From assembly GCA_017527675.1 (NCBI GenBank), contig JAFXPU010000002.1:6400-70399 (forward strand): 64,000 bases of DNA, given 5' to 3'. How positions within the stretch are numbered: the first letter of the stretch is position 1; every line of letters starts with the position of its first letter. Positions 1-64,000 of this stretch are shown here, piece after piece. The position numbers were made by a program, and so were the translations under genes. The notes beneath the pieces are model-generated. The model had not been told where the DNA came from. It worked only from the letters and a program-made list of their open reading frames with translations, and ran no database searches. The DNA is from Bacilli bacterium. Lineage in GTDB: Bacteria; Bacillota_I; Bacilli_A; RF39; UBA660.

Positions 1-383
1 TGTAATAAACATTTGCACTTGTTGAATATCGTTTGTAGTACGAGTAATTAAAGATGCTACACCAAACTTTTTAATACTTGTATGATCATAATTAATTACT
101 TTGTCATATACCTTTAATCTTAAATCACGAGCTATTTTAGCACCTACACGGCTTGCTAAAAAACCAGTTATAACACTTGTAACAATTCCTAAGAAAGACA
201 CAAGTATCATCTTTCCACCTGTTTTTAAAATATAACTGGTTGAACCATTAATAATACCATTATTAATTATTTTAGACATATAATCAGGTAAAGCTAAATC
301 GGAATAAACTACTTGAATATATATTAAAACAAAAATAATTAATGTAGGAATGTAATATGGTTTTAAAAATTTAATTGTTTTCA
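1..383 (-). CDS. ABC exporter, N-terminal transmembrane domain (5' part only; the gene runs past the window start)
   Basis: Missing from the ORF track because it is truncated at the window edge. Reverse-strand ATG at 381-383 with GGAGGTG 7 nt upstream. Translation MKTIKFLKPYYIPTLIIFVLIYIQ...SLITRTTNDIQQVQMFIT carries the ITRxTNDxxxxQ motif typical of ABC exporter membrane domains. Confidence 0.6.
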
Positions 384-501
384 TTTACACCTCCAAATTA
401 TTTTTTAATTTTATTACCTTTTAATATTATTTATTATTAAAAAATAGTTCTTATATGAACTATTCAATTATATTACTACTTATAATATATGTCAATAAAA
501 C

Positions 502-1137
502 TTAAAATTTAAACTTAAATTTTGATTCAAAAACCATTTCTTTTTTAGTTTTAGGATCAATAATTATTAACTTATTTGCATGTAAGGCTAAACGTTTATA
601 AATATTTGTTTTAGCTCCATACTTTTTATCACCAGAAATAGGATTACCCATCTCTGACATATGAACCCTAATTTGATTTTTTCTTCCCGTTAATATCTCA
701 ATATTAACAAGACTTAAATTATTCTTCGTTTCAACAAGTTCATACTTAGTTATAGCTAGTAATCCATGTTTAGCATCTGTTGAATAAGATTTTAAGGCTT
801 TATTTTCTGTTATATAGCTTTTAATTATATCCTTATCCTTTGTTAATTTACCTTCTAAAACAGCTTGATAATATCTTTTATTATTAGACCAGTTATCTTG
901 TAATTCTTGTTTTATTTTTTGATTTTTAGCAAATAAAACTAAACCAGATGTATCTTTATCTAAACGATGAACTATAAATATACGATTGGACTTATGTTTA
1001 TTTTGTTCATACTCTAAAACATAATGGTATAAAGTACGCTCTCTTTCTTTATCAGTTGCAATAGTTAATAAATGTGGTTCCTTATCCACAACTATTATAT
1101 TTTTATCTTCATATACTATATTTAATTTCTTTTTCAT
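502..1137 (-). CDS. RluA-family 23S/tRNA pseudouridine synthase
   Basis: HRLDKDTSGLVLFAKN catalytic motif (HRLDxxTSG); about 210 aa. Confidence 0.85.
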   Translation of the reverse strand: MKKKLNIVYEDKNIIVVDKEPHLLTIATDKERERTLYHYVLEYEQNKHKSNRIFIVHRLDKDTSGLVLFAKNQKIKQELQDNWSNNKRYYQAVLEGKLTKDKDIIKSYITENKALKSYSTDAKHGLLAITKYELVETKNNLSLVNIEILTGRKNQIRVHMSEMGNPISGDKKYGAKTNIYKRLALHANKLIIIDPKTKKEMVFESKFKFKF

Positions 1138-1163
1138 ATCTCACCTAAATAAAAAAAGGCATA

Positions 1164-1325
1164 TTACATTGTTTTTGCCTTTTCTAATTCTAAGCCATAT
1201 GCCTTAGTATGATTGCTATTAAATTCAATCTTTGGCATTATCTTTGCTTTAACATGTTTATTATTATACTCTAACTTTGGAACAATTCCATAAGCTTTTT
1301 TGTGATTTTCATTATACTCTAACAT
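1164..1325 (-). CDS. Candidate small ORF (about 53 aa) with three internal repeats
   Basis: Not in the ORF track (under 60 aa). GGGAGG RBS 6 nt upstream of the ATG. Translation MLEYNENHKKAYGIVPKLEYNNKHVKAKIMPKIEFNSNHTKAYGLELEKAKTM has a 3x (L/I)E(Y/F)NxNHxKAYG repeat. Its stop codon lies inside a hairpin just upstream of the rluA-family start. Confidence 0.25.
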   Translation of the reverse strand: MLEYNENHKKAYGIVPKLEYNNKHVKAKIMPKIEFNSNHTKAYGLELEKAKTM

Positions 1326-1337
1326 TTTAAAACCTCC

Positions 1338-1589
1338 CTAACCCTTAATTGATAAAAATATAGCATTGATAGCATTTTTTTCTTCAGTAGATAAATCAGT
1401 ATTTAAATTTGAAGATCCATCATCGGTCATTTCATAAGCAGCTGCATAAAAGTGTAAGTTATTATTATCTAAATTTTTATAAATAATATAATTCTTATCA
1501 AATTGTTCTAGATTAAATTGAGCTAGCAACTCCATTTTTTCTAGAATACCCATATTATTTTCTACTTCAAAGTATACTTTGTTATCCAT
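1338..1589 (-). CDS. DUF1292 (YrzB-like) small protein
   Basis: 83 aa. The pattern FDKNYIIY ... YAAAYEMTDDGSS ... EEKNAINAIF resembles B. subtilis YrzB-family proteins (recalled, not searched). Confidence 0.5.
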   Translation of the reverse strand: MDNKVYFEVENNMGILEKMELLAQFNLEQFDKNYIIYKNLDNNNLHFYAAAYEMTDDGSSNLNTDLSTEEKNAINAIFLSIKG

Positions 1590-1653
1590 ATTACCACCAC
1601 TTTTAAGTATTATATAATATTTTTTTTGATATTACAATAACATAGTTAACAAA

Positions 1654-4600
1654 TTATAACTTATTTATCTTATTATCCATAATTGAATACAAATAAATAT
1701 TGGTTTCTTTATTTAATCTTTTTTCAATGTACTTTTTATAACCATTTAACTGTTTTAAATAGGCATCATCATCAATATATTTTAATTTATAATCAATAAT
1801 ATCAACATGATCATCATATACTAGCATAAGGTCAATTATACCATGGTAAATACTACTATTTTCTTCAAACATAAATTCATATTCTTTATAGATATTGGCT
1901 AAATTAATATTTTTAAATAAATCTTGTTTTAACATTAATGATATTTTTCCTTTAATAAATGGTTCAACATTATCATAATTAGGATTTTTTAAATCAAGCA
2001 ATTCTAATACTTCATGAACCTTTAAACCAAATTCCATATTCTTTTTAGTTTCTTCGTCAATTAGACTTACTTCGTGTTTAGAATATGTATTTGTTTCTAA
2101 TATTTCATTATCAACCTTTAATTCATCAACAACTAAATGTTTTTCAGTTGGATTAATATAGTCTTTATAATTACTATTTTTAATGGAATTATAATCCCCA
2201 GTTAGACCTAAATCATCTAAATTAATCTCTGTTATTTTATTTTCAATAACTGGATAAATTGAATTTAAAAAACCATTAAAACATTTTAAGTTTTCTTTTG
2301 CTTCCCCATTTAAGTCTTTAGTTACCATAATCATTTTTTCACGTGCTCTTGTTAAAGCAACATAAAATAAACGAATACGTTCAGAGATTTCTTCATTAAT
2401 ATAATTATCCTTATATAAATCCTTATAAATTGTATTAGTAATACCATCTAAATCAGCCGGAACAACAATACCATAATTAGAATCAAAAACAAAACTATTA
2501 TTTATTTCATCACGATTAGTATTTACACTTAATCCAGCATAGTAACATATTGGATACTCTAATCCTTTAGATGAATGAATAGTCATTAATTTAATAGCAT
2601 TGCTATTATCTTTAATACGACCAATTCTTATATCTTTTTGATCACCTAAAATATCATTTAAAAAACCAATAAAGTCTTTAACATTATAACCAATATTACT
2701 AAACGTTTGACTGTTATTTAAAAAATAATCTATTTTAGCCATACTAATGGATACATTACCCAACTTAATAATATTTTGATAGAAATCAAATTCATCAATT
2801 ATTTTTAAACTTATTTCTTTTATTGAATGATTATCTAATAATTTAGATAAATCTAAACATTTTTGATAAACAATATTGTTACTAAAATCATCATTTAAAA
2901 ATAACTTAAATATTTCTTTATCTGTCATTTCTACTAATGGACTTCTTAATATAGAAGTCATTAAATACTTAAACTCTTGATCATATTCATTTTCTTTTAT
3001 TTTAATTAATAAATGAAGTATATTTTTTAAAAGCATAAATGAAGTATCATCACTTATTTTTTCATCAGCCCATATTTCTAATGGTAATTTAAAATATTCA
3101 AATACTTTTTTATACATTTCAAATGATGTTGAACGGTCAATTAAGATAGCAAAATCTTTATAAGTTGCTTCTCTAAATTGTTTTTGCTCTTTATCATAGA
3201 TAATAGTTTTATTATCTATTTTCTTTTTAATATTAGAAGCTATAATAAATACTTCTATAACATTATCTTTATATTTAATTTCAGAATCATTATGATAATT
3301 CAATATTTCAAGTCCATTATTATTATCTGTATAAGTATCATAATCATCTTTATGATTACCATAACTCATTTGTTGTTCTAAGTAATTAACTCCACCTAAT
3401 TTATCAGTCATTAAACTATTAAAAATCGTATTAATATCTTTAACTATTTCAGCACGTGATCTAAAATTAGACGTTAAATCAATTTTAATACCATCTAAAC
3501 CATCTTTATATTTATCATATTTATCTTTAAATATTTTGGGATTAGCATTACGGAATCGATAAATAGACTGTTTAATATCACCAACCATATAAACATTATT
3601 ATTAGCAATTAAAGAAATAAACTTTTCTTGCAGGTCAGAAGTATCTTGATACTCATCAATCATTATTTCTTTAAATTGATTTTTAATTTCTTTTTTTACA
3701 TCATCATGATCATCAACTACTTTAATAGCTAATTTAGCTATATCATTAAATTCAAATAAATTATTATCATATTTATATTTAGTTATTTCTCTATTTAATT
3801 CTTTTTCAGCATCTACAATAAATGAAACAAAGTTATAAGTACTTAATATACATTTTTTCATCTCTTCTTTGCTTTCAAAATGAAGATAATCATTTATAGA
3901 AGTACGCATAGTACTAATATTATCTTTATAGATTTTTTCACTTTCTAAATTTCTTAATGTAGGAAATTTTCCTAAATCTATATTTACTAATTCATCATAT
4001 GTTTTAGCCTTAAATAAAGGTTCTAAATAATTAGTTAATATTTCACTATTTTTAGCACTAGCAATAGATGTAAATTTATCTAAATTCTCTTTAATATCAT
4101 CTATGATACTAAATATTTTATCCTCATATAATTTAATATCATTATCTATTTTTTGATAGTTAAAATGTTTATCTAAATATTCATCTAAATACTTTTCTTT
4201 ATCAATTAATAAATTTAATTTATTATCTAAAGTAATAATAAATTCTTTAATATTAGTATCATCTTTATCACAATAAGAAGTAATTATTTTAAGTAATTCG
4301 GAATTTTTATTAGAATATTTTTTATTAAAAATATTATCTAAAATAACATTCTTTTGATAATCTAATAAGTTAGCATCTATAATACTAAAATCTTTAGGAA
4401 TATTTAAAAGGTAATTATATTTTTTAACAATAGCTGAGGCAAAACTATCAAATGTACCAATATAAGCTGAATCTAAGATGTTTAATTGTTCTTTTAATTC
4501 TGGTATTTCTTTAATAGCTTTTCTAATTCTTTCTTTCATCTCTAAAGCCGCAGCATTAGTAAATGTTAAAATTAAAAGTTCATCAATTCTAACTCCATCC

Positions 4601-4722
4601 ATTAATTTACGGATAACTCTTTTCGATAAAACTGATGTTTTACCAGAACCAGCTCCAGCTGAAACAATAATATTATTATTATCTTTATTTACAGCATCAA
4701 ACTGCTCTTTGGTTAATTCCAT
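1654..4722 (-). CDS. addA: ATP-dependent helicase/nuclease subunit A (AddA, UvrD-like)
   Basis: 1022 aa. N-terminal Walker A SAGAGSGKTSVL followed by LTFTNAAALEM (UvrD/Rep motif Ia). Lies directly downstream of the AddB-like gene, the typical addB-addA order. Confidence 0.9.
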   Translation of the reverse strand: MELTKEQFDAVNKDNNNIIVSAGAGSGKTSVLSKRVIRKLMDGVRIDELLILTFTNAAALEMKERIRKAIKEIPELKEQLNILDSAYIGTFDSFASAIVKKYNYLLNIPKDFSIIDANLLDYQKNVILDNIFNKKYSNKNSELLKIITSYCDKDDTNIKEFIITLDNKLNLLIDKEKYLDEYLDKHFNYQKIDNDIKLYEDKIFSIIDDIKENLDKFTSIASAKNSEILTNYLEPLFKAKTYDELVNIDLGKFPTLRNLESEKIYKDNISTMRTSINDYLHFESKEEMKKCILSTYNFVSFIVDAEKELNREITKYKYDNNLFEFNDIAKLAIKVVDDHDDVKKEIKNQFKEIMIDEYQDTSDLQEKFISLIANNNVYMVGDIKQSIYRFRNANPKIFKDKYDKYKDGLDGIKIDLTSNFRSRAEIVKDINTIFNSLMTDKLGGVNYLEQQMSYGNHKDDYDTYTDNNNGLEILNYHNDSEIKYKDNVIEVFIIASNIKKKIDNKTIIYDKEQKQFREATYKDFAILIDRSTSFEMYKKVFEYFKLPLEIWADEKISDDTSFMLLKNILHLLIKIKENEYDQEFKYLMTSILRSPLVEMTDKEIFKLFLNDDFSNNIVYQKCLDLSKLLDNHSIKEISLKIIDEFDFYQNIIKLGNVSISMAKIDYFLNNSQTFSNIGYNVKDFIGFLNDILGDQKDIRIGRIKDNSNAIKLMTIHSSKGLEYPICYYAGLSVNTNRDEINNSFVFDSNYGIVVPADLDGITNTIYKDLYKDNYINEEISERIRLFYVALTRAREKMIMVTKDLNGEAKENLKCFNGFLNSIYPVIENKITEINLDDLGLTGDYNSIKNSNYKDYINPTEKHLVVDELKVDNEILETNTYSKHEVSLIDEETKKNMEFGLKVHEVLELLDLKNPNYDNVEPFIKGKISLMLKQDLFKNINLANIYKEYEFMFEENSSIYHGIIDLMLVYDDHVDIIDYKLKYIDDDAYLKQLNGYKKYIEKRLNKETNIYLYSIMDNKINKL

Positions 4723-7083
4723 TTACTCACCTTCTTTTAAAAATTCCTTGTAGTCTTTTTTAGTTAAATATTCAAGATTATCATTCTTTTTAAAACAAAT
4801 ATCTTGATACTTACAATATTTACAACTAACATTTTCATTATCTATTTGTTTAGGATTAATAGCAAAATTAGTATTAGTAATATTAGTAATAGCTTCATTT
4901 ATTTTTCTATCAGTTAATTTAATTAAATTATTTATTTCTAAATCACTTAATACTTTTGATTTAGCATTGATAGTACCATCTGCTTTTATACTAAATCCCT
5001 TAATTACTTTAGTATCCGTATAATTATTATCGAATAAAGATACATATTCTAAATTAGAATTAGTATAACCATCTAATTTTAATTCATTTTCCTTTAAAGC
5101 AATTAAATCTTTTTTACTATCTTTATTAGGTTTTTTATGTAGTATTTTTTGTAAATAAAAACCAATTACTTTAACATTTTTAATTTCTTTAATATTATTA
5201 GCTAAATAAACATATATAGGTAATTGCATACTTAAACCATAATAAGTATTGTTTAAATTAACATCGGGATTACCAGTTTTATAATCTATGATAACTACAT
5301 AGTTATAACCATCTATTTCTTTATATAATAGTTTATCTATCTTACCCGTAAAAGTAATTTTGATATTATTATCTTTATTAACAAAAACATTTTGTTCATA
5401 TAAACTCTTATCCAAAGATGAATATCTATTTTGTTTATTAATAGTATTAATAATAAATTTCAAATCTTCTTTTAATTTAATTAAAAAGAATTGTTCTTTA
5501 TTATTTATTTCATAGTTTTCTATTGTCTTTTTAAAACAACTATCAAAGTCAAAATTATCTTTAAAAGCTTGTTCTAAAACTTCATGAAAAATATTACCAA
5601 TAGTAGTTACAAATTTATCTTCATTTTTATTGATCTTTAAAATATTATTTAAATAAAATCTAAAACCACACTTATAATAATTATCTAAAGATGAATATGA
5701 TAAGTATAATTCATTATCAATAAATCTATTAAAGTCTTCCTTTATAACACCTTTAAAACTATTATCATATGCGGCATATGGTAGATCTTTATAGGTATTA
5801 AATAAAATATTTAAATCATCATTTATATTTTGATATTTTACTAATTCATCAAGCATTAAAGATAATTTTATTCTATTCATCTTATGAGAATAAATATTTT
5901 CTATTTTATGATTTTTAACTGTTTCATAATCTAAATCATCTATTAAACAACTAACTTCAAAATCACCAGTAGATGATTTTAATTTGTATGTTATCTCTAA
6001 ATTCTTAATACTATTTAATTTATTAATTAGTATTTCTTTATTAATTTTATTTAATTCATCTTTGGTTTCTAAACCTAATATTATTTTATCCTTATCAGAT
6101 AAGTAATCTTCATCTTTAACAATAATAGGTGCATAACCTTGATTAAAATTCATATAAAATACATAATCATTATCTGAAATAATATTATTATTTAGATCAA
6201 TTATTTCGATTTCCTTTTTGTATTTAATTGTTTTATTTTTGATATTTTTAAATTCTATTATTAATAATTCCTTAATTGAACTATAGTCTTTAACAAAATA
6301 ATATTTATTTAAAACACCTATTAATTTATCATAGATATATTGATCTACTTCATCATTTATAGTTATTGAGTTAAGATCAAAATTCTTTAAAAAATTTCGA
6401 ATAATGCTTGTTGTATAAATAGAATCATTCACAATATTAGCAAGAGGTATATTATACATTTTAAAGATTCTTGTCATTGCTAAATTATATTCTTCATTGA
6501 TATTTGCAATTTTAATATGATTAATATCTATACCACTTTTAATTAATTTAACTATTCTAGATGCTACATATTCAATTTCCTCATTTATATTTTTAAATTC
6601 ATAGATAGTATGTTTGTAATTATTACTTTCTAATTTAATAAACTTATAATTGTAATCAGATAATATTTTCTTTTCATAGTTATTTAGATAATCATATCCA
6701 TAGATAATTATTTCTTTATTTTTTAAATAGCTTTTAAATAATTCATTATAAATTAATAGATTATTCTCATCTAATTCATTTTTCATTTCAACTAAAAAAT
6801 CTAATTTAGAATTATTATAGTTTTTATTATCTATATATTTTAGATTATTTAAATACATTAAAGCTATATCATATTTAAATTTACTCATTAGATAACAAAT
6901 AGTTTTCTCATCATAGTTAAATGTTATAGTATTTAATAATTCTTCTTTAGACATTATTTTAATATTATAAATTTTATCTAGATTATTTATTTCTTCTAAT
7001 ACTGTCTTTTTTATATTATTAGGAATTACTAAAATACTATTATCATGCAAAATATTATCTAGTAACATACTATCACCTATCAA
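4723..7083 (-). CDS. addB: AddB/RexB-like nuclease subunit (short form)
   Basis: 786 aa. C-terminal RecB-like nuclease region (IIDYKTG) and the Cys pattern C...CKYCKYQDIC expected for the AddB Fe-S cluster. No N-terminal Walker A. Start codon abuts the addA start (4722/4723). Confidence 0.7.
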   Translation of the reverse strand: MIGDSMLLDNILHDNSILVIPNNIKKTVLEEINNLDKIYNIKIMSKEELLNTITFNYDEKTICYLMSKFKYDIALMYLNNLKYIDNKNYNNSKLDFLVEMKNELDENNLLIYNELFKSYLKNKEIIIYGYDYLNNYEKKILSDYNYKFIKLESNNYKHTIYEFKNINEEIEYVASRIVKLIKSGIDINHIKIANINEEYNLAMTRIFKMYNIPLANIVNDSIYTTSIIRNFLKNFDLNSITINDEVDQYIYDKLIGVLNKYYFVKDYSSIKELLIIEFKNIKNKTIKYKKEIEIIDLNNNIISDNDYVFYMNFNQGYAPIIVKDEDYLSDKDKIILGLETKDELNKINKEILINKLNSIKNLEITYKLKSSTGDFEVSCLIDDLDYETVKNHKIENIYSHKMNRIKLSLMLDELVKYQNINDDLNILFNTYKDLPYAAYDNSFKGVIKEDFNRFIDNELYLSYSSLDNYYKCGFRFYLNNILKINKNEDKFVTTIGNIFHEVLEQAFKDNFDFDSCFKKTIENYEINNKEQFFLIKLKEDLKFIINTINKQNRYSSLDKSLYEQNVFVNKDNNIKITFTGKIDKLLYKEIDGYNYVVIIDYKTGNPDVNLNNTYYGLSMQLPIYVYLANNIKEIKNVKVIGFYLQKILHKKPNKDSKKDLIALKENELKLDGYTNSNLEYVSLFDNNYTDTKVIKGFSIKADGTINAKSKVLSDLEINNLIKLTDRKINEAITNITNTNFAINPKQIDNENVSCKYCKYQDICFKKNDNLEYLTKKDYKEFLKEGE

Positions 7084-7115
7084 AATTATACCATAAAAAA
7101 AGCAATAATTTCTTA

Positions 7116-8330
7116 TTACTTTGTTAATACTTTGTCTTTTTCTTTTAAGTTATGATTGTACTTTATAATATTACCTTTATCATCAACATCCAAAAAGAAA
7201 ATATTATCAGTTTGATTTAAAAATTGAGAAATATTAGCTATGTAATGTTTATCTCCACCTTTAGCATATTTAGTATAATTAACAAATGACATATCATTTT
7301 GATTAGTAAATAATTCATCTTTTGTTTTATTCTCACCAGCACAAGTTGCATTTAAAATAACATCCATATTACCATCACCCATATTGTAATTTTGCGCTCC
7401 TAACATAATATTATTATTGTTACGTTCAATAGAATATCGTAGTATCATACAACCAGCGCGAATATTACCTTTTGGTGTATTTAAATCATTTAAAACTACT
7501 TTTTTATATTCATTATCTATAAAATCATAGCATTCAAATGAATGATTAATCCAACTTGAATAAGATATTTGCATTAAATTCTCTCTTTTACCTTTGCTTT
7601 CTTGAATAAGAATCGCCATAACTAAATTAGGGTCAAGTCCCCATCTAGTAGCCTCTTCATAAACAAGATCAAAATAGTTATCGTATGCATACTTTGTTTC
7701 ATCAGTATAAGATGTAAAATTTTTATAATCTCTTCTTTTTTCCTCTTCTAAGCGAGCTTGTTTTTCAGCCTCCACAACTTCTAAATATTTTCTCGTTTTA
7801 TCAATTACTATATCAGTATTATTTCTTGCATTAATTATAGCATCTAAATTAATTGATTCCATACTATTATTAATTTCTCTATCTATTCTAGAAACATTTT
7901 GAAAAAATACAGTTGATGATAAAATTGCTATACCTGAAAATAAGGCAAGATTACCACTCTTTAAAGCCATTTTTTTCTTGTAATGTCCTGTATAAAAAGT
8001 CATGTTATCAACTCTTATACCATCTTGATATGAATCTTTAAGCAAATTATATCTAAAAGAATTATTTATAGTTGCCATTACTTTAGGTAAAAAATCAAAA
8101 TATCTTTTATGATAAAATGTATCAACATCATTAATAATAATCATATTATGATTACTTATTAAATTCATTGAATTATCTTTTAAAATAATCTTTTTTATAT
8201 TAAAGCTATTAGCCAAATCCAGAGCTTTAATAGCTTTATCTTTTTTTAATCTATGTTCTTGAAACATATACTCATTAATACAACATAGTGATCCACCTTG
8301 ATCAAAGAAAAAATAAAAATATTGTTTCAT
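7116..8330 (-). CDS. Lytic transglycosylase (SLT) domain protein
   Basis: MAILIQESKGKRE matches the SLT catalytic E-S motif. Start moved to MKQYF (AGAGGTG RBS); the ORF-track start at 8375 has no RBS. Confidence 0.6.
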   Translation of the reverse strand: MKQYFYFFFDQGGSLCCINEYMFQEHRLKKDKAIKALDLANSFNIKKIILKDNSMNLISNHNMIIINDVDTFYHKRYFDFLPKVMATINNSFRYNLLKDSYQDGIRVDNMTFYTGHYKKKMALKSGNLALFSGIAILSSTVFFQNVSRIDREINNSMESINLDAIINARNNTDIVIDKTRKYLEVVEAEKQARLEEEKRRDYKNFTSYTDETKYAYDNYFDLVYEEATRWGLDPNLVMAILIQESKGKRENLMQISYSSWINHSFECYDFIDNEYKKVVLNDLNTPKGNIRAGCMILRYSIERNNNNIMLGAQNYNMGDGNMDVILNATCAGENKTKDELFTNQNDMSFVNYTKYAKGGDKHYIANISQFLNQTDNIFFLDVDDKGNIIKYNHNLKEKDKVLTK

Positions 8331-8402
8331 TTTCTCACCTCTTATCTGTAAGCACCCTGTCCATTTTACAAACAAAAAGAACTTTTGTCAATAAAAAAAG
8401 TA

Positions 8403-9965
8403 TCATTTAGATACTTTACTTGTAATTTTTTCATATACCTTAATTCCATCGACAGCAGCTGAAGTAATACCACCAGCATAACCAGCACCTTCACCAGCAG
8501 GATATATACCTTTTATATTACTTTCTAAATTATCATCACGAATTATTTTTATTGGCGATGATGTACGGGCTTCAACACCTGCTAATATAGTATCCGGATT
8601 ATTAAATCCTTTTATTTTAGTCCCAAAGTATTCAATACCTGATTTAATGGTATTATTAATATCATTTGAAAATATTTCATTTAAATTAGCAAAATGATAA
8701 TTACCTTTAAAAACTGGTTTAATAGTACCAAAAGATGTACTTATCTTATTATCTTTATAATCAATGTATTTAGATATTGGTATTAAACCATTACCAATTT
8801 GATAGGCTTTTTGTTCTAACTTTTCTTGAAACTTAACTCCGTCAAATAAGTTAGTACCATAATCTTTTTCATTTACTGTTACCACAAGAGCACTATTAGC
8901 TATGCCGGATTCACGTGCATAATTACTCATACCATTAATAACTAATTTATTTGCAAATGAGGAAGCATTAACAACATAGCCACCAGGACACATACAAAAA
9001 GAATAAATACCATGTCCATTTAAATTATGAATTAATTTATAACTTGCGGGTTTCATATATTTAGCATATTTACCATATTGATTTTCATTAATCATTTTTT
9101 GATCATGCATAATACGAAGTCCGACAGCAAATGGTTTATTTTCCATCATTATATTATGTTCATGTAACATATGGAAAGTATCACGAGCACTATGACCAAT
9201 AGCTAGGATTAAACAATTGGTTTTATAATGATCTTTATTATTGATTTCAATTTCTTCTATTTGATTATTATTAGTAAGTATATTAGTTAAACAAGAATTA
9301 AAATTAAATGTTCCACCTAAACTAATGATATATTCACGCATACTTTTTACTACTTCTCTTAATTTATCTGTACCAATATGAGGCATATAATCATAAGCTA
9401 TTTCTTCTGGAGCCCCATGTTTAATAAAAATATCCAATACTTTTTTAATACGATTTTTTTTATCCTTTATTTGAGTATTTAATTTACCATCTGAAAAAGT
9501 TCCAGCTCCACCTTCACCAAATTGAACATTAGAATTTAGATTTAATTTATTATTTTGCCAGAATTCATTAACATCCTTAACACGAGTATCAATATCTGCT
9601 CCTCTTTCAAAGACAACTGGTTTCAAACCTGCTTCTGCTAACATATAAGCAGCAAATAATCCACATGGACCACTACCTATAATAATTGGTTTAATATCTT
9701 TTTTAATAGGTTTAAAATTATATTCATTATTTTCTACATAACAAACATCATTACTTAGTTTTATATCTTTTTCATCTTTTAATTTAAAATCAATTTCATA
9801 AACATATAAAACATCTTCTTTATCACGAGCATCAATACTTCTCTTATTTATTTTATAACTTAATACATTATCACTTAAAATATGGGCTTTTTTCTTTGCT
9901 AAATCTACAACTAAATCTATATTATCTTTTAAAACATTTACTTTTATTTGTCTTACTCTAATCAT
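8403..9965 (-). CDS. FAD-dependent dehydrogenase (COG2509-like)
   Basis: Dinucleotide-binding motif IIIGSGPCGLFAAYMLAEAG; 520 aa, typical of NAD(FAD)-utilising dehydrogenases. Confidence 0.7.
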   Translation of the reverse strand: MIRVRQIKVNVLKDNIDLVVDLAKKKAHILSDNVLSYKINKRSIDARDKEDVLYVYEIDFKLKDEKDIKLSNDVCYVENNEYNFKPIKKDIKPIIIGSGPCGLFAAYMLAEAGLKPVVFERGADIDTRVKDVNEFWQNNKLNLNSNVQFGEGGAGTFSDGKLNTQIKDKKNRIKKVLDIFIKHGAPEEIAYDYMPHIGTDKLREVVKSMREYIISLGGTFNFNSCLTNILTNNNQIEEIEINNKDHYKTNCLILAIGHSARDTFHMLHEHNIMMENKPFAVGLRIMHDQKMINENQYGKYAKYMKPASYKLIHNLNGHGIYSFCMCPGGYVVNASSFANKLVINGMSNYARESGIANSALVVTVNEKDYGTNLFDGVKFQEKLEQKAYQIGNGLIPISKYIDYKDNKISTSFGTIKPVFKGNYHFANLNEIFSNDINNTIKSGIEYFGTKIKGFNNPDTILAGVEARTSSPIKIIRDDNLESNIKGIYPAGEGAGYAGGITSAAVDGIKVYEKITSKVSK

Positions 9966-11190
9966 TTATACCACCTACATTAATACCAGCTTTTAAACCA
10001 GATAAGACAGCAAAAGAAATATTATATCCACCACATTCTCCGGTTATATCAATAAGTTCACCAACAAAATATAACCCTTTAACTAATTTAGATTCAAATG
10101 TATCTGTATTTAATTCAGTTAATAAAAGACCTCCACTACATACTTGAGCATTATTAAAATCCTTAGTACCTACAACTTTAACTTCGTAGTTAACTAAAGC
10201 GTTTAATAATTCTAATTTACTATCACTACTTATTTCATCATAAATAATATCATTATTAATTTTATATTTTTTAAATAAAGCATTAACAATTTTATAATTT
10301 AGAATTTCTTCTAATAATTCTACTAATGTTCTTTTATTTAACAATTTATTTTGCTTACTTAAATAATTATCTAAATCAGATTCATTATTTATATTTAATC
10401 CATGAAGTAAATTAAGTTTTATTTTGACTTCTTTTCCTTCTTCTAAATATTTATTAATTGCTAATGTAAGATTATAAATACAAATTCCAGATAAACCATA
10501 ATTGGTAAATTGCAATTCACCAACTTCCTCTTTTATTGATTTACTATCTACCAATAATGTTACCTTTGTATCATTTCTTACACCGTCTAATTCATGTAAA
10601 TACTTATCATCAGTAACAACTTGTACTAAAGCTGGATAAACATTATTTACAGTGTGATTTAATATTTTAGCAAATCTATATCCATCACCTGTAGATCCTG
10701 TTTTAGGATAGGCTTTTGAACCGGTTGCTACAATAACCTTATCAGCAATATAATTTTCCTTATTAGTTTCCACAATGAATTTATCAGCTATTTTAATATT
10801 TGTTACATCAACTTCATTTATTATTTTTACACCTTTTATATCAGCTTCCTTTATTAAGGCATTTAAAACAGCATAAGCTTGATTAGAATATGGATAATAA
10901 TAACCATTTTTAATACGTGGTACTAGTCCAATACTTTGATAAAAATCTGTTAACAATTTCTTTGATTCAGATGTTATTATTTTAGATACTAATTCTAAAT
11001 TATTAGAATAATAATGCTTGTAATTATAATCATCATTAAAATAATTACAATGACCATTACCAGTAATTAGTAATTTTTTTAAACATGTTTTATTTTTTTC
11101 TAAAACAGTAACTTCATTATTAGCATTTTTAGCTTTAATAGCTGCCGTAATACCAGCTACTCCACCACCTATTATAATTATTCTTTTCAT
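9958..11190 (-). CDS. HI0933/BaiN-family flavoprotein
   Basis: IIIGGGVAGITAAIKAK ... LITGNGHCNY, characteristic of the HI0933 (aminoacetone-oxidase-like) family. Overlaps the upstream FAD-dehydrogenase gene by 8 nt. Confidence 0.75.
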   Translation of the reverse strand: MKRIIIIGGGVAGITAAIKAKNANNEVTVLEKNKTCLKKLLITGNGHCNYFNDDYNYKHYYSNNLELVSKIITSESKKLLTDFYQSIGLVPRIKNGYYYPYSNQAYAVLNALIKEADIKGVKIINEVDVTNIKIADKFIVETNKENYIADKVIVATGSKAYPKTGSTGDGYRFAKILNHTVNNVYPALVQVVTDDKYLHELDGVRNDTKVTLLVDSKSIKEEVGELQFTNYGLSGICIYNLTLAINKYLEEGKEVKIKLNLLHGLNINNESDLDNYLSKQNKLLNKRTLVELLEEILNYKIVNALFKKYKINNDIIYDEISSDSKLELLNALVNYEVKVVGTKDFNNAQVCSGGLLLTELNTDTFESKLVKGLYFVGELIDITGECGGYNISFAVLSGLKAGINVGGIND

Positions 11191-11237
11191 CTAATCACCA
11201 TATAAATTATATCATAAAAAAAGACTTCTTATGAAGT

Positions 11238-11852
11238 CTATTTTTTTAATGATTCGTATACTAATACTGATGCAATAGTCATATATGGCATTAACCAAAT
11301 ATATAAAATACCTAAAGTTAATGCTCCAAGAATTTCCCATCCAATAAATGATAGAATAAATACGAATATTTCAACTTTATGCCCGTTAGTAATATCCCAG
11401 CATTTTCTTAATGCATCAGTTACAGGTAATTCAGGATTATCAGCAATTACAAATTCATATAAAGATAAACCCATAGCAGCTATAAAACCTGGAATAATTA
11501 ATAAAATCATACCAATTAAAACATTTAAACCTACTAGTAAAGATGCAAGTAAAGAAACAACCCAATTCTTTTTAATGAACTCTAGTATATCTTTTACTTC
11601 CATTCTTTGTCCACGTACAAAACCTAAGCAATAGTATGCATAACCAACAGAAAAAATTGTAGATATTATTGAAACAATTGAACTACCAATACTACTAATT
11701 GCACCATCAGCATTTGCAGCTGTATCAATAATTCCTAATATAATTGCAAAAGGTAATACTGCTAATAATAAATATACCATTGGTTTCCAAATATACCATA
11801 AATTACCCTTTACCATTTTTCTGGCATTTTCCTTAATTAAAATTCTATCCAT
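11238..11852 (-). CDS. DUF975-like integral membrane protein
   Basis: 204 aa with several hydrophobic helices. N-terminal ILIKENARKMVKGNLW resembles DUF975. Confidence 0.45.
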   Translation of the reverse strand: MDRILIKENARKMVKGNLWYIWKPMVYLLLAVLPFAIILGIIDTAANADGAISSIGSSIVSIISTIFSVGYAYYCLGFVRGQRMEVKDILEFIKKNWVVSLLASLLVGLNVLIGMILLIIPGFIAAMGLSLYEFVIADNPELPVTDALRKCWDITNGHKVEIFVFILSFIGWEILGALTLGILYIWLMPYMTIASVLVYESLKK

Positions 11853-11936
11853 ATAATACTCCTCCTTACAAAAATTATATCATTTTTTATTGTTATAAAC
11901 AATTATTCATTATCAATTTATGTCGATTTTTGTCGA

Positions 11937-12461
11937 TTATGATACTTTTTTCTTATTATTATTTAATTTATATAAAGAAATAGTAACCAAAATAATATCT
12001 AAAACACTAACAGCTATACCAACGTATGCTTTATAATAAGCATCATATATTATTTCAAGTAAACAGGTAATAATAACTGAATACTTAATTATTTTAACTT
12101 TACCTATATATAATGCAATACTATAAAATAAAATAAGTAAAATTGGTAACAAGGTAATTAAACCATCATATGCAAGTAAGTTAAGAGCAATAACCACAAG
12201 TAAATATAGCATAAATCCCCATAATGGTACTCTTTTACCATATTTATATAAAAATATATTACGAAAAATAGCTAAAAAAGAACATATTGCTCCGGTTATA
12301 GCATTAAGTAATAAATACTGAACACCACTAAAAAAATTATAAATACCATTATAAGTAAATATTTTCTTTTTATTATTAGAACGATCTCCAACTACATAGA
12401 AAAAAGAACTAATAAGTTTAAATATTTGAGCTAAAATTATATTCATACTATCTATCCTCAA
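11937..12461 (-). CDS. Small integral membrane protein (YgjV-like)
   Basis: 174 aa, about 5 predicted TM helices. Confidence 0.4.
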   Translation of the reverse strand: MRIDSMNIILAQIFKLISSFFYVVGDRSNNKKKIFTYNGIYNFFSGVQYLLLNAITGAICSFLAIFRNIFLYKYGKRVPLWGFMLYLLVVIALNLLAYDGLITLLPILLILFYSIALYIGKVKIIKYSVIITCLLEIIYDAYYKAYVGIAVSVLDIILVTISLYKLNNNKKKVS

Positions 12462-12482
12462 ATTAATTATAACATATGTAAA

Positions 12483-12947
12483 TTACTTAAATACCAATGA
12501 TTTAACCATTTTTTCTTTTGGTTTACGCATTTTCAAGTATCTATCTACTCTATTATTTAATTGATCTAGTTTATTTATATTATTTAGAATTAAATCTATT
12601 TCATTTTTATTAATACTTATATCACGGCTTAAATATTTTCTATATATAATTGGACTAACTCCCATAATTTTTTTAAACATTTCTGAATAGTATTCTAATG
12701 AATTAAAACCATTATTATAAGCTATATAACTAACATAATTATCATAATTATACATTGATAAACTATTAAATATTCTAAGAGAGTTTAGATAATCAAAAAT
12801 AGTAATATTAATTTCCTTTTTAAATCTTTTCATAATATATGTTTTATTAAAATGAAATATATTAGCAAGTTCATCAATTGTTATTTCCTTATTTAGATTT
12901 TGTTTTAAAAATATTAAAATATCACATACCAATTCATTAGAAAACAT
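12483..12947 (-). CDS. AraC-family HTH transcriptional regulator (DNA-binding domain only)
   Basis: 154 aa. ITIDELANIFHFNKTYIMKRFKKEINITIFDYLNSLRI resembles the AraC HTH pair. Confidence 0.5.
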   Translation of the reverse strand: MFSNELVCDILIFLKQNLNKEITIDELANIFHFNKTYIMKRFKKEINITIFDYLNSLRIFNSLSMYNYDNYVSYIAYNNGFNSLEYYSEMFKKIMGVSPIIYRKYLSRDISINKNEIDLILNNINKLDQLNNRVDRYLKMRKPKEKMVKSLVFK

Positions 12948-13042
12948 TTAATCACCATCATAATTATATCACAAAAAGCCATTATTGTTTAAACAATATC
13001 AAAAAGAGTAATATATACTTAAATCACAAGGGAGGGATATTA

Positions 13043-14380
13043 ATGATATATTCAAGATGGGCAAGTAAAGAAGAAATATTAAATAAAACTACCCAAATAA
13101 ACAATGATTCTGATATTAAAAAATCAGGAATAGAATTCATGTATGACGAAAATAACTTATATATTGATGATAGTGAAGTACATAATCTAGTTATTGGTTC
13201 AACAGGATCAGGGAAAACACAAGCTACTATGTTACCACAATTAAGATTAGCTATTAAAGCTAATGAATCATTTGTTGTAAATGATATAAAAGGTGAAATT
13301 TATAATGTATTAAGTGGAGAATTAGCTAAACAAGGATATAAAGTATATACTATTAACCTAGCTGCTACTAAAAAAGGTAATAATTTTAATCCATTTGCTT
13401 TACCATACAAATTATATAAAGATGGTGATATAGATACCGCTTTGGAAATGATTGAAAACATTGGATACTATTTTGTATCAAACGATACATTTGATCCAAA
13501 TCAAGATCCATTCTGGGAAATATCTGCTGCTAATCTATTTACCGGATTAGTACTATATTTATTTGAAAACGAAAAAATAGATAACATAACAATTAACAAC
13601 GTTTCTAATTTAGTTAATGATGTTAAAAAGATGGAAAACTATTTAAATGACATTAGTAAAGATTCTTTAATATATACTTATTTATCAACTATTTATAATG
13701 CTCCAAGTGATACCAAGGGTTCAATTATTACTGTATTTAAACAAAAGATTAAATTATATACCGTAAGAGAAAGTCTATCTAGTATTCTTAGTTACAATAA
13801 CATTGATTTACTTAATATTCAAAAAGATAAAACAGCAATTTTCATTATTAATGAGAATAAATCAACAACTAAAAATTTAGTTTCAATGATTATTGATCAA
13901 TGTTATTATACAACTAATATTCTTAAATACAAAGAAAGAAGACTAAACTTTTATATTGATGATTTTGAGAATATTAAAGACATTAAACATTTTGTTAATA
14001 TTTTAAATTTAGCTAGAGGAAACAATATTAGATTCAATATTTATTTAAAAAGTTTTTTAGAGCTTGATACTATCTATGGTAAACAAGGTGCCGATTTATT
14101 AAAAATGAGTTTTGGAAATATTATTTATTTACTTGCAAATGATATTGAAACATTAAATCAAATATCAAAATTATGTGGACGTAGTGAAGAAAATACCCCA
14201 TTAATAAGTGAAGAAGAATTAAAAACACTTAATTATTTTGAGGCTATAATTATTTCACCACGTATGCATCCAATTAAAACAAAATTACTTCCAGATTATC
14301 AAATTGATTGGAAATTTGAAAAAAAAGTTGTAGAACAACCAGATTTGCCTAATAAAAATGAAAATGTATATGATATTTAA
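13043..14380 (+). CDS. Type IV secretion coupling protein-like ATPase (TraD/TraG/VirD4 family)
   Basis: Walker A LVIGSTGSGKTQATMLPQL and the overall size and layout of T4SS_DNA_transfer ATPases. GGGAGGG RBS. No other conjugation genes nearby. Confidence 0.55.
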   Translation: MIYSRWASKEEILNKTTQINNDSDIKKSGIEFMYDENNLYIDDSEVHNLVIGSTGSGKTQATMLPQLRLAIKANESFVVNDIKGEIYNVLSGELAKQGYKVYTINLAATKKGNNFNPFALPYKLYKDGDIDTALEMIENIGYYFVSNDTFDPNQDPFWEISAANLFTGLVLYLFENEKIDNITINNVSNLVNDVKKMENYLNDISKDSLIYTYLSTIYNAPSDTKGSIITVFKQKIKLYTVRESLSSILSYNNIDLLNIQKDKTAIFIINENKSTTKNLVSMIIDQCYYTTNILKYKERRLNFYIDDFENIKDIKHFVNILNLARGNNIRFNIYLKSFLELDTIYGKQGADLLKMSFGNIIYLLANDIETLNQISKLCGRSEENTPLISEEELKTLNYFEAIIISPRMHPIKTKLLPDYQIDWKFEKKVVEQPDLPNKNENVYDI

Positions 14381-14435
14381 AAGATTTAGTCAAACTAAAT
14401 CTTTTTGTATGTTATAATTTATTTAGGAGGTATTT

Positions 14436-15110
14436 ATGATAAAATCTAAAGGATGGAATTGGAAAATAATTACAGATGATGCCGCAAATTATTGGAAAAA
14501 TCCCAGTATTGAGTCATTTTATTTATTAAATAGATGGCAATCTCTAGATTTAAAAAGCTTCTTAGATTTAGGTTGCGGATTAGGCAGACACAGTGTTTTA
14601 TTCGCCAAGAATGGTTTTAATACATCATGTTTTGATATAAGTGATGAAGCAATTAAGCAAACCAAAGAATGGTGTGAAAAGGAAAATTTAAAATGTGATT
14701 ATAAAATTGGTGATATGCTTAAATTACCATACAAAGATAATTCTTTTGATTGCATTTTATGCCGCAATGTTATATCACATACAGATACTGAAGGAATCAA
14801 AAAAATAATAAACGAATTAAAAAGAGTCTTAAAAAAAGACGGGGAATGTTATTTAACATTGGGTTCTAAAGATACTTGGGGATTTAAGCAAGAAGATTGG
14901 CCTCTGCAAGATCCAAATACTAGACTTAGAATGGAAGAAGGGCCAGAATACATGACCCCTCATTTTTACGCAGATTATGAATTATGCAAAGAATTATTTA
15001 AAGATTTTAAAATAATTGAAATTTATCAAATTATTAACTATCACGAAAGAAATGATAAAGTATGTGATGAATATCATTATCATTTATTAATAAAAAAAGT
15101 TATAGATTAA
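14436..15110 (+). CDS. Class I SAM-dependent methyltransferase
   Basis: Motif I LDLGCGLGRH; 224 aa. Confidence 0.75.
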   Translation: MIKSKGWNWKIITDDAANYWKNPSIESFYLLNRWQSLDLKSFLDLGCGLGRHSVLFAKNGFNTSCFDISDEAIKQTKEWCEKENLKCDYKIGDMLKLPYKDNSFDCILCRNVISHTDTEGIKKIINELKRVLKKDGECYLTLGSKDTWGFKQEDWPLQDPNTRLRMEEGPEYMTPHFYADYELCKELFKDFKIIEIYQIINYHERNDKVCDEYHYHLLIKKVID

Positions 15111-15123
15111 AACTATAACTTTT

Positions 15124-16191
15124 TTATTTCCATTGGTAGTTAACAGAATCATCTTTCCATAATACTGGTTTATATACTGTACCCATAAAGAAAATTGTAT
15201 TTGTTGCTTTATCTCTAACAACAATAATAAATGGTTTATTAATATTTATATATAATTTTTCCCTCTCAATAGGTAAAGCACATCCACATAACATTTCCAT
15301 TATAGTAGCACTCGCTGCTTTTAAGCCTTTTTCAGAGAAATCTATTTTTGATTTATGAATAACATTTAAATCACATCTATCATTAATAATTTTTTGTAAA
15401 TTAGGACTGTCTATGGTCTTAAACCCCATTTGTCTTAAACTATCCATAGCATTTAAACTATATTCAAAAGAAAATTTAGGAACAGATATATGTATTTCTC
15501 TTGGATCATCTTTCAATGGTTGAAGATTATTTAATATATGATAAATATTATCATCATTAATACCATTTATATATTCAGTTAATGAAATATTTTTAGGTTG
15601 AATTAATACACAATCAAATTGATCAAAATATTTTTTTAAATTTAGTCCTAAAGCAATAGTATGATCATCTTCATAATATGAAGAATTATAACCTTGAAAA
15701 CCATATATATAACTGGCTTCTATATTATCATTAAAAATTCCTTTATTAACTTTAGTAGGTGATACCTCATTTTCCCATTGCATATCAACTGCTATTGTAT
15801 TGATTAATAGTAAATTACCATTTATTTTGTCTAAAATATTTTTTATTTGTCCAAATGTTTTTTTCTCAACATAACTATTAATTACATCTACATCTAAAGT
15901 ATCAACTTCTAATTCAGCATTATATTTAGTGTTTAAATTATCTAAAAAATCCTGACTAATTGAATTAGAAATACTTTTATCAACATATATTTTATTGAAT
16001 ATACATAATACATCCTGAATATTGGCATATTTATAAATATCCTCATCACTTAATAATCTATCTAGTTCTTCCTTAGTTTCACCAGTTGCACCCTCATATA
16101 ACATAGATAATGCTATCATGAGTGAATAAGGGCTTAAAACTGTATTTTCCTCTTTATTATTTAACTTTAAATAATCTATTTTGTTCATCAT
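15124..16191 (-). CDS. Serpin (serine protease inhibitor) family protein
   Basis: N-terminal SPYSLMIALSMLYEGATGET (serpin hB region) and C-terminal PFIIVVRDKATNTIFFMGTVYKP (serpin signature region). Confidence 0.75.
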   Translation of the reverse strand: MMNKIDYLKLNNKEENTVLSPYSLMIALSMLYEGATGETKEELDRLLSDEDIYKYANIQDVLCIFNKIYVDKSISNSISQDFLDNLNTKYNAELEVDTLDVDVINSYVEKKTFGQIKNILDKINGNLLLINTIAVDMQWENEVSPTKVNKGIFNDNIEASYIYGFQGYNSSYYEDDHTIALGLNLKKYFDQFDCVLIQPKNISLTEYINGINDDNIYHILNNLQPLKDDPREIHISVPKFSFEYSLNAMDSLRQMGFKTIDSPNLQKIINDRCDLNVIHKSKIDFSEKGLKAASATIMEMLCGCALPIEREKLYININKPFIIVVRDKATNTIFFMGTVYKPVLWKDDSVNYQWK

Positions 16192-16255
16192 ATCACCTAA
16201 ATATATTGTATCATATTAATTTAAAAAAGTGCTAACATTTGTTAGCACTCTCTAT

Positions 16256-16681
16256 TTATTGTTGTTTTACTTTTTCAATATTATTTAAATATATTGCAAG
16301 ACTATCTAAATTATCAAATACTTTTGCACCATTTTCAGCAACTAATTTCATAGTTTTCAAAGCACATTTTTTAGTATGTCCTTCAAACTCCTTACCATTA
16401 GCTGATTCTAAAAGGCATAAAATTGTTCTTTCTGGTCTTTTATTACTATCATCAGTTACTTCGACAAAACTATAAAATCCTGTACCTTCTGGAGTTATTA
16501 CATATAAACAGATATCATCATTTTTTCTATGGTAATCTTCTTCAATTTGACATTCTTTAGTCCAATTTGGAACAACTGGATTAAAAGTCTCAATTCTATC
16601 TTCGTCCAATCTTCTTAATAATTCATCTCTCCATGTTGAACTTGCACAAGTACCACCTAAAAACACTTTTACTTTTTCCAT
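16256..16681 (-). CDS. Nucleoside 2-deoxyribosyltransferase-like protein
   Basis: VFLGGTCASSTWRDELL N-terminus resembles the Nuc_deoxyri_tr2 family. Confidence 0.45.
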   Translation of the reverse strand: MEKVKVFLGGTCASSTWRDELLRRLDEDRIETFNPVVPNWTKECQIEEDYHRKNDDICLYVITPEGTGFYSFVEVTDDSNKRPERTILCLLESANGKEFEGHTKKCALKTMKLVAENGAKVFDNLDSLAIYLNNIEKVKQQ

Positions 16682-16887
16682 TTAAATCACACTCCTTTAT
16701 TTTCATAAAGGTCTTGATCAAAAAGTAAATTTTATATAAAAAAGACAAGACCTTTATACTTAAAAGTCTTGCCCAAGATACTCTTTATTATACCGGTTAT
16801 TGCTAACGTGTGACGATATAATACATTTAAGGACTACTCCCTTTCAATTGAGATATATAGTAGCACAAAAAGGCTTATTTGTCAAAT

Positions 16888-17151
16888 TTATCTATGTCTT
16901 CCATTAACCTTTTCTAATACTTTCTCAATAGTTTCGGCAGTTGGATTTAAATATTCTTCTTCTGTTATTCCATATTGTTCATATAATTCTTCATCACTAA
17001 TGTCTTCTAGAATACCAATTAAATCCATTAATTGTTCTGAATAAACATTTTCATTATAATTATAACTATTTAATCCACTTGTAATATCATAATTATTTTG
17101 TTCTGGATTAGTATATTCTCTGAATTCCATATTAACCTCATTTCTGTTCAA
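16888..17151 (-). CDS. Small acidic hypothetical protein
   Basis: 87 aa. Its start overlaps the stop of the VWA gene by 14 nt, so it is likely co-transcribed. Confidence 0.4.
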   Translation of the reverse strand: MNRNEVNMEFREYTNPEQNNYDITSGLNSYNYNENVYSEQLMDLIGILEDISDEELYEQYGITEEEYLNPTAETIEKVLEKVNGRHR

Positions 17152-20098
17152 AATATTTTAAATCTTCTTCTAAAGAAGGACTAATTCTTAATTTCTCATC
17201 TATCCAACGATAATATCCATTTAATTCTGTTAAACATTGATTGTTCTTACAATAAATTTGTAGATATCTCTTCTCACCTGGGTAATTATTATCATATACA
17301 CCTATATAGTATCTATTAGGATCTTCTAAAGATTGAATTAAGTTAATAGCATTTATACCATGATTACTAGTTGAGATAACAACTGGATCATTATCATTTA
17401 ATCTTCTTCTTAATATAGCTAAGAAGGCTTCTGAATTGCCACCTTCATATGTCTCACCAGATATAATATCTCTTACAACATATGCAGATGAGAATGCTGA
17501 TGAATAGTAAGTTGATAGATCTTGTTTTCTAAGCAAATAATATAAAGCATTAAATAATTGTTTATCTTCATTTTCAATTGATCTACTTGTTTGCATTGAT
17601 TCCTTATCATCTAATATTGTCCATTCTTTCTTATTATAATCACTATTACCCTTTACCTTACTTGTTTTAATAGTAAATAATCCATCATTTTCAATTTCTT
17701 CTTTATATTTATCATTGTAACGTTTTATTTTTTTATCTTTATCAACTATGTATAAATCCGCTGGTGCTGTTTCATCAAATATATCAAAAGATTTATAATA
17801 TCCTGGGTAACCATAATATTTTAAAGCTTTAGATTTAAATTTAAAGTCGTATAAATTATTTGTATAGTTTTTAAAATATGAATATGATAAATCGTAACCA
17901 CGTACTTCATCTTTACCTATTTTTTTATCATTAGCTTTTAATGGTAGTAGTTTTTTATAGTATAACTCAGCAAACGTTGCCATTCCATAACAATGACCGC
18001 CATTATCTGTTGTAGATACATAGTTTTCAAATGAGAATCCATCACGATTAACGATAAATCCGCTATCAGCAACAAGAATACCATCATACTCTCCATCATC
18101 ATTAATATCAACAAGATCATCGTTTAATTCTGTTTGAACATCCAAGAATAATTCTTCAAGACCTTTAGCATCTGATGATGCATAAAACTTGCACCCAGTT
18201 CCTGCTGATATTTCTTCTAAGTTTTTATTAGTTGCACCTTCGCCAAATCCAATAGCACATACTTTAACATTATTTTCTTGTGCTTTTTTAATAACTTCTT
18301 CTTTTCTATAACTTGTTTCTGTATCATGACCATCAGTTAAAATAATAATGTATTTGTAGTCTGTATCATCACTGAATTCTTTCATACCCTCAACAATACC
18401 GCGGCTTGTATTTGTACCAGCAGTTGTTGTAACAAAAGTACCATTCATTTTAGGTAATTTTTTCTTTATATCACTTTTCTTACTTCCAATTGGAAGAACA
18501 TTAGCATAGTCTTTTCTAAATTCAGATACACCAATTTGATAATTGTCACTAGATAGTTTATCTACTAGTTCACTAGTTAAACTAAATCTAACACCATCAG
18601 CATCATTACCAGCTAAATCACTTGAATCAAACCAGCCACCGCTATACTCTTCACCAGTTATTTTCTTATATTGCTCATTAGTATACATACTCCAAGAATT
18701 ATCTAAAACAAATAACACTTGATATGTTGCTGTTTCATTTAATATTTCGCTATCACCTACAACATATGGTGAGAAATGCTTTAATGTAGCCGTAACTGTT
18801 TTATTATTCTTATCAACTACACTATCAATTTTTTCATATTTTGCTTCCTTTTCATTGTAATAGAATATAGCTAAATTATCTTCATTTAATCCATACTTAG
18901 CTAATTCTTCATCAGTATAAGTAATTGTTAAAGTTGCTTCTTTAATACTACCATCAGTATGTAATAAATATAGGTTATCAATTAATCCTTTTTTACCACT
19001 TATTTTAGTATTTGAATTAATTTCAGCAACAGTCGAAGCAATGTTTCCTTTACCATTAATAGTTATTTTTACATTGTCTTTTTCATAATTATAAGTTAAT
19101 TCCCTTTTTCCATCTTTAGTTCCATCACCTTTAGAATCGGCTTTTAAAGGATCAAGTTCTAACTTCAATTCATCATAATCGCTTAAACTATCATTATCTG
19201 AATCGGCTTTAGTTGGATCAGTCTTACTAGTTTTAATCTCATAGCCATCATCTAATCCATCTTTATCTGTATCACCAATTAAGGCATCAGTTTTATATTT
19301 CTTCTCTTCTTTATTAGTTAAACCATCATTATCTAAATCTTCATCAGAATCATAATCTATTTTTTCTTTTTCATCATAATTAATTTCTATTTTTTCTTTT
19401 GAATCATCAAAAACATGATATTTTTTGCTAATTTTTTTTAGTTTATAACTAACTTCAATTTTACAATCACCAGATGCTTCAGTTAAATCCCATATAATTT
19501 CACTACTATTTGGTTTTTCATAAGAACCACATGTTGTTTTAATTTTTACTTCATCAATTTTACTCTCATTAGATATATCAAAACCCAATTTTATCTTATT
19601 AGGCATAATATAATCTATATTGTAATCACTATAATTTTCATTCCAACTAAGTTTTATAGAGCCACCCATTTTTTTATAGGCAATTAATCCACCTACTACT
19701 ACGCCAGCAACTAAAACTAAGCCAATAACTATCCAAAGCAATATTTTCTTAAATTTTCCATTGGATTTTTTTATTTTCGGCTCTGCTATTGTAACGCTCT
19801 CCTCAGCAGGAACTTCCTCCACTTTATTTTCCTCTATAACCGTAGCATCATTTTTCTCTTCTTCTTTATTATCTACCGGAGTAGCTTCCTCAGTTATAGG
19901 TTCTGCAGGTACTTCTTCTTTAGTATTTTCTTCTGCATTTGTTTCTTCAACTACTTCTTCAGTTGTTTCAACTTTTTCTTCAAATGTTGCTTCTTCTTTG
20001 GCTTTATTTTCCAAATACTCTTTTATTTTATCTTGATCACATACTGCACACAAAGTTGCATTTTTAGGTAATTTTCTACCACATTTTTGGCAATACAT
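17138..20098 (-). CDS. Zinc-ribbon / thrombospondin-type-3 repeat / von Willebrand factor A protein
   Basis: N-terminal CQKCGRK...CAVC zinc ribbon, an acidic Glu-rich stretch, one TM helix (ILLWIVIGLVLVAGVVVGGLIA), Ca-binding DxDxDGxxDxxE repeats (DNDGLTNKEE, DTDKDGLDDGYE, DSDNDSLSDYDE) and a VWA MIDAS motif VLFVLDNSWSM. Confidence 0.8.
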   Translation of the reverse strand: MYCQKCGRKLPKNATLCAVCDQDKIKEYLENKAKEEATFEEKVETTEEVVEETNAEENTKEEVPAEPITEEATPVDNKEEEKNDATVIEENKVEEVPAEESVTIAEPKIKKSNGKFKKILLWIVIGLVLVAGVVVGGLIAYKKMGGSIKLSWNENYSDYNIDYIMPNKIKLGFDISNESKIDEVKIKTTCGSYEKPNSSEIIWDLTEASGDCKIEVSYKLKKISKKYHVFDDSKEKIEINYDEKEKIDYDSDEDLDNDGLTNKEEKKYKTDALIGDTDKDGLDDGYEIKTSKTDPTKADSDNDSLSDYDELKLELDPLKADSKGDGTKDGKRELTYNYEKDNVKITINGKGNIASTVAEINSNTKISGKKGLIDNLYLLHTDGSIKEATLTITYTDEELAKYGLNEDNLAIFYYNEKEAKYEKIDSVVDKNNKTVTATLKHFSPYVVGDSEILNETATYQVLFVLDNSWSMYTNEQYKKITGEEYSGGWFDSSDLAGNDADGVRFSLTSELVDKLSSDNYQIGVSEFRKDYANVLPIGSKKSDIKKKLPKMNGTFVTTTAGTNTSRGIVEGMKEFSDDTDYKYIIILTDGHDTETSYRKEEVIKKAQENNVKVCAIGFGEGATNKNLEEISAGTGCKFYASSDAKGLEELFLDVQTELNDDLVDINDDGEYDGILVADSGFIVNRDGFSFENYVSTTDNGGHCYGMATFAELYYKKLLPLKANDKKIGKDEVRGYDLSYSYFKNYTNNLYDFKFKSKALKYYGYPGYYKSFDIFDETAPADLYIVDKDKKIKRYNDKYKEEIENDGLFTIKTSKVKGNSDYNKKEWTILDDKESMQTSRSIENEDKQLFNALYYLLRKQDLSTYYSSAFSSAYVVRDIISGETYEGGNSEAFLAILRRRLNDNDPVVISTSNHGINAINLIQSLEDPNRYYIGVYDNNYPGEKRYLQIYCKNNQCLTELNGYYRWIDEKLRISPSLEEDLKYFEQK

Positions 20099-20312
20099 AT
20101 CTTCCCTTCTTTCATATTATATAAATCACCTTAATTATATCATAGTTTATTAATTAAAAAAATAGAAATATAAATTAATAAAATATTTATTATTTTATAT
20201 GATAAAATAGATATATATTTAAATGTTATTAAAACGGGCTAATATTCCGGTCAAAATTGGTAGAGAAAAAACTATAATAATTATATTATTGTATTAGAAA
20301 GAGGGAATAATT

Positions 20313-20903
20313 ATGGAAATTGGAAAAAAGATTATGGATTTAAGAAAGAAAAATGGTCTTTCTCAAGAAGAACTTGCTGAAAAAGTAGGTGTTGCTAGAC
20401 AAACCATTTCAAAATGGGAATTAGGAGAAACATCACCTGATTTAAAACAAGCAAAAGAACTATCTAAAATATTTAATGCTAGTTTAGATGAATTAGTTAA
20501 TAATGATATTAAAGATATTTTAGTTGAAAAAACATCTAATACAGAAAAATTAGCTGGTTTAATTTTAAAACTTATTAAATTTATTGTTGTTTTTATAATA
20601 ATTGCACCTATTCTACTAATTGCTCTACGAATTATATTTAAAAATATTCACGAAAAAAATTCTGGAAGATTAATGAATACTAAAATTAATTGTACTTTGC
20701 ATGATGAAACATATGGATATGAATTTAATTTTTATGAAACTACGGGAGGTATTAAAGAAGCAGGTGGAGATGGTTATTTGGCAAACATTACTAATATTGG
20801 CAAATATGAAGACGCTTATCAGGCTTTAGATATAATAGATGCATATGTAAAAAATAATGGTGGAACTTGTACAAGAAGCGAGGCTAAACCAGTTAAAAAA
20901 TGA
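20313..20903 (+). CDS. XRE-family HTH regulator with a TM segment
   Basis: LSQEELAEKVGVARQTISKWELGET HTH; central hydrophobic helix; GAGGG RBS. Confidence 0.8.
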   Translation: MEIGKKIMDLRKKNGLSQEELAEKVGVARQTISKWELGETSPDLKQAKELSKIFNASLDELVNNDIKDILVEKTSNTEKLAGLILKLIKFIVVFIIIAPILLIALRIIFKNIHEKNSGRLMNTKINCTLHDETYGYEFNFYETTGGIKEAGGDGYLANITNIGKYEDAYQALDIIDAYVKNNGGTCTRSEAKPVKK

Positions 20904-21055
20904 TCTAACACAATCTAGATCATTTTTTATTGCTAAATATCACAATAATCATGGTTATAGAAAACGTAACAATACAATTAAAACATAAATTAATAATTAT
21001 ATGTTTATGTGAAAAATTAACAATTGCGTAGTATAATAAAATTATAGGAGGATCT

Positions 21056-21568
21056 ATGAAGAGAAAATACATATATCTATTAATGATTATTACCACTTTA
21101 TTTTTAACTAGTTGTAAAAAGACAAAAAAGATTACAATTAATTCATGTAAGAATTGTGCATTTGCATTTTATAATGAAGAATCTAGTAAAGAATTTGGCA
21201 AAAATGTTTATTTAAAAGATTTTACTTATGATTACCACGAATTAAAAAATCAAAATGGTGAAACACGAAAAATGTTTTTAGGACATATTTTAAATAATGG
21301 GAAAATTAAAAGAGGTTTTGCCTGTGGAATAAATAATGGAAATGTATTTTGCATTGAAGGAACTTATGATGGTTCAAAATACGAAGACAACGTACAAATA
21401 TTGAAAAATGTATTTGGTGATATAAACTGTAAAGAAGATGATTACTTTATATCCTGTAAGGATGATATTTTTGCAGGAACTAATAGAGATGGTACGGCAA
21501 ATGTTGGTGTTTCAGCCAGCGATATAGAATGTAACGCAATTAGCAATGGAACTATGAATTGTAGTTAA
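21056..21568 (+). CDS. Lipoprotein (Cys-rich)
   Basis: Signal peptide with lipobox LFLTSC. Confidence 0.6.
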   Translation: MKRKYIYLLMIITTLFLTSCKKTKKITINSCKNCAFAFYNEESSKEFGKNVYLKDFTYDYHELKNQNGETRKMFLGHILNNGKIKRGFACGINNGNVFCIEGTYDGSKYEDNVQILKNVFGDINCKEDDYFISCKDDIFAGTNRDGTANVGVSASDIECNAISNGTMNCS

Positions 21569-21606
21569 TTTAGAAACTTTATATTTATTTAAAATTAGGT
21601 GATTAT

Positions 21607-22113
21607 ATGGGACTAATTAATAATCAAGTATATTTAGAAAATAATTATAAAATATGGAAAAAAATTTTTTCTGAAGAAAAAGAAAAATTAAATAAAATTT
21701 TTTCTGAAGATAATTTTGAAATTGAACATGTTGGATCAACCGCCATTGAAAACTTGTCAGCTAAGCCAATTGTAGATATTGCCATTGGTGTACCAAGTTT
21801 TGATAATTTTAAAAAATATTTAAATAAACTTTCAAAATTATATATAATTAAAGAAAACTATGAAAATGATGAGATTTTATTAATAAAGGAAAAAGGTAAT
21901 GAGACTTTTTTTCTTATTCATGTTATTCCTATCAATTGTATTCGTTATAAAAATATGATTGCTTTTAGAGATATATTAAGAGTTAATTGTAATATATTAA
22001 AAAAGTACGAAATGTTAAAGATTAATTTGGCTAATAAATATTCTAATAACAGACAAATGTATACTAAATCTAAAAATGATTTTATCAATGAAATACTAAA
22101 AAACACTAACTAA
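21607..22113 (+). CDS. GrpB-family protein
   Basis: IEHVGSTAIENLSAKPIVDIAIGV is characteristic of GrpB/UPF0157. Confidence 0.7.
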   Translation: MGLINNQVYLENNYKIWKKIFSEEKEKLNKIFSEDNFEIEHVGSTAIENLSAKPIVDIAIGVPSFDNFKKYLNKLSKLYIIKENYENDEILLIKEKGNETFFLIHVIPINCIRYKNMIAFRDILRVNCNILKKYEMLKINLANKYSNNRQMYTKSKNDFINEILKNTN

Positions 22114-22239
22114 ATAGTTAGTGTTTTAATATTCTAAATGGCACGATAATTATATGGGTTTAAAACTATTAGAATATATTTTACTGCAAATATAAGTAAT
22201 TTAAAACATATGATATAATATTATTTGAGGTGTAATAAT

Positions 22240-22647
22240 ATGATTGAAATAAATAAACTAACTATTGACGAGTATTATAAATTATTAGATGCATTAAATT
22301 GGAAAAGGCCTTCAGAAAGGTTATTAAAAATAAGTTTAGATAATGGAATAAATGTAAAATATGTGCTTAATGGTAAAACTATTGGAATGGCAAGGTTTGT
22401 AACAGATGGTGGATATGCTGGATTAATAATGGATGTAATAGTGCTTCCAGAATATCATGGTAATGGTTATGGCACCGAAATGATTAGTGCTTTAATTGAA
22501 TATATAAAAGATGGCATTAAAGAGGATGAAGAAATAATGATTCAACTTTTATCAGCTCCAGGTAAACAAGATTTTTATTCAAAGTTTGGATTTAAAGTGA
22601 AAAAAGAGGTTGCTGAAGATGGTATGTATATGTGGTTAAAAAAATGA
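22240..22647 (+). CDS. GNAT-family N-acetyltransferase
   Basis: Acetyl-CoA-binding region HGNGYGTEMISALIEY. Start moved to MIEINK (GAGGTG RBS). Confidence 0.75.
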   Translation: MIEINKLTIDEYYKLLDALNWKRPSERLLKISLDNGINVKYVLNGKTIGMARFVTDGGYAGLIMDVIVLPEYHGNGYGTEMISALIEYIKDGIKEDEEIMIQLLSAPGKQDFYSKFGFKVKKEVAEDGMYMWLKK

Positions 22648-22875
22648 TTTAGGGAGACCTAAATCATTTTAATTATCTATGGCATCAGTAGTTACCTATT
22701 GGGAAACTACATTTATACCATTCAACTGCTATAAATAATATAACATAAATCAATATTTTAGTAAATAGATTAAAATACCTTTTAAAAACATTTTTAAAAG
22801 CTCATATAAGATAGTTTCTATAAAATATGAATAAATATACTTGAATCTATATTTATTTAAATTAGGTGTTAAAAA

Positions 22876-23076
22876 ATGAAATTTACCGAAGGTGGATTTA
22901 CCACTTCGGTAAAACCGTCAACGGAAAACCCCAAAGAACTAAAGAATAAATATAAAAAAGATATAATAGATAAATATCCATATGTACGGTATGAACGAAC
23001 ATGTGGATACCGCTTAGATATAATAAATACTATAATAATAAAGATAAAGAAGATATATATTATAGAAGATTATTAA
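22876..23076 (+). CDS. Small hypothetical protein
   Basis: 66 aa. AGGTG RBS 7 nt upstream. Overlaps the 3' end of the convergent 427-aa gene. Confidence 0.3.
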   Translation: MKFTEGGFTTSVKPSTENPKELKNKYKKDIIDKYPYVRYERTCGYRLDIINTIIIKIKKIYIIEDY

Positions 23077-24343
23077 TTTCATAATATATATTATTATGAC
23101 AAGAAGATTCCATCAATGATAAATCTATTTTTATTAATTTATAAATATTTAATAGTAGGATATCAAAAACAAAATAAGAATAATATTGTTGTTCCTCATC
23201 AGACAGTTGTTTTCTTTTTTTATTATAATGTATATAATAAACTCTTGCTTCTTTAACATTGTCAGCAATTATAGGAATATCACTTATATTACATTTTAAA
23301 ATTACATTTATATTTGCAATTAAATGTTCCACTTTATCAACATAATCAGGTTCTTTTGCTTTTGGCTTTTTTTGTTTTGTTAAACTTAATGCATTAACAA
23401 AATCATATTCATTTGAAAAATACTCCAAAGCTGTTGTTCCCAATATAAATCTATTAATATTTGGTATAAAACAAGATATTGTATTATAGTATACATCTAA
23501 TGCAGGTAATAATTGTAAATACTGATTTTGAAACTCTTGATACACTTCACTTATATTAGTAATCTTTTCAATTTTAACCATCTTATGAGCAAATAACTCT
23601 TCATCTATTGGATAAACTTTATCAATTCTGCAGTCTATTAATTGATACTCACTATTATCTATTGATATAATTTGTCTTGAAACAGTTATGTGCTTTCTCA
23701 AAAGAATAATTAAAAAACATCTAAATTTATATATTTCATTTAATGTATTTGATAAACTTAAATTTTTTTTAAAAGTAAAGTCAACTATAGTTTCTCTTTC
23801 AACTGACAGCAATTTTTGTCCATTACGATTTTTACAAGAAAAACAAATATTTATATCTGATTCATTAGTATTTATTTTATAATTAGATGGTGTTACTTTA
23901 TATGTCATAGTAGTAGTATCTAATTCGTATGGCTGATCATTAGTAAATGAATCAATGTTATCATAAATTACATTTGCTTTTGAGAATAGTTTTCTATCAA
24001 TTTTTGATACTTTTTTTCCAAGTAATATTCTATCAATAATAAACTCAGCTTCATATATATTTTTTTGAGGCTCATTTTTAAACATAGTATAAGGGCTTCC
24101 ACAATAAGTACAATTAATTAAAGTTATATCAATATTTTCAACAACAATACTTCCACATATAGTATCTCTATTTGCATTGATTTTCCTCCAATGTTCAATG
24201 TCTTTTGACATGTTTATAGATAATGTAATATGGTTATTATTTGTATTTAAAGATCCATAATATATTTTTTTATCAATATTTACTTTTAAAGAAACATTAT
24301 TAAAATCTTTATAAGTATTGTATTTTGATTTCATAATAATCAT
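23060..24343 (-). CDS. Hypothetical 427-aa protein (possible C-terminal HEPN-like Rx4H motif)
   Basis: Long ORF with AT-rich but consistent coding. The C-terminal EARVYYIHYNKKR fits an R-x4-H pattern. Lies upstream of the SWIM/SNF2 pair. Confidence 0.5.
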   Translation of the reverse strand: MIIMKSKYNTYKDFNNVSLKVNIDKKIYYGSLNTNNNHITLSINMSKDIEHWRKINANRDTICGSIVVENIDITLINCTYCGSPYTMFKNEPQKNIYEAEFIIDRILLGKKVSKIDRKLFSKANVIYDNIDSFTNDQPYELDTTTMTYKVTPSNYKINTNESDINICFSCKNRNGQKLLSVERETIVDFTFKKNLSLSNTLNEIYKFRCFLIILLRKHITVSRQIISIDNSEYQLIDCRIDKVYPIDEELFAHKMVKIEKITNISEVYQEFQNQYLQLLPALDVYYNTISCFIPNINRFILGTTALEYFSNEYDFVNALSLTKQKKPKAKEPDYVDKVEHLIANINVILKCNISDIPIIADNVKEARVYYIHYNKKRKQLSDEEQQYYSYFVFDILLLNIYKLIKIDLSLMESSCHNNIYYEINNLL

Positions 24344-24469
24344 CTCCTAAATATAATTATATCATACAGATATAAAGAATAATCCGTTAGTGGGCTACTC
24401 ATTTTTATTCTATACTAATTTATCATAATTCTAGCCCACAATTCATCACATTGTTTTTGTCTATAAAAC

Positions 24470-24506
24470 AAAGTAAAAATAAAAATAAAATCCCACAATT
24501 GTGGGA
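24470..24506 (-). terminator. Palindrome CCCACAATTGTGGG followed (on the minus strand) by a T-rich tract; candidate terminator of the SNF2-SWIM operon
   Basis: Perfect 14-nt palindrome at 24492-24505 flanked by an A/T run. A second palindrome, TTTTGCAAGTGCAAAA, sits at 24510-24526. Confidence 0.4.
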
Positions 24507-24670
24507 TAATTTTGCAAGTGCAAAATAAGTTTGATATCACTCTTTTTCTTATGAAATAAGGAAATATTGAGTATATAGATATCATTCTCTTATGCTCTTG
24601 CTAAAATATTCTATAAAATTCCATGATTTGTGGGACATTATAGCCCATTTATGGGATTATAAGTCAATAA

Positions 24671-25651
24671 TTATTTCTTACTAAAAATACTAAAAAATTT
24701 TGAAAACAAACTTTTTTTATTATTAGTATTTTGATTAACATAAGGTTCTTGTGATTCAGTGCTGTTAATTAATCCTTTAGAATCTTCAAAATCATTTGAA
24801 GATGAAAAATTGGTAATAAATGTACTCTCATCTATTTCATTAATTTCTTCAGAAGATTGTTCTTCATTTAATTCATCTGTAATAGGTTTTTCTAGAATAT
24901 TCGTTGTCTGATTTAACAATTCTTTATTAGCTGAATTAGTATCTGAATACAATATTTTGTTTACATCAATTTTTTCATTATCATCTTCATAATCAACACC
25001 AAACAATGATGAAATATCGTTGTCACTAATTTTTCTATCAGATTCCGAATTAATTTTATCCCAAACATACTCATTTTCTTTTTTAACAATTTTCTTTGTA
25101 AACTCTGTTAAATCAATACCTCGTAACTTAAAGAAAATTAATGGATCCTTATCTAATTTATTACCGATTGCATACATTGTAGCAGCAATATGCTTACACA
25201 TATGCATATTTGTTAAATAGTCAAGACATGTGCAGTTATAATCTATCTCATTACTTTTTGGAAATAATCCATATTCTTCATCGGTAAAAAATTGCTGATA
25301 TTCTTTTGGGAAAGACCCAGTCATTAATGATTCAAGATTGTCAACCGAATTTTCACATGTATTCAATATATTATCATATTTGTTTTTATCAATTGTTTTA
25401 ATATTTATTATCACTTTATATGGTTCTTTTGAATGACCCTGCACCAATGATTCTGCACAATTACTCGATATAGAAAGATTTTTTACTGTATTTTGCCTAA
25501 TATATGTTCTTCCTCTTTCTAATCTATTTCGTAAGTCACTATAATTTTCAATGTTTCTACACCACATTTGTCCCCACCAAGATGAGGATATTATTCTTCC
25601 ATCTATTTTTACTTCACCATAATCTAATTTATCATTCATTATTTTATTCAC
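24671..25651 (-). CDS. SWIM zinc-finger protein
   Basis: CTCLDYLTNMHMCKHIAATMYAIG fits the SWIM CxCx(n)CxH motif. Start overlaps the SNF2 stop by 8 nt. Confidence 0.8.
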   Translation of the reverse strand: MNKIMNDKLDYGEVKIDGRIISSSWWGQMWCRNIENYSDLRNRLERGRTYIRQNTVKNLSISSNCAESLVQGHSKEPYKVIINIKTIDKNKYDNILNTCENSVDNLESLMTGSFPKEYQQFFTDEEYGLFPKSNEIDYNCTCLDYLTNMHMCKHIAATMYAIGNKLDKDPLIFFKLRGIDLTEFTKKIVKKENEYVWDKINSESDRKISDNDISSLFGVDYEDDNEKIDVNKILYSDTNSANKELLNQTTNILEKPITDELNEEQSSEEINEIDESTFITNFSSSNDFEDSKGLINSTESQEPYVNQNTNNKKSLFSKFFSIFSKK

Positions 25652-28256
25652 CTCTATATTGAATTGCTTTTAATAATTCTTCTGTTGATAGTTTATTAAA
25701 TACATTATTATCAACATTATCTAATACAGAATCTGATAATTTTGTTTTAGTTTCCATTAATGCAGCGATAATTTCTTCTATGGTATCTCTAGTCGTAAAT
25801 TTATAAACATTAACACATTTCTTCTGACCAATTCTATACGCTCTATCTGTTGCTTGATTTTCAACTGCTGGGTTCCACCATCTATCAAAATGAATAACAT
25901 TAGTTGCACTTGTTAAATTTAATCCGACACCTGCAGCCTTTAACGACAAAATCATGTACGGAACATCGCCATTTTGAAACTCATTAACATATTTATCTCT
26001 TTGAGTTGTAGATGTATCACCAGTAATGATAAATCCCTCTTTATGAAAGACTTCTTTTAGTAAATTATTAAGTGGTTCTGTTATTTCTTTAAATTGAGTA
26101 AATATAAGAACTTTTTCTCTTTTCTCGAAAATAGTTTCGCATAATTCTTTTAATGCTACAAATTTTCCACTATCTAAAATTGAAAAATCCTCATCACCAG
26201 TAAATTGAGATGGATGGTTACAAATTTGTTTTAAGTGTAAAATTGCAGTGAGCACAATTCTTTTTTGAGCAAACTGATTTTCTTCACTTATTTTTTTATC
26301 ATCCAATTCTGAAACAATTTTTTTATATAAAACAATTTGTTTTTTAGTTAATTCTGTAAATAAGACATTTTCATTTTTTTCTGGTAAATCATCTATTATT
26401 TTTTTATCTGTCTTTAATCTTCTTAAAATAAATGGCTTTATAATCTTACTTAAACTTGAAACATTATTGGTATTTGCACTTTTTATATTATAATTTTTTC
26501 TAAATTCGGATTCACTACCAAGTAAACCAGGATTTAAAAAATCAAAAACAGACCATAGATTTAATAAGTTATTTTCAATAGGTGTTCCAGTTAAAGCAAT
26601 TGAAGTTTCTCTTTTAATAGATTTTATTTTTTTAGCAGTCTTTGTATCGGGATTTTTAATTGCTTGTGCTTCATCTAAAATAGTTATTCCCCAATCAATA
26701 TCATACAATGTAGTTAAACTTTGTGATACTTGATATGTAGTTATTGTTAAAAAAGATTTTTTGATTTTCAAAGCGTCTGAGTTAATATATCTAGCAATAT
26801 AGTAATCCATTGTAGGAGTAAACTTTTGTATTTCTCTTTCCCAGTTTCCTAATAGTGATGCTGGAACAATTAACAATACATGTTTATCAGAAAATTTACT
26901 ATAAGACAAAAGAAACGCAAGAATTTGAATTGTCTTTCCCAATCCCATATCGTCTGCAAGACAAACTCCAAAACCAAATTGACTCATACCTAAAAGCCAC
27001 TTAAACCCGTCCATTTGATAAGGTCTTAGTTTTCCATTAAAATTATTTGAAATATCAAGTAACTCAGGAGTACTATCTAAATTTTTATTTACTAAGTTTT
27101 GAATCCAATTATCGTTTGTAAATTCTATTTTAATATCGTCATCTTTATAAGTATTTATCCTTGTATAATGAACTAATTCTGAAAAACTTGAACCATCATT
27201 TTTTATTATTTCATATTCATCAAGTAATTTTTTAAGTTTATTTTTATCAATTTCAACCCATTTACCTTTAATAACAGATAATCCTTCAGTTTTTACTAAT
27301 AATTCTTCTATTTCGTCTTGAGTTATATCTATTCCTTGATATTTCATTTTTGGAGAAAATCCGATTAAATTTCCAATATTAAAATACCCAAATCCATCTT
27401 TTTTCTTTTGCTCAATATCAACTTCTATGGATGTAGATTTGCTTCTTTGACTCCACCAATTTGGAATGCGGCAAACAATTCCATTTTTTTCATAAATTGA
27501 GATTTCTTTCAAAAAAGTATATGCCTCTTCTGTATTTAAATAAATTGGTGAGAAAATTTCTCCATTCTGAATTAAATTATTAATAAAAGTGCTTTCCTTT
27601 GCAACTTTATAAAGTGATTTTGTTAATTCACGAAATTCAGTTTCCATATTGTTGTACTCTTTTAATGCTTGACGTAATGGAAAGTGCTTTATACTACCAT
27701 CTTTTATTGTGGTATATGTAACCATAAAAGCAAATGGAGCATCACCATTAGGTGCTTCTACCATGTGAAAATAAACACGTGAAGGAACAATTAATGTCTT
27801 GTTTTTATTTGTAAAATATAAATCAACACTTCCTTCAAATTTAGAAATTTCACTTTTATAAATATCGAGTAAATTGTTAATTATGTTTTTAATCCAATCT
27901 AAATTAATAAACTCATTTCCAATACAAAAAGGTGTATCTTCTAATAGTTCATTTAATTCAAAATCATCATAATTAATTTCAATATTATTTCTAACAATTT
28001 CAAGTCCAGGAATATTTAATATATATCTTATTAATCTTTTTGATATTTTTTGCAAATATCTTGTTGATTCAAATTCTATATTTTCATTATCTTCAAATGC
28101 CAAATTAAAAACAATTGAATATTTATTATCATTAATATAATCGATATTGTCGGTGCTTAGATTAACATAGTCTGATTTAAAATCTAATTCGGTAAAAATA
28201 AAATTAACTGAGTTCAAATCTATCACCTCTTTATAATTATAACATGAAATATACAT
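25644..28256 (-). CDS. SNF2-family helicase with an N-terminal SNF2-associated domain
   Basis: LRPYQMDGFKWLL...LADDMGLGKTIQ (motifs I/Ia), DEAQAIKN (DExx box), and C-terminal helicase motifs (QATDRAYRIGQKK). Confidence 0.9.
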   Translation of the reverse strand: MYISCYNYKEVIDLNSVNFIFTELDFKSDYVNLSTDNIDYINDNKYSIVFNLAFEDNENIEFESTRYLQKISKRLIRYILNIPGLEIVRNNIEINYDDFELNELLEDTPFCIGNEFINLDWIKNIINNLLDIYKSEISKFEGSVDLYFTNKNKTLIVPSRVYFHMVEAPNGDAPFAFMVTYTTIKDGSIKHFPLRQALKEYNNMETEFRELTKSLYKVAKESTFINNLIQNGEIFSPIYLNTEEAYTFLKEISIYEKNGIVCRIPNWWSQRSKSTSIEVDIEQKKKDGFGYFNIGNLIGFSPKMKYQGIDITQDEIEELLVKTEGLSVIKGKWVEIDKNKLKKLLDEYEIIKNDGSSFSELVHYTRINTYKDDDIKIEFTNDNWIQNLVNKNLDSTPELLDISNNFNGKLRPYQMDGFKWLLGMSQFGFGVCLADDMGLGKTIQILAFLLSYSKFSDKHVLLIVPASLLGNWEREIQKFTPTMDYYIARYINSDALKIKKSFLTITTYQVSQSLTTLYDIDWGITILDEAQAIKNPDTKTAKKIKSIKRETSIALTGTPIENNLLNLWSVFDFLNPGLLGSESEFRKNYNIKSANTNNVSSLSKIIKPFILRRLKTDKKIIDDLPEKNENVLFTELTKKQIVLYKKIVSELDDKKISEENQFAQKRIVLTAILHLKQICNHPSQFTGDEDFSILDSGKFVALKELCETIFEKREKVLIFTQFKEITEPLNNLLKEVFHKEGFIITGDTSTTQRDKYVNEFQNGDVPYMILSLKAAGVGLNLTSATNVIHFDRWWNPAVENQATDRAYRIGQKKCVNVYKFTTRDTIEEIIAALMETKTKLSDSVLDNVDNNVFNKLSTEELLKAIQYRGE

Positions 28257-28496
28257 TTTTCAGTCATTAGGTTCAAACCAATAATAATGTTTTAATGTTA
28301 TGTGGATTATTGTGGCTTTATTATGACCACAATTTATTAATTTTTTATGTACAAAAAAGTAACAGGATAAGACGCTGACACCCACACTTCAAAAATTCTT
28401 AGATAATATCTAGAAATTTGTGGTGTCAAACTTATTTCGAACTTTCGAAATTGCTCCTAAAAACTAATAAAATTTTTACAAAGCTAGGTAATACCT

Positions 28497-28546
28497 AATA
28501 AAAAGTGCTCCCAAATTGATATTTTTGTGATACCTTTTTGGGAGCA
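28497..28546 (-). terminator. Hairpin GCTCCCA...TGGGAGC followed by ACTTTTT (minus strand)
   Basis: 7-bp GC-containing stem and a 26-nt loop, downstream of the small ORF at 28579..28782. Confidence 0.3.
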
Positions 28547-28578
28547 AAAATTACTAAAATTAAATTATTAACATATGC

Positions 28579-28782
28579 TTAATCTGAATAATTAAAGAAT
28601 AGAATCATAAAATTATCAAGTACTGCTTTATGTGGTTCAAGATAAGTAAGATTAGTTGTATTTAGTTTAACTAGATTACCGCAAATATACTTTGGTTTTA
28701 ATGACATACTTTTTAGACTAAAATCTACTTTATTTTTAATTGTCTTATCCATATCAATTTTAGTTTTTTTAATTTTTAACAT
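28579..28782 (-). CDS. Small hypothetical protein (67 aa)
   Basis: AAAGGAG RBS about 10 nt upstream; no recognisable motif. Confidence 0.3.
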   Translation of the reverse strand: MLKIKKTKIDMDKTIKNKVDFSLKSMSLKPKYICGNLVKLNTTNLTYLEPHKAVLDNFMILFFNYSD

Positions 28783-28864
28783 AAAAAATCGACTCCTTTC
28801 TGGAATCGAATTTTCTTTTATAAACTGGAACTTTGAACTTGTTTGTCCGCAGTAACTAACTAAA

Positions 28865-28938
28865 TGGCAGGGGTAGCAGGAGTCGAACCCACATCAGCGG
28901 TTTTGGAGACCGTTATTCTACCATTGAACTATACCCCT
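28865..28938 (-). tRNA. tRNA-Trp (anticodon CCA)
   Basis: Reverse complement AGGGGTATAGTTCAATGGTAGAATAACGGTCTCCAAAACCGCTGATGTGGGTTCGACTCCTGCTACCCCTGCCA. Cloverleaf with anticodon loop CTCCAAA and an encoded 3' CCA. Confidence 0.85.
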
Positions 28939-28949
28939 AGAGCAAAGTA

Positions 28950-28978
28950 ATTATAACATAAATGAAAAGACATTTCAA
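28950..28978 (-). promoter_or_regulatory. Sigma70-type promoter for tRNA-Trp
   Basis: Minus-strand TTGAAA, 17 nt spacer, TATAAT, ending about 12 nt before the tRNA 5' end. Confidence 0.7.
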
Positions 28979-29019
28979 CTACTTTTACACAATAAAGACA
29001 CATTATTTTAAAAAAAGTA

Positions 29020-29048
29020 TTGACTTTAAACTTATTTTCATATATACT
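29020..29048 (+). promoter_or_regulatory. Sigma70-type promoter for tRNA-Ala
   Basis: TTGACT, 17 nt spacer, TATACT, about 26 nt upstream of the tRNA. Confidence 0.7.
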
Positions 29049-29074
29049 TAACTAGTAATGTTTCATTACAAGTT

Positions 29075-29151
29075 GGGGAATTAGCTCAGCTGGCTAGAGC
29101 ACCTGCCCTGCACGCAGGGGGTCAAGGGTTCGAATCCCTCATTCTCCACCA
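29075..29151 (+). tRNA. tRNA-Ala (anticodon UGC)
   Basis: GGGGAATTAGCTCAGCTGGCTAGAGCACCTGCCCTGCACGCAGGGGGTCAAGGGTTCGAATCCCTCATTCTCCACCA. G3:U70 alanine identity pair; anticodon stem CCTGC/GCAGG; loop CCTGCAC with anticodon TGC. Confidence 0.8.
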
Positions 29152-29161
29152 TTTGAATATT

Positions 29162-29185
29162 AACTCGCTTATGCGAGTTTTTTTG
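29162..29185 (+). terminator. Intrinsic terminator after tRNA-Ala
   Basis: ACTCGC-TTAT-GCGAGT hairpin followed by TTTTTT. Confidence 0.75.
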
Positions 29186-29207
29186 TGTTTATTGAATATA
29201 ATTTAAT

Positions 29208-29588
29208 ATGAATTATGATTTAGAAGAAAAATTAAAACAATTAAAAATAGAAGATTTTATTTGGGTAATTTATATTGGTATTATTTTTTTAAGTTGGTAT
29301 TCTAATAGTTTGGAAAGAAAATATTATGTTTATCATGATATTAATAGTAAAAACAAATATAGATATATATTAATACTTATTTTTGCTATTTTATTAATTG
29401 TTTATTTTTATTTTTTAAAAGATGCATTAGATGATTATAGAAATTTAAAGGATACAGATAGTGACAAAAAAAAGAACCTTGTAACACTATCTTTACTTGG
29501 TTCTCTATTTATTTTTATAAGTGGAATTATTTTCCTATATATTGCTTATGCTGATGAAGATTTAAATGTTGAAATTGCTTTTAACTAA
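29208..29588 (+). CDS. Small membrane protein
   Basis: 126 aa, three hydrophobic helices. Confidence 0.4.
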   Translation: MNYDLEEKLKQLKIEDFIWVIYIGIIFLSWYSNSLERKYYVYHDINSKNKYRYILILIFAILLIVYFYFLKDALDDYRNLKDTDSDKKKNLVTLSLLGSLFIFISGIIFLYIAYADEDLNVEIAFN

Positions 29589-30852
29589 GACTATATATTA
29601 CCTCTTTTATTTTATTTATTAATTTTTCTTCATTAATATCTAAACATAGTTTTTTATCTTTCATTAGGATTTCACCATTTATCATAGTCATATCAACATT
29701 ATTATAAGCATTATGAACTACATTTGTAATAACATCTGTTCCTGGAGATGTTAGGGAATCATTCATATCTAACATAATAATATCAGCCTTTTTTCCTGAT
29801 TTTATACTTCCTATTTCTCTTTCTAATCCTAAGGCTTTAGCACCATTAATAGTAGCCATTTTAAGTACATCATATGAAGAGAATACAGTTGGATCTTCGT
29901 ATTTTCCTTTTTGTAGTAAATCAACAAAAGACATATGATAAAACATATTCAAGTTATTACCACTACCCTGTCCATCAGTGCCTAATGCCACATTAACGTA
30001 TTTTTTATATTTAACTATGTCTGCTATACCACAACCTAAATTTAAATTACTAACTGGATTATGAACAAAAGATACGTCTTTACCTTTAAAATATTCTAAA
30101 GAATCATCATCAATAAAGGTAGCATGAGCAAGAATTAATTTATTATTAATTAGTCCGGTATCAATTAAAACACTTAGTGGACTTTTATTATATTGCTCTA
30201 AAGTACCTTCTATTTCAGCTTTGTTTTCACAATAATGAAAGTGTACTGGTAAATTTAAATTTGTAGCTAATTCAGAACACTCAGTTAAGTATTCATGATT
30301 ACATGTATATAAAGCATGAGGGGCAACGGCAAATGATAATAACTTATTATATTTGTTTTCCTCGTATAATTTAATAAATTCATCAATTTTTTCATGACCT
30401 TTTTGATCACTATCCATTAAGGTTCTAGTAAACATACATCTAAATTTTGTTTCATTTAAAGCCTTTAAAGCACCAGCACAATTAAAATACATGTCATTAG
30501 CACATGTTGTACCCGTTTTAATCATTTCAATAATTGAAAGTAATGTTCCATAGTAGTTATCTTCATCATCTAACTTATCTTCAAGTGGCCATATCATATC
30601 GTTTAGCCATTTTTGTAAAGTTAAATTGTCATTAGTAGCTCTAAAATAACTCATTCCTAAATGAGTATGAGCATTTATTAAACCAGGCATAACTATTTTT
30701 CCTGTCGCATCAATTATCTCATCATAACTACCATCATATTTTTCAGTTACTTCAACTATGGTATCATCTTTAATAACAATATCTAATTTTTCAATTCTTT
30801 TTCTTTCTTCATCCATCGTAATAACATTACCATTTTTTATTATTTTTATCAT
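29581..30852 (-). CDS. Amidohydrolase, MtaD/chlorohydrolase-like (5-methylthioadenosine/S-adenosylhomocysteine deaminase family)
   Basis: PGLINAHTHLGMSYFRA metal-binding HxH region; 423 aa. Confidence 0.75.
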   Translation of the reverse strand: MIKIIKNGNVITMDEERKRIEKLDIVIKDDTIVEVTEKYDGSYDEIIDATGKIVMPGLINAHTHLGMSYFRATNDNLTLQKWLNDMIWPLEDKLDDEDNYYGTLLSIIEMIKTGTTCANDMYFNCAGALKALNETKFRCMFTRTLMDSDQKGHEKIDEFIKLYEENKYNKLLSFAVAPHALYTCNHEYLTECSELATNLNLPVHFHYCENKAEIEGTLEQYNKSPLSVLIDTGLINNKLILAHATFIDDDSLEYFKGKDVSFVHNPVSNLNLGCGIADIVKYKKYVNVALGTDGQGSGNNLNMFYHMSFVDLLQKGKYEDPTVFSSYDVLKMATINGAKALGLEREIGSIKSGKKADIIMLDMNDSLTSPGTDVITNVVHNAYNNVDMTMINGEILMKDKKLCLDINEEKLINKIKEVIYSLS

Positions 30853-30911
30853 AATATCACCATCTATATCATATCATAAAAATAGAGTTATTACATAATA
30901 AGAGGTGATAT

Positions 30912-31397
30912 ATGACATTAATTATACATGATATGAATGATGAAGACTTTAAAAAAACTACTTTTTCACAGATGGAAAATAGTAAAGTTATAAAGATTGA
31001 TAATATTAAACCATGTGTAGGTTGTTTTAATTGTTGGTTAAAAACACCAGGTATATGTTCTTTAGATGATGATTATAAACTAAATGGCTATTTGCTTGGT
31101 AAGTGTGATAGACTAATTGTTATTTCAAAAAATTACTATGGAATGTTTAGTCCTAACATTAAAAATTTCTTTGATAGATCCATTAGTTATGTTAAACCCT
31201 ATTTTAAAATAATATATGGTGAAATGCATCATTATAAAAAGTATAAAAAAACCTTGAATATTGATTACTATTTTTATGGTGATATAACTAATAAAGAAGA
31301 AAAAACTTTAAGCAAATTAGTTAAAGCCAATAGTGAAAATCTACATAGTAATAATCGTATAGCATTTATAACTAATTGGGAGGAATACTATGTCTAA
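30912..31397 (+). CDS. Flavodoxin-like fold / NADPH-dependent FMN reductase-like protein
   Basis: CVGCFNCWLKTPGIC motif, as in iron-sulfur flavoprotein / multimeric flavodoxin families. Confidence 0.55.
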   Translation: MTLIIHDMNDEDFKKTTFSQMENSKVIKIDNIKPCVGCFNCWLKTPGICSLDDDYKLNGYLLGKCDRLIVISKNYYGMFSPNIKNFFDRSISYVKPYFKIIYGEMHHYKKYKKTLNIDYYFYGDITNKEEKTLSKLVKANSENLHSNNRIAFITNWEEYYV

Positions 31398-31956
31398 TAT
31401 TATTGGTATAAGTGGTAGTCCTAGAATTAATAAAGGATCATCATATAACTATTTAAAAAGAGTAACTAACAAAATAATAAGTAGTTATATATATAATAGT
31501 AAGGACCTTAAATTAATTAAAAAAAGCGATACAATTATTTTTTCTTTTCCTTTATTTGTTGATTGTCTGCCTTCACATTTCTTAAAATTCTTAATAGAAT
31601 TAGATAATAATAAAATAACTAATAAAAATATCTATGTAATATGTAATTTAGGTTTTTATGAAGGAAAACAAGGTAATATAGCTATTGAGATTATGAAGAA
31701 TTGGTGTCACAGAACCAATAATAATTATATGGGCGCTTTAGTAATTGGTGGAGGTCCATTATTTAACTATCCTGTTATTAAACTTAAACCAAATCACTAT
31801 TTAAAAAAACTAAGTGATTGTGCTATTAATAGTAAATTATTTAACGATAAATATATAGCTCCCCTATTACCTAGATGTATTTACTATAGATGTGGTAATA
31901 TGAGTTTTAAAAATGATATAAAGAAAAATGTAGTCAAAAAGAAAACCATTATTTAA
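31390..31956 (+). CDS. Flavodoxin-family protein
   Basis: Overlaps the previous gene by 8 nt; similar size and layout. Confidence 0.45.
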   Translation: MSNIIGISGSPRINKGSSYNYLKRVTNKIISSYIYNSKDLKLIKKSDTIIFSFPLFVDCLPSHFLKFLIELDNNKITNKNIYVICNLGFYEGKQGNIAIEIMKNWCHRTNNNYMGALVIGGGPLFNYPVIKLKPNHYLKKLSDCAINSKLFNDKYIAPLLPRCIYYRCGNMSFKNDIKKNVVKKKTII

Positions 31957-31961
31957 ATAAT
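31936..31961. terminator. Bidirectional hairpin overlapping convergent stop codons
   Basis: AAAACCATTA-TTTAAA-TAATGGTTTT, a perfect 10-bp stem. Confidence 0.5.
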
Positions 31962-32345
31962 GGTTTTTTCATTTTCATCTTTCATAGGCATCACAATATA
32001 TTCTGCACCATCACTATTAGTAATATAAGCATCACTATTAATATTCTTTATAAGGTTAAAATCACTTTTGTCTAGTTTGTCAAGGTGCTTTTCTAACAAT
32101 GATTTATCAATATTATTACCTTTTATAGTATAAATATATACGTTCTTATCTAAATAAAGAAAATCACAACTATTATTGTCTTTTAAATAATATATTGGTC
32201 TTAAATTATTCTTTTTAGCATTTAGCAAATCTTTAAATGATTGAACAAAGATAATATTTTTAGAAAATAGTCTAGGAATATTAACTATTTCTACTAGAAT
32301 GTTATCATACTTTTTTAAAGTATCTTTAATTAATTTATTTCCCAT
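31953..32345 (-). CDS. Hypothetical 130-aa protein, last gene of the TasA/SipW-like cluster
   Basis: Start overlaps the stop of the SipW-like paralog by 11 nt. Confidence 0.4.
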   Translation of the reverse strand: MGNKLIKDTLKKYDNILVEIVNIPRLFSKNIIFVQSFKDLLNAKKNNLRPIYYLKDNNSCDFLYLDKNVYIYTIKGNNIDKSLLEKHLDKLDKSDFNLIKNINSDAYITNSDGAEYIVMPMKDENEKTII

Positions 32346-33540
32346 TAATATTTCCTTTTACTAAATCCTTAAACCAAATAGTTGGATAAGCTATTTTTTT
32401 AACTTTAAAGTTATTATAAATACCTATTAAATCTTTTTTAGAAATATATTTATATGTATATTTATTATTTGTTTTAGTCTTTTTAACATATAAACTAACT
32501 ACATCATCTTCATTAACTTCCTTTAAAGCAATACGATCAATAATAATTTTATTCTTTGATTTATATGCTATAATATCACCTTTTTCATAATCATCATATT
32601 TTAGTCCTTTATAGATAATAATAGCATCACCTTTTTCAATTTTAGGGCCAATTGCTGATGTATCTACACCAATTAAATGATATGAGAAAATACCAGATAT
32701 TAAACCAACAAAGATAGTTATAATAATAATTAAAGGTATATCTAGTAAGAATACTCTTAAAGTATTTAATTTTTTATTTGGTTTTTTATTCTCAGGATTC
32801 TTTTCATATTCTTTTTCTTTAACATAGTATGTAATCATACGACTACCATATATATATAATAATGTTGGGAAACATATATTAATAATACTAGTTAAATAGT
32901 TACCTAAATCTGGAACAGATGGCACTAAATAAATATATAATCCTAAAGTTATAACATATATTAAACATGGTAAGTAACCAACTTTATCTGTAAAATATGT
33001 TAATACAATATTTTTAAATATAACTGGTATAATAACAACTGTTAAGAAAATAAACATATTTTCAGCTGTTACATCAAATGTATAAAAACATAAACTAATA
33101 TCAAAGAAGATAATAATTAGTATACCAAGCAATTTAGCATAATTATATTCACGATTATTAGTAATATAAATATATCTAAATACTTCTAAGGCTGTTACAC
33201 TTATAAGTGGAGCCCAGATGTTTTTTAGAATACTTACAAATCTTAAGGAATAAGAATTTCTTAAAAATCCAGTAAATAATCCAAGTAAATATATAAAAGT
33301 GAAATAGATAAATATTCCAATAATAAATTCATAGATTATTTTTTTAGTTATTTTAGTTATTTTTATTTTTTTATAATCATAAATAAATATACTTATAATA
33401 GTAATTATTAGAATGAAGAATGCACTTAATGTATGTGCTAAATTAGGTAACTTTGGAACAATTAAAATAAAATAAATAAATGTATAAATGAAGGTAGCTG
33501 TTAAGACTAATAAATTTTTAACTGTATTTTTATTTATCAC
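32335..33540 (-). CDS. SipW-like (S26B-type) signal peptidase paralog fused to a polytopic membrane domain; probably catalytically degenerate
   Basis: 401 aa. About 8 TM helices (aa 1-270) followed by a peptidase-like fold GVDTSAIGPKIEKGDAIIIYK...IIIDRIAL. It is homologous to 52948..54135, but Ser-Met is replaced by Ala-Ile and the HRI His by Asp. Confidence 0.55.
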   Translation of the reverse strand: MINKNTVKNLLVLTATFIYTFIYFILIVPKLPNLAHTLSAFFILIITIISIFIYDYKKIKITKITKKIIYEFIIGIFIYFTFIYLLGLFTGFLRNSYSLRFVSILKNIWAPLISVTALEVFRYIYITNNREYNYAKLLGILIIIFFDISLCFYTFDVTAENMFIFLTVVIIPVIFKNIVLTYFTDKVGYLPCLIYVITLGLYIYLVPSVPDLGNYLTSIINICFPTLLYIYGSRMITYYVKEKEYEKNPENKKPNKKLNTLRVFLLDIPLIIIITIFVGLISGIFSYHLIGVDTSAIGPKIEKGDAIIIYKGLKYDDYEKGDIIAYKSKNKIIIDRIALKEVNEDDVVSLYVKKTKTNNKYTYKYISKKDLIGIYNNFKVKKIAYPTIWFKDLVKGNINGK

Positions 33541-33548
33541 TTTAACAC

Positions 33549-34247
33549 CTACTTTTCAACATAGACAATCTGATATTCAAGACTAAGCATTTGAGCTTCA
33601 TCTGGTAAATCAGAGGCCTCTATATCAGTTCTAAATTTTAAAACAAACTTAATTGTCTTTTTACTATGTGCACTTAGTGTATCATTTATATCTATTTTTG
33701 TTCCATCTTTATACGTAATTTCATAATTTAAATATCTTTTTTGTCTAGTTGTTAAACCTTTATTAATTATTTCAAATATTTTAGCATCATGAGAACCGCT
33801 ATTAACTATATCAACTGTAAATTCATAATAGTCACCTGGTTCTTCTAATTTAACTTCATAATAAATATCTGTTTTATTATTAGCTATTTTGGCTTTAGTA
33901 ATTGGTTCAACTGAACCATCTTTTTCTTTTAGATTTTCAAATTCAATATGCCAATCTAAATCTTTAATTTCGGTTGTTCCTGTTTCAACTGGAATATATA
34001 CAGCAGGCAAGACACGACCTGGTTCTTTATCTGGCTTTTGAGGTTCTGGTTCAGGTTGTGGTTTATCTGGTTCAACCGGTTTAGGTTCATTTCTTTTTAT
34101 AACTTTTATACCTAAATTAAAGGCTAAAGAGGCATATGCAATAGATATTAAAATTAAAACAACAATAAATGATAAAAAGTATACTGGTTTAGCTTTAGTA
34201 TCTTCTATTTCAATGTCATCTATTTCCTTTTTTACTTCCTCATTCAT
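33549..34247 (-). CDS. Membrane-anchored TasA/camelysin-like domain protein
   Basis: 232 aa. TM anchor FLSFIVVLILISIAYASLAF, a Pro-rich spacer (EPKPVEPDKPQPEPEPQKPDKEP), then a domain aligning with the giant protein N-domain (EPGDYYEFTVDIVNSGSHDAKI ... LSLEYQIVYVEK). Only 8 nt gap to the SipW-like gene. Confidence 0.5.
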   Translation of the reverse strand: MNEEVKKEIDDIEIEDTKAKPVYFLSFIVVLILISIAYASLAFNLGIKVIKRNEPKPVEPDKPQPEPEPQKPDKEPGRVLPAVYIPVETGTTEIKDLDWHIEFENLKEKDGSVEPITKAKIANNKTDIYYEVKLEEPGDYYEFTVDIVNSGSHDAKIFEIINKGLTTRQKRYLNYEITYKDGTKIDINDTLSAHSKKTIKFVLKFRTDIEASDLPDEAQMLSLEYQIVYVEK

Positions 34248-34299
34248 ATTATCACCTATTGTTATAATTTTACCATAAATAAGCTTTTTTTTCTATATA

Positions 34300-34336
34300 T
34301 GAAAAAAAAAGATGAATTATTAATTCATCTTTTTTC
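34300..34336 (-). terminator. Intrinsic terminator downstream of the giant gene
   Basis: AGATGAATTA/TAATTCATCT hairpin flanked by a T9 run on the minus strand (A9 at 34301-34309). The T run at 34328-34336 also allows plus-strand function. Confidence 0.7.
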
Positions 34337-34339
34337 GTT

Positions 34340-37300
34340 TTACATCATAAATTCAAGAATGCAGTATTCATATTGGTCATCAACGGCAGGTACTATCTTG
34401 ATTTGGTAATTTCTTTCAGTATCAGATGTTGCAGATCCAGCTGTACGAGCATTTGTTGAACCTGTAAATTTACCATCATAGAAGTTGAATGCACCATTAC
34501 CACGAGATATACCATAACCAGTTGTTGTACCTATTGCTTCAATATATGGATCAATTGTTGATGTTGTAGTTGAATCAAAACCAGTGTTTTCTTTAATACC
34601 TAATGTTATAGAACCACTAGTTGAATTATCATCTATTCTTACACCATATGCTGTAGCAGCATGAGCATAAATATTACCAGTTTCAATTGTATATGAACCA
34701 TTATTAACAAACGCACCATAAGCTGATGTTGTACCATTTACATGATAATCAGCATTACGTGTTACTAATGTTCCTTTATCCACATAGACACCATATGTAT
34801 TAACTGAATCAGTTGAATTAAATTCACCACCATCAACTGTAATATTACTATTAGTATTATCTGCATAAATACCAAAGGCATTATTAGCTCTATTAATATT
34901 AATTTCAATATTACTGATTGTTGATGAATTAGAAGAATTATCAAGTATAGCATACATTCTCTCAGCTTTATTCATTGTAAATGTATCTCCATTAGATGTT
35001 AAGATAGCTGTATTATATATACCAGCTTCATATCTATAATAATATGTTCCATTTTCATAAGTACGATTTAAAGTATAATCATTACCAGTAGTATTTAATG
35101 TACCACTATTGCTAATAATTCTTACATAATTATTAGTACCTGAATAAGTATCTGTAAATACAACCGTATTATTATTCAATGTTAAAATACCACTATTACT
35201 TATCATATTAAATTCAGAATAATTACCATAACTATGTGTAATATTAGCTTTCTTAATTGTTGTTGTACCTGTATTAGAAATAGTTCCTTTAATATCTTTA
35301 ATATTTGTATTACTAATACTTAATGTACCATTTGTTTTAGTATTGTTAATATTACCAGTTATTTCTGTATCAGTTATTGTTACATTAGGTGTTGAATTAA
35401 TATAAATTGAATTTGTACCTTGTAATATAGAATCACTAATTGTATTTGTTTTAGTTGAATTATCATATATTACATAATTACTTCCTTTAACAGTTGAATC
35501 ACTGATTGTATATTTTCCTGAATTTATAATTGCTTGATTACGTGAAATATTTGTAGCATAAGTTATTGTTAATACTCCATTTTCATCATTATCAACAGCA
35601 TTATAATTTTCTAATTCAATATTACTAATTGTTAAATTATCTTTATTAATAAGTGCTGTAACAGATAAACTGTTGCTTAATTTTGAATCATTATTTGTAT
35701 CTAAATTTGTAATAACTAATGTACCATTGTTGGTAATTGATTTTGTCATATTAAGATTATGACCATGTAAATCAATAGTAATTGTCTTACCTGTTGGAAT
35801 TGTTACAGCATATGACAAGTTAGCATCAGCATTAAATTCTAATGTTGCACCATCATCTGCTAAATCAATAGCCGTTTGTAAATTAGAACGTGGTTCTGAA
35901 GGATTACTACTATCTATAATGAAAGGTTGTTCTAACACAAGATAGATTTCCTTAATAAATTCTGAGGCATAGATTGGTTCAACTTCATAGCCATACATTC
36001 TCTTATTATATAAGTTTGGATTAGCTATATAACCAGATCCACCTCCAGCTCCACCATGACCGCGGTTAGATCCACCACCACCGTAGTAACCACCACCGCC
36101 ACCGGCGCCGCCGTAGCCTGAATTACAGAAATTAGATCCTTGGCCAAATGAACCATAGCCACAACTACCATTAGCTAATTTACCACCTGATGTTTGTGTA
36201 GCACCGGTACCATTATATGAGGTGTATGAATTATTATATCCATCGTAACCAGAGTTACCTTTATAACCACCAGCATTTCCACCTGGTGAAGTAGTACTAG
36301 AACCTCCAGCTCCACCACCACCAGCAGCTACGATTATAATTGCATCTTTATTACTTTCAAGTGTTGATAATAATCCTGAGGCTGTAGCAATGTGTGTTGC
36401 TCCACCACCGCCATATGACCATTGGCCGCCGCCTGAGCCACCATTACCACCGCCGTTGTAACCGCCATCATATTGAGTTCCAACACCACCAACATTAATA
36501 TATAATGTTTCACCAGCAGTTAAATCAATATAACCTTCTGAATATCCACCATAACCACCATTTGAGCCTCCACCTTGAGCACCCCATGCTTCTAATCTAT
36601 ATGTTCCTGTACAAGGAACAGTAAATGTATTTTCAGCATTTTCAGGTAAATATGAATATTCGTGATTTTGTTCACATACTCCCTCAACAGTTTCACCAAC
36701 ATAAGTAATTTTAGCATAACCATTATTCATTTTTGCATAATGACTAATTGGATCCTCAGATACACTTGTTGTTGAATATGTTCTATATTTTTGATTATCT
36801 AATGATATTTCCCCAGCATTACTTTCAAATATTTCATAACCACTTCTAACATTTGAAATAATACTATTAACAGCTTCATTAGTACCAATAATATGACCAG
36901 AATATATATTTACACTTGCATTAGAAGAATATATACCAAATAAACCACCATTAACATATGGATCAGTTATATCATTTTCATCTTCTAAATTACCGATTGT
37001 TACATATATCGTTTCACTAGCTTGTTGTATACCATAAATTGGAGCTATTATTGTTCCTTTATTTAAGTTTAATGTTGTTGAACTATATGCAGGATAAGAA
37101 TACATATATACACCAACATTACCTGATGTTATTTCTCCACCATTAATGTTTATTGTTTCATGACTTTGTGAATAATAACCCGGACTACTATAACGGTATA
37201 TACCATAAGCATCTGCACCTGGTGTTGTAATTATCGTATTACCATTTATTTCTAGGTAACCACGTTCATCATTTATACCAAATGCGTTACTTGCACCAGC

Positions 37301-40300
37301 ATTGATTGTTACATCTGTTAATGTTACTGGAGCATATTTATATATACCAGAAGCATTATCTGCAGTTATAGTAATATCACTTATATTACAGTTAGATTCT
37401 GATGTACAATATATTGCATAATAATCTCTATTAGTTGCAGTTGTGATTACTTCGGTATCACTACCACTGATAGTTAAATTATCATATTGTGATCTAATTG
37501 TATGTTCACCACCAGTAAATGTTCCACCAGTAATAGTTATTGTTCCTTTTGGATTCTTATAAGAATCACTATAAATAGCTGAACTATTTGTCGATGTAAT
37601 AGTACCATCTTCAACTTTTACTTTTGTACCATATCCAGCTAACCTAATTGATTCTGCTGTTGTTTGAATTGAACCATCTTTCATTTCTAACTCACTATTT
37701 TGACCATTTAGATAAATAGCAACATTTGTTAAATCAAATGAACCATTATTCATAATTATCTTTTGAGCTGAATCAAGATAGATTCCACGATATCCTTCAA
37801 ATGTTGGATTATTTTGTAATGTTATTGTTCCTGTTCCAGATGAACCATAAATAGAACTTCCAGCAGATTTTAGATGAGCACCATCTAATACCATTATTCC
37901 TTTGTTTTCAATAGTATTAGTAATAGTATTATCTAATAAACCTGAACCATTATCGTAAATAGTTAAAGTTCCTTCATTAACAAGTGGTTGAGTCATTGTT
38001 AATGTTTTACCATTCATATTAATAGTAATATTTTTTGAACTTGGAATTGTTGCACCAGATTGTACAAAAGCAGATGACTTAACTAAAATTGTTCCTGTAT
38101 CTTCAATTGCACCAATTGCTGCAGTAAATGAATTGTATTCATCACCATTTACTATTAAGAAGGCTTCTTTTGGAACTAGATAATTAACTATCCAAATATC
38201 AGTTGGAATTTGGTAACCATACATTTCTCCACTAATTATATTTACATCTTTTATGTAGCCTGAGCCACCGCCGCCAGATCCGGCAATGTCTGAATTAACA
38301 CCAGAACTACCACCACCGTAGTAGCCACCGCCACCACCAGATGAATAGTCTGTTCCATTTGCACCTTTACCAAATGAACCAGCAGCACCATTATTATATG
38401 TACCTTCACCAGCAGCACCACCTGCAGTTTGAGTACCACCACCAGCTAATTTAGTTAACGATGGTTTAGACTGACCACCATGGCCACCTTCATTACCACC
38501 ACCAGATCCACCTTGAGCATTGTATGATCCGTAGCTACCACCGCCACCACCACCGGCAACAATGATAATATCATCTCTATTATTTTCAAATGTAGTAAGT
38601 AAGCCAGATGATTTAGCTATATGAGTAGCTCCACCACCAGCATAATAGTTATCACCAGTAGAATTACCACCACCATTATAGCCACCTGTTGAACCAACAC
38701 CTTGACCACCTACATTAATATATAGAGTATCTCCAGCAGTTAAATTAATTTTACATGTTGAGTAACCACCATAACCACCATTTGGTGATCCACCTTGAGC
38801 ACCCCATACTTCTAATTCGTATGTTCCTGTTTCAGTAACATTAAATGTTTGTTCTCCATTTGTAAAACTAAATGTTTCAGTTTCATCTTCAGCAATGAAT
38901 GTTATCTTAGCATAACCGTTTCCTTGTTTAGCTTTCTTACTAACTGGATCCTCTGATACTTCTTCTGTTGAATTTGTAATTATATTACCAGTTACTGAAG
39001 AACTCTCTTGTACTGTAGCAATATCATATGCTTCACGAGTTGAAGAGAAATCACTATTATATCCAGCAGAACTTCCTCTTAAACGTCCTGAATAGAAATT
39101 AGCAGTACCAGCTTCTTTATAGATACCATATGTTCCACCTGATACATATGGATCATAGATATCATTCTCATTATTTAAATTACCAATAGTTGTATATACA
39201 GTGCTAGATGTTTGTTGAATACCATAATTCTTACCTGTTATAGAACCATTATTCATATTAAGAGTTGTTGAACTATAAGAAGGATAAGAATACATATATA
39301 CACCAACATTACCTGATGTTATTTCAATATCATTAATAGTAATTGTTTCATAACTTTGTGAATAATAACTTGGACTACTATAACGGTATATACCAAAAGC
39401 ATTTGAACCTGGTGTATTAATTACTGTATTACCATTTATTTCTAAGTAACCGCGTTCATCATTAATACCAAATCCATTGCTTGCGCCAGCATTGATTGTT
39501 ACATCTGTTAATGTTACTGGAGCATATTTATATATACCAGAAGCATTATCTGCAGTTATGGTAATATCACTTATAATGCAATTAGAATCTGATGAACAAT
39601 ATATTGCATAATTATCTCTATTTGTTGCGGTTGAAATAACCTTTGTATCGCTACCACTAATAGTTAAATTATCATATTGTGATCTAATTGTATGTGTTCC
39701 ACCAGTAAATGTTCCACCAGTTATATTAATTGTTCCTTTTGGATTCTTGTAAGAATCACTATAAATAGCTGAATTATTCGTTGATGTTACAGTACCATTT
39801 TCAACTGTAAGTTTTGTATTGTAACCAACTAATCTAATTGATTCACTACCAGTTGATATTTCTCCATTTTTCATCTCAAATTCACTGTTTTGAGCATTAA
39901 GATAAACACCTACACCTGTAGTATTAATTGTTCCGTTATTCATGATAACCTTTTGAGCAGAATCAACATAAATACCATTATATCCTTCAATAGTTGGATT
40001 GTTTTGTAATGTTATTGTTCCTGTTCCAGCGTTTCCACGAATAGCGTAATTAGTAGATTTAATACTTGCATTATCAATTACTAATGTACCTTTATTGATA
40101 ATAGCATCAGATGCTTTATTATCAATTTTACCTGTTAATCCAGGTTCATTCATTATCGTCAATGTTCCTTCATTAGTAATTGGTTGAGTCATTGTTAAAG
40201 TATGACCTTGTAGATCTAGAGTAATATTATTTTCACTTGGTACGGTTGCTAATTCTTGTAGACTTGCATTTTTAAATACATAAATTGTACCTGTATCCTC

Positions 40301-43300
40301 TACATCACCAATAGCAGCTTCAAGTGAATTATATTCAGTTCCGTTATATATCAAGAATGCTTCCTTATTAACTAAATAATTTACAGTCATTGAATTTCCA
40401 TAGTCAGAATAAGTATACATTACTTTATTGCTTAAGCGACTGTTGTTATTATAACCAGAACCTCCGCCACCAGCTGTAGCATAGTTGTTACCAGCAGCAC
40501 CACCACCGTAGTAACCACCACCACCGGCACCACCCATAATTTTATTTGAAATTGTTGATTCAGGACTACCACCTTTACCAAATGATCCATTTCCTAAATT
40601 ATTATTATAGGCAAAGTATCCAGGTCTATTTACTGTTGCACCAGTACCATAGTACTGTGGATAAGATGGAGATGGAACACCATCTGCAGCTCTGTAACCA
40701 CCGGCATCTCCACCAGAACCATATTCTGAAGAGCTCCAGTAACCAGAACCACCACCACCACCGGCAACAATTAAAATTGCTTCTTTATTATTTTCTAATG
40801 TTGATAACTCACCTGATGTTGTAGCAACATGTGTTGCTCCACCACCAGATCCAGAATAGAATCTTGTTGATGGATAAAGCATTACAGCATCTCCACCACC
40901 ATTATAACCACCTGGAATAGTAGTGTTATTATCATAACCTATTGTACCAGCACCACCAACATTAACATATAGTGTTTCACCAATACTTAATTCAATTTCA
41001 CCTGTAGCATATGAACCATATCCACCACGAATTGATTCACTATATGAACCACCTTGAGCACCCCATACTTCTATTTTGTATAAGCCAGCACATGGAGCAC
41101 TAAATGGTGCTTCTCCAGGTTCAGTAAATGAAGTAACAGAATTTTGTTCGCATACACCCTCAATAGTTTCGCCTAAATATGTTATCTTAGCATAACCATT
41201 ATTCATTTTTGCATATTCACTAATCGCTTCATCAGAAACATTATTAGTGACAATTGTTAAATTCTCTGATGTATTTTCATGTTCACTAGTAATTTCTTTT
41301 GCAGCACGTAATGCATTAAAATCTTGATTATATCCGCCTGATAAACCTCTTAAACGTCCTGAGTAGAAATTTGATGTACCACCATTTTTATATAATCCAA
41401 ATAATCCACCTGATACATATGGATCATAAATATCATTTTCAGCATTTGGATTACCAATTGTAACATATACAGTACTTGAAGCAGCATGGATACCATATGT
41501 ATCACCAACTACTGAACCATTATTCATTACTAATGTTGTTGTACTATAACTTTGTCCTGAGAACATATATATACCAACATTACCAGATTTAATATCAACA
41601 TCATTTATAGTTATAGTATTATAACTTTGACCATAATAACCTGGATTACTATAACGGTATATACCATAAGCACTACCTCCAGGTGTATTAATTATAGTAT
41701 CACCATTAATATTTAAATTACCACGTTCATCATTAATACCAAATGAATTATTAGCATTTGCATTTATTTCAACATCTGTTAATGTTACACTACTATATGC
41801 ATATACACCTGAGGCATTTTCAGCTGTCATTGTTGAATTTGTAATATTACAATCAGATTCAGAATAACAATATAAAACATACTTGTCATTACCTGAACCA
41901 GTAACAATCATATCCGTACCACTAACTGTTAAATTATCATAGTAAACTCTAACAGCACTTGATACACCAGTTATAACACTATCAGTTATCTTTATAGTTC
42001 CTCTTGGACTCTTATAAGAATCACTAAAGTAACCATAAGTACCTGTTGAAGTAATATTACTTCCATCAATTGATACCTTAGTATTATATCCTAATGTTCT
42101 AATTGCCTCATTTACTGCTGTAATAGAACTATCATTAACTTCTAATTGACAATTAGTATTTTCTAGTCTTATACCAACATTAGTTGCATTAATATCTGCT
42201 TCATTAACCACAAATTTTGAATTATCTTTGTTACATGTTAAAGCATTATAACTATTTATAGTTGTACCATCTAATGTTGCTGTTGTATTTGCATTAGTAA
42301 ATTGAATAGATGCACGTTGTCCATTATCAATAATATTCGTATCACCAATTGTTACATTTTTAGCAACTTCAATACCTTGAATATTACCACCACTAATAAC
42401 ATAATCTTCATGATTACTTAATAAAGCATATGTATCACTTTTTAAGTAAGAATCATTATCCATTGTAAATGTACCAACGTTATTAACAGCATAACCATTT
42501 TTAGCTTCAATACTAGAATTAGTAATATTTAATGTTCCATTATTATTAATAGTATTACTATTTGTAACTTGTTTTAAAATAATATTTTCAATAGTTAACT
42601 CGCCATCATTAGTAATTGGACTTGCACTTGTAATTGAACCTGGATTTTCAGATATATCATAGATTCTTAAAGTACCATTATTAGTTATTGGACTACCTGT
42701 TGTAATATTGTAACTTTGCATATTTATTTCAATATCATAATCTTCTCTTATTTCAATAGCATATGATGCCTCAAAATCTCTTACAATATTAACTGGTTTA
42801 CCCATATAGTTAGCTGTATCTATTGCATTTTGAAGATTGAAGAAATATTGAACATTTTCTCCACCATTTTCAATGATTGCAACAGCATTAGCTGGGTTAC
42901 CATTTAAGAAACTTCTTTGATATATTGTTCCAATTACTGGTTCTGTATAGAATGTATATCCACGAGGTAATGAATTAACTCCACCATTTAGAGTAAATTG
43001 ACCTTGTAAATATCCATCATAGAAGTTAAATGAGCCATTTTGTTCTAATGCTACTGTTGAACCAATAATAGCAATTGCTTCTGTTTCAATAGTTCCGTCA
43101 TTAACACCCATTGTTAAAGTTTTATTATTAACAAGACCAGTACCATCTGGATTATTAATAGTACCATTTAATAAAATCATAATACCATTATTAATAAATG
43201 CACCAGTTAAAGTATGACCACCTAAGTTGAAGGTTACATTCTTATTATTAGTTACATTTTCAGTTGTATCTTTAATAAGTTCAATTGTATCATTTTCATT

Positions 43301-46300
43301 TGCAGCTGCTAAAGCTTCAGCAATAGATACATAGTATTCATCGCCTATTTTAGCAACAGCATCATCATTAACTGTCCAAACAGCTGTAACAGTAGCATCT
43401 GATAAATTCATTGTTACAGTATTACCATCTAAGATTCCAGCCTCAGATGCTTCCCAATGATTGAATGTACAAGCATGTTTTTCAAGTTCACTTGGATTAT
43501 CAATTAATAGATATGGTTCACCATGTTTTAAGTAAACTAATCTAACTTCTTTTGATCCTTTATAGTATCCAGATTTTGGATCTATTGTTAAATATAAATC
43601 TGTATTACCAGCTATAATATCATCTATTGATAATGATTGAAGATATTTTCTTTCACTTTGTTCTTCATGTTTTGTAACAACACGTGCAAGATTAGCAATA
43701 GATGTTATTTCACCTTCCATAGCTTGGCTACCTTCAATATAACCATCATACATATTAAATGTATTATTGTTTTGTACAGCTATATTTTCACTTATTATTC
43801 TTATACTAACACTTGATACAGCTTCATCATTTTGACCCATGTTAAATGTACCATTATTAACAACAGCATAATCATCAAAGTTCATGATTGTACCATTATA
43901 AATATCAAGTGTACCATTGTTAGTTACTTTGGCTGTAATACTATATCCACCTAAATTAACTACTGCTTTACGACCAGAAGCAACTTCAATTTCGGTTTCA
44001 TCAGAAATTGGTTTTAATAAAGTAATCACACCACCTAATTCTTCATCATAAGCATTAATAGCAAGTTGTAATGATGAATAATAAGTTTCACGATATACAG
44101 CAACAGTTTGTCCACCGTAATCATTTTTAATATTTTCTAGCCATGCATATTCATAACTAGTTTCTTCATCGACATATGTTGTAACTTCTTGATCTTTTTC
44201 AACTAATGTAGTAGTTCCTACTTTAGCAAAACGAGAAGCCCAGATAACACCATCGTAGAAATTGAATGATCCATTTTCTTTATCTACACCAATACCTTTT
44301 GTAGTACCAATTGAGTGGATAACTGGATTTTCTTGAGATACATTATCTACTGAGTTGTCATAATGACCCATGATAAATGTACCTGGATTAATGTAAGCAC
44401 CATAAGTTGTTGGAGCATCAGATACATTAATTGAACCAGTTAATAATGTAGTTTGGGCATTAGCAGTAACCATATAAACACCATAGTTTTCAGCACTACC
44501 AACGGCATTTATTTCTGAATTATCAATTAAAGTGTTACCGCTGCCACTAGTTTCAATACCATAGTATTTACCAGTTTTTTGTTCAGCATGTCCAACAGTT
44601 AAACTACTTTCATTTTCTAATGTTAAAGAACCTGTATTAGAAATACCTTTAACGTAATATTTATAAGTATTAGTCTCATCAACTTTAATATTTGTATTAT
44701 TGATATCCATTGTTCCACTATTATAAATAGCTACATAAGTATCACTATAATTATAGTTTTGTGGACTACCTAAATTAATATTTGAATTATTAATAGTCAT
44801 AGTTGCTGAGTTACTAATTGAACCACCATTTGTATTAGTAACATTTACTCTTTCGAATGTTGCAATAGAATTACTTGAATTTGATATTGATCCATTAGAA
44901 CCAATTATGATATTAGTATCAGTTACATCTAAAGTAGTTCTTATACTTTCAATGTTTCCATCAAGTACTGTATTAATTCCATTACCAACAACAGTTACAG
45001 TTGCTTGGGAATTATCATTAGAATAAATACTATAGTTTTCACCACTATAATTACCACCAGTAATAGTAACATTTTTAGTATTATTAATTGCAATTTTACT
45101 AGCTACAATATTTGAAGAAGTTATATCTAATGAATTTGTATTATAAATTGCATTAATAGCATTCATTCTTGAATTATTAATTACTAAATTACTTGTATTG
45201 TTAATTATATAATTTGATGAACTAACATTAGTTAATTTAATGTTATTAATATTTAGAGTTCCATTATTATTAATTAAATTGATTGCAGATGAAGTTTTAA
45301 TATTTGCTTCATTTTCTGAATCATTAATTAAAGTAATGTTACCATTATTCGTTATTGTTTTATTTGTTGAAATTGTATAACCATGTAAGTCTAAGTTGAA
45401 ATGTTTAGTATTATTATTTGTAACAGAATAGTATAAAGGAACATTAGCTACTAAGACAACTGTTTGATCTGTATCAGCATCATTTATAGCTTCTTGTAAG
45501 TTAGTATATTCAACTCCTGTTTCCCTGTTATATGCTATAACACTTTCCATAATTAAATATTTAACTTTATAAGTTTCACCATCAATAATTTCTGTATCTG
45601 GGAATATTTGAGCATGAGGAGGAATATTAGAAATAATTCCATATTCAGCTTCTGTTGTTCCTTTTAAGATACCATCATAGAAATTAGTTGTTCCACCATC
45701 AATATATAAACCATAGAAAGTACCTTGAATCATTGGTTGAGTTATATCAATGCTATTATCTTCCACAACACCTAATATTGTTGTTCCAGTTGTATAAACA
45801 CCATAAGCACCACCAATAATAGAACCACCTGTAATAACACAGTTATCAGATGATGTATTTAAACCATTGTTATCTTCACCAGTAATAATACCGCCTGTAA
45901 TTAAGATTGTATTACCTGAATTAGTATTTGCAACACCATTTGTTTTACCAGTGATTGTACCACCATTGATAACTACATGGCCTAAAGCATAATAACTACC
46001 CTTAGTAACAGATACAGCAGTGCCAACTGTAGATGTAATAGTACCATCATTGATAGTTGTTGTACCATCTTGAATAGCAACAGCATTACTATTTGCTACA
46101 TTTGATGTAATAGTACCGCCATTAATAGTTGTTGTACCCCAGCTATCTAATGAATATGTATCAGTTCCTTCAATAGTACCACCATTAATTGTTAGAGTAC
46201 CACTACTATATACACCACCATAGTTATTAATTGTTAAATTATCAATTGTTAAAGTACCACCATTGTTAATAGCATAATCTTGATCAGCATTATATGTACC

Positions 46301-49300
46301 ACCTTCAATAGTAAGAGTACCAGTGTTATAAACAGCAGCAGTATTATATCCATCCGCATTACCATTTGAACGGATATTAGTTATACCACCATTACCAACA
46401 CTATCTTTAATTGTGTTAGTACCTTTAGTTTGAAGTGGTTGAGTCATAATAACTGAATGACCATTTAAATCGAATGTTATGATTTTACCATATGGAAGTT
46501 CTTGTTCATAATCAACATAAGCATCAGCAATAACTTCAATTGTACCTTCAGAATCAATTGCTGCTGTTGCGTTAGTTAAGGTATTATATTCAACTCCATT
46601 AACTCTTAACCAGTTACCAACTGGAACTAAATATTGAGTTTTATAATAATCACGATCAATATAAGTATAATCATCTTTGATCATATAAGCATCAGGTATT
46701 AAACCAATTAAACCATTATGTGGTTCTTCCATACCTTGTAAAACGCCATCAAAGAATTTTGTATAAGCAGTTGTATTTAAACCATATCTTTTACCAGTTA
46801 ATGATGGAGATTCAATTGATACATTTTTCTCATCATCACCTATTTGCGTTTCAGTTGATGTATAAACTCCATCAACTTCACCAATTATTTCACCAGCATG
46901 GATAGATAATTTAGCACCAATTGCATGAATACCATAAGAATCAGTACCTTTAACTTTACCACCAGTTATGTTTATGTCGTGGTAATAGCATCCACCCCAT
47001 CCAGAGTAATAACAGATATGTTCAATACCCATTGTACCAGTTACTTCACCGCCTGATACATTAGTTACCTGAGCTGTAACAACAGCAACACTATTATTAG
47101 ATTTAACTTCACCATTGGAAACTGTAATACTACCATAGTAAGAATATAAAGCATTATGAGCATTAGCTTCTACACTACCACCATCAACATGAATAGTAGC
47201 ACCAGCTCCCCCAATACCATAATTTTCGCCAAATATTGTTCCACCATCAACATAAACAGTTCCAACATTATAGTTGTATGGTGATGAAATACCCATATCT
47301 GAACCAGTAATAGTACCACCATGAACAGTTGTGTTACCTCTGTTGTTAATACCAGCAAATGATTCTTCAATATTGATATCATTTATAACTAAATTAGCAT
47401 CGTTAGTAATTGCATATTTATTAACATTAAAATAAGCATTGTTAATTGTAAGTAGACCAGATTCATTTATGATAACTTCATCTACTACTTCTGATAAATA
47501 ATTACCAGCTTCAATAGTTAATTTATTTCTATTTGTAATACCAGCAATTCTTGTTGGTTTTATTGTACCTAAATTACTGTCATCAACAATTGTTACATCA
47601 GAATCATTGTATATTGTTTGAGTACTTGTAATTGTATGACCATTTAAATCAAATGTAATATGTTTATAGCCAGTTTCTTCTGTACCATTATCAACAAAAT
47701 GTTGAGTAAATACTAAATCAGCATCTTTAATAACTGTAATGGTACCTGTTTCACCTTCACCAATAGCTTTAGATGCAGCATCGATAGAATTATATTCTGT
47801 ATCACCAACTTTTAACCAATTTTCATAATGAACAATAAAATCAGTTTGATATAAGTTTCCATCAATTTCTTCTTCACCTTCACCACCAACGCAGGCAAGT
47901 GGTAAACCAGTAATACGACCTTCATAACCATCTACTTGACCTTTTAAAATACCATCATAGAAATTAGTAACAGGTCCATCAATATATAAACCATAAGCAC
48001 CACCAATAATTACTGGATAATCTTCTGGCTCATCTTCATCAGTGTCTTCAAAACTGCCTATTGTTAAAGATCCTTTATTATAAACGCCATAGTTTTCACC
48101 ATAGATATCTGTTTCACTACCTGTAATTGTACCAGTACCCATTACCGTAATGGCATTAGCTTCACTACTATGTACTTTACCACCACTGATATTTAAGTTA
48201 GTTGTAACCAATGCATCATTTGCTGATAACACTTCACCACCAGAAATAGTAGCAGATGAAACCGAAACTGCACGACTTTCTGATGTAACCTTACCACCAG
48301 TAACTGTTAAAGAATTATTTGAATAAACACCATAATTTTTACCAGTTATCTCACCAGCAGAAATATTAACGTTGCAACTACTGATACCAATATTTTCACC
48401 TTTAACAAGTCCACCATAAACATTAACAGTTTGACCACCGCAAGATATAGCAGTATCGTTATCAGAATAAACATCACCAGCATAAACATTAACAGTTGCA
48501 CCACTAATAGCAATTCCATTAACTGATTTAATTTCGCCATTATTATTAACATTAACAGTACCTGATGAAATAGCATTACCTTGGCTAGTTATTAAACCAC
48601 CATTAGCATTAACAGTACCATAGCCATCATAGTAATTAGATATACCTGTTGTTTGAGATGAAATAGTACCATCATTTACAGTAATAGTTCCTCTATTGTA
48701 TATCATTGTTGTATCATAGTTTGTACTTATTTCACCAGCATTCATTGTAATAGTTCCTGTATTAGTAATAGCTGGAATATAATTTCTATCATCTATTTTA
48801 TAAACATGTAATTTAGTATTTTCATCTAAGACAATTGAACCAGTATTATATAAACCATAAATAGTACCATCATCAACAACTAAATTATCTGATTTATTAT
48901 ATAAACCATAATTACCAGTTGAATCAATTAATGTATCCTCAGTAAAGGTAATTACGGCATCAGTATTATTATAAATACCATATCCACCTTTAGAAGTAAT
49001 TTCTGTATCATCTAAGTTTAAAGTATTATTATTTTGAATTACGTTACTATCAGTTGTTGCTACAAGATCAACATCATCAATATCCATAACACCATTATTA
49101 ATGATTGTAAATGATGTTTTTAATTTACCATCGTCTTCAGCAGAACTTAGTATCTTGAAATATCCATTATTAGTAACTGTATTACCAATTGATACTGTAT
49201 GACCCATAGTGTCAAAGAATAATCTTGAGTTTTCAGGAATTTCTATTTCATAAGGTGCTTCAAAATTACGATGAGCATAAACTATAAAGTTTGAATCTAA

Positions 49301-50749
49301 ATCTGGTGTTAAGGCTTCTTTGTTTAATTTAGCTGAAATAAAAGCGTCTTGTAAATTGTAATAATAAACATCTTTTGTATATGGAGTTGACGTACGAGCA
49401 ACAGCACGTGATGGATTACGTACTAAATATATTCTTTGACAATTTCTTTCATCATTATGGTCAGCAAATACATAATAGTTTTCTGCTTTATCAGTATAAC
49501 CACCAACTAAACCTGATAAACCTTCAATATAACCATCATAGAAATAGAATTCAGAACCGTCTTTATTAGTTAAACCAACAGCATTACCAATTAAAGCAAT
49601 ACTATTTTCAACATAAACAAATCCATCATTTAAACCTAAATCCAAATGACCATAGTTTATAAAGGCTTCTTTGTCTTCTGTTCTAGCAACTACACGTCCA
49701 TTTGTTAAAGCAATATTACCAGCAGCTGAATTGGTAATCGTTCCATTTACTGTATGACCACCTAAGTTAAATACAAAATCGTCAGTAGTATTATTTACTG
49801 GATATTCTGTTGTATCTTTCAATAAATAAACTGTATTATCAGCAAAGTCAGCATGCTTAGCAGCATCAAAAGCATCTTGAATAGTTGGATAATATGTTGT
49901 CATAATACGAGCAACATAATCTCCTTCTTCCCAAGTAGCTTCAATTGTTACGTCTTCATCACCCATAGTAAATACATCATTAGTAAAATCATATGTTCCA
50001 TTTTCTTCTGGTGATGTAACTGTCCAACCCTTAAAGTTATATAATTCACGTGTTGGCATTGCAACTGTATATGTTTCATTTTTCTCAAGATAAATTCTTG
50101 TATCAGCTAAACGATTAGCATATACACCACCTTTAGGTTTAATTGTTAAAACATGTTGATTTTTTCTAGGTTCAGGCGTACATGTATTTTGTTTTTGAAC
50201 ATAATTAATATTAAAGAATAATTCTAGATGCACATCTTCTGTTGGATAATCTTCTAAAGGTAAATGATCTTTAAATTTAACTATAGCTTTAATCCATCTT
50301 CTTGTACCAGCATCAAGTGGATCACAAGGTAAGATTGGATCACCATTATCATAAGTAACATCAAAATCTAAATAAGCTTTTTGTTCATCAGTTAATTCAA
50401 ACTTATCAATAGATTCTACCATGGCATCAATAGAACCATCGTTTACTGTATATACCGTAAATTCATAAAAGTCGCCAGGTTGTTTTAAGTCAGCTTCAAA
50501 CTCAATACGGGTTTTAGCTCGATCGACAATTTTAGCATCATTTTCTGATTCAACTGAATCAATAGATTTTTCTACATCATCAAAATAGATAATCCAACTG
50601 CTCTTTTTAATTGTTGAATTACCATTAATTGATAATGTGCTTTTTAAAAATGCACTTCCTAAAGAAATAGACACTATTAAAAACAAGACTACGCTTGCTA
50701 TTATAGTGAATTTATTTAATTTTAATTTTAAAGCTAACTTCTTAATCAT
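34340..50749 (-). CDS. Giant (5,469 aa) secreted repeat protein: SipW-cognate-type signal peptide + TasA-like N-domain + Flg_new repeats + beta-helix-like repeats + three glycine-rich domains
   Basis: Uninterrupted 16,410-nt ORF. N-terminal KLNKFTIIASVVLFLIVSISLGSAFLKSTLSINGN then LKQPGDFYEFTVYTVNDGSIDAMV...LELFFNINYVQKQ (TasA/camelysin-like). Listeria/Bacteroides repeats (PTRELYNFKGWTV...ATW; CTFNHWEAS...AVWT). Hundreds of NxG/T-rich repeats of the parallel beta-helix type. Three Gly-rich modules (GGGATH...AGGGGGSGY). No LPXTG and no recognised C-terminal anchor. Confidence 0.9.
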   Translation of the reverse strand: MIKKLALKLKLNKFTIIASVVLFLIVSISLGSAFLKSTLSINGNSTIKKSSWIIYFDDVEKSIDSVESENDAKIVDRAKTRIEFEADLKQPGDFYEFTVYTVNDGSIDAMVESIDKFELTDEQKAYLDFDVTYDNGDPILPCDPLDAGTRRWIKAIVKFKDHLPLEDYPTEDVHLELFFNINYVQKQNTCTPEPRKNQHVLTIKPKGGVYANRLADTRIYLEKNETYTVAMPTRELYNFKGWTVTSPEENGTYDFTNDVFTMGDEDVTIEATWEEGDYVARIMTTYYPTIQDAFDAAKHADFADNTVYLLKDTTEYPVNNTTDDFVFNLGGHTVNGTITNSAAGNIALTNGRVVARTEDKEAFINYGHLDLGLNDGFVYVENSIALIGNAVGLTNKDGSEFYFYDGYIEGLSGLVGGYTDKAENYYVFADHNDERNCQRIYLVRNPSRAVARTSTPYTKDVYYYNLQDAFISAKLNKEALTPDLDSNFIVYAHRNFEAPYEIEIPENSRLFFDTMGHTVSIGNTVTNNGYFKILSSAEDDGKLKTSFTIINNGVMDIDDVDLVATTDSNVIQNNNTLNLDDTEITSKGGYGIYNNTDAVITFTEDTLIDSTGNYGLYNKSDNLVVDDGTIYGLYNTGSIVLDENTKLHVYKIDDRNYIPAITNTGTITMNAGEISTNYDTTMIYNRGTITVNDGTISSQTTGISNYYDGYGTVNANGGLITSQGNAISSGTVNVNNNGEIKSVNGIAISGATVNVYAGDVYSDNDTAISCGGQTVNVYGGLVKGENIGISSCNVNISAGEITGKNYGVYSNNSLTVTGGKVTSESRAVSVSSATISGGEVLSANDALVTTNLNISGGKVHSSEANAITVMGTGTITGSETDIYGENYGVYNKGSLTIGSFEDTDEDEPEDYPVIIGGAYGLYIDGPVTNFYDGILKGQVDGYEGRITGLPLACVGGEGEEEIDGNLYQTDFIVHYENWLKVGDTEYNSIDAASKAIGEGETGTITVIKDADLVFTQHFVDNGTEETGYKHITFDLNGHTITSTQTIYNDSDVTIVDDSNLGTIKPTRIAGITNRNKLTIEAGNYLSEVVDEVIINESGLLTINNAYFNVNKYAITNDANLVINDINIEESFAGINNRGNTTVHGGTITGSDMGISSPYNYNVGTVYVDGGTIFGENYGIGGAGATIHVDGGSVEANAHNALYSYYGSITVSNGEVKSNNSVAVVTAQVTNVSGGEVTGTMGIEHICYYSGWGGCYYHDINITGGKVKGTDSYGIHAIGAKLSIHAGEIIGEVDGVYTSTETQIGDDEKNVSIESPSLTGKRYGLNTTAYTKFFDGVLQGMEEPHNGLIGLIPDAYMIKDDYTYIDRDYYKTQYLVPVGNWLRVNGVEYNTLTNATAAIDSEGTIEVIADAYVDYEQELPYGKIITFDLNGHSVIMTQPLQTKGTNTIKDSVGNGGITNIRSNGNADGYNTAAVYNTGTLTIEGGTYNADQDYAINNGGTLTIDNLTINNYGGVYSSGTLTINGGTIEGTDTYSLDSWGTTTINGGTITSNVANSNAVAIQDGTTTINDGTITSTVGTAVSVTKGSYYALGHVVINGGTITGKTNGVANTNSGNTILITGGIITGEDNNGLNTSSDNCVITGGSIIGGAYGVYTTGTTILGVVEDNSIDITQPMIQGTFYGLYIDGGTTNFYDGILKGTTEAEYGIISNIPPHAQIFPDTEIIDGETYKVKYLIMESVIAYNRETGVEYTNLQEAINDADTDQTVVLVANVPLYYSVTNNNTKHFNLDLHGYTISTNKTITNNGNITLINDSENEANIKTSSAINLINNNGTLNINNIKLTNVSSSNYIINNTSNLVINNSRMNAINAIYNTNSLDITSSNIVASKIAINNTKNVTITGGNYSGENYSIYSNDNSQATVTVVGNGINTVLDGNIESIRTTLDVTDTNIIIGSNGSISNSSNSIATFERVNVTNTNGGSISNSATMTINNSNINLGSPQNYNYSDTYVAIYNSGTMDINNTNIKVDETNTYKYYVKGISNTGSLTLENESSLTVGHAEQKTGKYYGIETSGSGNTLIDNSEINAVGSAENYGVYMVTANAQTTLLTGSINVSDAPTTYGAYINPGTFIMGHYDNSVDNVSQENPVIHSIGTTKGIGVDKENGSFNFYDGVIWASRFAKVGTTTLVEKDQEVTTYVDEETSYEYAWLENIKNDYGGQTVAVYRETYYSSLQLAINAYDEELGGVITLLKPISDETEIEVASGRKAVVNLGGYSITAKVTNNGTLDIYNGTIMNFDDYAVVNNGTFNMGQNDEAVSSVSIRIISENIAVQNNNTFNMYDGYIEGSQAMEGEITSIANLARVVTKHEEQSERKYLQSLSIDDIIAGNTDLYLTIDPKSGYYKGSKEVRLVYLKHGEPYLLIDNPSELEKHACTFNHWEASEAGILDGNTVTMNLSDATVTAVWTVNDDAVAKIGDEYYVSIAEALAAANENDTIELIKDTTENVTNNKNVTFNLGGHTLTGAFINNGIMILLNGTINNPDGTGLVNNKTLTMGVNDGTIETEAIAIIGSTVALEQNGSFNFYDGYLQGQFTLNGGVNSLPRGYTFYTEPVIGTIYQRSFLNGNPANAVAIIENGGENVQYFFNLQNAIDTANYMGKPVNIVRDFEASYAIEIREDYDIEINMQSYNITTGSPITNNGTLRIYDISENPGSITSASPITNDGELTIENIILKQVTNSNTINNNGTLNITNSSIEAKNGYAVNNVGTFTMDNDSYLKSDTYALLSNHEDYVISGGNIQGIEVAKNVTIGDTNIIDNGQRASIQFTNANTTATLDGTTINSYNALTCNKDNSKFVVNEADINATNVGIRLENTNCQLEVNDSSITAVNEAIRTLGYNTKVSIDGSNITSTGTYGYFSDSYKSPRGTIKITDSVITGVSSAVRVYYDNLTVSGTDMIVTGSGNDKYVLYCYSESDCNITNSTMTAENASGVYAYSSVTLTDVEINANANNSFGINDERGNLNINGDTIINTPGGSAYGIYRYSNPGYYGQSYNTITINDVDIKSGNVGIYMFSGQSYSTTTLVMNNGSVVGDTYGIHAASSTVYVTIGNPNAENDIYDPYVSGGLFGLYKNGGTSNFYSGRLRGLSGGYNQDFNALRAAKEITSEHENTSENLTIVTNNVSDEAISEYAKMNNGYAKITYLGETIEGVCEQNSVTSFTEPGEAPFSAPCAGLYKIEVWGAQGGSYSESIRGGYGSYATGEIELSIGETLYVNVGGAGTIGYDNNTTIPGGYNGGGDAVMLYPSTRFYSGSGGGATHVATTSGELSTLENNKEAILIVAGGGGGSGYWSSSEYGSGGDAGGYRAADGVPSPSYPQYYGTGATVNRPGYFAYNNNLGNGSFGKGGSPESTISNKIMGGAGGGGYYGGGAAGNNYATAGGGGSGYNNNSRLSNKVMYTYSDYGNSMTVNYLVNKEAFLIYNGTEYNSLEAAIGDVEDTGTIYVFKNASLQELATVPSENNITLDLQGHTLTMTQPITNEGTLTIMNEPGLTGKIDNKASDAIINKGTLVIDNASIKSTNYAIRGNAGTGTITLQNNPTIEGYNGIYVDSAQKVIMNNGTINTTGVGVYLNAQNSEFEMKNGEISTGSESIRLVGYNTKLTVENGTVTSTNNSAIYSDSYKNPKGTINITGGTFTGGTHTIRSQYDNLTISGSDTKVISTATNRDNYAIYCSSDSNCIISDITITADNASGIYKYAPVTLTDVTINAGASNGFGINDERGYLEINGNTVINTPGSNAFGIYRYSSPSYYSQSYETITINDIEITSGNVGVYMYSYPSYSSTTLNMNNGSITGKNYGIQQTSSTVYTTIGNLNNENDIYDPYVSGGTYGIYKEAGTANFYSGRLRGSSAGYNSDFSSTREAYDIATVQESSSVTGNIITNSTEEVSEDPVSKKAKQGNGYAKITFIAEDETETFSFTNGEQTFNVTETGTYELEVWGAQGGSPNGGYGGYSTCKINLTAGDTLYINVGGQGVGSTGGYNGGGNSTGDNYYAGGGATHIAKSSGLLTTFENNRDDIIIVAGGGGGGSYGSYNAQGGSGGGNEGGHGGQSKPSLTKLAGGGTQTAGGAAGEGTYNNGAAGSFGKGANGTDYSSGGGGGYYGGGSSGVNSDIAGSGGGGSGYIKDVNIISGEMYGYQIPTDIWIVNYLVPKEAFLIVNGDEYNSFTAAIGAIEDTGTILVKSSAFVQSGATIPSSKNITINMNGKTLTMTQPLVNEGTLTIYDNGSGLLDNTITNTIENKGIMVLDGAHLKSAGSSIYGSSGTGTITLQNNPTFEGYRGIYLDSAQKIIMNNGSFDLTNVAIYLNGQNSELEMKDGSIQTTAESIRLAGYGTKVKVEDGTITSTNSSAIYSDSYKNPKGTITITGGTFTGGEHTIRSQYDNLTISGSDTEVITTATNRDYYAIYCTSESNCNISDITITADNASGIYKYAPVTLTDVTINAGASNAFGINDERGYLEINGNTIITTPGADAYGIYRYSSPGYYSQSHETININGGEITSGNVGVYMYSYPAYSSTTLNLNKGTIIAPIYGIQQASETIYVTIGNLEDENDITDPYVNGGLFGIYSSNASVNIYSGHIIGTNEAVNSIISNVRSGYEIFESNAGEISLDNQKYRTYSTTSVSEDPISHYAKMNNGYAKITYVGETVEGVCEQNHEYSYLPENAENTFTVPCTGTYRLEAWGAQGGGSNGGYGGYSEGYIDLTAGETLYINVGGVGTQYDGGYNGGGNGGSGGGQWSYGGGGATHIATASGLLSTLESNKDAIIIVAAGGGGAGGSSTTSPGGNAGGYKGNSGYDGYNNSYTSYNGTGATQTSGGKLANGSCGYGSFGQGSNFCNSGYGGAGGGGGYYGGGGSNRGHGGAGGGSGYIANPNLYNKRMYGYEVEPIYASEFIKEIYLVLEQPFIIDSSNPSEPRSNLQTAIDLADDGATLEFNADANLSYAVTIPTGKTITIDLHGHNLNMTKSITNNGTLVITNLDTNNDSKLSNSLSVTALINKDNLTISNIELENYNAVDNDENGVLTITYATNISRNQAIINSGKYTISDSTVKGSNYVIYDNSTKTNTISDSILQGTNSIYINSTPNVTITDTEITGNINNTKTNGTLSISNTNIKDIKGTISNTGTTTIKKANITHSYGNYSEFNMISNSGILTLNNNTVVFTDTYSGTNNYVRIISNSGTLNTTGNDYTLNRTYENGTYYYRYEAGIYNTAILTSNGDTFTMNKAERMYAILDNSSNSSTISNIEININRANNAFGIYADNTNSNITVDGGEFNSTDSVNTYGVYVDKGTLVTRNADYHVNGTTSAYGAFVNNGSYTIETGNIYAHAATAYGVRIDDNSTSGSITLGIKENTGFDSTTTSTIDPYIEAIGTTTGYGISRGNGAFNFYDGKFTGSTNARTAGSATSDTERNYQIKIVPAVDDQYEYCILEFMM
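35900..42300 (-). repeat. Three tandem coding repeats of about 2.2 kb each (about 750 aa) inside the giant gene
   Basis: The nucleotide landmark CCTTGAGCACCCCATRCTTCTA recurs at about 36595, 38815 and 41075. Protein units 2 and 3 are about 85% identical (TITLQNNPT(I/F)EGY...YDPYV(S/N)GG...EVWGAQGG...GGGSGY); unit 1 is about 65%. Boundaries are approximate. Confidence 0.7.
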
Positions 50750-50812
50750 ATAAACCCATACCTTTACTATCTTATTATCTTATTATACATAATAATTTTA
50801 TCACATTTTAGC

Positions 50813-50842
50813 CTAAAAAAAAAGCAAACTTGATAAGTTTAC
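50813..50842 (-). terminator. Intrinsic terminator between the 249-aa gene and the giant gene
   Basis: Minus-strand hairpin GTAAACTT-ATC-AAGTTTGC followed by T8-9 (A run at 50815-50823). Overlaps the upstream gene's stop codon. A TATAAT element lies about 40 nt upstream of the giant gene ATG. Confidence 0.5.
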
Positions 50843-51588
50843 TTGATTTTTTCTATTATTAATTTATTATCCTTAACAGCAAATTCAACAATTACATCAT
50901 TATCAACTTTTCCTATCTTGGAAATATTGTCTTTAGTAATCATTTTTTTAACTTCTTTAGCCTTAGCTTTTCCCTTTAAATAATCAGATATAGCCTTAGT
51001 ATCAACGTTATTTTGGTTATCTTTAAATTTATTATTTAAAAGACTAATATCATTATAATAATTCAAGATTTTATAAGGATTATCAACTACATATTTACTA
51101 AATGTTACTTCAAATTTTTTGTTATTTATTTTTTTAATTTTCTTTAATTCAAATTTAACAATTTTAGTTTTCGCAATGTCTGATTTTATATTAGATTTAT
51201 TATAAGTATAACTAGCATTACTAAGATCAAACACAATTCCCTTATCAGCCATATAAGGAGTAATTCCAATACTTGCAACTGCATCAATATCATATTCTTT
51301 ATCAAAATATTTGTTAACAACTTCAATTATTTCATTAGCGCTAAAAACGTTTTTATCGGTATTATTATAAAGATATTCAATAGCAAAACAAATATATTTA
51401 CCGCTTTCATCATCATGTTCTGTTATTTCCTCTAAATAATCAGCTATTTCATTACTAGTTTCTTCAACTTTTATTTTCTCTAAATTAGTCATTTTCTTTG
51501 ATTTTTTAAAGAAAATGAAGCAAGCTAAAAGAATAATTAAAAATGCTATAGCTATTATAAAATACTTATTAGTTAATACTTTTTTCAT
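50839..51588 (-). CDS. Membrane-anchored hypothetical protein (paralog A)
   Basis: 249 aa, N-terminal TM helix. Paralog of 51596..52351 (shared GITPYMxD, KKxKVT(F/Y)xKYV(V/I)(D/E)NPY(K/E)(I/V)LNYY). Confidence 0.5.
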   Translation of the reverse strand: MKKVLTNKYFIIAIAFLIILLACFIFFKKSKKMTNLEKIKVEETSNEIADYLEEITEHDDESGKYICFAIEYLYNNTDKNVFSANEIIEVVNKYFDKEYDIDAVASIGITPYMADKGIVFDLSNASYTYNKSNIKSDIAKTKIVKFELKKIKKINNKKFEVTFSKYVVDNPYKILNYYNDISLLNNKFKDNQNNVDTKAISDYLKGKAKAKEVKKMITKDNISKIGKVDNDVIVEFAVKDNKLIIEKIK

Positions 51589-51595
51589 ACTTCAC

Positions 51596-52351
51596 CTACT
51601 TTATCTTATCTATTAATAATTCATCATCTTTGACAACAAAAATAATACTAATTTTTTTATCATATTTAGCAAAATTCTTAATATCATCCTCATTGATTAC
51701 TTTTTTAAATGATGATAACGAACCAGAACCCATTAAATAACTTTTTATTGGGCTTAAATCGATTAAATCTTGTTCTTTTTTTTGCGTATTTTGTTCCATA
51801 TAATAATTTAAAACTTCATATGGATTTTCAATAACATATTTTTCATATGTAACCTTATATTTCTTACGGTTTACCTTACTCATTTTTTTTACTTTATAGT
51901 ATGCTATTTCTTTTTTAGAAATAGTACTAGCATCAACAGTATTAAAAACTATTGAATAAGTATCATTTCCAGGTTCATAAGATACATTATTATCTAACAT
52001 ATATGGTGTAATACCAACATTTTTAATATCATCTTTAGTAATTTCTTTATTAAAATTATCCTTAATAAATGTTGCTATTTCTTCACCCGTTAACCTATTT
52101 TTATTTAATTCTATTTTATTATATATCAAAGCATAAACAATATATTTTTCGTCATCTTTTGCATCTACATCTAAGTAATTTAAATAGTTAATTATTTCAC
52201 TATTTTTCTCTCTAATATTCTTCTTTTCTAATGATGATAAAGATCTAAAATGAAATAAATATATCAAAATAGTTACTAAGAATATAAAGCCTAATCCACA
52301 TAATACTATTAGGCCTAATCTACGGTTATCAACGTTTATTTTATTTTTCAT
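51596..52351 (-). CDS. Membrane-anchored hypothetical protein (paralog B)
   Basis: 251 aa, N-terminal TM helix; 7 nt gap to paralog A. Confidence 0.5.
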   Translation of the reverse strand: MKNKINVDNRRLGLIVLCGLGFIFLVTILIYLFHFRSLSSLEKKNIREKNSEIINYLNYLDVDAKDDEKYIVYALIYNKIELNKNRLTGEEIATFIKDNFNKEITKDDIKNVGITPYMLDNNVSYEPGNDTYSIVFNTVDASTISKKEIAYYKVKKMSKVNRKKYKVTYEKYVIENPYEVLNYYMEQNTQKKEQDLIDLSPIKSYLMGSGSLSSFKKVINEDDIKNFAKYDKKISIIFVVKDDELLIDKIK

Positions 52352-52382
52352 AATTACTCCTAACTAATTCTATTATACTACA

Positions 52383-52940
52383 TTATTTCTTGATTAAAAT
52401 AACTTTATATGTTTTATCATTACTTAATTTAACAATTGTATTTGAATCAATATCATCTGTTAATTTTTTCTCATCTATTAAATCTAAATGTTTGTTAATT
52501 TTTTCAACAAACAAGGATTTACTTTTATCATTTTTATAAAAAACATAATATAATAATTCCTTATCAGTTTTAACCATAAAAACACTAGAATTATCCTCGC
52601 CTAAGTACATAATAGGTGTATCTAATTGCTCATGAGCTTTTACAAGATCATTAAAACTTTTTACCTTTAAAACATCATCATTAGCAAAATTATATTCGTT
52701 TTCCAAATAAACAATATCTGAATTATATATACGCAATATTCTTTTTATAGTTCTTAAATAATTAGATTCGTCGTCTGTTTTTCTAATCATTAAATATACT
52801 AAATAAATAATTAGAATTGCCATAATAGTTACAAAAACAATGGCATAATTAATAGCATCATTTAAAAATGATATAAATGAAGCCAAAAATAATCCTAATA
52901 TTAAAAATCCTAATACTATTATTTTATTTGTATTATTCAT
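52383..52940 (-). CDS. Small membrane protein (2 TM) of unknown function
   Basis: 185 aa; start 8 nt after the SipW-like stop. Confidence 0.45.
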   Translation of the reverse strand: MNNTNKIIVLGFLILGLFLASFISFLNDAINYAIVFVTIMAILIIYLVYLMIRKTDDESNYLRTIKRILRIYNSDIVYLENEYNFANDDVLKVKSFNDLVKAHEQLDTPIMYLGEDNSSVFMVKTDKELLYYVFYKNDKSKSLFVEKINKHLDLIDEKKLTDDIDSNTIVKLSNDKTYKVILIKK

Positions 52941-52947
52941 ATTTCAC

Positions 52948-54135
52948 CTACTTAAACATAATAGCCGGATATGCTATATAAGGTATACTAAAAACAACTT
53001 TACCTTTAATTTGCTCTTTTTTTACATATCCTTTATCAGCTACATTATTATAATCACCTTTGGTAATAAATGTATTATCACTATTAACTTTAATAATACG
53101 ATGAACAATTAATTCTTTTTCATCAGTTTTAAAGGCAATAATGTCGCCTTCTTTTAACTTGTCAACACTAAAATTTTTAGATATTATAACCGCATCCCCA
53201 ACATTTAATCTTGGAGTCATTGATCCAGTTTCAATACCCACTAATTTATAAGGCCCAATACCCGCAATTAAGCAGTATATTATAACAGCTGCAACAGCAA
53301 ATGGAATATCACTCAATTTAAAGAATGAACGTTTTTCTTCTTCTAATTTGACTTTTGAATCCGTTTGTCTAGACATTGTTATAGTGATTAAAAATGGTAA
53401 TAATAATAGGCCCAAACTATTAATATAATCATTTAAATCAGGTACAATTGGTACAATAAATATATATAATTCAGTTAAAAATCTATATAATAATGGTCCT
53501 TTATAATCAGCATAGTATACTGCATAAGTACACATTATATTTTTAAGAATTGATGGTAACATAATCGTAGATACTACATCAAACAATTCATAACTATCAG
53601 TTAAAACATCAAATCTTATATTAATAATTATATCTAATAAAGCTAATATTAAGGTAAAAACAATAATATTTGCTTTACTCTTTTTATTAGCTTTAATATA
53701 AACAAATCTAAGTATTTCCTCTAATATAATAATTAATATTAAAAAAAATGTATTATTTATAATTGATAATGGTTTTAAGGAATAAGCATTTTTTAAAAAA
53801 GACGAAGTAAAACCAATACCATATATTAAAGCAAAATACAAAGTTGCAAAAATAGCTATAATTGATATAAATACTTTATTGTGTTTTAAATTAACCTTTC
53901 TTTTAAAGCCATAAAAATAAATAGCCAAAGAAGTAATAATCATTAACACAGATGTAGTTATAGCATCAGCATATTTTAATACATTTGAGTACACAAAAAA
54001 TCTATATATTAAAATATATATAAGAATACTTGTTAAAATAACTAAATTGTAAATATTTTTCTTCTTCTTCTCTATCATACTATCCCTATATTCCATTATA
54101 ATTTTATCATTTTTTTGATATAAAAAAAAGAGCAT
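52948..54135 (-). CDS. SipW-like (S26B-type) signal peptidase fused to a polytopic membrane domain; catalytic Ser and His present
   Basis: 395 aa. About 7-8 TM helices, then IETGSMTPRLNVGDAVIISK (GSMxP Ser box) and ELIVHRII (His box) as in SipW/Sec11-type peptidases. Begins 9 nt after the TasA-like gene. Confidence 0.6.
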   Translation of the reverse strand: MLFFLYQKNDKIIMEYRDSMIEKKKKNIYNLVILTSILIYILIYRFFVYSNVLKYADAITTSVLMIITSLAIYFYGFKRKVNLKHNKVFISIIAIFATLYFALIYGIGFTSSFLKNAYSLKPLSIINNTFFLILIIILEEILRFVYIKANKKSKANIIVFTLILALLDIIINIRFDVLTDSYELFDVVSTIMLPSILKNIMCTYAVYYADYKGPLLYRFLTELYIFIVPIVPDLNDYINSLGLLLLPFLITITMSRQTDSKVKLEEEKRSFFKLSDIPFAVAAVIIYCLIAGIGPYKLVGIETGSMTPRLNVGDAVIISKNFSVDKLKEGDIIAFKTDEKELIVHRIIKVNSDNTFITKGDYNNVADKGYVKKEQIKGKVVFSIPYIAYPAIMFK

Positions 54136-54144
54136 TTAATACTC

Positions 54145-54717
54145 TTATTGATTTTGAACATAGTCTAATTCATATGATTTTGAGAATGTGAAATCAGCAC
54201 CTGGTAAATCTTCAGCATTTATATCAAATGGGAATTCAACTCTAATAACAACATGTTGATAATTAGCTGATCCTGGAGCTAAAGTACTACCTTCAGCTGG
54301 CATACCAGTTACAGAATAAGTTACATAAGCTAAAGATGAAACATCATCACCATTTTCTCTTAAATCATCTAATAAAGCTACTAATGTACCATCATTAGCA
54401 ATATCAAAACCAAATTCAAAAAATTGACCTGGTTCTTTTAAAGTTACATTAAAAGTAATTTTAGTATCATCTGTTGTATCAATTACAGCAGTATTTCCAG
54501 GTTCAGATGTTGTTGCATCTGGATTTAAATAAGAACCGTTTGTAATAGCTAAATTTTTGAAATGTACATTCCAACCTACTCTTGAAATCTTAGCGTCACC
54601 ATTGATACTTAAAGTTGTTTTTAACTCTGCATAACCAAAACTAATTCCTGCAATTAATGCTATAAATAAAGCAATAAATAAATATCTTTTTTTGAAAACA
54701 ACGTTTTCTCTTTTCAT
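54145..54717 (-). CDS. TasA/camelysin-like secreted protein with a SipW-cognate-type signal peptide
   Basis: Signal FIALFIALIAGISFGYAELKTTLSINGD, then LKEPGQFFEFGFDIANDGTLVALL (compare B. subtilis TasA NLKPGDKLTKDFQFENNGSLAIKEV) and C-terminal YELDYVQNQ shared with the giant protein N-domain. Start moved to the ATG with AGAGGTG RBS (track start 54726 is a GTG). Confidence 0.55.
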   Translation of the reverse strand: MKRENVVFKKRYLFIALFIALIAGISFGYAELKTTLSINGDAKISRVGWNVHFKNLAITNGSYLNPDATTSEPGNTAVIDTTDDTKITFNVTLKEPGQFFEFGFDIANDGTLVALLDDLRENGDDVSSLAYVTYSVTGMPAEGSTLAPGSANYQHVVIRVEFPFDINAEDLPGADFTFSKSYELDYVQNQ

Positions 54718-54798
54718 TACACACACCTCTATCTTAGTACATTATAACATATTAATTCAATTATTGTTATATTTTTTTGAAAAAAAACAAAAAAAGAG

Positions 54799-55968
54799 TT
54801 AAAACCCTTTTCCATATTTATGATATTGGCTAATTAAATAATCATCTGTCATACCAGCTATATAATCAACAACCTTTTGTTCATCAGATGTATTATTCAT
54901 ATAATCATCACACATATAATCAAGATAAACTTTATATATATCAGCATCTTTAATATCATTTTTAACATGATATAAACATGCTTCAAATAGTTTATTAAAC
55001 ATTAATTTATAATTATCAATTTGTTCTTTAGTATTAGCCTTACTATAAATATTTTCATAATTAAATTTCTTTAAATCAACAATTGCTTTATAAATATCAT
55101 CACTTAATTTAATATATGGTTTATCCAAACTATTATTTAAAATATCCATAATAACTGTATTTATTATTTCTCCATTAGTAGTACCCAAAACCGCACGAAT
55201 ATTAGCAGGAATATCATTAATATCAATAACATTTAGGCGAATGGCATCCTCAATATCGCGTCCTATATAACCAATTACATCAGATATTCTCACAACACAT
55301 CCCTCAAGCGTCATTGGTCTTAAATGTTTTAAGGTTTCCGTATCAGCATAACATCTTTCATATTCATCCAAAAATTCTTCTTTAGTTTTTGTTTTAGGAT
55401 AATACTCATTGGAAACAAATTCCCCATTATGACATAATGCTCCATCAAGAACTTGAATACTTATATTAAATCCTTTACCATTGTTTTCAACATCCTTTAA
55501 AATACGCATACTATGAACATTATGATTAAACATACGACCAGTATATTTTAAAGTAATATCATTTAAAATATATTCACCTGTATGGCCAAATGGTACATGA
55601 CCTAAATCATGAGCTAAAGCAATAGCCTCTGTTAAATCCTCATTTAAACCTAAACCACGACTAATAGTTCGAGCTATTTTACTAACCATTTGAACATGTG
55701 TCATGCGTTTACTAATATTATCATTTTCATTATTACTAAATACCTGTGTTTTATCAATATATCTTGTATAAGATAAAGAATAAATAATTCGATCAATATC
55801 ACGAAAGAAACTAGGACGAATATCCGCATCAAATTTATCTAATCTAATACTTTCTTCGTCCTTTGTCGCATAAGGACTTAAATATAAATTGTGTCTATTC
55901 ATGTTATCTTTAATAGTCATACAATCACCTAAAAATATTATACTATATTTTTTAATTAGTTCAAGCAA
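54799..55968 (-). CDS. dGTP triphosphohydrolase-like HD-domain protein
   Basis: HVQMVSKIARTI...LAHDLGHVPFGH HD motif. Confidence 0.8.
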   Translation of the reverse strand: MLELIKKYSIIFLGDCMTIKDNMNRHNLYLSPYATKDEESIRLDKFDADIRPSFFRDIDRIIYSLSYTRYIDKTQVFSNNENDNISKRMTHVQMVSKIARTISRGLGLNEDLTEAIALAHDLGHVPFGHTGEYILNDITLKYTGRMFNHNVHSMRILKDVENNGKGFNISIQVLDGALCHNGEFVSNEYYPKTKTKEEFLDEYERCYADTETLKHLRPMTLEGCVVRISDVIGYIGRDIEDAIRLNVIDINDIPANIRAVLGTTNGEIINTVIMDILNNSLDKPYIKLSDDIYKAIVDLKKFNYENIYSKANTKEQIDNYKLMFNKLFEACLYHVKNDIKDADIYKVYLDYMCDDYMNNTSDEQKVVDYIAGMTDDYLISQYHKYGKGF

Positions 55969-56035
55969 GATGTATTGTATTATTTAACTTTAAATGTTAT
56001 AATTTTATATAGTAAAAGAATAGAGGAGTGATGAT

Positions 56036-57202
56036 ATGTTTAAAGCAAATATTGGGCATAGTACCATTTCTGATAGCTATATGAGTGGTCAACAAACTAT
56101 TACAAGTGCCTTAAAAGAAATAGAAAATCCTAAAGTTGCTTTAGTTTTTACATCAGAGGAACATGATTTAGAAAAAATTAGTGAAGGTATTAAAAGTGTA
56201 ACTGATATTCCATTTATTGGTTGTACTTCATCTGAAGCTATTGTTACAAATGATGGATTCCTATCTGAAGCAACTGGTCAAACAGCAGCCATGGTTTTTG
56301 CAGATGATGATATTAGAATTGGTTGTGGAATAGTTGAAAATGAAGGTAATGCTCGTGAAGCAGGTAAAAAAGCAACTATTGCTGCTATTAAAAATTCAAA
56401 TTGTAGCATTAAACCATCTTACATCTATATGTTAGCAACACCAGGTGAAGAAGAAAATTATTTAAAAGGTGTTCAAGATGTAGTTGGACGTATTCCAGTA
56501 TTTGGTGGTAGTGCTGCTGATAACGAATTTGAAGGTAAATGGAAAGTATTTACTAATGAAAAAATTGTTACTAATGGTTGTGCTATTATGTTAATTTATA
56601 ACAAAAAAGGTATTAATGCTGTATATGAAGTTCCTTATAAAGAAACAGGTACTTCTGGTATTATAACTAAAATTGAAGATGAAAGAACAATAGCTGAAAT
56701 TGATAATCAACCAGCATTAGTTAAATTCTCTGAATGGACTAAATTCCCACTTGAAGATGTTAAAGGTATTAATGCTTTAGATGCATCAGTTATTTATCCA
56801 TTTAGTGTTAAAGATCCAATTAATTCAGTAACATTAGTAAGACAACCAGTATTCTCTAAAGAAGACAATACAGTTATTATGAGTAATAATGTAGCTGTTG
56901 GTACATGTATTAATTTAATGCATGCAACTGGAGAAGATTTTGTTGATTGCTTAGATAACTCTATTGATAAATTAAATGCTAAAACTAAAGGTGAAGCTGG
57001 AGCATATTTATTCTTCCATTGTGGAAAAAGAAAATATATTATGAGTGATGAAGAATTAATGTCTATGTATAACATTATGAAAGAAAAAACAAATGGAGCA
57101 CCATTTATTTGTGCATTTACATTTGGTGAATATGGGTTTAATGATCACTCAGCAAACTCTTGTGGTAGTTTAATGTTATCATGTGTCGACATCGAAAAAT
57201 AA
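56036..57202 (+). CDS. FIST-domain protein
   Basis: 388 aa; its layout resembles FIST N/C sensory domains (recalled, moderate). Confidence 0.45.
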   Translation: MFKANIGHSTISDSYMSGQQTITSALKEIENPKVALVFTSEEHDLEKISEGIKSVTDIPFIGCTSSEAIVTNDGFLSEATGQTAAMVFADDDIRIGCGIVENEGNAREAGKKATIAAIKNSNCSIKPSYIYMLATPGEEENYLKGVQDVVGRIPVFGGSAADNEFEGKWKVFTNEKIVTNGCAIMLIYNKKGINAVYEVPYKETGTSGIITKIEDERTIAEIDNQPALVKFSEWTKFPLEDVKGINALDASVIYPFSVKDPINSVTLVRQPVFSKEDNTVIMSNNVAVGTCINLMHATGEDFVDCLDNSIDKLNAKTKGEAGAYLFFHCGKRKYIMSDEELMSMYNIMKEKTNGAPFICAFTFGEYGFNDHSANSCGSLMLSCVDIEK

Positions 57203-57873
57203 ATAAAAAAATCCAAGTAATCTTATTACTTGGGTTTCTTATTTTAACTGGATGTAATAGCAAAAAAGAAGAAATAAAAAAAGAAAAGAAAGAGATTAAA
57301 CCGCAAGAACAAGAAGAGGTAAAAATAGAAGAAGAAAAATATGTAGACGATAATCCAATAACCATTGGTTTATATGAGGACTATTCTACATTGGTTAAAG
57401 ATTATTATACAGATAAAACATCTTTAAAAGATTTATTCTTTAGTGCTTTTTATACTAATGATGAAAGCATCGTACAAGGATATGTTAAAAATAGATTTTT
57501 AAATTATATGAACAACTATGAAAATGTTAATGATTATAAAATAGGTTATACCATATCATTCTATGTTGGAGATGAATATATTTCTAAAACCATAACAGAA
57601 ATAACAGATGAATATGTTTTTAATCCATATTTCTACGTTTATTTATATGATGACGTTAATCAAGAAATTGGTGCATGGTATAGTCATTTAACTAAAGATG
57701 ATGTTAAAGACTATAATCTATTTACTTCTATTAAATTATATTTAGTAGAAATAGATAAAGTAACATCACCTATTGAATTAACTGTATTTACTTATGATAC
57801 TGAAGATGACTTTGATGATAAAGGAAACTATAGAGGTAATAGTAAATATACTATAAATATAAATTGGAATTAA
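57181..57873 (+). CDS. Lipoprotein
   Basis: Lipobox LILTGC after a basic N-terminus, then a Lys/Glu-rich linker. Confidence 0.6.
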   Translation: MCRHRKINKKIQVILLLGFLILTGCNSKKEEIKKEKKEIKPQEQEEVKIEEEKYVDDNPITIGLYEDYSTLVKDYYTDKTSLKDLFFSAFYTNDESIVQGYVKNRFLNYMNNYENVNDYKIGYTISFYVGDEYISKTITEITDEYVFNPYFYVYLYDDVNQEIGAWYSHLTKDDVKDYNLFTSIKLYLVEIDKVTSPIELTVFTYDTEDDFDDKGNYRGNSKYTININWN

Positions 57874-57903
57874 AAAAAAGAGAAATAATATTTCTCTTTT
57901 TTA
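57874..57903. terminator. Bidirectional intrinsic terminator between convergent genes
   Basis: AAAAGAGAAATA-A-TATTTCTCTTTT hairpin flanked by A/T runs. Confidence 0.7.
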
Positions 57904-59406
57904 TATTGTTGGATATGTATTAACACCAATTTTAAATCCTAATAAATACCAACCTACAATTATTACTAACCAAACAATTGTTAAAATCAATGTAATTGGA
58001 GCAATTTTTTTCATAGTTGCAAACATCTTAACCTCTTCACCATTATCATCATGCTTATAAAGTAAACCAAGCATAACAATAAAGTAAATATAAATTGGAC
58101 TAAAACATTTACCAGCAGAATCAGCAGATTGAAAAATCATCTGAGAAAAAGCAGGAGAAATATTTGCTCTTAATAATAGTGGTACCATAATTGGTGATAA
58201 AATCATCCATTTATCTGTTGTTGTTGGCATAAAGATAGTCATCAACATACAAATTATAAATACAGGAATAATTAAGAATAAACCATTAAATTCCAAAGAT
58301 CCCATAAATTCCACTAGATTTAAACATATTACATCATCTATTTGCGTATATTCTAAAATACTTAACATAATAGAATAAAAGAATAATATTGCAAATAAGA
58401 ACCCTGTATTTTCAAATGATTTAGATATAGATTTATTATATTCACGAGTATTTTTAATATTTCTTGAAATTCTACCATATATATAACCACATATCATAGC
58501 AATAGCAAGTATAGCTAATAAATGACCTTCTTTAAAAGGAGCATAATCACTTAACAATTTAGTTATATATAATCCATCTTCTTGATCAAGTAATAATCCT
58601 GAAAAAGGTAATCCTGGAATAATTGAATAAATAACAAATGCAATTAATAATGTAAAAACAACACTTGTTACTTTTAAAGCCGTTGGAGATTCAATAAATT
58701 TTTCTTCATCTGCTTCACTTTTACGTACTTTTTTATTAAATTTTTTATCAACAACATTTGTTCCAACTATTGCTAAGATAAATGTTGATATTATTTTTAT
58801 ATATATTAATGACATTGGTTCATATTTAAAATCTGAAATAACATCTTGTGCTGCTAATGCACTATAATCACTTAAGAAAATATCTTGATAATTATAAAAT
58901 AAGCCAGAAGCATAACCCATAGTAATACCAACAAATGATATCATAATACCATTTTTAGGATTACGTCCTAAATATTTATAAACTAAACCAAATAATGGTA
59001 GTAACAATGCATAGCAATAATCACCAAAAAAGGTAGATATCATACTTACAAATAAAACTATAAATGTTATATAATTTGATTTAATATTTCTAAATGGTTT
59101 TAATAAATGATTTAAAAGACCACTTGCTTCTAATATTGATAAAGCTATAAATGACATAATTAATATAGAAATTGGTTCAATCATTTTAAAATGGAAAACT
59201 GAATTACCAAAAATATATTTTAGTCCTTCTTTACTAAATATGTTATTAACAGTTACAATGGTTTTTTGATGTGTTTGAGCATCAGTCATATAACCTTTAA
59301 AACCTATTTTATTTAGTAAGAAACTCAATATTAGTAATGCTATACTTATAAAAATAATAAGCATTATTGGCCCAATATCTAATTTTTTTAACTTCTTAGT
59401 CGCCAT
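57901..59406 (-). CDS. AbgT-family transporter (aminobenzoyl-glutamate transporter-like)
   Basis: 501 aa, at least 10 TM helices, layout typical of AbgT. Confidence 0.55.
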   Translation of the reverse strand: MATKKLKKLDIGPIMLIIFISIALLILSFLLNKIGFKGYMTDAQTHQKTIVTVNNIFSKEGLKYIFGNSVFHFKMIEPISILIMSFIALSILEASGLLNHLLKPFRNIKSNYITFIVLFVSMISTFFGDYCYALLLPLFGLVYKYLGRNPKNGIMISFVGITMGYASGLFYNYQDIFLSDYSALAAQDVISDFKYEPMSLIYIKIISTFILAIVGTNVVDKKFNKKVRKSEADEEKFIESPTALKVTSVVFTLLIAFVIYSIIPGLPFSGLLLDQEDGLYITKLLSDYAPFKEGHLLAILAIAMICGYIYGRISRNIKNTREYNKSISKSFENTGFLFAILFFYSIMLSILEYTQIDDVICLNLVEFMGSLEFNGLFLIIPVFIICMLMTIFMPTTTDKWMILSPIMVPLLLRANISPAFSQMIFQSADSAGKCFSPIYIYFIVMLGLLYKHDDNGEEVKMFATMKKIAPITLILTIVWLVIIVGWYLLGFKIGVNTYPTI

Positions 59407-59414
59407 TTTTCCTC

Positions 59415-59600
59415 CTAATATGTTTCAACTTTTTTTAATTTTTTGTTAAATTCAATTCGTGGTAACATTATTGTTCTACCACAATTTAAACATTTAATTT
59501 TAATATCGGCACCCATTCTAACAATTTGCCATTTATTAGCACCACATGGATGTTCCTTTTTCATAATTACAACGCTATCTAATTTATAATTATTTTCCAT
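59415..59600 (-). CDS. DUF951 small zinc-ribbon protein
   Basis: KEHPCGANKWQIVRMGADIKIKCLNCGRTIMLPR. Start moved to MENNYK to avoid a 59-nt overlap with mscS. Confidence 0.5.
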   Translation of the reverse strand: MENNYKLDSVVIMKKEHPCGANKWQIVRMGADIKIKCLNCGRTIMLPRIEFNKKLKKVETY

Positions 59601-60375
59601 TATGAACCACCACCTGTGGGAATGGTATTTCAATACCTTCTTTATCAAATGTTAATTTTACTTCTTCTTTGAATTTTCGTCCTAAAGATATTCTTTCTTC
59701 ATAAGGACAAGTAATAGCTACTTTAATAACTACTCCATTATCTCCTAAATCATCTACACCTAAAACTTCGTATATATAGTCTGTTCCTTTTGCTTGTTTT
59801 TTACAAATATCATCTAATACTTTTTTAACTTTTGGAATATCATCTGAGTAAGAAACCATAACATCAATTAAGAAAATATTTTCATTAACTGTATAGTTAA
59901 TTAATTCTGAAATATTACGGTTAGCAACTATTTTAACCTCACCAGTATAAGCTTTAATTCTAGTTGTTCTAACACCAAATTTAGTTACTGTTCCTTTAAA
60001 TCCATTAATTTCTACAATATCTCCAATTGCAAATTGATCTTCTAGTAACACAGCTATACCAACAATAAAATCCTTTAAGACATCTTGTAGAGCTAAACCA
60101 GCTACTAAACTTAATACTCCAAGAGAAGCTATAATAGATTTAGTATCAATGCCATATACTTCCAAAATCATCGTTAAATCAACAACAATAATAAAGTATT
60201 TAATAATGTTATTGACTATACTTTTTAAAGTATTTCTCTTTTTATCATTTTGACGTGCTACTTTTATCTTATGAATACGATTAACAATATGTATTAAAAT
60301 ATAATAAATAATAACACTAACAAAAATAATTACAACAGGAGCAATTACTTCTTTTTTTAATAAAAAATCTACCAT
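59590..60375 (-). CDS. Small-conductance mechanosensitive channel (MscS family)
   Basis: GDIVEINGFKGTVTKFGVRTTRIKAYTGEVKIVANRNISELINY (MscS beta domain) after 3 TM helices. Confidence 0.8.
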   Translation of the reverse strand: MVDFLLKKEVIAPVVIIFVSVIIYYILIHIVNRIHKIKVARQNDKKRNTLKSIVNNIIKYFIIVVDLTMILEVYGIDTKSIIASLGVLSLVAGLALQDVLKDFIVGIAVLLEDQFAIGDIVEINGFKGTVTKFGVRTTRIKAYTGEVKIVANRNISELINYTVNENIFLIDVMVSYSDDIPKVKKVLDDICKKQAKGTDYIYEVLGVDDLGDNGVVIKVAITCPYEERISLGRKFKEEVKLTFDKEGIEIPFPQVVVHNGK

Positions 60376-60377
60376 TT

Positions 60378-61262
60378 CTAATCACCTAAATTTATTGTAT
60401 CTAAAATTCTATTTAAATCAGCTGTATTAGTAAAAGAAATAACAATTTTATTGTCTTGAATTCTTACTCTAGTATCTAACTTTTCTCTTAATAATTCTTC
60501 AGCATAAATATATTCTTTATCTCTTTCTTTAACAGGCTTATTTATTTTTACCTTTTTCTCTTCAACAGTTGCTTTTCTTTCAATATCACGAACTGGTAAT
60601 TTATTGTCTACTATTTCATGAGCTAAAGCAATTATTTTATCATTATCTTCAAGCTTAGATAATACACGAGCATGACCCATACTTAATGAATTATTAGCTA
60701 CCATTTCTTGTACTTCAGCAGGTAATCTAAGTAATCCTAAAGTATTAGTAACATGACTTCTACTTTTACCTACTTTTTCACTTAATTCATCTTGAGTAAT
60801 AGCAAACTTTTCAAGCATTGCTTTATAAGCTAAAGCTTCTTCAATAGCATTTAAATTTTCTCTTTGAAGATTTTCTAGTAAAGCTATTTCCATCATTTGA
60901 CCATCATCTAAATCACGGATAATAGCTGGAACTTTATCTAATCCAGCTTTTTTAGCAGCTCTAACACGTCTTTCACCAGCTATTATTTCATAACCTTTAA
61001 TACTTCTTTTAACAATAATAGGTTGAAAAATTCCGTGTTCTCTTATTGAAGCAGTTAAATCATCTAAAGCTTCATCATCAAAAACACGACGTGGTTGATA
61101 TGGATTCGGTCTTAATTCATTAACATCAACATCCACAATTTCTTCTTTATTTATTGATTCATAAACACTTTGTTCAAAACTATTTAAATCAATACTTTCA
61201 TTATCAAATAATTGTTCTAAACCACGTCCTAAAGCGCGTTTTTTATTTTCCATTTCTTTCAA
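60378..61262 (-). CDS. parB: Chromosome partitioning protein ParB/Spo0J
   Basis: ALGRGLEQLF, ELRPNPYQPRR, GERRVRAAKKAGL ParB boxes. Confidence 0.9.
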   Translation of the reverse strand: MKEMENKKRALGRGLEQLFDNESIDLNSFEQSVYESINKEEIVDVDVNELRPNPYQPRRVFDDEALDDLTASIREHGIFQPIIVKRSIKGYEIIAGERRVRAAKKAGLDKVPAIIRDLDDGQMMEIALLENLQRENLNAIEEALAYKAMLEKFAITQDELSEKVGKSRSHVTNTLGLLRLPAEVQEMVANNSLSMGHARVLSKLEDNDKIIALAHEIVDNKLPVRDIERKATVEEKKVKINKPVKERDKEYIYAEELLREKLDTRVRIQDNKIVISFTNTADLNRILDTINLGD

Positions 61263-62037
61263 TCACCTCTTTAGCTAAGTTTAGGTAAGCTGTTGTACCA
61301 TGACTCTTAGCATCATATGCGTATATTGGTTTTCCATGACTAGGAGCTTCTGATAACTTAACTAATCTTGGAATAATTGTATCATATACCTTTTCTTTAA
61401 AATAACTTTTTATTTCTTCAACTACTTCCAAACCTAAATTAGTACGACTATCTAACATAGTTAATAATACACCTTCTATTTGAAGATTTGGATTTAATTT
61501 CTTTTGAGCTAATACAATTGAATTTAATAGTTGCATTATTCCTTCAAGAGCAAAAAATTCACATTGAACAGGAATAATTACTGAATTAGCAGCTGTTAAA
61601 GCATTAGTAGTAATTAAATTTAAAGATGGTGGACAATCGATGATGATATAATCAAATAATTTAGATATACGATCTAAATGCTTTTTTAATTGTCTTTGTG
61701 GAACAAATCCTTGTTGTGTACGAGCTATTTCAACTAATTCCATATCAGCACCAGCTAAATTAATTGAAGCTGGAATAACATATAAATTATCAAATTCAGA
61801 ACGTACAATTACATCCTTTAATTCAGCTTTATCAGTTAATAATTCATAAACACTAGCTTTTATTTCGCCTTTATTAATACCTATACCTGTTGTTGTATTA
61901 CCTTGTGGATCTAAATCGATTAATAAAGTTTTTTTACCTAACAACCCTAAAGATGCTGCAAGATTTATACTTGAAGTAGTTTTTCCTACTCCACCCTTTT
62001 GATTAACAAATGCAATTATCTTTCCCATCTTTTTCAC
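61243..62037 (-). CDS. parA: Chromosome partitioning ATPase ParA/Soj
   Basis: KGGVGKTTSSINLAASL deviant Walker A; DLDPQGN. Confidence 0.9.
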   Translation of the reverse strand: MKKMGKIIAFVNQKGGVGKTTSSINLAASLGLLGKKTLLIDLDPQGNTTTGIGINKGEIKASVYELLTDKAELKDVIVRSEFDNLYVIPASINLAGADMELVEIARTQQGFVPQRQLKKHLDRISKLFDYIIIDCPPSLNLITTNALTAANSVIIPVQCEFFALEGIMQLLNSIVLAQKKLNPNLQIEGVLLTMLDSRTNLGLEVVEEIKSYFKEKVYDTIIPRLVKLSEAPSHGKPIYAYDAKSHGTTAYLNLAKEVIERNGK

Positions 62038-62129
62038 CTTTTTTCTTATACATATCTAGTTTATCATAATTTTGAAAATAAATCTATTTTAAAAGCAATA
62101 TTATCTTATTTTCACATAAAATTTATTAG

Positions 62130-63104
62130 GTGATTTATATAAAAAAAATATTAATTTTATTTGGCAGTAATTCTTATGAACATGAAGTGTCTTGTGATTC
62201 TGTTAATTTTGTAATTAAAAATATTGATACTAAAAAATACAATTACGATATAGTTGGTATTGATTATAACAATAATTGGTATTTATTAAATAAAAATATC
62301 AAAATAACGCCCAAATGGTTAAAAGAAGATAAAAAAATAATTGATAATACTATTAAATTTGCTAAAAAATATGATGTAGTAATTCCAATTATTCATGGTA
62401 ATACATTTGAAGATGGTAAATTACAAAGTTTATTTGAATTAAATAATATAAACTATGTAGGTTGTGATTCTTATTCCAGTATAATTTCCTATGATAAATT
62501 ACTAACCAAACTAATACTTGAAAAATATAATATTAAGCAAGTAAAGTACTATATATATCAAAAAGATATGAATTTAAATGAAATTGAATACCCAATAATT
62601 ATTAAACCTTGTAAGTGTGGTTCTTCTTTAGGTATTAATGTTGCCAAAAACAAAAAAGAAGCTTTAAAATGTATTAATGAAGCATTAAAATATGATAATA
62701 GCATTATATTAGAACAATATATTGAAAATAAAGAAGAATATGAATGTGCAATTTTACAGGATAAAAAGAAAACTATTGTTTCGGATATTGGAATTATTTT
62801 AAATAATGGTTGTATTTATGATTATAAGGCTAAATATAAAACCAAAATTGAAACTGATATAGCTAATATAAATACTAAATTAAAAAAAGAAATTCAATCA
62901 ACAGCTAAAAAAATATTTCATATTCTAGGTTGTAAAGATTTAAGTAGAGTTGATTTTTTATATGACATTGACAATAAAGAAATCTATTTTAATGAAATAA
63001 ACACTATGCCTGGTTTTACTGAAATAAGTATGTACCCCAAATTAATGAATATTAAAGGAGTAAATGCTAAAAAATTAATATCAATTTTAATTGAAAATAA
63101 TTAA
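62130..63104 (+). CDS. ddl: D-alanine--D-alanine ligase
   Basis: ILILFGSNSYEHEVSC N-terminus and ATP-grasp C-terminus (EINTMPGFTEISMYPKL). GTG start as given in the track. Confidence 0.8.
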   Translation: MIYIKKILILFGSNSYEHEVSCDSVNFVIKNIDTKKYNYDIVGIDYNNNWYLLNKNIKITPKWLKEDKKIIDNTIKFAKKYDVVIPIIHGNTFEDGKLQSLFELNNINYVGCDSYSSIISYDKLLTKLILEKYNIKQVKYYIYQKDMNLNEIEYPIIIKPCKCGSSLGINVAKNKKEALKCINEALKYDNSIILEQYIENKEEYECAILQDKKKTIVSDIGIILNNGCIYDYKAKYKTKIETDIANINTKLKKEIQSTAKKIFHILGCKDLSRVDFLYDIDNKEIYFNEINTMPGFTEISMYPKLMNIKGVNAKKLISILIENN

Positions 63105-63131
63105 AAAATATGGCCTAAGCCATATTTTTCT
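63104..63131. terminator. Bidirectional terminator between ddl and typA
   Basis: AAAAATATGGC-CTAA-GCCATATTTTT hairpin. Confidence 0.7.
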
Positions 63132-64000
63132 TTGCATCTGCTTTTTTTCTTAATTCAGTATTTAAGATTTTTTTGCGCATTCTATAACTTTTTGGGGTTA
63201 CTTCAACTAATTCATCATCATTAATATAATCTAAACATACTTCCAAAGATAATACTCTTGGTCTTTTTAATACAACAGTATGATCTTTTGATGAACTACG
63301 TGTATTAGTTAAGTTTTTACCTTTAACAACATTAACAGCTAAATCGTTATCATGATTATTTTCACCAACAATCATACCCTCATATACTTCAGTACCTGGT
63401 TCAATAAACATAACACCACGATCTTCTAATGCACCAAGTGAATAAGCAGTAGCACTACCATTTTCCATAGAAACAAGTACACCAGCTTTTCTTCTACCTA
63501 CTGTAGCACCAGCAAGTGGACGATATTCACGGAATGCATGATTAATAATTCCATATCCTTTTGTCATAGTCATAAACTCAGTCATAAAACCGATTAAACC
63601 ACGCGTTGGAACAATATAATTAAGTCTAACTTGACCATTATTATTAACCATATTTTCCATTGTTCCTTCACGGTTACCTAATGCTTCAATAACAGAACCT
63701 ACATATTCATCGGAAACATCAATTTGAACATCTTCAAATGGTTCACATTTTTTACCATCTATTTCTTTTTCAATTATTTGAGGTTTAGATACTTGAAGTT
63801 CAAATCCTTCACGACGCATATTTTCAATTAAAATAGATAAATGTAATTCTCCACGACCTGATACAATAAATGATTCAGCATCATTTGGAGCAACTTTTAA
63901 AGATACATCCCTTTCAGTTTCTTTTATTAATCTTTCTTCTATCTTACGAGCAGTAACTATTTTACCTTCTCTACCACAGAATGGTGATGTATTAACACCA
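63115..64000 (-). CDS. typA: Translational GTPase TypA/BipA (C-terminal part; gene runs past the window end)
   Basis: The reading frame stays open upstream of the track's internal Met to the window edge. C-terminal BipA-specific domain (VNVVKGKNLTNTRSS...LRKK). Confidence 0.85.
   Translation of the reverse strand, partial: GVNTSPFCGREGKIVTARKIEERLIKETERDVSLKVAPNDAESFIVSGRGELHLSILIENMRREGFELQVSKPQIIEKEIDGKKCEPFEDVQIDVSDEYVGSVIEALGNREGTMENMVNNNGQVRLNYIVPTRGLIGFMTEFMTMTKGYGIINHAFREYRPLAGATVGRRKAGVLVSMENGSATAYSLGALEDRGVMFIEPGTEVYEGMIVGENNHDNDLAVNVVKGKNLTNTRSSSKDHTVVLKRPRVLSLEVCLDYINDDELVEVTPKSYRMRKKILNTELRKKADAKKNMA

Follow-up and report, generated by a model that had tools for sequence, protein, structure and literature searches.

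Nine co-oriented minus-strand genes at positions 31953-54726 of the window (the whole 64,000-nucleotide stretch analysed) probably encode an AbpX/Tafi-type surface fibre that is complemented by donor strands and needs no chaperone, with a giant protein as the tip, D193 as the shaft and D232 as the anchor. These three roles are likely ones, assigned by analogy and from domain order, and fibre formation itself is what we infer from the sequences. The locus comprises two homologous triads and some extras. In each triad a D-domain protein is accompanied by one peptidase-like and one DUF5305-like protein, and between the triads lie both 250-aa proteins and the giant gene. Three elements are new here: a conserved second triad in 11 loci, made up of an anchor, a catalytically dead peptidase and a truncated DUF5305 protein; a large, Pfam-invisible Bacilli clade of D domains with many passengers; and two NTF2/cystatin-like membrane proteins, Y251 and Y249. 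The inactive copy of the processing peptidase was previously undescribed.

The genes were named, in order, D193, SPI395, X185, Y251, Y249, giant, D232, SPI401 and X130 (table 1). Every ORF listed in a sequence-only reading of this DNA was present at its coordinates, and the proposal that the nine genes form one coherent module agreed with the conservation of the module in relatives. The start of D193 at 54717, as that reading had placed it, is the most likely one because homologues begin MKRENV, while alignment with homologues puts the start of SPI395 probably ~13 codons inside its ORF. The DNA is low in GC and comes from an uncultured rumen bacterium of the Bacilli.

Table 1. Features of the nine-gene locus, in window coordinates.
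Feature	Position	Strand	Length and evidence
D193: predicted fibre shaft, small secreted AbpX-like (TasA-superfamily) subunit	54145..54717	-	translation, AF2 model, profile match
ORF containing D193	54145-54726	-	193 aa
SPI395: archaeal/ER-type signal peptidase I domain behind polytopic membrane domain	52948..54135	-	395 aa; TIGR02228, Peptidase_S26
X185: minimal DUF5305-type signal-peptidase accessory, TafG analogue	52383..52940	-	185 aa; PF17231, position
Y251: single-pass membrane protein, extracytoplasmic alpha+beta domain (cystatin/NTF2-like)	51596..52351	-	251 aa
Y249: Y251 paralog	50839..51588	-	249 aa; 35% identity, E=8e-34
Giant protein: predicted fibre tip or payload	34340..50749	-	5,469 aa; translation, repeats, orthologues
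Giant residues 1-190: signal peptide, donor-strand-like FLKSTLSINGNSTI, D domain	50180..50749	-	paralogy to D193/D232; profile search
Giant ALK/LTK-type glycine-rich domain 1 (residues ~3221-3452)	40394..41089	-	PF12810, best of three stretches
Giant ALK/LTK-type glycine-rich domain 2 (approximately residues 3970-4190)	38180..38842, approximate	-	PF12810; WGAQGG at residue 3982
Giant ALK/LTK-type glycine-rich domain 3 (approximately residues 4705-4935)	35945..36637, approximate	-	PF12810; WGAQGG at residue 4722
D232: anchor-class D protein, predicted membrane anchor	33549..34247	-	232 aa; 40% identity to giant D domain
SPI401: catalytically dead multi-TM signal peptidase paralog	32335..33540	-	401 aa; residue losses, TIGR02228 below cutoff
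X130: X185 cytoplasmic-domain paralog (DUF5305 C-terminal part)	31953..32345	-	130 aa; E=6e-9 to X185

Sequence comparison indicates that D193, the giant and D232 share one acidic beta-sandwich domain (the D domain, ~150 residues) homologous to AbpX-type subunits. The 193-aa protein was 30% identical to giant residues 1-200 (E=2e-20), and the giant N-terminus matched D232 with E=1e-28, in line with the earlier suggestion that the giant begins with the same domain as the small protein. The family to which this domain had been assigned was a different matter. Every TasA/camelysin family model (Peptidase_M73, camelysin) failed on the D domain, the SipW-cognate signal model TIGR04088 gave no match, no TapA-like protein was present in the locus, and D193 matched nothing in Pfam or NCBIfam. 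The proposed TasA-type fold held at the level of the superfamily, since profile comparison places the D domain, via intermediate profiles, in the AbpX-like branch of the TasA superfamily; a Foldseek search returned nothing below E=1e-3. In hhalign, the Bacilli D profile aligned over 164 columns (98.5%, E=3e-15) with a profile of the subunits encoded beside archaeal, Chloroflexi and Clostridia multi-TM peptidases, and the match persisted without signal peptides (95.7%, E=1e-8) and without the donor strand (93.6%, E=2e-7). Against PDB sequences, this neighbour-subunit profile found AbpX (9sj2_C, E=1.9e-13; 9rhp_A, E=8.4e-8). The D profile by itself reached AbpX only at E=0.85 among PDB sequences, and at 12.7% probability (E=2e-3) against the AbpX sequence alone.

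The conservation extends to a predicted donor strand. In D193 a Sec-type signal peptide, predicted to be cut after G-Y-A at residue 33 of the 193-aa ORF, precedes the conserved, amphipathic donor-strand-like segment ELKTTLSINGDAKI, which leads into the beta-sandwich; the giant also has a Sec-type signal peptide, with predicted cleavage after G-S-A. The AF2 model of D193 (pLDDT 83.4) has seven strands after residues 35-47, and these residues, the post-cleavage segment, were left unplaced in the monomer (pLDDT <50). In 147 family representatives, the motif was G(-3) Y A(-1) ↓ x L [ST][ST] x L x I N G x3 I x4 W (the arrow marks cleavage), with Gly at -3 in 124 and Ala or Ser at -1 in 126. The segment conserved past the predicted G-Y-A site aligned with the AbpX donor strand. 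We identified that strand as WSETLSLSATISTG because 9rhp_A, in which this segment recurs at the C-terminus, looks like a self-complemented construct. AbpX uses an aromatic side chain in position 2 of the strand and an acidic one in position 4 for calcium-mediated complementation (bioRxiv 10.64898/2026.01.04.697558); in the motif above, Leu and Thr/Ser take their places. The AbpX family is also described as acidic (bioRxiv 10.64898/2026.01.04.697558), and the composition of mature D193 agrees (pI 4.14, 15% Asp+Glu).

Both 400-aa proteins were S26-type, as had been expected. SPI395 scored 86.1 bits (2.2e-24) on TIGR02228 (cutoff 51.85) and 1.1e-7 on Peptidase_S26, whereas the SipW label failed, its equivalog model giving 67 bits where the cutoff is 190. 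A hydropathy scan indicated a membrane domain of ~8-10 TM helices, in which E140 and R143 are invariant, followed by the peptidase domain (residues ~280-395). S305, H345 and the GDNN box are kept in all ~60 catalytic-type orthologues, bacterial and archaeal. By sequence, the archaeal-type signal peptidase I of SPI395, joined to a polytopic membrane domain, is intact and predicted to be active. The next gene, X185, was the first of three small membrane-anchored proteins formerly listed as unknowns. All three are indeed membrane proteins, but X185 is recognizable as a DUF5305-type accessory because it matched PF17231 near the cutoff (1.8e-6; 28 bits, cutoff 29), its orthologues have recorded PF17231 matches and it follows the peptidase. 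It combines two TM helices with an alpha/beta domain that is cytoplasmic; the extracellular domain carried by longer homologues is missing.

The second triad resembles the first but has lost catalysis. SPI401 is 31% identical to SPI395 over the full length (E=3e-40) and scored 43.4 bits on TIGR02228, under the cutoff. Ala stands in place of its Ser and Asp in place of its His; the GDNN box is gone as well, while the E/R motif of the membrane domain is kept. It had been read as a second, degenerate SipW-like paralog; the degenerate paralogy stands, while the protein is archaeal-type and multi-TM instead of SipW. The same Ser/His losses occurred in 10 further loci, and these 11 dead peptidases are 44-82% identical to one another, one being from activated sludge. 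An anchor-class D gene always lies immediately upstream. Its product, D232, starts in the cytoplasm and crosses the membrane in a TM helix that ends AYASLA; a spacer of 41 residues, rich in Pro, Glu and Lys, then leads to the D beta-sandwich, and all orthologues share this architecture. X130 matched PF17231 at 0.016, its hydropathy scan showed no hydrophobic segment and hence no TM helix, and an orthologue of 116-147 aa comes after each dead peptidase whose contig reaches far enough. The lost catalytic residues and accessory TM helices look like decay, and one could regard the second triad as a functionless duplicate and the giant gene as an assembly artefact or pseudogene. We consider this very improbable: SPI401 is full-length with its E/R motif, the same losses recur across the 11 loci together with the anchor-class architecture, and the giant ORF is unbroken over 16.4 kb, with intact orthologues of 6,141-7,194 aa on independent related assemblies.

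The giant (582 kDa, pI 4.4) begins with a signal peptide, the donor strand and the D domain; behind them lie 10-11 repeat modules as well as three glycine-rich domains. Three super-repeats are 45-59% identical, and in the profile search of the whole library its N-terminal D region came 8th (P0023, E=3e-52). The Gly-rich parts noted before could be specified as three ALK/LTK-type domains (PF12810, E=1.8e-84 over three stretches). In animals, receptor kinases bind their ligands through this domain, whereas the bacterial surface giant carries it as a repeated module, in three strongly matching copies. No TM helix, sorting motif or other anchor was found at the giant's C-terminus.

Co-conservation of the genes, which the sequence-only reading had implied, was confirmed. 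The gene order repeats in related metagenomic contigs, and the module is conserved in related Bacilli genomes from rumen and gut. Among 71 full-length peptidases from 66 loci of species-representative genomes, a D gene was directly upstream in 51, a DUF5305-like gene directly downstream in 61 and both in 48, and this synteny spans bacteria and archaea. Y251 occurs only where the dead-peptidase triad is present in the locus too. The Bacilli clade of the D domain contains 5,724 clusters, whose members carry many passenger types and reach ~7,200 aa. Considering that 114 of the 150 best representatives exceed 235 aa and that their passengers are diverse, as expected of a generic N-terminal export or anchoring module, the D domain could instead be a membrane-proximal stalk or folding module that forms no fibre and sits on ordinary surface proteins exported by Sec, with the peptidase only maturing or releasing these proteins and the conserved segment serving as a recognition element. 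The weak structural likeness to solved fibre subunits and the missing calcium/aromatic signature would fit. We think this unlikely, since homology to AbpX-type subunits spans both donor strand and sandwich, and the alternating L/L/I of the segment is a buried beta-strand pattern, yet AF2 left it unplaced in the monomer. Moreover, a cleaved giant would have no attachment to the cell, a stalk-only role leaves the passenger-less subunits of 160-235 aa found beside almost every peptidase without obvious purpose, and a dedicated anchor-class paralog exists.

In the fibre model that we prefer, SPI395 and X185 would cleave D193 and the giant after Sec export and expose their N-terminal strands, and each freed strand would insert into the sandwich left open in the subunit that follows. 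D193 would build the shaft. The giant would donate its strand and form a distal, adhesin-like tip, a role proposed because it has no other anchor and its 5,300-residue passenger lies C-terminal to the D domain. D232, retaining its TM helix and spaced off the membrane by the Pro-rich linker, would accept the last strand and thereby end and anchor the fibre. Its AYA↓S junction looks cleavable in principle, and the uncleaved anchor is our assumption. More speculatively, SPI401 and X130 might bind the AYASLA junction without cutting and act as a holding or assembly platform, and Y251 and Y249 may help this base module. Alternatively, D193 could form networks as a biofilm hydrogel, an extracellular matrix or lattice into which the giant and other D-tagged proteins are woven. 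AbpX forms para-crystalline fibril lattices and hydrogels (bioRxiv 10.64898/2026.01.04.697558), TasA is a matrix protein, and D193 shares the acidic composition of AbpX. This differs from the anchored fibre only in supramolecular outcome, and we rate it lower still than the stalk, for the conserved TM-anchored D paralog with its spacer favours cell attachment and the calcium-binding donor-strand residues are not kept.

The architecture had been thought uncharacterised, a claim that is in part out of date: a January 2026 AbpX preprint and the 2025 Tafi papers cover its core, including the pairing of peptidase and DUF5305, while the dead triad and the Bacilli clade are new. AbpX of Pyrodictium abyssi (bioRxiv 10.64898/2026.01.04.697558) is likewise an acidic jelly-roll subunit; it bears a Sec signal and an SPase I site, and its N-terminal donor strand is amphipathic. 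Its loci encode a dedicated ten-TM, TIGR02228-type SPase I, a DUF5305 accessory, minor subunits, and subunit-like proteins predicted as tips and anchors, and occur in Bacillota besides archaea. In contrast, the window domain belongs to a divergent Bacilli clade without the aromatic (+2) and acidic (+4) residues, its predicted tip is a 582-kDa protein, and its predicted anchor uses an N-terminal TM helix and Pro-rich spacer where the described bacterial anchors are SLH or LPXTG. A term search of the preprint's main text found no catalytically dead peptidase paralog, truncated DUF5305 or Y proteins.

The haloarchaeal Tat-fimbriae, Tafi (PMC11821415, PMC12337348), follow the same tip-adapter-shaft-anchor logic by donor-strand exchange, with TafC as tip, TafA as shaft and TafF as the anchor that the shaft strand enters. 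Both the processing of TafA and the formation of fibres require the dedicated peptidase TafD; TafG (DUF5305) has been proposed as its partner, and duplicated peptidase/DUF5305 pairs were noted in some genomes. However, Tafi subunits are exported by the Tat pathway, TafD combines four TM helices with an N-terminal peptidase domain, TafF is anchored by a C-terminal TM helix, TafC is a small two-domain protein, and no pseudo-peptidase is reported. TapA-SipW-TasA of Bacillus subtilis also dedicates an ER/archaeal-type signal peptidase to an adjoining subunit that polymerises by an N-terminal donor strand, and it belongs to the same superfamily according to the literature; yet SipW, with its two TM helices, lacks a DUF5305 partner, and TasA carries no passengers. 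The type V pili of Bacteroidota (FimA/Mfa1) resemble the locus in mechanism only, with N-terminal proteolysis licensing strand exchange and distinct tip, shaft and anchor/terminator proteins, whereas their fold family is unrelated and they depend on lipoprotein export and gingipain-type cleavage in a Gram-negative outer-membrane context.

All nine open reading frames of the locus were recovered where the sequence-only reading had placed them, all on the minus strand, in a window that is very AT-rich (GC 22-34%). BLASTP revealed a domain of about 150 residues, here called D, that is common to the 193-aa protein (D193), residues 1-190 of the giant and the last 145 residues of the 232-aa protein (D232), with 30-40% identity (E=2e-20 to 1e-28). 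The 395-aa and 401-aa proteins (SPI395 and SPI401) are paralogs along their full length (31% identity, E=3e-40). In pairwise BLASTP the 185-aa protein (X185) was matched in its C-terminal half by the 130-aa protein (X130), and the 251-aa and 249-aa proteins (Y251 and Y249) were paralogs as well. Therefore, the locus consists of two triads plus extras. The HD, FIST and 230-aa genes flanking it are regarded as neighbours by descent outside the module, because they were present in the closest relatives (loci L001 and L002) and absent in distant ones. The extended -10-like site upstream of D193 is only a candidate promoter, since promoter and terminator scans found sites no more often than in shuffled sequence.

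Features of the nine-gene locus and of its surroundings in the window
Feature	Coordinates	Strand	Remarks
986-aa protein	17138-20098	-	VWA and bacterial TSP3 repeats
427-aa protein	23060-24343	-	ApeA N-terminal and Apea-like HEPN domains
tRNA-Trp(CCA)	28865-28938	-	
tRNA-Ala(TGC)	29075-29151	+	
X130	31953-32345	-	triad 2
SPI401	32335-33540	-	triad 2
D232	33549-34247	-	triad 2
Giant (5,469 aa)	34340-50749	-	between triads
Y249	50839-51588	-	between triads
Y251	51596-52351	-	between triads
X185	52383-52940	-	triad 1
SPI395	52948-54135	-	triad 1
D193	54145-54717	-	triad 1
Extended -10-like site	54741-54770	-	ATAACA, 18-nt spacer, TATAAT, TG before; in 72-bp gap upstream of D193 start
HD/HD_assoc phosphohydrolase	54799-55968	-	flanks locus
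FIST-domain protein	56036-57202	+	flanks locus
230-aa unknown	57181-57873	+	flanks locus

D had been taken for a TasA/camelysin-like domain, and the family models for this domain and for the SipW-cognate signal peptide did not bear this out. None of the three D domains in the window matched Peptidase_M73 (PF12389) at E<=1, the NCBIfam scan gave no match to TIGR04088 at E<=1, and neither TasA, camelysin nor TIGR04088 came up when the small proteins were scanned with Pfam and NCBIfam. Just 4 of 128 relatives showed PF12389, all below threshold (best 5.6e-4, 20.2 bits, cutoff 22.5). AF2 modelled D193 (pLDDT 83.4) as a TM helix followed by a sandwich of seven strands. Foldseek of this model against the PDB gave just generic adaptin-ear/Ig-like matches (E~3e-3), and phmmer of D193 found no match among PDB sequences. 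When the D-family profile was compared with PDB sequences, insignificant fn3 matches were obtained and AbpX appeared at E=0.85; against the AbpX sequence alone, the profile reached 12.7% (E=2e-3). The decisive evidence came from the genomic context around the peptidases. Eight subunits encoded upstream of peptidases in archaea, Chloroflexi and Clostridia were combined into a profile (A7), which matched AbpX (9sj2_C) in the PDB at E=1.9e-13. Comparison of A7 with the Bacilli D-domain profile (A5) gave 98.5% (E=3e-15), and still 95.7% once the signal peptides were removed and 93.6% with the donor strand left out. These profile comparisons argue that D is homologous to AbpX subunits through intermediate sequences, an assignment that is transitive because the D profile and AbpX match only weakly when compared directly.

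The N-terminal motif of the D family reads G-Y-A, followed by x-L-[ST]-[ST]-x-L-x-I-N-G-x3-I-x4-W, which is a classical -3/-1 peptidase site joined to an alternating strand-like pattern. In the alignment, ELKTTLSINGDAKI falls onto the AbpX segment WSETLSLSATISTG, and the conserved D segment aligns with AbpX residues W2-I12. Considering that WSETLSLSATISTG is re-attached at the C-terminus in 9rhp, seemingly a self-complemented construct, it was taken as the AbpX donor strand. D is accordingly predicted to carry an amphipathic N-terminal donor strand directly after the SPase I site. AF2 does not place this segment in the monomer model, where residues 35-47 of D193, between the TM helix and the sandwich, have pLDDT <50. 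Position +2 of the donor strand is Leu/Ile in 134 of 147 representatives, not aromatic, and position +4 is Thr/Ser in 99, not acidic. The Bacilli D clade thus differs from AbpX, which has an aromatic +2 and an acidic +4 residue, both tied to calcium-mediated complementation (bioRxiv 10.64898/2026.01.04.697558). On the other hand, mature D193 (pI 4.14, 15% Asp+Glu) is like the AbpX homologues, for which a pI of ~4 and about 15% Asp+Glu were reported (bioRxiv 10.64898/2026.01.04.697558); the D domain of the giant has a pI of 4.38 and 20% acidic residues.

An exhaustive profile search yielded 5,724 D clusters (50% identity) at E<=1e-3. D was N-terminal in all 150 of the best representatives, whose lengths range from 175 to 6,386 aa, and the passengers on D proteins include DUF285, BspA-type LRR, Listeria-Bacteroides repeats, DUF6273, NAGPA and glycine-rich domains. 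Natural tandem-D proteins also occur (P0022, 480 aa, D-D-D; P0106, 328 aa, D-D); in these only the first copy has a signal peptide and a donor-strand motif, and internal copies begin at about profile positions 41-50.

The two proteins of about 400 residues had been read as a SipW-type signal peptidase and a degenerate paralog of it. SPI395 qualified as an S26B signal peptidase I (TIGR02228, 86.1 bits against a cutoff of 51.85, with S305 and H345 present), and SPI401 did not (43.4 bits, with Ala in place of the Ser and Asp in place of the His). SipW proper was found in neither case, as the NF046067 equivalog calls for at least 190 bits and SPI395 reached 67.3 bits, SPI401 31.5 bits. By its sequence, SPI395 is an archaeal/ER-type signal peptidase I, with the peptidase domain confined to residues ~280-395 and preceded by about eight hydrophobic segments. 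In an alignment of 73 homologues from the fetched loci, S305, H345 and the GDNxD box were kept in all catalytic-type enzymes, bacterial and archaeal, and E140 and R143, an ExxR motif in a hydrophobic segment of the membrane domain, were invariant from Bacilli to Thermoproteota. SPI401 has lost the GDNN box and retained E140 and R143. The second triad could be viewed as a decaying duplicate; however, the same dead-peptidase pattern recurs in ten further loci, namely five genome or contig loci (Ser to A/E/Y/T; His to D/E) and five metagenomic ones, one of them from activated sludge. SPI401 therefore reads as a pseudo-enzyme that has been maintained rather than a copy in decay. Since the E/R pair is kept even in dead paralogs, this conservation suggests an independent function for the polytopic membrane domain. 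No Pfam model covers this domain, and its identification as a CPBP/CAAX protease was rejected, as the conserved motif is ExxR without a conserved His. In Ruminococcus flavefaciens (L083, 5784-8735; L089, 5589-8540), the peptidase profile also found a 983-aa protein in which every catalytic residue and the E/R motif are present; being more than twice the usual length, it is apparently a larger fusion of the multi-TM peptidase with another module.

Scanning species-representative genomes with the peptidase alignment identified 459 relatives. Full-length multi-TM peptidases were found in Bacilli, Erysipelotrichaceae and 'Tenericutes' MAGs, and also in Chloroflexi, Clostridia, Archaeoglobales, Bathyarchaeia, Nitrososphaeria and Thermoproteota. 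An ORF and HMM census counted 71 of them in 66 loci, with a D-profile match directly upstream in 51 and a DUF5305-like gene (jackhmmer family) directly downstream in 61. A predicted dedicated multi-TM signal peptidase I thus stands beside the subunit gene, as in AbpX/Tafi loci. Y251 is identical to a deposited MAG protein, IKN87_00705 of a Bacilli bacterium, and related contigs came from gut metagenomes of cattle, sheep, goat, deer and rabbit. One activated-sludge contig (L097) carries two Y genes, an anchor D, a dead peptidase, a short DUF5305 gene and another D, so the gene set also occurs outside animal guts.

X185 scored 28 bits with DUF5305 (PF17231), whose cutoff is 29, and its orthologues have recorded PF17231 matches; a DUF5305-type accessory is therefore present beside the peptidase, again as in AbpX/Tafi loci. 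In Tafi, DUF5305 corresponds to TafG, which has been proposed to partner the signal peptidase TafD (PMC11821415, PMC12337348), and it is the accessory at AbpX loci (bioRxiv 10.64898/2026.01.04.697558). X185 is a minimal version made up of two TM helices plus a cytoplasmic domain, and X130 is the cytoplasmic domain alone. The Y pair is restricted to loci with the dead-peptidase triad. The Y proteins were also considered as a split-off extracellular part of DUF5305, which was rejected because jackhmmer recovered Y proteins only and their fold is NTF2/cystatin-like. One architecture is common to D232 and all its orthologues. A cytoplasmic N-terminus leads into a TM helix that ends in a conserved AYASLA (YASLA in one orthologue), and a low-complexity spacer of 30-70 residues, in most of them rich in Pro, separates this helix from the sandwich. 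The gene of this anchor class always lies directly upstream of the dead peptidase.

The giant (582 kDa, pI 4.4) has 10-11 modules after its D domain. Seven modules open with a helix-cap-like motif, xYxTLxxAI, and an ending motif, NFYDGxLxG, occurs in ten copies. The C-terminal half contains three super-repeats of ~750 residues that are 45-59% identical, each ending in an ALK/LTK-type glycine-rich domain; PF12810 matched three stretches within residues 2701-5469 (E=1.8e-84, 284 bits). The repeat modules had no Pfam match, and phmmer of one module and of the glycine-rich region against the PDB gave none either. Judged by the opening and ending motifs, a right-handed beta-helix (pectate-lyase-like) is a plausible fold for the modules. 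Because the C-terminus has neither a TM helix nor a sorting signal, the N-terminal D is the only visible attachment of the giant. Relatives carry orthologous giants of 6,141-7,194 aa in the same position.

Based on homology and the published fibre model, the most likely reading of the locus is a fibre whose subunits are cleaved by SPI395 and which is anchored by D232. SPI395 with X185 would cleave D193 and the giant, the freed strands would polymerise the subunits, and the giant would act as the distal strand donor. D232 would remain uncleaved and, as the acceptor, both terminate the fibre and anchor it. Their co-conservation suggests that SPI401 and X130 may hold the anchor junction without cutting. 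There are two less favoured alternatives: D could be a stalk-only domain with no fibre, or the subunits could form a matrix instead of discrete fibres. If the anchored-fibre reading is correct, mounting through D would explain how giants without a C-terminal anchor are retained at the cell. A wider scenario, possible but doubtful in our judgement, concerns gut and rumen Bacilli including Mollicutes-like lineages. There, D would be a general plug-in tag, carried by proteins as small as 300-aa LRR/DUF285 proteins and as large as 7,000-aa giants. The multi-TM peptidase would cleave any such protein, and donor-strand exchange would then attach it to a shared stalk anchored in the membrane. The dead peptidase with truncated DUF5305 would have been recruited as a platform for holding substrate, where it would protect the anchor from cleavage and nucleate or terminate assembly. 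Such a tag would constitute a sortase-independent surface-display system.

The structural evidence for donor-strand fibres of the TasA superfamily dates only from 2022-2026, and most of it comes from Bacillus and extremophilic archaea. The present locus indicates that AbpX/Tafi-type machinery is widespread in uncultured Bacilli of animal guts, where it carries a large Pfam-invisible domain family that seemingly mounts very diverse adhesin-like passengers, some among the largest bacterial proteins. The sequence-only reading knew of no characterisation of this architecture; its general form has been described (PMC11821415, PMC12337348, bioRxiv 10.64898/2026.01.04.697558). In the searchable literature we found no description of the Bacilli D clade or its scale, of giants as D-tagged passengers, or of a conserved triad of pseudo-peptidase, anchor and truncated accessory with Y proteins. 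The D domain and the peptidase membrane domain merit family models, and the conserved dead-peptidase module offers a starting point for studying how such fibres are anchored and terminated.

Elsewhere in the window, the 986-aa protein is another probable surface or adhesion protein; it was not matched by the D profile. Two divergent tRNA genes lie ~3 kb downstream of the locus. The 427-aa protein (4.5e-13 and 1.3e-6 for its two domains) is a candidate anti-phage defence gene product.

Follow-up and report, generated by a model that had tools for sequence, protein, structure and literature searches.

A conserved, catalytically degenerate SipW/Sec11-type signal peptidase paralog in a putative TasA-like surface-fibre locus of uncultured Bacilli

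We analyzed a 64,000-nucleotide stretch of DNA from a Bacilli bacterium (hereafter, the window) and focused on a gene at 32335..33540 on the minus strand, which encodes a 401-aa, apparently catalytically inactive paralog of a polytopic SipW-type signal peptidase (DEAD). The proposal of the first-pass annotation that this protein is a pseudo-peptidase kept for a non-catalytic role is well supported by the loss of catalytic residues, the retained fold, a low dN/dS, a monophyletic clade of degenerate relatives, and the precedent of SipA from Streptococcus pyogenes. DEAD most likely belongs to a TasA-like surface-fibre machine of uncultured gut Bacilli, where it would most likely hold the stalked subunit encoded next to it (G), as a receptor or anchor that does not cleave.

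The window also encodes an intact 395-aa polytopic SipW/Sec11-type peptidase (LIVE; 52948..54135, minus strand). BLASTP aligned LIVE and DEAD with 32% identity over 393 aa (E=2e-44) and paired the boxes DTSAIGP with ETGSMTP and IIIDRIA with LIVHRII, just as the first-pass annotation had aligned them. The best NCBIfam match of DEAD was the archaeal/ER-type family TIGR02228 (E=3.1e-11; 43 bits, under the cutoff of 51.85), not the bacterial TIGR02227, and the SipW model NF046067 matched at E=1.2e-7; the closest active relatives of DEAD are Ser/His enzymes. Profiles, paralog identity, and Foldseek all indicated an S26 β-fold domain homologous to Sec11/SipW. Judged by sequence, DEAD arose by duplication of the polytopic SipW/Sec11-type (S26B) peptidase that the locus itself encodes.

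Residues in the catalytic columns were read from a MAFFT alignment of 99 sequences. LIVE aligned to human SEC11A and SEC11C at SGSMEP, IVHRV, and TKGDNNxxD, and its Ser305, His345, Asp361, and Asp367 therefore correspond to the canonical S26B residues. At these four columns DEAD carries A296, D335, K356, and T362. In its degenerate box B (DTSAIGP; 32644..32664, minus strand), Ala296 stands in place of Ser and Ile297 in place of Met; in box D (IIIDRIA; 32527..32547, minus strand), the general-base His is replaced by Asp335; and in box E (VKKTKTN; 32467..32487, minus strand), neither the TKGD motif nor the second Asp remains. Both members of the Ser-His dyad are thus replaced, as had been claimed, and the loss exceeds that earlier account because the two box-E Asp residues have disappeared as well.

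The same degeneration extends over the dead clade, which we defined as 60 clusters at 90% identity. The nucleophile column of this clade holds Ala (32 members), Asn (10), Ser (5), Leu (4), Tyr (4), and other residues, whereas Ser occupies it in all 37 live-clade members; the canonical Ser is absent in 55 of the 60 and kept in a few (P0005, P0007, P0008). At the general-base column, where His is found in 37/37 live members, the 60 dead-clade members have Asp (50), Ala (5), Asn (2), Gly (1), Ser (1), or Tyr (1), and none has His or Lys. Both box-E Asp columns (TKGDxNxxxD) are Asp in 37/37 live members, while Asp is not among the residues listed for the dead clade at either column, and 60/60 are without both. 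Had Ser and His been placed elsewhere in the paralog, it could still be competent; the alignment placed an invariant Ser (Ser295, 60/60) one residue before the lost nucleophile and no His or Lys at the base column, and the reading of an inactive enzyme stands. By canonical criteria, DEAD is predicted to be inactive.

The protein comprises an N-terminal polytopic domain (aa 1-285; 32686..33540, minus strand) with nine predicted helices, the last of which (256-282) would tether the S26 domain outside the cell, and a C-terminal S26-fold pseudo-peptidase domain (aa 286-401; 32338..32685, minus strand). The AlphaFold2 model contained nine TM helices and the S26 fold at a pLDDT of 89. In Foldseek searches, the best PDB match of the C-terminal domain was S. 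pyogenes SipA (4n31), followed by active signal peptidases including SpsB and LepB, in agreement with the earlier view that the polytopic domain and the general fold are conserved. SipA/LepA was also the best PDB sequence match of the dead-clade profile (E=0.011), and in an independent HMM alignment of this profile with SipA, A296 and D335 fell on the substituted Ser and Lys of SipA. The N-terminal domain weakly resembled the fold of the intramembrane protease Rce1 (Foldseek, 4cad; TM-score 0.35-0.55). It was not assigned to CPBP/Rce1 because a Pfam scan of 62 family members yielded no match for it, including PF02517, at E up to 10. A search for the CPBP motifs EExxxR, FxxxH, and HxxxN/D found only E119-x-x-R122 and no conserved His, and a CPBP/Rce1 protease was set aside as a candidate.

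Directly upstream of DEAD lies G (33549..34247, minus strand), a protein of 232 aa with a TM helix, the junction motif SIAYASLAFNLGIKV, a Pro-rich stalk (approximately aa 52-90), and, at aa 100-231, a β-sandwich modelled with pLDDT >90. The junction at the end of the TM helix (residues 31-50) is its most conserved block and bears the same small-x-small (A-x-A-type) motif as the A-type subunits, which are presumed to be cleaved. These are represented in the window by A (54145..54726, minus strand), a presumed major fibre subunit of 193 aa with the signal peptide GYA↓ELKTTLSING and a β-sandwich like that of G. Because G retains this type of motif, its cleavage by LIVE is conceivable; LIVE may cleave G, which would then possibly just be secreted.

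The top PDB fold matches of G included the PapG pilin domain, AbpA (7ueg), the TasA fibre (8aur), and the 0406 filament, all weak (E of about 3e-3 to 1e-2). No sequence similarity of G to TapA or TasA was found in Pfam, NCBIfam, or PDB sequences. Against PDB sequences, neither A nor G had a credible relative (best E 0.36-0.72); in Pfam, A had no match and G had sub-threshold matches only (E≥0.016); and NCBIfam gave no match for either. The TasA/camelysin models of Pfam and NCBIfam did not detect the subunits of this locus. With no credible sequence relative for A and G, "TasA-like" is a statement of fold and context only, and their assignment to the TasA superfamily is a weak one, based on Foldseek E-values of which none is ≤1e-3 and on gene context. 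Of the earlier description of G as a TasA- or TapA-like membrane anchor, the TM helix and the fold-level link to TasA, with the gene context, held up, but similarity in sequence did not.

Downstream of DEAD, the gene I (31953..32345, minus strand) encodes a 130-aa DUF5305-like cytoplasmic domain without a TM helix, and its start overlaps the last codons and the stop of DEAD. Its match to PF17231 was weak and confined to the C-terminal part (E=0.016); its orthologs elsewhere are full DUF5305 proteins, and the downstream genes in L002 and L004 carry PF17231. I is a paralog (E=5e-9) of C (52383..52940, minus strand), the 185-aa DUF5305-like partner of LIVE, which has two TM helices and a cytoplasmic domain. 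DEAD itself starts with GTG, preceded at 5 nt by an AGGTG ribosome-binding site that overlaps the stop of the upstream gene, and on this sequence arrangement G, DEAD, and I appear to be translationally coupled. Between the two modules lie D and E (50839..52351, minus strand), two paralogs (251 and 249 aa) that each span the membrane once and accompany G-DEAD-I in related genomes, and a giant ORF (34340..50749, minus strand) for a presumed tip adhesin of 5469 aa, with a signal motif and an N-terminal β-sandwich as in A. Orthologs of this adhesin bear ALK_LTK_GRD glycine-rich domains; no C-terminal LPXTG or TM segment was present in the giant protein, and Pfam matched no sortase in the genes of the cluster or, for L001-L006, in the surrounding ±10 kb.

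To examine gene order in related loci, we compared about ten dead-copy loci and five live-only loci, each viewed to ±10 kb; a locus search with an alignment of dead sequences only found four species-representative genomes. The order G-DEAD-I was kept in L001-L009, with G directly upstream of DEAD. In all nine loci showing that side, the upstream neighbour was a protein of 190-245 aa that has both a TM helix and a TasA/AbpA-like β-sandwich, in most cases with a Pro-rich stalk between them, which extends the earlier observation that the gene directly follows a membrane-anchored TasA-like protein. A DUF5305-like gene was always downstream. D-E, the two paralogs of about 250 aa, lay upstream of the module in L002, L003, and L006-L009, and they and a giant adhesin were present in most dead-copy loci. 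The five live-only loci (L011-L015) were without G, D, E, and DEAD.

Full-length relatives numbered 1,098 at E<1e-30. The dead branch is rare, accounting for four of the top 150 clusters at 50% identity, the other 146 being intact or truncated; it is monophyletic in a neighbor-joining tree and its clusters reach down to 40% identity. Between DEAD and its ortholog in L001, the overall dN/dS was 0.15. These sequence comparisons indicate that DEAD is under strong purifying selection and is no decaying gene.

SipA is the closest precedent for DEAD by analogy. It is without the catalytic Ser and Lys but keeps its peptide cleft. Pilus polymerisation does not proceed without it, and the published proposal is that it binds a component of the pilus and does not cleave it (PMC4049620). 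Like SipA/LepA (4n31, 4k8w), DEAD combines an S26 fold with substitutions at both dyad residues and is encoded inside a surface-fibre gene cluster with the subunits adjacent. However, SipA is small, has a single anchor, and is of the Ser/Lys S26A type, whereas DEAD is of SipW/Sec11 Ser/His descent and has a polytopic domain of about 285 aa; and the SipA locus encodes a sortase-dependent pilus, whereas at the DEAD locus neither sortase nor LPXTG was detected and a DUF5305 protein is paired with the peptidase. Because DEAD differs from SipA in ancestry and in its sortase-free locus, activity was lost independently in the two.

Polytopic ("ten-TM") SPase I proteins with a DUF5305 accessory protein are known from AbpX/TasA-superfamily loci (bioRxiv 10.64898/2026.01.04.697558). 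The window resembles these loci in its multi-TM proteins with an S26B domain, the DUF5305 genes that come after them, the neighbouring small β-sandwich subunits, and the large tip protein, and LIVE fits the published description of the polytopic SPase I. In the haloarchaeal TafD/TafG pair of tafi, TafD carries Ser, His, and Arg, and TafA is no longer processed when TafD is deleted (PMC11821415). Both the polytopic SPase I and TafD are described as catalytic, whereas DEAD has lost its catalytic residues. A second, inactive paralog is unmentioned in either report (bioRxiv 10.64898/2026.01.04.697558; PMC11821415), from which the terms "paralog", "inactive", and "catalytic" are absent.

The locus also resembles SipW-TasA-TapA of Bacillus subtilis, where a dedicated S26B peptidase is encoded with the fibre subunits and an accessory or anchoring subunit is needed beside the major one. 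The type of signal-peptide junction is common to TasA and the subunits in the window, and one live-only locus has TWAAF, as in TasA. TapA differs from G in that the two sequences are unrelated. The SipW of B. subtilis is active and has two TM helices, and we know of no SipW pseudo-paralog in Bacillus. The literature, searched for a SipW paralog lacking activity, yielded nothing relevant.

Taken as a whole, the best explanation, which we hold with about even confidence, is that DEAD is a module-duplicate pseudo-signal-peptidase that binds and anchors G for fibre assembly. The three-gene module A-LIVE-C would have been duplicated to give the copy G-DEAD-I. The extracellular S26 domain of DEAD would still bind the TM-proximal SIAYASLAFNLGIKV of G as an extended strand without cutting it, so that G, or its N-terminal strand, would be retained at the membrane on DEAD. 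The Pro-rich stalk would then take the β-sandwich of G through the wall, where it would be the base or nucleator for the assembly of LIVE-processed A and of the giant adhesin through strand donation. That DEAD binds G, leaves it uncleaved, and has a part in anchoring or nucleation is what we infer here. In a tentative and rather doubtful version, DEAD might be a "signal-anchor keeper" that masks the cleavage site of G from LIVE and turns a cleavable signal peptide into a permanent membrane anchor.

If true, the keeper role would allow a donor-strand fibre, together with the giant adhesin at its tip, to be rooted in a Gram-positive membrane independently of sortase. A conserved dead copy that has a stalked subunit as its one-to-one partner is a concrete candidate for the anchoring or nucleation of TasA-, AbpA-, or AbpX-type fibres. 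After SipA, DEAD would also be a second example, independent of the first, in which a signal peptidase was recruited as a non-catalytic factor in fibre assembly; two independent recruitments suggest that the S26 substrate-binding cleft is easily repurposed.

The selected function of DEAD could instead sit in the polytopic membrane domain and I, which might form a platform for assembly or export, or have an activity within the membrane, dedicated to the giant adhesin or D/E, with the S26 domain as a structural cap without a ligand. We consider this improbable, although all 60 dead-clade members have E119, R122, Y123, D147, and N177, which are kept less strictly in live ones, and the invariance of E119, R122, D147, and N177 means that selection could have acted on a function of the membrane domain and not on one of the S26 cleft. 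The weak fold likeness to Rce1 and the co-occurrence of the dead module with giant ORFs point the same way. However, constraint on the S26 domain is no weaker than on the TM domain (dN/dS 0.12 versus 0.16; mean pairwise identity in the dead clade 0.50 versus 0.48), and the Pfam/CPBP signature and CPBP His motifs were not found. The S26 domain also has invariant residues specific to the dead clade (S295, Y375, A384, and T387), which argue for a surface with a function of its own.

It is unlikely that DEAD is a regulator or specificity subunit of LIVE within a heteromer, delivering or withholding G or the giant adhesin. Analogues for such a role are iRhom-type pseudo-proteases and the non-catalytic subunits of the eukaryotic signal peptidase complex. 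DEAD and LIVE were found within one cluster wherever both were visible (the window, L006, and L009), and an analogy between DUF5305 and the eukaryotic complex has already been drawn (bioRxiv 10.64898/2026.01.04.697558). However, LIVE and DEAD are each accompanied by a separate DUF5305 partner and a separate upstream subunit, which suggests parallel modules rather than a single complex.

Very improbable is a hydrolase with an active site re-invented around Ser295. Its invariance, a basic residue at position 303 in 60/60 dead-clade members, a Lys at 382 in 56/60, and the few members retaining Ser at the canonical position are compatible with such a site. We judged it unlikely because an invariant His or Lys base is absent, the base column varying among D, A, N, G, S, and Y; moreover, both box-E Asp residues are lost, K382, the only frequent Lys of the S26 domain, becomes Y, V, or I in the other four members, and a shift of Ser by one residue would turn its side chain away from the canonical geometry.

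Decay of a pseudogene left by duplication, for which the loss of all catalytic residues might speak, is effectively refuted by the intact 401-aa ORF, the low dN/dS, the confident AlphaFold2 fold, the conservation of 60 clusters, and the conserved operon position with its translational coupling. A minor observation concerns naming: genes of the dead clade are at risk of annotation as "signal peptidase I", a name that one member of the dead clusters already bears.

The inactive paralog of the polytopic SipW-type signal peptidase (DEAD; 32335-33540, 401 aa) is encoded in a long surface-fibre gene cluster on the minus strand of the window, which comes from an uncultured organism and has a very low GC content (0.20-0.34, mostly 0.22-0.28). 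In transcription order, the cluster comprises A (54145-54726, 193 aa), with a signal peptide and a β-sandwich; the intact peptidase, LIVE (52948-54135, 395 aa); the DUF5305-like protein C (52383-52940, 185 aa; PF17231, E=1.8e-6); the single-pass proteins D (51596-52351, 251 aa) and E (50839-51588, 249 aa), paralogs at 35% identity that received no family assignment; a giant ORF (34340-50749, 5469 aa); the stalked subunit G (33549-34247, 232 aa); DEAD; and I (31953-32345, 130 aa). DEAD starts with GTG, and the preceding AGGTG site overlaps the stop codon of G. At its 3' end, the last codons and stop are overlapped by the start of I, whose ATG lies inside those codons. Based on these overlaps, G, DEAD and I look translationally coupled.

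The N-terminus of the giant ORF repeats the signal junction (GSA/FLKSTLSING) and β-sandwich of A, and its body contains repeated Gly-rich blocks; orthologs carry PF12810 (ALK_LTK_GRD). This ORF, with a GC content of 0.28-0.34 versus 0.22-0.26 in its flanks, probably encodes the fibre's tip adhesin.

DEAD and LIVE are full-length paralogs (393 residues, 32% identity, E=2e-44). LIVE matches TIGR02228 (archaeal/ER-type signal peptidase I, E=2e-24), and its alignment to human SEC11C and SEC11A through SGSMEP, IVHRV and TKGDNNxxD identifies Ser305, His345, Asp361 and Asp367 as its catalytic and accessory residues. When 99 sequences are aligned, DEAD shows Ala296, Asp335, Lys356 and Thr362 in these columns. 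The first-pass annotation had read Ser-Met as replaced by Ala-Ile and His by Asp, and the alignment bears this out: Ala296 and Asp335 occupy the catalytic columns, Ser and His are not displaced to other positions, and the base position holds neither His nor Lys in any of its degenerate relatives. Both box-E aspartates are lost as well, beyond the two substitutions first noted. DEAD falls outside the catalytic definition of S26B, the Ser/His SipW/Sec11-type peptidases, while keeping the fold.

We searched 5.8 billion proteins and recovered 97 relatives. The degenerate motifs were common to 60 clusters with 40-99% identity to DEAD; in the other full-length matches (23-37% identity), Ser, Met, His, Arg, TKGD and Asp were conserved at 100%. 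In a neighbour-joining tree, the 60 dead clusters were monophyletic, with LIVE in the sister group. Searching 1.84 billion cluster representatives with a profile yielded 1098 family members at E<1e-30; among the best 150 of these, four showed the dead pattern (P0007, P0011, P0056 and P0130) and the remainder were intact, save one truncated entry. This monophyly and rarity mark the dead form as an uncommon branch that arose once within a large active family. One sub-branch of the dead clade (P0005, P0007, P0008 and P0010) keeps Ser at the canonical nucleophile position, some members even Ser-Met (ASSMQP), with His and both Asp lost; it may represent a stage on the way to inactivity. AlphaFold2 models DEAD confidently (pLDDT 89, pTM 0.83) as nine helices followed by a β domain, which would lie outside the cell given the basic loop (residues 240-256) before the last helix and the positive-inside rule.

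By looking up exact proteins and scanning species-representative genomes, we recovered ten related loci with a dead copy (L001-L010), titled as uncultured "Bacilli bacterium" or "Bacillales bacterium" MAGs, one from sheep ileum. Synteny was compared across about fifteen loci, each viewed to ±10 kb. Directly upstream of DEAD, each of the nine loci showing that side has a G-type gene; directly downstream, 10/10 have an I/DUF5305 gene. G follows D and E in L002, L003 and L006-L009, and most loci have a giant ORF (2400 to 7300 or more residues) next to the module. The five loci centred on live-clade genes (L011-L015) contain only A-type subunits, a live peptidase and DUF5305, with no G, D, E or DEAD within ±10 kb. 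In the window, I, the DUF5305-like partner of DEAD, is a soluble (cytoplasmic) domain without TM helices, likewise reduced in L001 and L006; its orthologs in L002 and L004 are DUF5305 proteins of 219-258 aa.

The most conserved part of G is its junction (residues 31-50; mean column conservation 0.88 and 0.71), compared with 0.34-0.49 in the stalk. G-type and A-type proteins share the junction motif (S/G)(I/V)(A/G)Y(A/S)xL...L.I, with small residues at -3 and -1 as expected of a signal-peptidase site. G-type proteins additionally carry a Pro-rich insertion of roughly 30-65 residues between the junction strand and the β-sandwich. In the AF2 model of G, the β-sandwich has pLDDT above 90. Subunits of donor-strand fibres are among the top PDB fold matches of G, all weak (E 3e-3 to 1e-2), namely the PapG pilin domain, AbpA from archaeal bundling pili, the TasA fibre and the 0406 filament of Sulfolobus. 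The subunit in one live-only locus has the junction TWAAF, as in TasA.

Loci that combine subunits of the TasA superfamily with a tip protein, a many-TM SPase I and a DUF5305 "SPase accessory" protein have recently been described (bioRxiv 10.64898/2026.01.04.697558; PMC11821415), and neither report mentions an inactive peptidase paralog. Among PDB entries, Streptococcus pyogenes SipA/LepA matches the DEAD C-domain best, in fold (4n31) as well as with the clade profile (E=0.011). SipA, a signal-peptidase homologue without Ser and Lys, retains its peptide cleft and is indispensable for pilus polymerisation (PMC4049620). DEAD may function in the manner of SipA, yet it lies outside the SipA family: its ancestry is in the Ser/His SipW/Sec11 branch, it has a fused polytopic domain and a DUF5305 partner, and its locus contains neither a sortase nor an LPXTG motif. 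A pseudo-signal-peptidase has therefore arisen independently here, in a class of fibre loci that was recognised only recently.

Based on the SipA analogy and the strict pairing with G, we propose that DEAD acts on the conserved junction strand of G by binding rather than by cleavage. This would keep G at the membrane, via its own uncleaved helix or via DEAD itself, while the stalk would carry the β-sandwich of G across the wall, where it would nucleate, or form the base for, A subunits and the giant adhesin processed by LIVE. Taken as a whole, this proposal stands an even chance of being right; the narrower claim that DEAD is a conserved non-catalytic paralog is very probable. DEAD offers a concrete handle on the anchoring of sortase-independent TasA-like fibres, with its function a prediction.

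Alternatively, the selected function may sit in the membrane domain. The TM4 motif E-x-x-R-Y (E119, R122, Y123; 33172-33186) is invariant and conserved in both live and dead clades, and D147 and N177 are invariant in the dead clade only. Resemblance to the CAAX protease Rce1 (Foldseek, 4cad) is weak, with no Pfam family match. Mean pairwise identity within the dead clade is 0.50 in the pseudo-peptidase domain versus 0.48 in the membrane domain, and the former has its own invariant residues (S295, G304, D305, G373, Y375, A384, P386 and T387). DEAD could also be a specificity or regulatory subunit of LIVE; the two share a cluster in the window, L006 and L009. Rebuilding of the active site around Ser295, which immediately precedes the position of the lost nucleophile, is unlikely for want of an invariant base. 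Ser295 (codon 32662-32664) is invariant in 60/60 dead-clade members; active relatives vary here (E, G, D, N, A or P). Decay of a relic pseudogene is refuted by clade conservation, the confident fold and dN/dS (0.15 against the L001 ortholog at 84% identity; 0.12 in the peptidase-like and 0.16 in the membrane domain; 0.09 in a neighbouring amidohydrolase).

Pairwise relatedness of A and G (28-39% identity between domains), LIVE and DEAD, and C and I (31%, E=5e-9) suggests, as the simplest history, that a three-gene module was duplicated and one copy then lost catalysis. Relatives (L009 and L002 compared) have the order giant-D-E-G-DEAD-I-A-(A')-LIVE, whereas the window has A-LIVE-C-D-E-giant-G-DEAD-I; the cluster was therefore rearranged in the window's lineage. 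L008 (CAVDCT010000003.1) is titled "Roseburia sp. AF12-17LB", and its cluster is of the low-GC Bacilli type found in Bacilli-labelled MAGs; this mismatch probably reflects a mistake in binning or labelling of the public record. In L013 (9865-11258), bAvd and reverse-transcriptase genes about 4 kb downstream of the live-only fibre locus, near a gene for a 518-aa surface protein, look like a diversity-generating retroelement.

Follow-up and report, generated by a model that had tools for sequence, protein, structure and literature searches.

A stalked pilin-like protein encoded beside an inactive signal peptidase: a candidate membrane anchor for a TasA-superfamily-like surface structure in an uncultured Bacilli bacterium

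Introduction

The locus described here raises the question of how a giant secreted protein is held at the cell that makes it. Within the window, meaning the whole 64,000-nucleotide stretch of DNA that was analysed, one gene encodes a protein of 5469 residues for which no sorting signal or anchor was found at the C-terminus. The giant protein has a pilin-like domain in its N-terminal part, and two further proteins of the locus, of 193 and 232 residues, carry domains of the same kind. Fibres of the donor-strand (TasA) type, made by Gram-positive bacteria and archaea, have only recently been recognised as a class, and accounts of their attachment to the cell are mostly conjecture. The first-pass annotation had cast the 232-residue protein as a possible cell-proximal anchor or nucleator, functionally analogous to TapA of Bacillus subtilis. 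Here the genes of the locus, the domains of the 232-residue protein and its N-terminal helix are considered in turn, and the roles that the protein may play are then weighed against known systems.

Gene content of the locus

The 232-residue open reading frame is a real, conserved gene. A ribosome-binding site (GGTGA) lies about 6 nt 5′ of its ATG, and its product is 100% identical to NCBI entry MBR3523189.1, which is annotated as hypothetical in a Bacilli bacterium MAG. The same layout is common to all 15 ortholog clusters, at 39-97% identity, and comparison with the ortholog from locus L001 gives a dN/dS of 0.19. Scans of the protein against Pfam and NCBIfam returned chance-level matches only (DUF6479, 0.016; WxLIP_PGBD, 0.034). 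The coordinates of the gene, its segments and its neighbours are collected in Table 1.

Table 1. Features of the locus, with positions counted from the first letter of the window and residues numbered in the 232-residue protein.
Feature	Position	Strand	Remarks
130-aa DUF5305-like alpha/beta protein, without TM segments	31953..32345	-	Paralog of the 185-aa protein
401-aa pseudo-peptidase, about nine TM segments and a SipW-type signal-peptidase-like domain	32335..33540	-	
232-aa pilin-like protein (candidate anchor), open reading frame	33549..34247	-	ATG start; orthologs; dN/dS
Eight-strand beta-sandwich pilin-like domain, residues 96-232	33552..33962	-	Ends YVEK, then stop codon
Disordered Pro/Glu/Lys-rich spacer, residues 51-95	33963..34097	-	Subfamily-specific insertion
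Strand segment SLAFNLGIKVI, residues 40-50	34098..34130	-	Corresponds to the N-terminal (donor) strand xLxTTLxINGxA of the paralogs
Processing motif A-Y-A/S, residues 37-40	34128..34139	-	Inferred signal-peptidase site of the family
Hydrophobic helix PVYFLSFIVVLILISIAYASLAF, residues 21-43	34119..34187	-	Homologous to the signal peptide of secreted paralogs
Charged N-terminal tail, residues 1-20	34188..34247	-	Presumed cytoplasmic
Promoter-like site, between the hairpin and the 232-aa gene	34295..34267		Upstream of the 232-aa gene
Hairpin and U-run directly 3′ of the giant gene's stop codon	34302..34336	-	
Giant 5469-aa protein	34340..50749	-	Signal peptide, strand, pilin-like domain, then ALK_LTK_GRD glycine-rich domains
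Two paralogous ~250-aa proteins	50839..52351	-	One N-terminal TM segment each
185-aa DUF5305-like accessory	52383..52940	-	Two N-terminal TM segments
Active 395-aa multi-TM SipW-type signal peptidase I	52948..54135	-	Motifs GSMTP, VHRI and TKGDYNNVAD intact
Small secreted subunit, 193 aa (190 aa from ATG)	54145..54726	-	Signal peptide …GYA/ELKTTLSINGDAKI, then domain

The locus contains two triads related by duplication, each consisting of a subunit, a multi-TM SipW-type peptidase and a DUF5305-like protein. In one triad the subunit is the 193-residue protein, the candidate major subunit. Its peptidase, the 395-residue protein, matches TIGR02228 at 2.2e-24 (86 bits; cut-off 51.85) and Peptidase_S26 at 1.1e-7, and its 185-residue accessory matches DUF5305 at 1.8e-6 (28.0 bits, just under the cut-off of 29); DUF5305 matches are also found in orthologous loci. 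The locus thus has a SipW/archaeal-type signal peptidase I of its own as well as a DUF5305 protein, both of which have been reported as accessories in TasA-superfamily loci. The ~250-residue pair (35% identity, E 8e-34) occurs in every locus that has the module of the 232-residue protein, and the synteny of that protein's gene with the giant, small subunit and peptidase modules is kept down to ~40% identity.

The 232-residue gene belongs to the other triad, which arose when the processing module was duplicated as a whole. Here a long N-terminal tail and a Pro-rich insertion were added to the subunit, and the adjacent peptidase lost all of its catalytic residues. The peptidase gene starts 8 nt past the 232-residue gene, and its end is overlapped by 11 nt by the gene for the 130-residue protein. 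The 401-residue protein and its active 395-residue paralog are 31% identical over their full length (E 3e-40), with about nine hydrophobic segments preceding the catalytic domain in both. The 401-residue protein matches TIGR02228 below the cut-off (3.1e-11, 43 bits) and is without the catalytic Ser, His and GDxN..D residues, having TSAIGP, IDRI and KKTKTNNKYTYK in place of GSMxP, xHRx and the GDxN..D box. Of 139 full-length relatives, 129 strictly keep these residues (S..H..GDxN..D); seven further members of the clade of the 401-residue protein have lost them too, with no fixed replacements. A decaying pseudogene is ruled out by a dN/dS of 0.15 for the whole 401-residue gene and of 0.11 for its peptidase-like domain, values that indicate purifying selection. 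The genes for the pseudo-peptidase and the stalked protein are adjacent in all eight informative loci, a count that leaves out two more pseudo-peptidase loci (L010, where the upstream gene is cut, and L012, where the neighbour is unrelated).

The organism makes peptidoglycan. A D-Ala-D-Ala ligase and a lysozyme-like/SLT protein are encoded in the window and a sortase is encoded in a relative, and the ligase together with the sortase indicates that a cell wall is present. A wall-less, membrane-only envelope is ruled out by the ligase and the lysozyme-like/SLT protein.

Domain structure of the 232-residue protein

The layout proposed at first sight, with a hydrophobic helix, a Pro-rich linker and a further domain, is borne out, and a charged N-terminal tail precedes the helix. 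The 22-residue hydrophobic stretch V22-F43 is modelled by AF2 as a helix over residues 20-44 (pLDDT ~81-85), the linker PKPVEPDKPQPEPEPQKPDKEP lies exactly at residues 55-76, and residues 96-232 form an eight-strand beta domain in the AF2 model with pLDDT >93. The proposal that this domain is the third copy of the pilin-like domain of the locus also holds, as it is homologous to the N-terminal domain of the giant (40% identity, E 2e-28) and to the 193-residue protein (30% identity, E 5e-15). The AF2 models of the 232- and 193-residue proteins share one eight-strand layout. Residues W99, P137-G138, G151 and Y229 are conserved in the pilin-like domain, and the dN/dS of the distal domain of the 232-residue protein is 0.125. 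Many members of the pilin-like family have C-terminal domains that look enzyme-like or binding, not pilin-like.

The Pro-rich spacer sets the subfamily of the 232-residue protein apart. Eleven of 35 residues are Pro, compared with 2.05% Pro in the proteome of the window (binomial p≈7e-11), in which every other 35-mer has at most five. A spacer is found in every ortholog of the subfamily, variable in sequence and Pro-rich throughout, as an insertion of 22-66 residues that separates the domain from the strand segment. The distance from the processing site to the conserved Trp is 40-84 aa in this subfamily versus exactly 18 aa in ~100 other family members, and in the 232-residue protein the strand segment and the domain are separated by 59 aa.

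The description of the domain as TasA-like is tentative. When the model of the 193-residue protein was compared with 350,542 PDB chains, the best three matches, although weak, were the TasA fibre, the AbpA bundling pilus and the Saci_0406 thread. AbpA, TasA and Pap pilins are among the best fold matches of the 232-residue model, and for both models every match is weak (E≥3e-3, TM-score ≤0.36). These matches and the gene context speak for the description, but sequence comparison does not: no match to TasA/camelysin or another TasA-superfamily protein was obtained beyond chance in Pfam and NCBIfam (E≤0.1) or with profiles against the PDB. The two profiles searched against the PDB (A1 and A4) retrieved no TasA, AbpA or TapA chain at E≤10, A1 yielding TM-helix noise only (gustatory receptors, rhodopsins) and A4 nothing. 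Fold and gene context may therefore be said to resemble, weakly and as far as models go, the donor-strand filaments of the TasA superfamily (TasA, AbpA and Saci_0406).

The N-terminal helix and its processing motif

The helix had been described as uncleaved-looking, which sequence comparison does not bear out. MAFFT aligns ISIAYASLAFNLGIKV with the end of the signal peptide and the N-terminal strand of secreted paralogs, as in ISFGYA/ELKTTLSINGDA and SIAYA/SLSTILEISGNA (the slash marks the site). Judged by this alignment, the helix is best regarded as the signal peptide of the family together with the donor-strand segment, and not as a novel anchor element. The secreted paralogs share [GAV]-Y-[AS]/x-L-x-T-T-L-x-I-N-G, always 18 aa ahead of the conserved Trp, and are presumably cleaved at this site; the N-terminus of the giant reads …SLGSA/FLKSTLSING, with FLKSTLSINGNSTI as the predicted mature N-terminal peptide. 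In the 232-residue protein, I36, Y38, A39, S40 and L41 are invariant across 13 orthologs, the residues at -3 and -1 (A, A) are compatible with signal peptidase I, and positions -5 to +2 are identical to those of the secreted paralogs P0016-P0018. The hydrophobic span before the A-Y-A site is 19 residues long, as in the 193-residue protein. The homology of the helix to a signal peptide and the invariant A-Y-A/S-L motif thus make cleavage of the 232-residue protein possible.

Two comparisons with the secreted paralogs fail to tell an anchor from a cleavable signal peptide. A longer TM helix was expected to make the segment of the 232-residue protein past A-Y-A clearly more hydrophobic, but the hydrophobicity of positions +1 to +12 overlaps between the two groups. 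Relative conservation was likewise expected to be higher in the helix than in a signal peptide that is cut off, but per-segment conservation is alike in both groups, with the c-region and the strand unusually conserved in each. Residues 21-50 have a dN/dS of 0.09, and residues 40-50 keep the alternating hydrophobic pattern L-F-L-I-V. The conserved polar or small residues N44, G46 and K48 that follow the site are odd for a plain TM helix. The AF2 helix takes in residues 40-44, and the strand segment may sit within the membrane helix. The N-terminal tail is poorly conserved, with a net charge of -4 in the protein of the window and basic character in distant orthologs, and in the former the charges flanking the helix do not favour an N-in topology. 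A divergent relative, encoded beside another pseudo-peptidase, has Ile at -1 of the helix end and so lacks an A-x-A site. A search for further non-cleavable anchors with the 197-residue protein of locus L011 matched that protein alone, and the non-A-x-A variant is a single lineage.

The leading alternative to an anchor, a tentative one, is that the protein is a cleaved minor subunit. The active 395-residue peptidase would cut between A39 and S40 and leave the strand SLAFNLGIKVI on a flexible Pro-rich tether, so that the protein could act as initiator, adaptor or cap. The strand could, for instance, be given to the otherwise empty groove of the N-domain of the giant, or folded onto the protein's own groove to end the fibre, and the pseudo-peptidase would be an assembly platform or a holdase, not an anchor. 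The invariant processing motif is no worse than that of the secreted paralogs, the h- and c-regions have the same length as in cleavable paralogs, and the donor-strand-like alternation is kept in a strongly constrained segment. Furthermore, the spacing of 40-84 aa, versus the rigid 18 aa, could permit fold-back in cis, and the known minor partner of TasA, TapA, undergoes cleavage and donates a strand (PMC10151520). However, cleavage would leave the giant and any fibre without a recognised attachment to the cell and would give the constant neighbouring dead peptidase no explanation. The long, often acidic N-tail is atypical of a Sec signal peptide, the divergent member has Ile at -1, and S-I-A-Y-A-S-L-A is stricter than cleavage needs, given the family pattern [GAV]-Y-[AS]-x-L.

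Comparison with known systems

On the anchor reading, which is about an even bet, the 232-residue protein would be an uncleaved basal acceptor subunit held at the membrane and would resemble the archaeal Tafi anchor TafF more than TapA. TafF of Haloarcula hispanica and TafF1/TafF2 of Natrinema sp. J7-2 are predicted pilus anchors, and AlphaFold models propose that an anchor of the TafF type takes up the strand donated by the last core subunit (PMC11821415; PMC12337348). In Tafi and in the present locus alike, a pilin-like domain (a jelly-roll in Tafi) is joined to one membrane helix in a protein whose gene lies among those of pilins or pilin-like proteins, and the Tafi cluster also encodes its own signal peptidase I (TafD), the DUF5305 protein TafG and a tip protein. 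In architecture only, the 232-residue protein has the layout of a Tafi anchor, with a single TM helix and a pilin-like domain in a cluster of pilin, SPase I and DUF5305 genes. Tafi differs in that it is archaeal, that TafF is anchored at its C-terminus and has no Pro-rich stalk, and that no dead peptidase paralog is reported. Unlike the TafF anchor, the helix considered here visibly derives from the family's own signal peptide.

TasA-superfamily loci are described as encoding an SPase I of about ten TM helices along with a DUF5305 protein, tip proteins and minor subunits, and the anchors reported for bacterial AbpX-type loci are SLH or LPXTG proteins (10.64898/2026.01.04.697558). The present locus can be likened to the AbpX-type loci by gene content, the giant being tip-like, with about nine hydrophobic segments in the peptidase here and about ten TM helices there. 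It differs in its anchor, which is proposed to be an N-terminal signal anchor as opposed to an SLH or LPXTG protein, and in the strand motif x-L-x-T-T-L-x-I-N-G.

SipW cleaves TapA (YqxM), the model first chosen for the 232-residue protein; TapA folds as a complete V-set Ig domain and donates its N-terminal strand to TasA, so that the analogy is mechanistically wrong (PMC10151520). The likeness is that TapA is a low-abundance accessory of a SipW-dependent donor-strand fibre, is encoded beside the peptidase and has been linked to attachment or nucleation (PMC10151520). Mature TapA has no TM anchor, in contrast to the N-terminal helix, Pro-rich spacer and subunit-homologous domain of the 232-residue protein. 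The architecture is thus another one, and the first-pass annotation was right that sequence similarity to TapA is absent: the PDB profile searches, whose chains should include TapA, matched nothing of it. A role closer to TapA, that of a membrane-tethered chaperone or nucleator that stays uncleaved and lends residues 40-50, just outside the membrane, as a strand to newly exported subunits, so that these stay competent for assembly or begin to polymerise at the membrane surface, seems improbable. Strand complementation by TapA is a precedent (PMC10151520), the strand-like pattern is retained beside the helix, and the gene is co-conserved with the membrane complex. Such a protein, however, would have no use for the Pro-rich stalk or for a distal domain conserved as strongly as its dN/dS of 0.125 indicates, and residues 40-44 lie inside the helix in the AF2 model.

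Specialised subunit paralogs that are added last and fix a fibre to the envelope are known from PapH in chaperone-usher pili and from the basal pilins of sortase pili. Their comparison with the 232-residue protein is one of analogy only; chemistry, the machinery of secretion and assembly, and the direction in which strands are donated differ, and there is no homology. Among rhomboids, iRhoms and Derlins are pseudo-proteases that bind clients without cleaving them. They have in common with the 401-residue protein that a dead paralog of a membrane protease is under selection, while fold and family differ. By this analogy, the 401-residue protein may be proposed to hold the TM segment of the 232-residue protein.

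A membrane anchor as the favoured role

Since the giant has no anchor of its own, the conserved cluster, the N-terminal hydrophobic segment and the Pro-rich spacer make a cell-proximal anchor the most economical role for the 232-residue protein. This reading is strengthened by the dead peptidase, because it always adjoins the gene, and likewise by the divergent relative without an A-x-A site. We give a probability of about 0.5 to the 232-residue protein being an uncleaved, membrane-proximal terminal subunit of a donor-strand system like those of the TasA superfamily, by which the giant would be displayed, perhaps on a stalk of 193-residue subunits. The anchor role first proposed for the protein gains from economy and from its dead peptidase neighbour, but is weakened by the homology of its helix to a signal peptide and by the invariant processing motif. 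Counted against it are the intact A-Y-A/S-L site, the 19-aa span that is no longer than in the paralogs, the flanking charges, fold matches that all have E≥1e-3, and the restriction of the non-A-x-A variant to a single lineage.

In the proposed mechanism, the signal-peptide-like segment would stay in the membrane, unremoved, as a signal anchor. The dead 401-residue peptidase would probably clasp this anchor through the invariant S-I-A-Y-A-S-L motif, and the small, presumably cytoplasmic DUF5305-like protein (130 aa) may be the third partner. The Pro-rich spacer of ~50 residues, which could extend to at most ~15-18 nm, would position the beta-sandwich domain within the cell wall or beyond it. 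Tethered by its N-terminus on a stalk, the protein would have to accept a strand; its open groove would take up the freed N-terminal strand of either the proximal secreted subunit or the N-domain of the giant. Acceptance of this strand would end polymerisation and fix the structure to the cell. A more specific version is less likely than not: the 401-residue protein would be a substrate-trapping pseudo-signal-peptidase that permanently clasps the uncleaved S-I-A-Y-A-S-L, and the duplicated module would be a membrane base plate whose wall-spanning Pro-rich stalk bears a giant adhesin or donor-strand fibre, which would be terminated and anchored by the pairing of a subunit with a dead copy of the enzyme that processes it. 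The literature searched yielded no report that combines an inactive signal peptidase with donor-strand anchors.

It is also improbable that the 232-residue protein is a stand-alone tethered surface protein outside any fibre, one that might serve as receptor or binding module or regulate the active peptidase and has no more than a beta-sandwich in common with its neighbours: the weakness of all fold matches, the still hypothetical polymerisation of the pilin-like family and the enzyme-like or binding C-terminal domains of many relatives would suit such a protein, but its strict synteny with the giant, small subunit and peptidase modules, best fold matches that are specifically donor-strand filaments, and an N-terminal strand that is invariant at fixed spacing across the family, as is typical of donor strands, argue against it.

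Implications

In one operon set, this locus of uncultured gut or rumen Bacilli sets a module with a secreted subunit and a live peptidase against a paralogous one whose subunit is stalked and whose peptidase is dead. If the 232-residue protein is cleaved, it would be a new kind of minor subunit, with a tethered strand. If the anchor model is true, the locus would illustrate how evolution can turn a cleavable signal peptide into a permanent anchor by a simple route. To judge from the literature searched, the model would also give a pseudo-signal-peptidase a functional role for the first time, and it would explain how a 5469-residue adhesin without a sorting signal is retained at the cell.

Gene cluster and duplicated module

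The 232-aa pilin-like protein is encoded by a real gene, an open reading frame preceded by a GGTGA ribosome-binding site, whose product is identical to MBR3523189.1 at NCBI ('hypothetical protein', Bacilli bacterium MAG). Its layout is common to 15 clusters (90%-identity clustering) that are 39–97% identical to it, and dN/dS against the ortholog in the related locus L001 (77% identical) is 0.19. The gene and its two followers (232/401/130 aa) are paralogs of the first three genes of the cluster (193/395/185 aa; E 5e-15, 3e-40 and 6e-9, respectively) and are tightly packed, with a gap of 8 nt and an overlap of 11 nt. Since a hairpin with a U-run and then a promoter-like site come after the stop codon of the giant gene, this triad may form a separate transcription unit.

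The 130-aa DUF5305-like protein has zero TM segments and would therefore be cytoplasmic, while its 185-aa paralog and most orthologs (199–220 aa) keep two. The paired proteins of about 250 aa, 35% identical to each other and each with a single N-terminal TM segment and a domain that looks alpha/beta, are found in every locus with the anchored module and are missing from the simpler locus L008.

Features of the cluster, in minus-strand order, and of its surroundings
Feature	Position (strand)	Description
Gene 1	54145–54726 (-)	193-aa secreted subunit
Gene 2		395-aa protein; about nine hydrophobic segments and a SipW/archaeal-type peptidase domain (TIGR02228, 2.2e-24)
Gene 3		185-aa DUF5305-like protein; two TM segments
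Genes 4–5	50839–52351 (-)	two paralogous N-TM proteins, about 250 aa each
Gene 6	34340–50749 (-)	giant 5469-aa protein
Hairpin	34302–34336 (-)	AT-rich, with U-run, right after the giant gene's stop; MFE -18.3 kcal/mol, z -3.97
Promoter-like site	34267–34295 (-)	extended -10 TG
Gene 7	33549–34247 (-)	232-aa protein
Gene 8	32335–33540 (-)	401-aa protein
Gene 9	31953–32345 (-)	130-aa DUF5305-like protein
Neighbours	54799–55968 (-)	dGTP triphosphohydrolase, HD domain (NF002327, 3e-86), directly upstream of the cluster
	56036–57202	FIST-domain protein, divergent orientation
	60378–63104	ParB, ParA, D-Ala-D-Ala ligase
	23060–28256 (-)	ApeA-like HEPN protein (ApeA_NTD1 + HEPN_Apea), adjoining SNF2/DUF3670 helicase, 326-aa gene
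	13043–20098	type IV secretion coupling protein (TraG/VirD4-like), bacterial serpin (355 aa), 986-aa VWA/TSP3-repeat protein

Among the neighbours, the region with the HEPN protein may be a defence island, and a VWA protein lies near the cluster in L001 as well. With its ParB, ParA and ligase genes, the window belongs to the chromosome, probably to the part close to the replication origin, of an organism that, judging by its genes, makes peptidoglycan. A peptidoglycan wall is to be expected, since the window encodes a D-Ala-D-Ala ligase and a lysozyme-like/SLT protein, and a sortase is present in one relative and the spore protease GPR in another.

Domain family and fold

The C-terminal domain of the 232-aa protein is homologous to the N-terminal domain of the adjacent giant protein (40% identity, E 2e-28) and to the 193-aa protein (30% identity, E 5e-15). 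The wider family numbers 143 or more clusters, without Pfam domain or source annotation and drawn entirely from MAGs of uncultured 'Bacilli bacterium'/Firmicutes and from metagenomes, and a sequence search against solved structures returned zero matches. For the AF2 model of the 193-aa paralog (pLDDT 88.5), the three best matches among 350,542 PDB chains were the TasA fibre (8aur, E 3.4e-3), the AbpA bundling pilus (7ueg, E 7.3e-3) and the Saci_0406 thread (7pnb, E 1.5e-2); the 232-aa model best matched Pap pilin domains, AbpA, TasA, CS20 and the 0406 thread. This fold evidence is weak but pointed, and the name 'TasA-like' given in the first-pass annotation appears reasonable at the level of superfamily and architecture only.

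Hydrophobic segment and processing motif

Residues 1–20 of the 232-aa protein are charged (net -4) and V22–F43 are hydrophobic (AF2 helix 20–44, pLDDT about 81–85), followed by a predicted disordered region (45–95) and a predicted beta domain of eight strands (96–232, pLDDT >93). The Pro/Glu/Lys-rich linker had been quoted exactly and occupies residues 55–76; 11 of 35 residues are Pro, vs 2.05% in the window proteome (binomial 7e-11), and no further 35-mer of the window proteins has more than five. The first-pass description of the protein was largely correct.

Its view of the helix as uncleaved fares differently. In about 100 family members the hydrophobic stretch ends in [G/A/V]-Y-[A/S], followed by x-L-x-T-T-L-x-I-N-G-x-A and by a conserved Trp exactly 18 residues past Y-[A/S]. 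This looks like a signal peptidase I-type site, because the residues at -3 and -1 are small, and then an amphipathic strand whose spacing does not vary, in keeping with a donor strand. MAFFT aligned ISIAYASLAFNLGIKV of the 232-aa protein to this region, where the secreted paralogs P0016–P0018 read SIAYA, with SLSTILEISGNA beyond the site. The anchored subfamily keeps I36, Y38, A39, S40, L41 and G46 invariant and has 19 residues ahead of the site, equal to the 193-aa protein, but its site-to-Trp distance is 40–84 residues, owing to the Pro-rich insertion. Two measures meant to separate anchor from signal peptide do not discriminate: hydrophobicity past the site overlaps between anchored and secreted groups, and the two ortholog sets show similar conservation segment by segment. 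Non-cleavage is therefore not a property evident from the sequence; the hydrophobic helix is there, but it equals the family signal peptide with its processing motif intact.

A conserved pseudo-peptidase

Where the 395-aa peptidase has GSMTP, VHRI and TKGDYNNVAD, its multi-TM SipW-type paralog, the 401-aa protein, reads TSAIGP, IDRI and KKTKTNNKYTYK. Among 1.84 billion representatives, HMMER picked out 1099 relatives, and S-M…H-R…G-D-x-N…D is kept without exception in 129 of the 139 full-length top matches. The catalytic residues are absent, with replacements not fixed, in the 401-aa protein and seven relatives (P0121–P0124, P0144, P0180 and P0270), a small clade within a family that numbers over 1000 representatives and otherwise keeps them invariant. 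A decaying gene is ruled out by the dN/dS of the peptidase-like domain, which at 0.11 is lower than that of the TM domain (0.17), and these comparisons indicate a conserved pseudo-enzyme under purifying selection.

The anchored protein, a pseudo-peptidase and a DUF5305-like gene stand in direct succession in the window and in L001, L002–L004, L005, L006, L007 and L014, and in most cases the pair of genes of about 250 aa and a very large protein precede them; L005 has both active and dead peptidases. In L011, pseudo-peptidase P0144 comes after a 197-aa relative (38% identity, E 4e-23), whose helix ends …LVYISVI, with Ile at -1 and therefore without an A-x-A site, and whose spacer is not Pro-rich. 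L008, from another Bacilli MAG, has a simpler form of the system (9857–14459) without the anchored module, and its family members are all secreted, two of them with large, enzyme-like C-terminal domains (331 aa and 572 aa). After these come a multi-TM peptidase that is active and a DUF5305 protein, while the upstream side has a sortase and, in addition, a small surface protein of NPxTx-like type.

A putative basal acceptor

TasA fibres assemble by donor-strand exchange, and TapA, whose Ig fold is complete, is cleaved by SipW and acts as donor of its N-terminus (PMC10151520). In the Tafi pilus model, with tip TafC, adapter TafE, core TafA, peptidase TafD and DUF5305 protein TafG, the membrane anchor TafF is modelled as acceptor of the TafA strand (PMC11821415). 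AbpX-type loci encode an SPase I with ten TM helices, a DUF5305 protein and minor and tip subunits, and their bacterial anchors are SLH or LPXTG (bioRxiv 10.64898/2026.01.04.697558). Of these, a Tafi-type anchor is the closest functional analogue of the 232-aa protein, rather than the cleaved, strand-donating TapA first proposed.

The giant protein begins with the family signal peptide, strand and domain; its sole Pfam match is to three ALK_LTK_GRD glycine-rich domains (E 1.7e-84), towards the C-terminus it is repeat-like and rich in Asn and Thr, and orthologs are as long as 6162 aa (L001). LPXTG or another C-terminal sorting signal was looked for and is absent, leaving the N-terminal pilin-like domain as the only visible means of attachment.

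Beyond the observed duplication, loss of catalytic residues and synteny, we infer, with a probability of about 0.5, that the 232-aa protein is a basal acceptor subunit at the membrane. Its signal-peptide-like segment would not leave the membrane, and the dead peptidase would probably bind it there via the invariant S-I-A-Y-A-S-L; the Pro-rich spacer would take the domain through the wall, and the domain would then accept an N-terminal strand, once freed, from either the last secreted subunit or the giant protein. This would account for a dead peptidase that is co-duplicated and co-conserved, for the spacer, for a motif conservation stricter than needed, and for a giant protein without an anchor. 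The earlier anchor claim is plausible and is strengthened by context that the first pass lacked.

The main rival, a less probable reading, is that the active peptidase cleaves between A39 and S40, and that the protein is a secreted minor subunit, its donor strand tethered, which serves as cap, adaptor or initiator; that the site is intact and the pattern strand-like would follow, but the dead peptidase and the attachment of the giant protein are left unexplained. That the protein is a strand-donating chaperone tethered in the membrane, or has a role outside any fibre, is in either case improbable.

A literature search for catalytically inactive signal peptidases with donor-strand or anchor terms gave none, and the TasA, Tafi and AbpX-type sources do not mention an inactive peptidase paralog either. 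Within the basal-acceptor reading, the partnership with a pseudo-peptidase would be the most novel element of the system.

Follow-up and report, generated by a model that had tools for sequence, protein, structure and literature searches.

Introduction

Fibres of the TasA superfamily are now understood as biofilm scaffolds built of small subunits. In Bacillus subtilis, the tapA-sipW-tasA genes provide a fibre subunit, an accessory subunit, and a dedicated ER-type signal peptidase, and the fibre is built by donation of an N-terminal strand after cleavage (PMC9674648, PMC10151520). In the published model of the haloarchaeal Tat-fimbriae (tafi; TafA-G), strand donation links the subunits of tip, adapter, shaft, and anchor, and deletion of tafD, the gene of their peptidase, blocks processing (PMC11821415, PMC12337348). 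In the AbpX loci of archaea and Bacillota, a signal peptidase I with ten transmembrane (TM) helices and a DUF5305 accessory protein are encoded together with minor subunits and tip proteins (bioRxiv 10.64898/2026.01.04.697558).

Here we describe a giant protein of 5,469 amino acids (aa) and its neighbours in a window of 64,000 nucleotides, the whole stretch of DNA analysed, from an uncultured member of the Bacilli (GCA_017527675.1, JAFXPU010000002.1:6400-70399). The locus resembles AbpX loci in several respects. Both have a ~160-aa acidic subunit, here predicted to be of the jelly-roll type, with a G/T-Y-A/x cleavage motif and an amphipathic N-terminal strand that may serve as donor, a dedicated TIGR02228 signal peptidase I with ~10 TM helices, and a DUF5305 or, here, DUF5305-like accessory protein, and both bring together AbpX-like minor subunits and 'tip proteins' with other domains in one cluster. 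Unlike in AbpX, however, the domain is here fused to a 5,270-aa passenger of beta-helix and glycine-rich domains (GRDs), and the cluster contains no SLH or LPXTG anchor, no sortase, and no c-di-GMP or two-component genes. It also has a second, apparently dead peptidase paired with a subunit made of a TM segment plus linker, its DUF5305 homolog lacks the extracellular sandwich, and the hosts are uncultured gut Bacilli that carry many copies of the N-terminal domain per genome.

The B. subtilis system shares with this locus the combination of fibre subunit, accessory subunit, and dedicated ER-type peptidase, but TasA carries no passenger and gave no significant sequence match, and SipW is short (~190 aa), without the long polytopic membrane domain that precedes the catalytic domain of the peptidase described here. 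In the tafi clusters, as here, the peptidase (TafD) and the DUF5305 protein (TafG) adjoin the subunits, although tafi are exported by Tat, their subunits are unrelated in sequence to ours, and none has a giant passenger.

Results

Integrity of the giant gene

The gene begins with ATG and runs without interruption for 16,410 nt on the minus strand, as the first-pass annotation of this DNA had proposed. In this DNA a stop codon should turn up about once in 12 codons, and the chance of 5,469 stop-free codons, computed with the gene's own base composition, is ~1e-215. The longest open reading frame in the other five frames of the region is at most 94 aa. An independent ENA contig of 124 kb carries the gene at 99.99 per cent identity (two mismatches in 21 kb), and there, too, the called product has 5,469 aa. 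Together with a Logan assembly in which the gene was also found, this brings the total to at least two other samples; all of the sequence data are short-read metagenomes. Within the gene, the longest DNA repeat spans 300 nt with 90 per cent identity, and none exceeds either value, so collapse of repeats during assembly is unlikely and was rejected as an explanation. After removal of the signal peptide, the product has a mass of ~579 kDa and a pI of 4.35.

Domain architecture

The domains of the giant and the surrounding genes are listed in Table 1. The signal peptide recognized in the first pass is borne out: residues 7-41 form the sole hydrophobic segment of the whole protein, and the cleavage motif is kept in about 90 of 142 members of the N-domain family described below.

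Table 1. Features of the giant gene and its neighbourhood, in window coordinates and in order of transcription of the minus strand.
Feature	Residues	Position	Strand	Evidence or remark
Small AbpX-like subunit, 193 aa; candidate major fibre subunit		54145..54726	-	Paralog of giant's N-domain; AbpX BLASTP E 0.002
Dedicated archaeal/ER-type signal peptidase I, 395 aa		52948..54135	-	TIGR02228, 86.1 bits (cut-off 51.85)
DUF5305-like accessory protein, 185 aa		52383..52940	-	2 TM + C-terminal domain; PF17231 E 1.8e-6, 28.0 bits (cut-off 29)
P251, N-terminal TM + ~210-aa domain		51596..52351	-	Co-occurs with giants in loci L017, L062, L065, L086
P249, paralog of P251		50839..51588	-	35% identity; sequence comparison
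Weak AT-rich hairpin + T9 run, 5' of giant gene		50813..50842	-	-8.2 kcal/mol, z -2.3
Giant gene	1-5469	34340..50749	-	ATG start
Signal peptide, G-S-A/F cleavage motif (predicted cut after A33)	1-33	50651..50749	-	Fits family-wide G-[YS]-A motif
Candidate donor strand (FLKSTLSINGNSTIKK...)	34-53	50591..50650	-	Hydrophobic/small residues at mature positions 2, 6, 8, 10
AbpX-like beta-sandwich (jelly-roll-type)	54-195	50165..50590	-	Seven strands in model; acidic, pI 4.4
Probable Flg_new (Listeria-Bacteroides) repeat	~205-275	49925..50137	-	PF09479 E 2.9e-5, 24.5 bits (cut-off 27); TIGR02543 E 0.02
Beta-helix modules M1-M5	~280-2385	43595..49912	-	Internal similarity + cap motifs; fold inferred from modelled module
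Second, weaker Flg_new-like repeat	~2390-2462	43364..43582	-	Flg_new_2 E 0.02
Beta-helix modules M6-M7	~2465-3150	41300..43357	-	Internal similarity + cap motifs
ALK/LTK-type TNF-like + glycine-rich domain 1	~3183-3444	40418..41203	-	PF12810; WGAQGG at aa 3229
Beta-helix module M8 (modelled)	3445-3905	39035..40417	-	AF2 + Foldseek
Glycine-rich domain 2	~3938-4180	38210..38938	-	PF12810; Foldseek top matches 7nx1, 7nx4, 7lrz, probability 1.0
Beta-helix module M9	4181-4635	36845..38209	-	70-75% identical to M8
Glycine-rich domain 3	~4678-4925	35975..36718	-	PF12810; WGAQGG at aa 4722
Last beta-helix module, M10	4930-5469	34343..35962	-	Resembles aa 1725-2205
Intrinsic terminator, 3' of giant gene		34300..34336	-	15-bp stem + U run, -14.2 kcal/mol, z -5.4
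Candidate anchor-type AbpX-like subunit, 232 aa		33549..34247	-	Paralog of N-domain; anchor role inferred
Polytopic signal-peptidase paralog (pseudo-peptidase)		32335..33540	-	TIGR02228, 43.4 bits (below cut-off 51.85)
130-aa soluble protein resembling C-terminal part of DUF5305		31953..32345	-	PF17231 E 0.016

About ten to eleven right-handed beta-helix modules were identified in all, of which a single one, M8, was modelled with AF2. The model is all-beta with short strands, has pLDDT above 90 for residues 20-460, and is matched by Foldseek to right-handed beta-helices: the HK620 tailspike (probability 0.95), CBA120 TSP2, and PL6 lyases. The long tracts of parallel beta-helix suggested earlier are thus confirmed for residues 3445-3905, and the other modules, which share M8's N-cap and C-cap motifs and 27-43 per cent identity, probably have the same fold. 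Most of M1-M5 open with a 'DLxGHT'-type N-cap, and each closes with a 'NFYDGxLxG' C-cap and hairpin.

The three glycine-rich domains of the first-pass annotation belong to PF12810 (ALK_LTK_GRD), which matched three stretches of the protein with E 1.8e-84 (284 bits against a gathering score of 24.5). The structural matches point the same way, as the top eighteen PDB matches in Foldseek are all TG/GRD regions of LTK or ALK (probability 0.99-1.0, 19-26 per cent identity), with pLDDT below 50 in the glycine-rich stretch of the model. In the ALK/LTK receptors this TG domain is the ligand-binding surface; the giant's version differs in being bacterial and extracellular and in being carried on beta-helix rods. 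Searched against PDB sequences, the beta-helix/GRD region gave no match.

Two Flg_new repeats had also been claimed. The first is probable, yet it falls under the Pfam cut-off, and the second is weak. The segment that holds the second copy (residues 2387-2623) is 36 per cent identical to the one that holds the first (residues 201-450).

Giant sortase-anchored adhesins of Gram-positive bacteria are LPXTG proteins such as those of the Ebh/SasG type. The protein described here is like them in size class, in its repetitive rod-like build, and in its presumed role in adhesion, but it lacks an LPXTG motif, wall-binding repeats, and a TM segment with charged tail at the C-terminus, and its proposed attachment is N-terminal. 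The first-pass annotation had seen no conventional anchor, and our search for a canonical C-terminal anchor domain found none either. Neither an LPXTG-type motif nor a second hydrophobic or TM segment is present in the giant, no wall-binding domain (LPXTG, SLH, choline-binding, LysM, or WxL) was detected in it with Pfam or NCBIfam, and its last 540 aa gave no Pfam match at E<=1 and no NCBIfam match. M10 closes with an ordinary module cap and hairpin (...NFYDG...QYEYCILEFMM), and the homolog in locus L086 ends alike. A role for '...YEYCILEFMM' as a sorting signal was rejected because the same hairpin motif closes internal modules, where its counterpart reads 'SYEYAWLEN'.

Relationship of the N-terminal domain to AbpX and TasA

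The AF2 model of the N-terminal domain (N-domain) is a confident seven-stranded sandwich, and residues 35-53 ahead of it are unstructured (pLDDT ~50); the AbpX monomer likewise has a sandwich preceded by an unstructured strand. Compared with AbpX in single-target hhalign tests, the N-domain gave an E of 1.9e-4 in one alignment of 149 columns and of 8.3e-4 in another of 155, and the profile alignment is colinear from the cleavage site to the C-terminus. The 193-aa paralog aligned with AbpX over 181 aa by BLASTP, also as a single-target test (E 0.002, 25 per cent identity). The homology is modest, with hhalign probabilities of 24-48% and only 17-25 per cent identity. A G-[YS]-A/x-L-x-x-x-L-x-I-x-G motif is conserved in the N-domain family, whose most conserved part is the cleavage motif and the strand that follows. 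The 2/6/8/10 register of the mature N-terminus fits W2/L6/L8/A10/I12 of the AbpX donor strand.

The domain had been called TasA-like. The N-domain and both small paralogs matched no Pfam family at E<=10, Peptidase_M73 (PF12389) included, and no NCBIfam family at E<=0.1; a single family member, P0027, reaches 20.2 bits against Peptidase_M73, below the gathering score of 22.5. Direct comparison with TasA was not significant (hhalign E 0.094 and 0.021 over 19-56 columns) and aligned only 'PGD...N.GS', so the domain is not assigned here to TasA proper. When the N-domain model was compared with PDB structures by Foldseek, the matches were weak and mixed, with adaptin appendage domains at the head, and are not used on their own. 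PDB sequence searches with the domain (phmmer) and its profile (hmmsearch) gave nothing meaningful. These sequence comparisons place the N-domain in a large family that is related to a TasA-superfamily member, AbpX, which is the closer relative on modest statistics. The earlier label is supported, modestly, at the level of the superfamily and fails for the Pfam family.

A family of N-terminal domains with varied passengers

At 50 per cent identity, the N-domain family comprises 5,892 representatives from uncultured gut Bacilli; family members bore no source name other than 'hypothetical'. The domain is N-terminal in 150 of the 150 matches listed, in proteins of 175-6,572 aa. N-terminal attachment, which the first pass had considered unusual, would therefore not be so in this lineage. 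Among the matches listed, at least six other giants (3,577-6,572 aa) have the same module types. These homologs were found through the N-domain search; a word-indexed search with the beta-helix and GRD module was swamped by low-complexity candidates and yielded seven matches only. Other family members carry BspA-type LRR, DUF285, DUF6273, GRD, or Flg_new passengers, and given this variety the N-domain behaves as a general module for display or attachment.

Neighbouring genes and the conserved locus

The peptidases, the DUF5305 proteins, and the paralogs around the giant gene form the decisive context of the locus and had not been used in the first-pass annotation. The mature form of the 193-aa subunit has 160 aa, a pI of 4.14, and 15.0 per cent D+E, against 161 aa, 4.05, and 14.9 per cent for AbpX. 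By hydropathy, the dedicated signal peptidase has ~9 TM segments before its catalytic domain, and its Ser, His, and Asp are present. A DUF5305-like gene adjoins the peptidase in twenty loci; we take its accessory role from the literature. P251 and P249 have no PDB match and no significant match in Pfam or NCBIfam.

On the other side of the giant gene, the 232-aa subunit consists of an acidic cytoplasmic tail, one TM segment, a 'AYASLAFNLGIKVI' motif, a ~38-aa linker rich in P and E, and a beta-sandwich, and its orthologs adjoin the dead peptidase in L062, L065, and L086. In this second peptidase, the catalytic Ser is replaced by Ala and the His by Asp, and the GDxN motif is gone. The catalytic residues are likewise missing from the orthologs in L062 and L065 (by alignment) and L086 (read from the sequence). 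To judge from these residues, the paralog is catalytically dead. The start of the 130-aa gene overlaps the stop of the pseudo-peptidase, and its product was grouped with DUF5305-like proteins in nineteen loci.

Most of the eighteen peptidase-bearing loci among the seventy-eight N-domain loci repeat the order small subunit, peptidase, DUF5305, and larger N-domain protein, the small subunit standing ahead of the peptidase. This order also immediately precedes homologous giants in L008, L011, and L086; since no small subunit was seen upstream in L008 and L011, a mixed fibre would not be obligatory. Sixty of the seventy-eight loci have no peptidase within 10 kb. One of the giants (in L010) is preceded by a DUF5305-like gene only, again with no peptidase within 10 kb.

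Discussion

We propose that the giant is probably an adhesin joined by its N-terminal domain to an AbpX-like fibre via donor-strand complementation. The absence of a C-terminal anchor, an N-domain of the AbpX/TasA type, and the dedicated peptidase genes nearby together make an adhesin attached by its front end the most likely reading. Attachment through the N-terminus had been suggested in the first pass with a TasA-like domain; the AbpX-related domain and the AbpX-type gene set favour that suggestion, with the reservation that the domain is not TasA as Pfam defines it.

The giant would be exported by Sec, and the cluster's own polytopic peptidase of the archaeal type, together with its DUF5305-like partner, would then cut it after G-S-A33. 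The freed amphipathic strand (residue 34 to ~47) would slot into the beta-sandwich left open in an adjacent AbpX-like subunit, and the giant's own sandwich (residues 54-195) would take a strand in return. The 193-aa paralog would be the main subunit of this fibre. Its membrane-proximal base could be the 232-aa paralog, which combines a TM segment with a proline-rich stalk and forms a pair with the dead peptidase. The 5,270-aa passenger would jut from the fibre as rigid beta-helix rods. The candidate heads on these rods are the three ALK/LTK-type TNF-like/glycine-rich domains together with the Flg_new repeats, one or two in number, all of which might bind ligands of the host, of feed particles, or of microbes. 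Such an arrangement would differ from chaperone-usher tip adhesins (FimH, PapG): these carry the pilin domain at the C-terminus and the binding domain at the N-terminus, are assembled in the periplasm by a chaperone and an usher, and measure ~300 aa rather than 5,469 aa.

Several observations could also suit a monomer tethered in the membrane. The sole hydrophobic segment is N-terminal, AF2 predicts residues 2-38 as one unbroken helix across the proposed cleavage site, and most N-domain loci have no peptidase close by. The helix might then be an uncleaved signal anchor, or the giant might stay on the peptidase or the pseudo-peptidase, the dead paralog being able to hold such segments and not cut them. 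This would make the giant a type-II membrane adhesin, with the beta-sandwich a mere membrane-proximal spacer and no polymerising unit. We consider it unlikely, however, as the G-[YS]-A motif fits the -3/-1 rule and, with the next strand, is conserved better than anything else in the family, which would be unexpected for a simple anchor. Moreover, an active dedicated peptidase lies directly upstream here and in L008, L011, and L086, and the relatives AbpX, TasA, and TafA are processed. A little less likely again is a giant that is cleaved but left unattached, and that polymerises with itself head to tail through its own N-domain or is shed, giving an extracellular mesh that aggregates cells or binds particles. 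TasA and AbpX are matrix scaffolds and not anchored pili, the giant is the only N-domain gene seen beside the peptidase in L008 and L011, and the cluster is without any wall anchor, whereas published bacterial AbpX loci have SLH or LPXTG. Against this, the cluster encodes both a subunit with TM segment and linker that is well suited as a base and a small subunit of AbpX size, and passengers of 5,270 aa would be expected to crowd each other sterically in a homopolymer.

Very improbable, finally, is a non-functional gene, either a chimera assembled from repeats or a decaying pseudogene. Such a gene would be consistent with the short-read metagenomes behind all of the sequences, the modular make-up (modules 50-75 per cent identical), a Logan contig that stops within M8, and an in-frame TGA in the L086 homolog. 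It is difficult to reconcile with the equal length and near identity of the gene in independent assemblies, the limits on repeat length and identity given above, 16.4 kb of open frame in DNA so rich in stops, and an architecture common to at least six homologs.

If the giant is indeed mounted on an AbpX-like fibre, the locus suggests that strand-donation chemistry is also a means of attaching modular adhesins of very large size through the N-terminus. The apparent scale is large, given the size of the family, the many kinds of passenger, and its occurrence in never-cultured gut and rumen Bacilli. Fibre attachment would explain giant surface proteins without sortase signals in these organisms, provide a bacterial setting for the ALK/LTK glycine-rich fold as a binding module, and offer a role for the conserved pseudo-signal-peptidase as the holder of an uncleaved anchor subunit. 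A broader and more tentative hypothesis is that the AbpX-like N-domain is a universal plug-in attachment module in very low-GC gut Bacilli, which would complement or replace C-terminal anchoring of the sortase type. In each genome, dozens of adhesin-type proteins, with BspA-LRR, DUF285, or DUF6273 passengers or as beta-helix/GRD giants as long as 6,572 aa, might all be cut by the 10-TM signal peptidase and clipped to a fibre by donor-strand complementation. The base of that fibre would be the subunit with TM segment and proline linker, kept uncleaved by the dead peptidase paralog, and the ALK/LTK-type GRDs would be the ligand-binding heads of the largest proteins.

Regulatory elements and base composition

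The first-pass annotation had placed the giant gene between two intrinsic terminators, as its own transcription unit. The downstream terminator is convincing; the upstream hairpin is weak and was not picked up by the terminator scan. A TATAAT at 50787..50782, 33 nt 5' of the ATG, lacks a good -35 element, and consensus promoter scans of this AT-rich DNA found sites no commoner than in shuffled sequence, for which reason we make no promoter claim. The separate unit is thus supported by one good terminator downstream, with a weak hairpin and a candidate -10 box on the upstream side.

The GC content of the giant gene is 28-34 per cent, compared to 22-26 per cent in its flanks. Horizontal transfer, which this difference might suggest, was rejected: the Gly/Thr/Asn-rich codon content explains the higher GC, and the surrounding genes are chromosomal.

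The giant gene and its transcription

The first-pass annotation had described an uninterrupted minus-strand frame for a 5,469-aa secreted protein (hereafter the giant). This frame is real: it opens with ATG, runs for 5,469 codons without interruption, and has the same length in a second contig. Given the gene's own base composition, a stop would be expected about every 12 codons, so the probability of a chance open frame this long is near 1e-215. The other frames across the region contain no ORF longer than 94 aa. A ruminant gut metagenome contig of 124 kb carries the cluster with 2 mismatches in 21 kb (99.99% identity), and a 5,469-aa product is called there too; an independent Logan assembly has the cluster as well. 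Inside the gene, the longest DNA repeat spans 300 nt at 90% identity; together with the independent assemblies, this makes collapse or mis-joining of repeats unlikely. That the giant is an artefact or a pseudogene is scarcely credible. GC content is higher in this gene (28-34%) than in its flanking genes (22-26%), which is consistent with a Gly/Thr/Asn-rich product (Gly 12.2%) rather than with foreign origin.

Flanking terminators and a TATAAT element about 40 nt upstream had also been proposed. Downstream, there is a strong terminator (-14.2 kcal/mol, z -5.4); the hairpin on the upstream side is a weak one (-8.2 kcal/mol, z -2.3). The TATAAT lies 33 nt ahead of the ATG, though with no good -35, and promoter-like sites showed no enrichment over shuffled sequence. 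A separate transcription unit is plausible, and read-through from the upstream five-gene block is possible.

Domain architecture

The layout of the giant was derived from self-comparison and motif searches (see table). It includes about eleven beta-helix modules, most of them opened by a 'DLxGHT'-type N-cap and each closed by an 'NFYDGxLxG' C-cap and hairpin. The three modules thought to end in glycine-rich domains do so: these domains match PF12810 (ALK_LTK_GRD) in Pfam at E 1.8e-84, and the helix-plus-domain units are 50-75% identical to one another. Modelled with AF2, aa 3445-4180 form an all-beta solenoid predicted at high confidence (pLDDT >90), followed by a GRD-type (ALK/LTK-type glycine-rich) domain, bearing out the suggested parallel beta-helix for this stretch; similarly capped modules occur elsewhere. 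In structure searches, phage tailspikes and PL6 lyases were the matches of the solenoid. For the domain that follows, whose glycine-rich half is poorly modelled, the PDB entries that match best are TNF-like/glycine-rich domains of LTK and ALK (probability 1.0). Of the two Flg_new repeats previously listed, one is probable and the other only Flg_new-like.

Features of the giant, its gene cluster, and the corresponding gene pair in relatives (cluster position in minus-strand order)
Feature	Location	Cluster position	Remarks
Signal peptide	giant aa 1-33		ends G-S-A
Conserved strand	giant aa 34-53		
Beta-sandwich	giant aa 54-195		
Probable Flg_new repeat	giant aa ~205-275		24.5 bits; Pfam cut-off 27
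Beta-helix modules, first run	giant aa ~280-2385		
Second Flg_new-like repeat	giant aa ~2390-2462		weaker
Further beta-helix modules	giant aa ~2465-4925		last three M7-M9 (aa ~2640-4925), GRD after each
Final beta-helix module	giant aa 4930-5469		
193-aa subunit	54145..54726(-)	1	
395-aa signal peptidase I	52948..54135(-)	2	TIGR02228, 86 bits; ~9 TM segments before catalytic domain; Ser/His/Asp kept
185-aa DUF5305-like protein	52383..52940(-)	3	
Paralogous TM proteins, 251 and 249 aa	51596..52351(-), 50839..51588(-)	4	
Giant	34340..50749(-)	5	
Terminator		6	after giant
232-aa subunit	33549..34247(-)	7	anchor-type
401-aa peptidase paralog	32335..33540(-)	8	pseudo-peptidase
130-aa DUF5305-C-like protein	31953..32345(-)	9	
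Anchor-type subunits	L065 10595-11290; L086 1820-2476; L062 1757-2329		relatives' loci
Pseudo-peptidases	L062 2333-3499; L065 11272-12465; L086 2485-3663		relatives' loci

The N-terminal domain belongs with AbpX

The N-terminal beta-sandwich domain (N-domain) had been called TasA-like. It is not recognised by Pfam's TasA/camelysin family, the TasA family proper, and PDB sequence searches gave no match. The AF2 model is a seven-stranded sandwich (pLDDT >90) with the conserved strand ahead of it unstructured. Structural searches were weak, with donor-strand filament subunits recurring (e.g. the TasA fibre, probability 0.72). A profile search of 1.84 billion representatives returned 5,892 family members; in 150 of the 150 matches listed the domain is N-terminal, in proteins of 175-6,572 aa. 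The motif G-[YS]-A|x-L-x-x-x-L-x-I-x-G, immediately after the hydrophobic helix, is conserved in the family, its G-[YS]-A part in about 90 of 142 members.

The decisive lead towards AbpX/TasA-like fibres was the DUF5305-like neighbour, as DUF5305 is discussed in the literature only in work on archaeal TasA-like fibres. The sequence of AbpX, a fibre subunit of the TasA superfamily, is printed in its preprint (bioRxiv 10.64898/2026.01.04.697558). Our family profile aligns with it colinearly from cleavage site to C-terminus (E 1.9e-4 and 8.3e-4), and one of the two N-domain paralogs in the window, the 193-aa subunit, aligns with it in plain BLASTP (E 0.002, 25% identity over 181 aa); the other paralog is the 232-aa subunit. 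The mature 193-aa paralog (160 aa, pI 4.14, 15.0% D+E) resembles AbpX (161 aa, pI 4.05, 14.9%), and hydrophobic positions 2, 6, 8, and 10 of the mature N-terminus reproduce the AbpX donor-strand register. With TasA itself, alignment is confined to a short motif. On sequence and gene context, we place the system in the AbpX-like branch of the TasA superfamily.

One family member, P0027 (480 aa, Logan), aligns to the N-domain profile over three stretches, which may be tandem copies, and is the only member near threshold for Pfam Peptidase_M73 (TasA/camelysin; E 5.6e-4). It is a possible sequence bridge to TasA proper.

The gene cluster and its relatives

AbpX loci are reported to combine a 10-TM SPase I with a DUF5305 accessory protein and to include minor subunits and tip proteins as well (bioRxiv 10.64898/2026.01.04.697558). 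The window cluster has the same make-up, its accessory gene being DUF5305-like. In the related haloarchaeal Tat-fimbriae (tafi), the peptidase is experimentally needed for processing (PMC11821415, PMC12337348). Both DUF5305-like proteins of the cluster are reduced: the 185-aa one still has two TM segments and the C-terminal domain, but not the extracellular sandwich known from the literature, and the 130-aa one has no TM segment. The gene for the 130-aa protein begins before the pseudo-peptidase gene ends, overlapping its stop codon. The 251-aa and 249-aa proteins (35% identical) are encoded between the peptidase block and the giant. In both, a TM segment at the N-terminus precedes a domain of ~210 aa; neither matched anything in the PDB, or anything significant in Pfam or NCBIfam. 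Their homologs accompany giants at four relatives' loci (L017, L062, L065, L086).

Scanning 185,579 species genomes yielded 323 relatives, of which we examined the best 78 loci. All 78 are in MAGs of uncultured gut or rumen organisms that carry the labels Bacilli, Erysipelotrichaceae, Tenericutes, or Bacillales, and there are several copies per genome. In most of the 18 peptidase-bearing loci among them, a small subunit is followed by the peptidase, then DUF5305, then a larger N-domain protein. A homologous giant comes straight after the peptidase/DUF5305 pair in L008 and L011; in L086 it comes after the peptidase. At least six further giants (3,577-6,572 aa; 31-40% identity) combine an N-domain with two to four helix-plus-GRD modules. 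Other family members carry BspA-type LRR, DUF285, DUF6273, GRD, or Flg_new passengers. The L086 giant, from a related rumen organism, is interrupted once (L086 18300-18620): a single in-frame TGA within a glycine-rich domain stands where relatives encode Gly (GGA) and divides the protein into 4,056 and 3,194 aa. A nonsense mutation, sequencing error, or phase-variable state could each account for it.

The 401-aa peptidase paralog is polytopic, with the nucleophile Ser replaced by Ala, His by Asp, and the GDxN motif lost. Its three orthologs show the same losses, and this conservation across species makes it a maintained pseudo-enzyme, not a decaying gene. Every time (window, L062, L065, L086), a distinct AbpX-like subunit subtype is encoded immediately upstream. 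Its cytoplasmic N-tail and TM segment are accompanied by an IYASLA.N.GIK motif, and a Pro/Glu/Thr-rich linker of 35-45 aa usually precedes the sandwich. This subtype is a candidate membrane anchor of the fibre.

Proposed attachment of the giant

The first-pass annotation saw no conventional anchor, and our searches agree: a whole-protein motif and hydrophobicity scan found no LPXTG-like motif or C-terminal TM segment, and Pfam (E<=1) and NCBIfam gave no anchor domain. The C-terminus (...NFYDGKFTG...QYEYCILEFMM) is an ordinary module cap. We ruled it out as an anchor, since internal modules end in this hairpin too ('SYEYAWLEN') and the L086 homolog has the same ending.

We propose that the giant is exported by Sec and that the dedicated peptidase would cut its signal peptide after A33. 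The freed N-terminal strand would be donated to a neighbouring AbpX-like sandwich, and the giant's own sandwich would take up a strand in turn. Its 5,270-aa passenger of beta-helices and GRDs would then serve as a displayed adhesin. So read, the system would work like the donor-strand fibres of TasA, AbpX, and tafi. At the base of the fibre, the dead peptidase may hold an uncleaved anchor-type subunit as a membrane-anchored pair. Alternatively, the giant could be a monomer with an uncleaved signal anchor. In favour of this, aa 7-41 form its sole hydrophobic segment; against it, the cluster encodes a peptidase with Ser, His, and Asp intact. We consider this unlikely, and slightly more so a released or homopolymeric matrix protein, which would fit the lack of any wall anchor in the cluster but not its TM-plus-linker subunit, a candidate base. 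New here is the passenger, for its size and its nature: beta-helix rods that carry three bacterial domains of the ALK/LTK type. Also new are the large-scale use of the N-domain as a probable attachment module in an uncultured lineage; the absence of SLH and LPXTG anchors; and the conserved pair of pseudo-peptidase and anchor-type subunit.

Other genes in the window

A second large surface-type protein (986 aa, 17138..20098(-)) has a VWA domain and bacterial TSP3 (calcium-binding) repeats, without an AbpX-like N-domain. The region 23060..28256(-) may be a defence island: a 427-aa protein with an ApeA-like N-terminal domain and HEPN adjoins a SWIM zinc-finger protein and an SNF2-family helicase with DUF3670. 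Divergent tRNA-Trp(CCA) and tRNA-Ala(TGC) genes (28865..29151) are reported ~5 kb past the 3' end of the cluster (31953). Amid housekeeping genes, such as an AddAB-like helicase-nuclease (1654..7083), an isolated gene for a VirD4/TraG-type type IV secretion coupling protein (13043..14380(+)) may be left over from a conjugative element.
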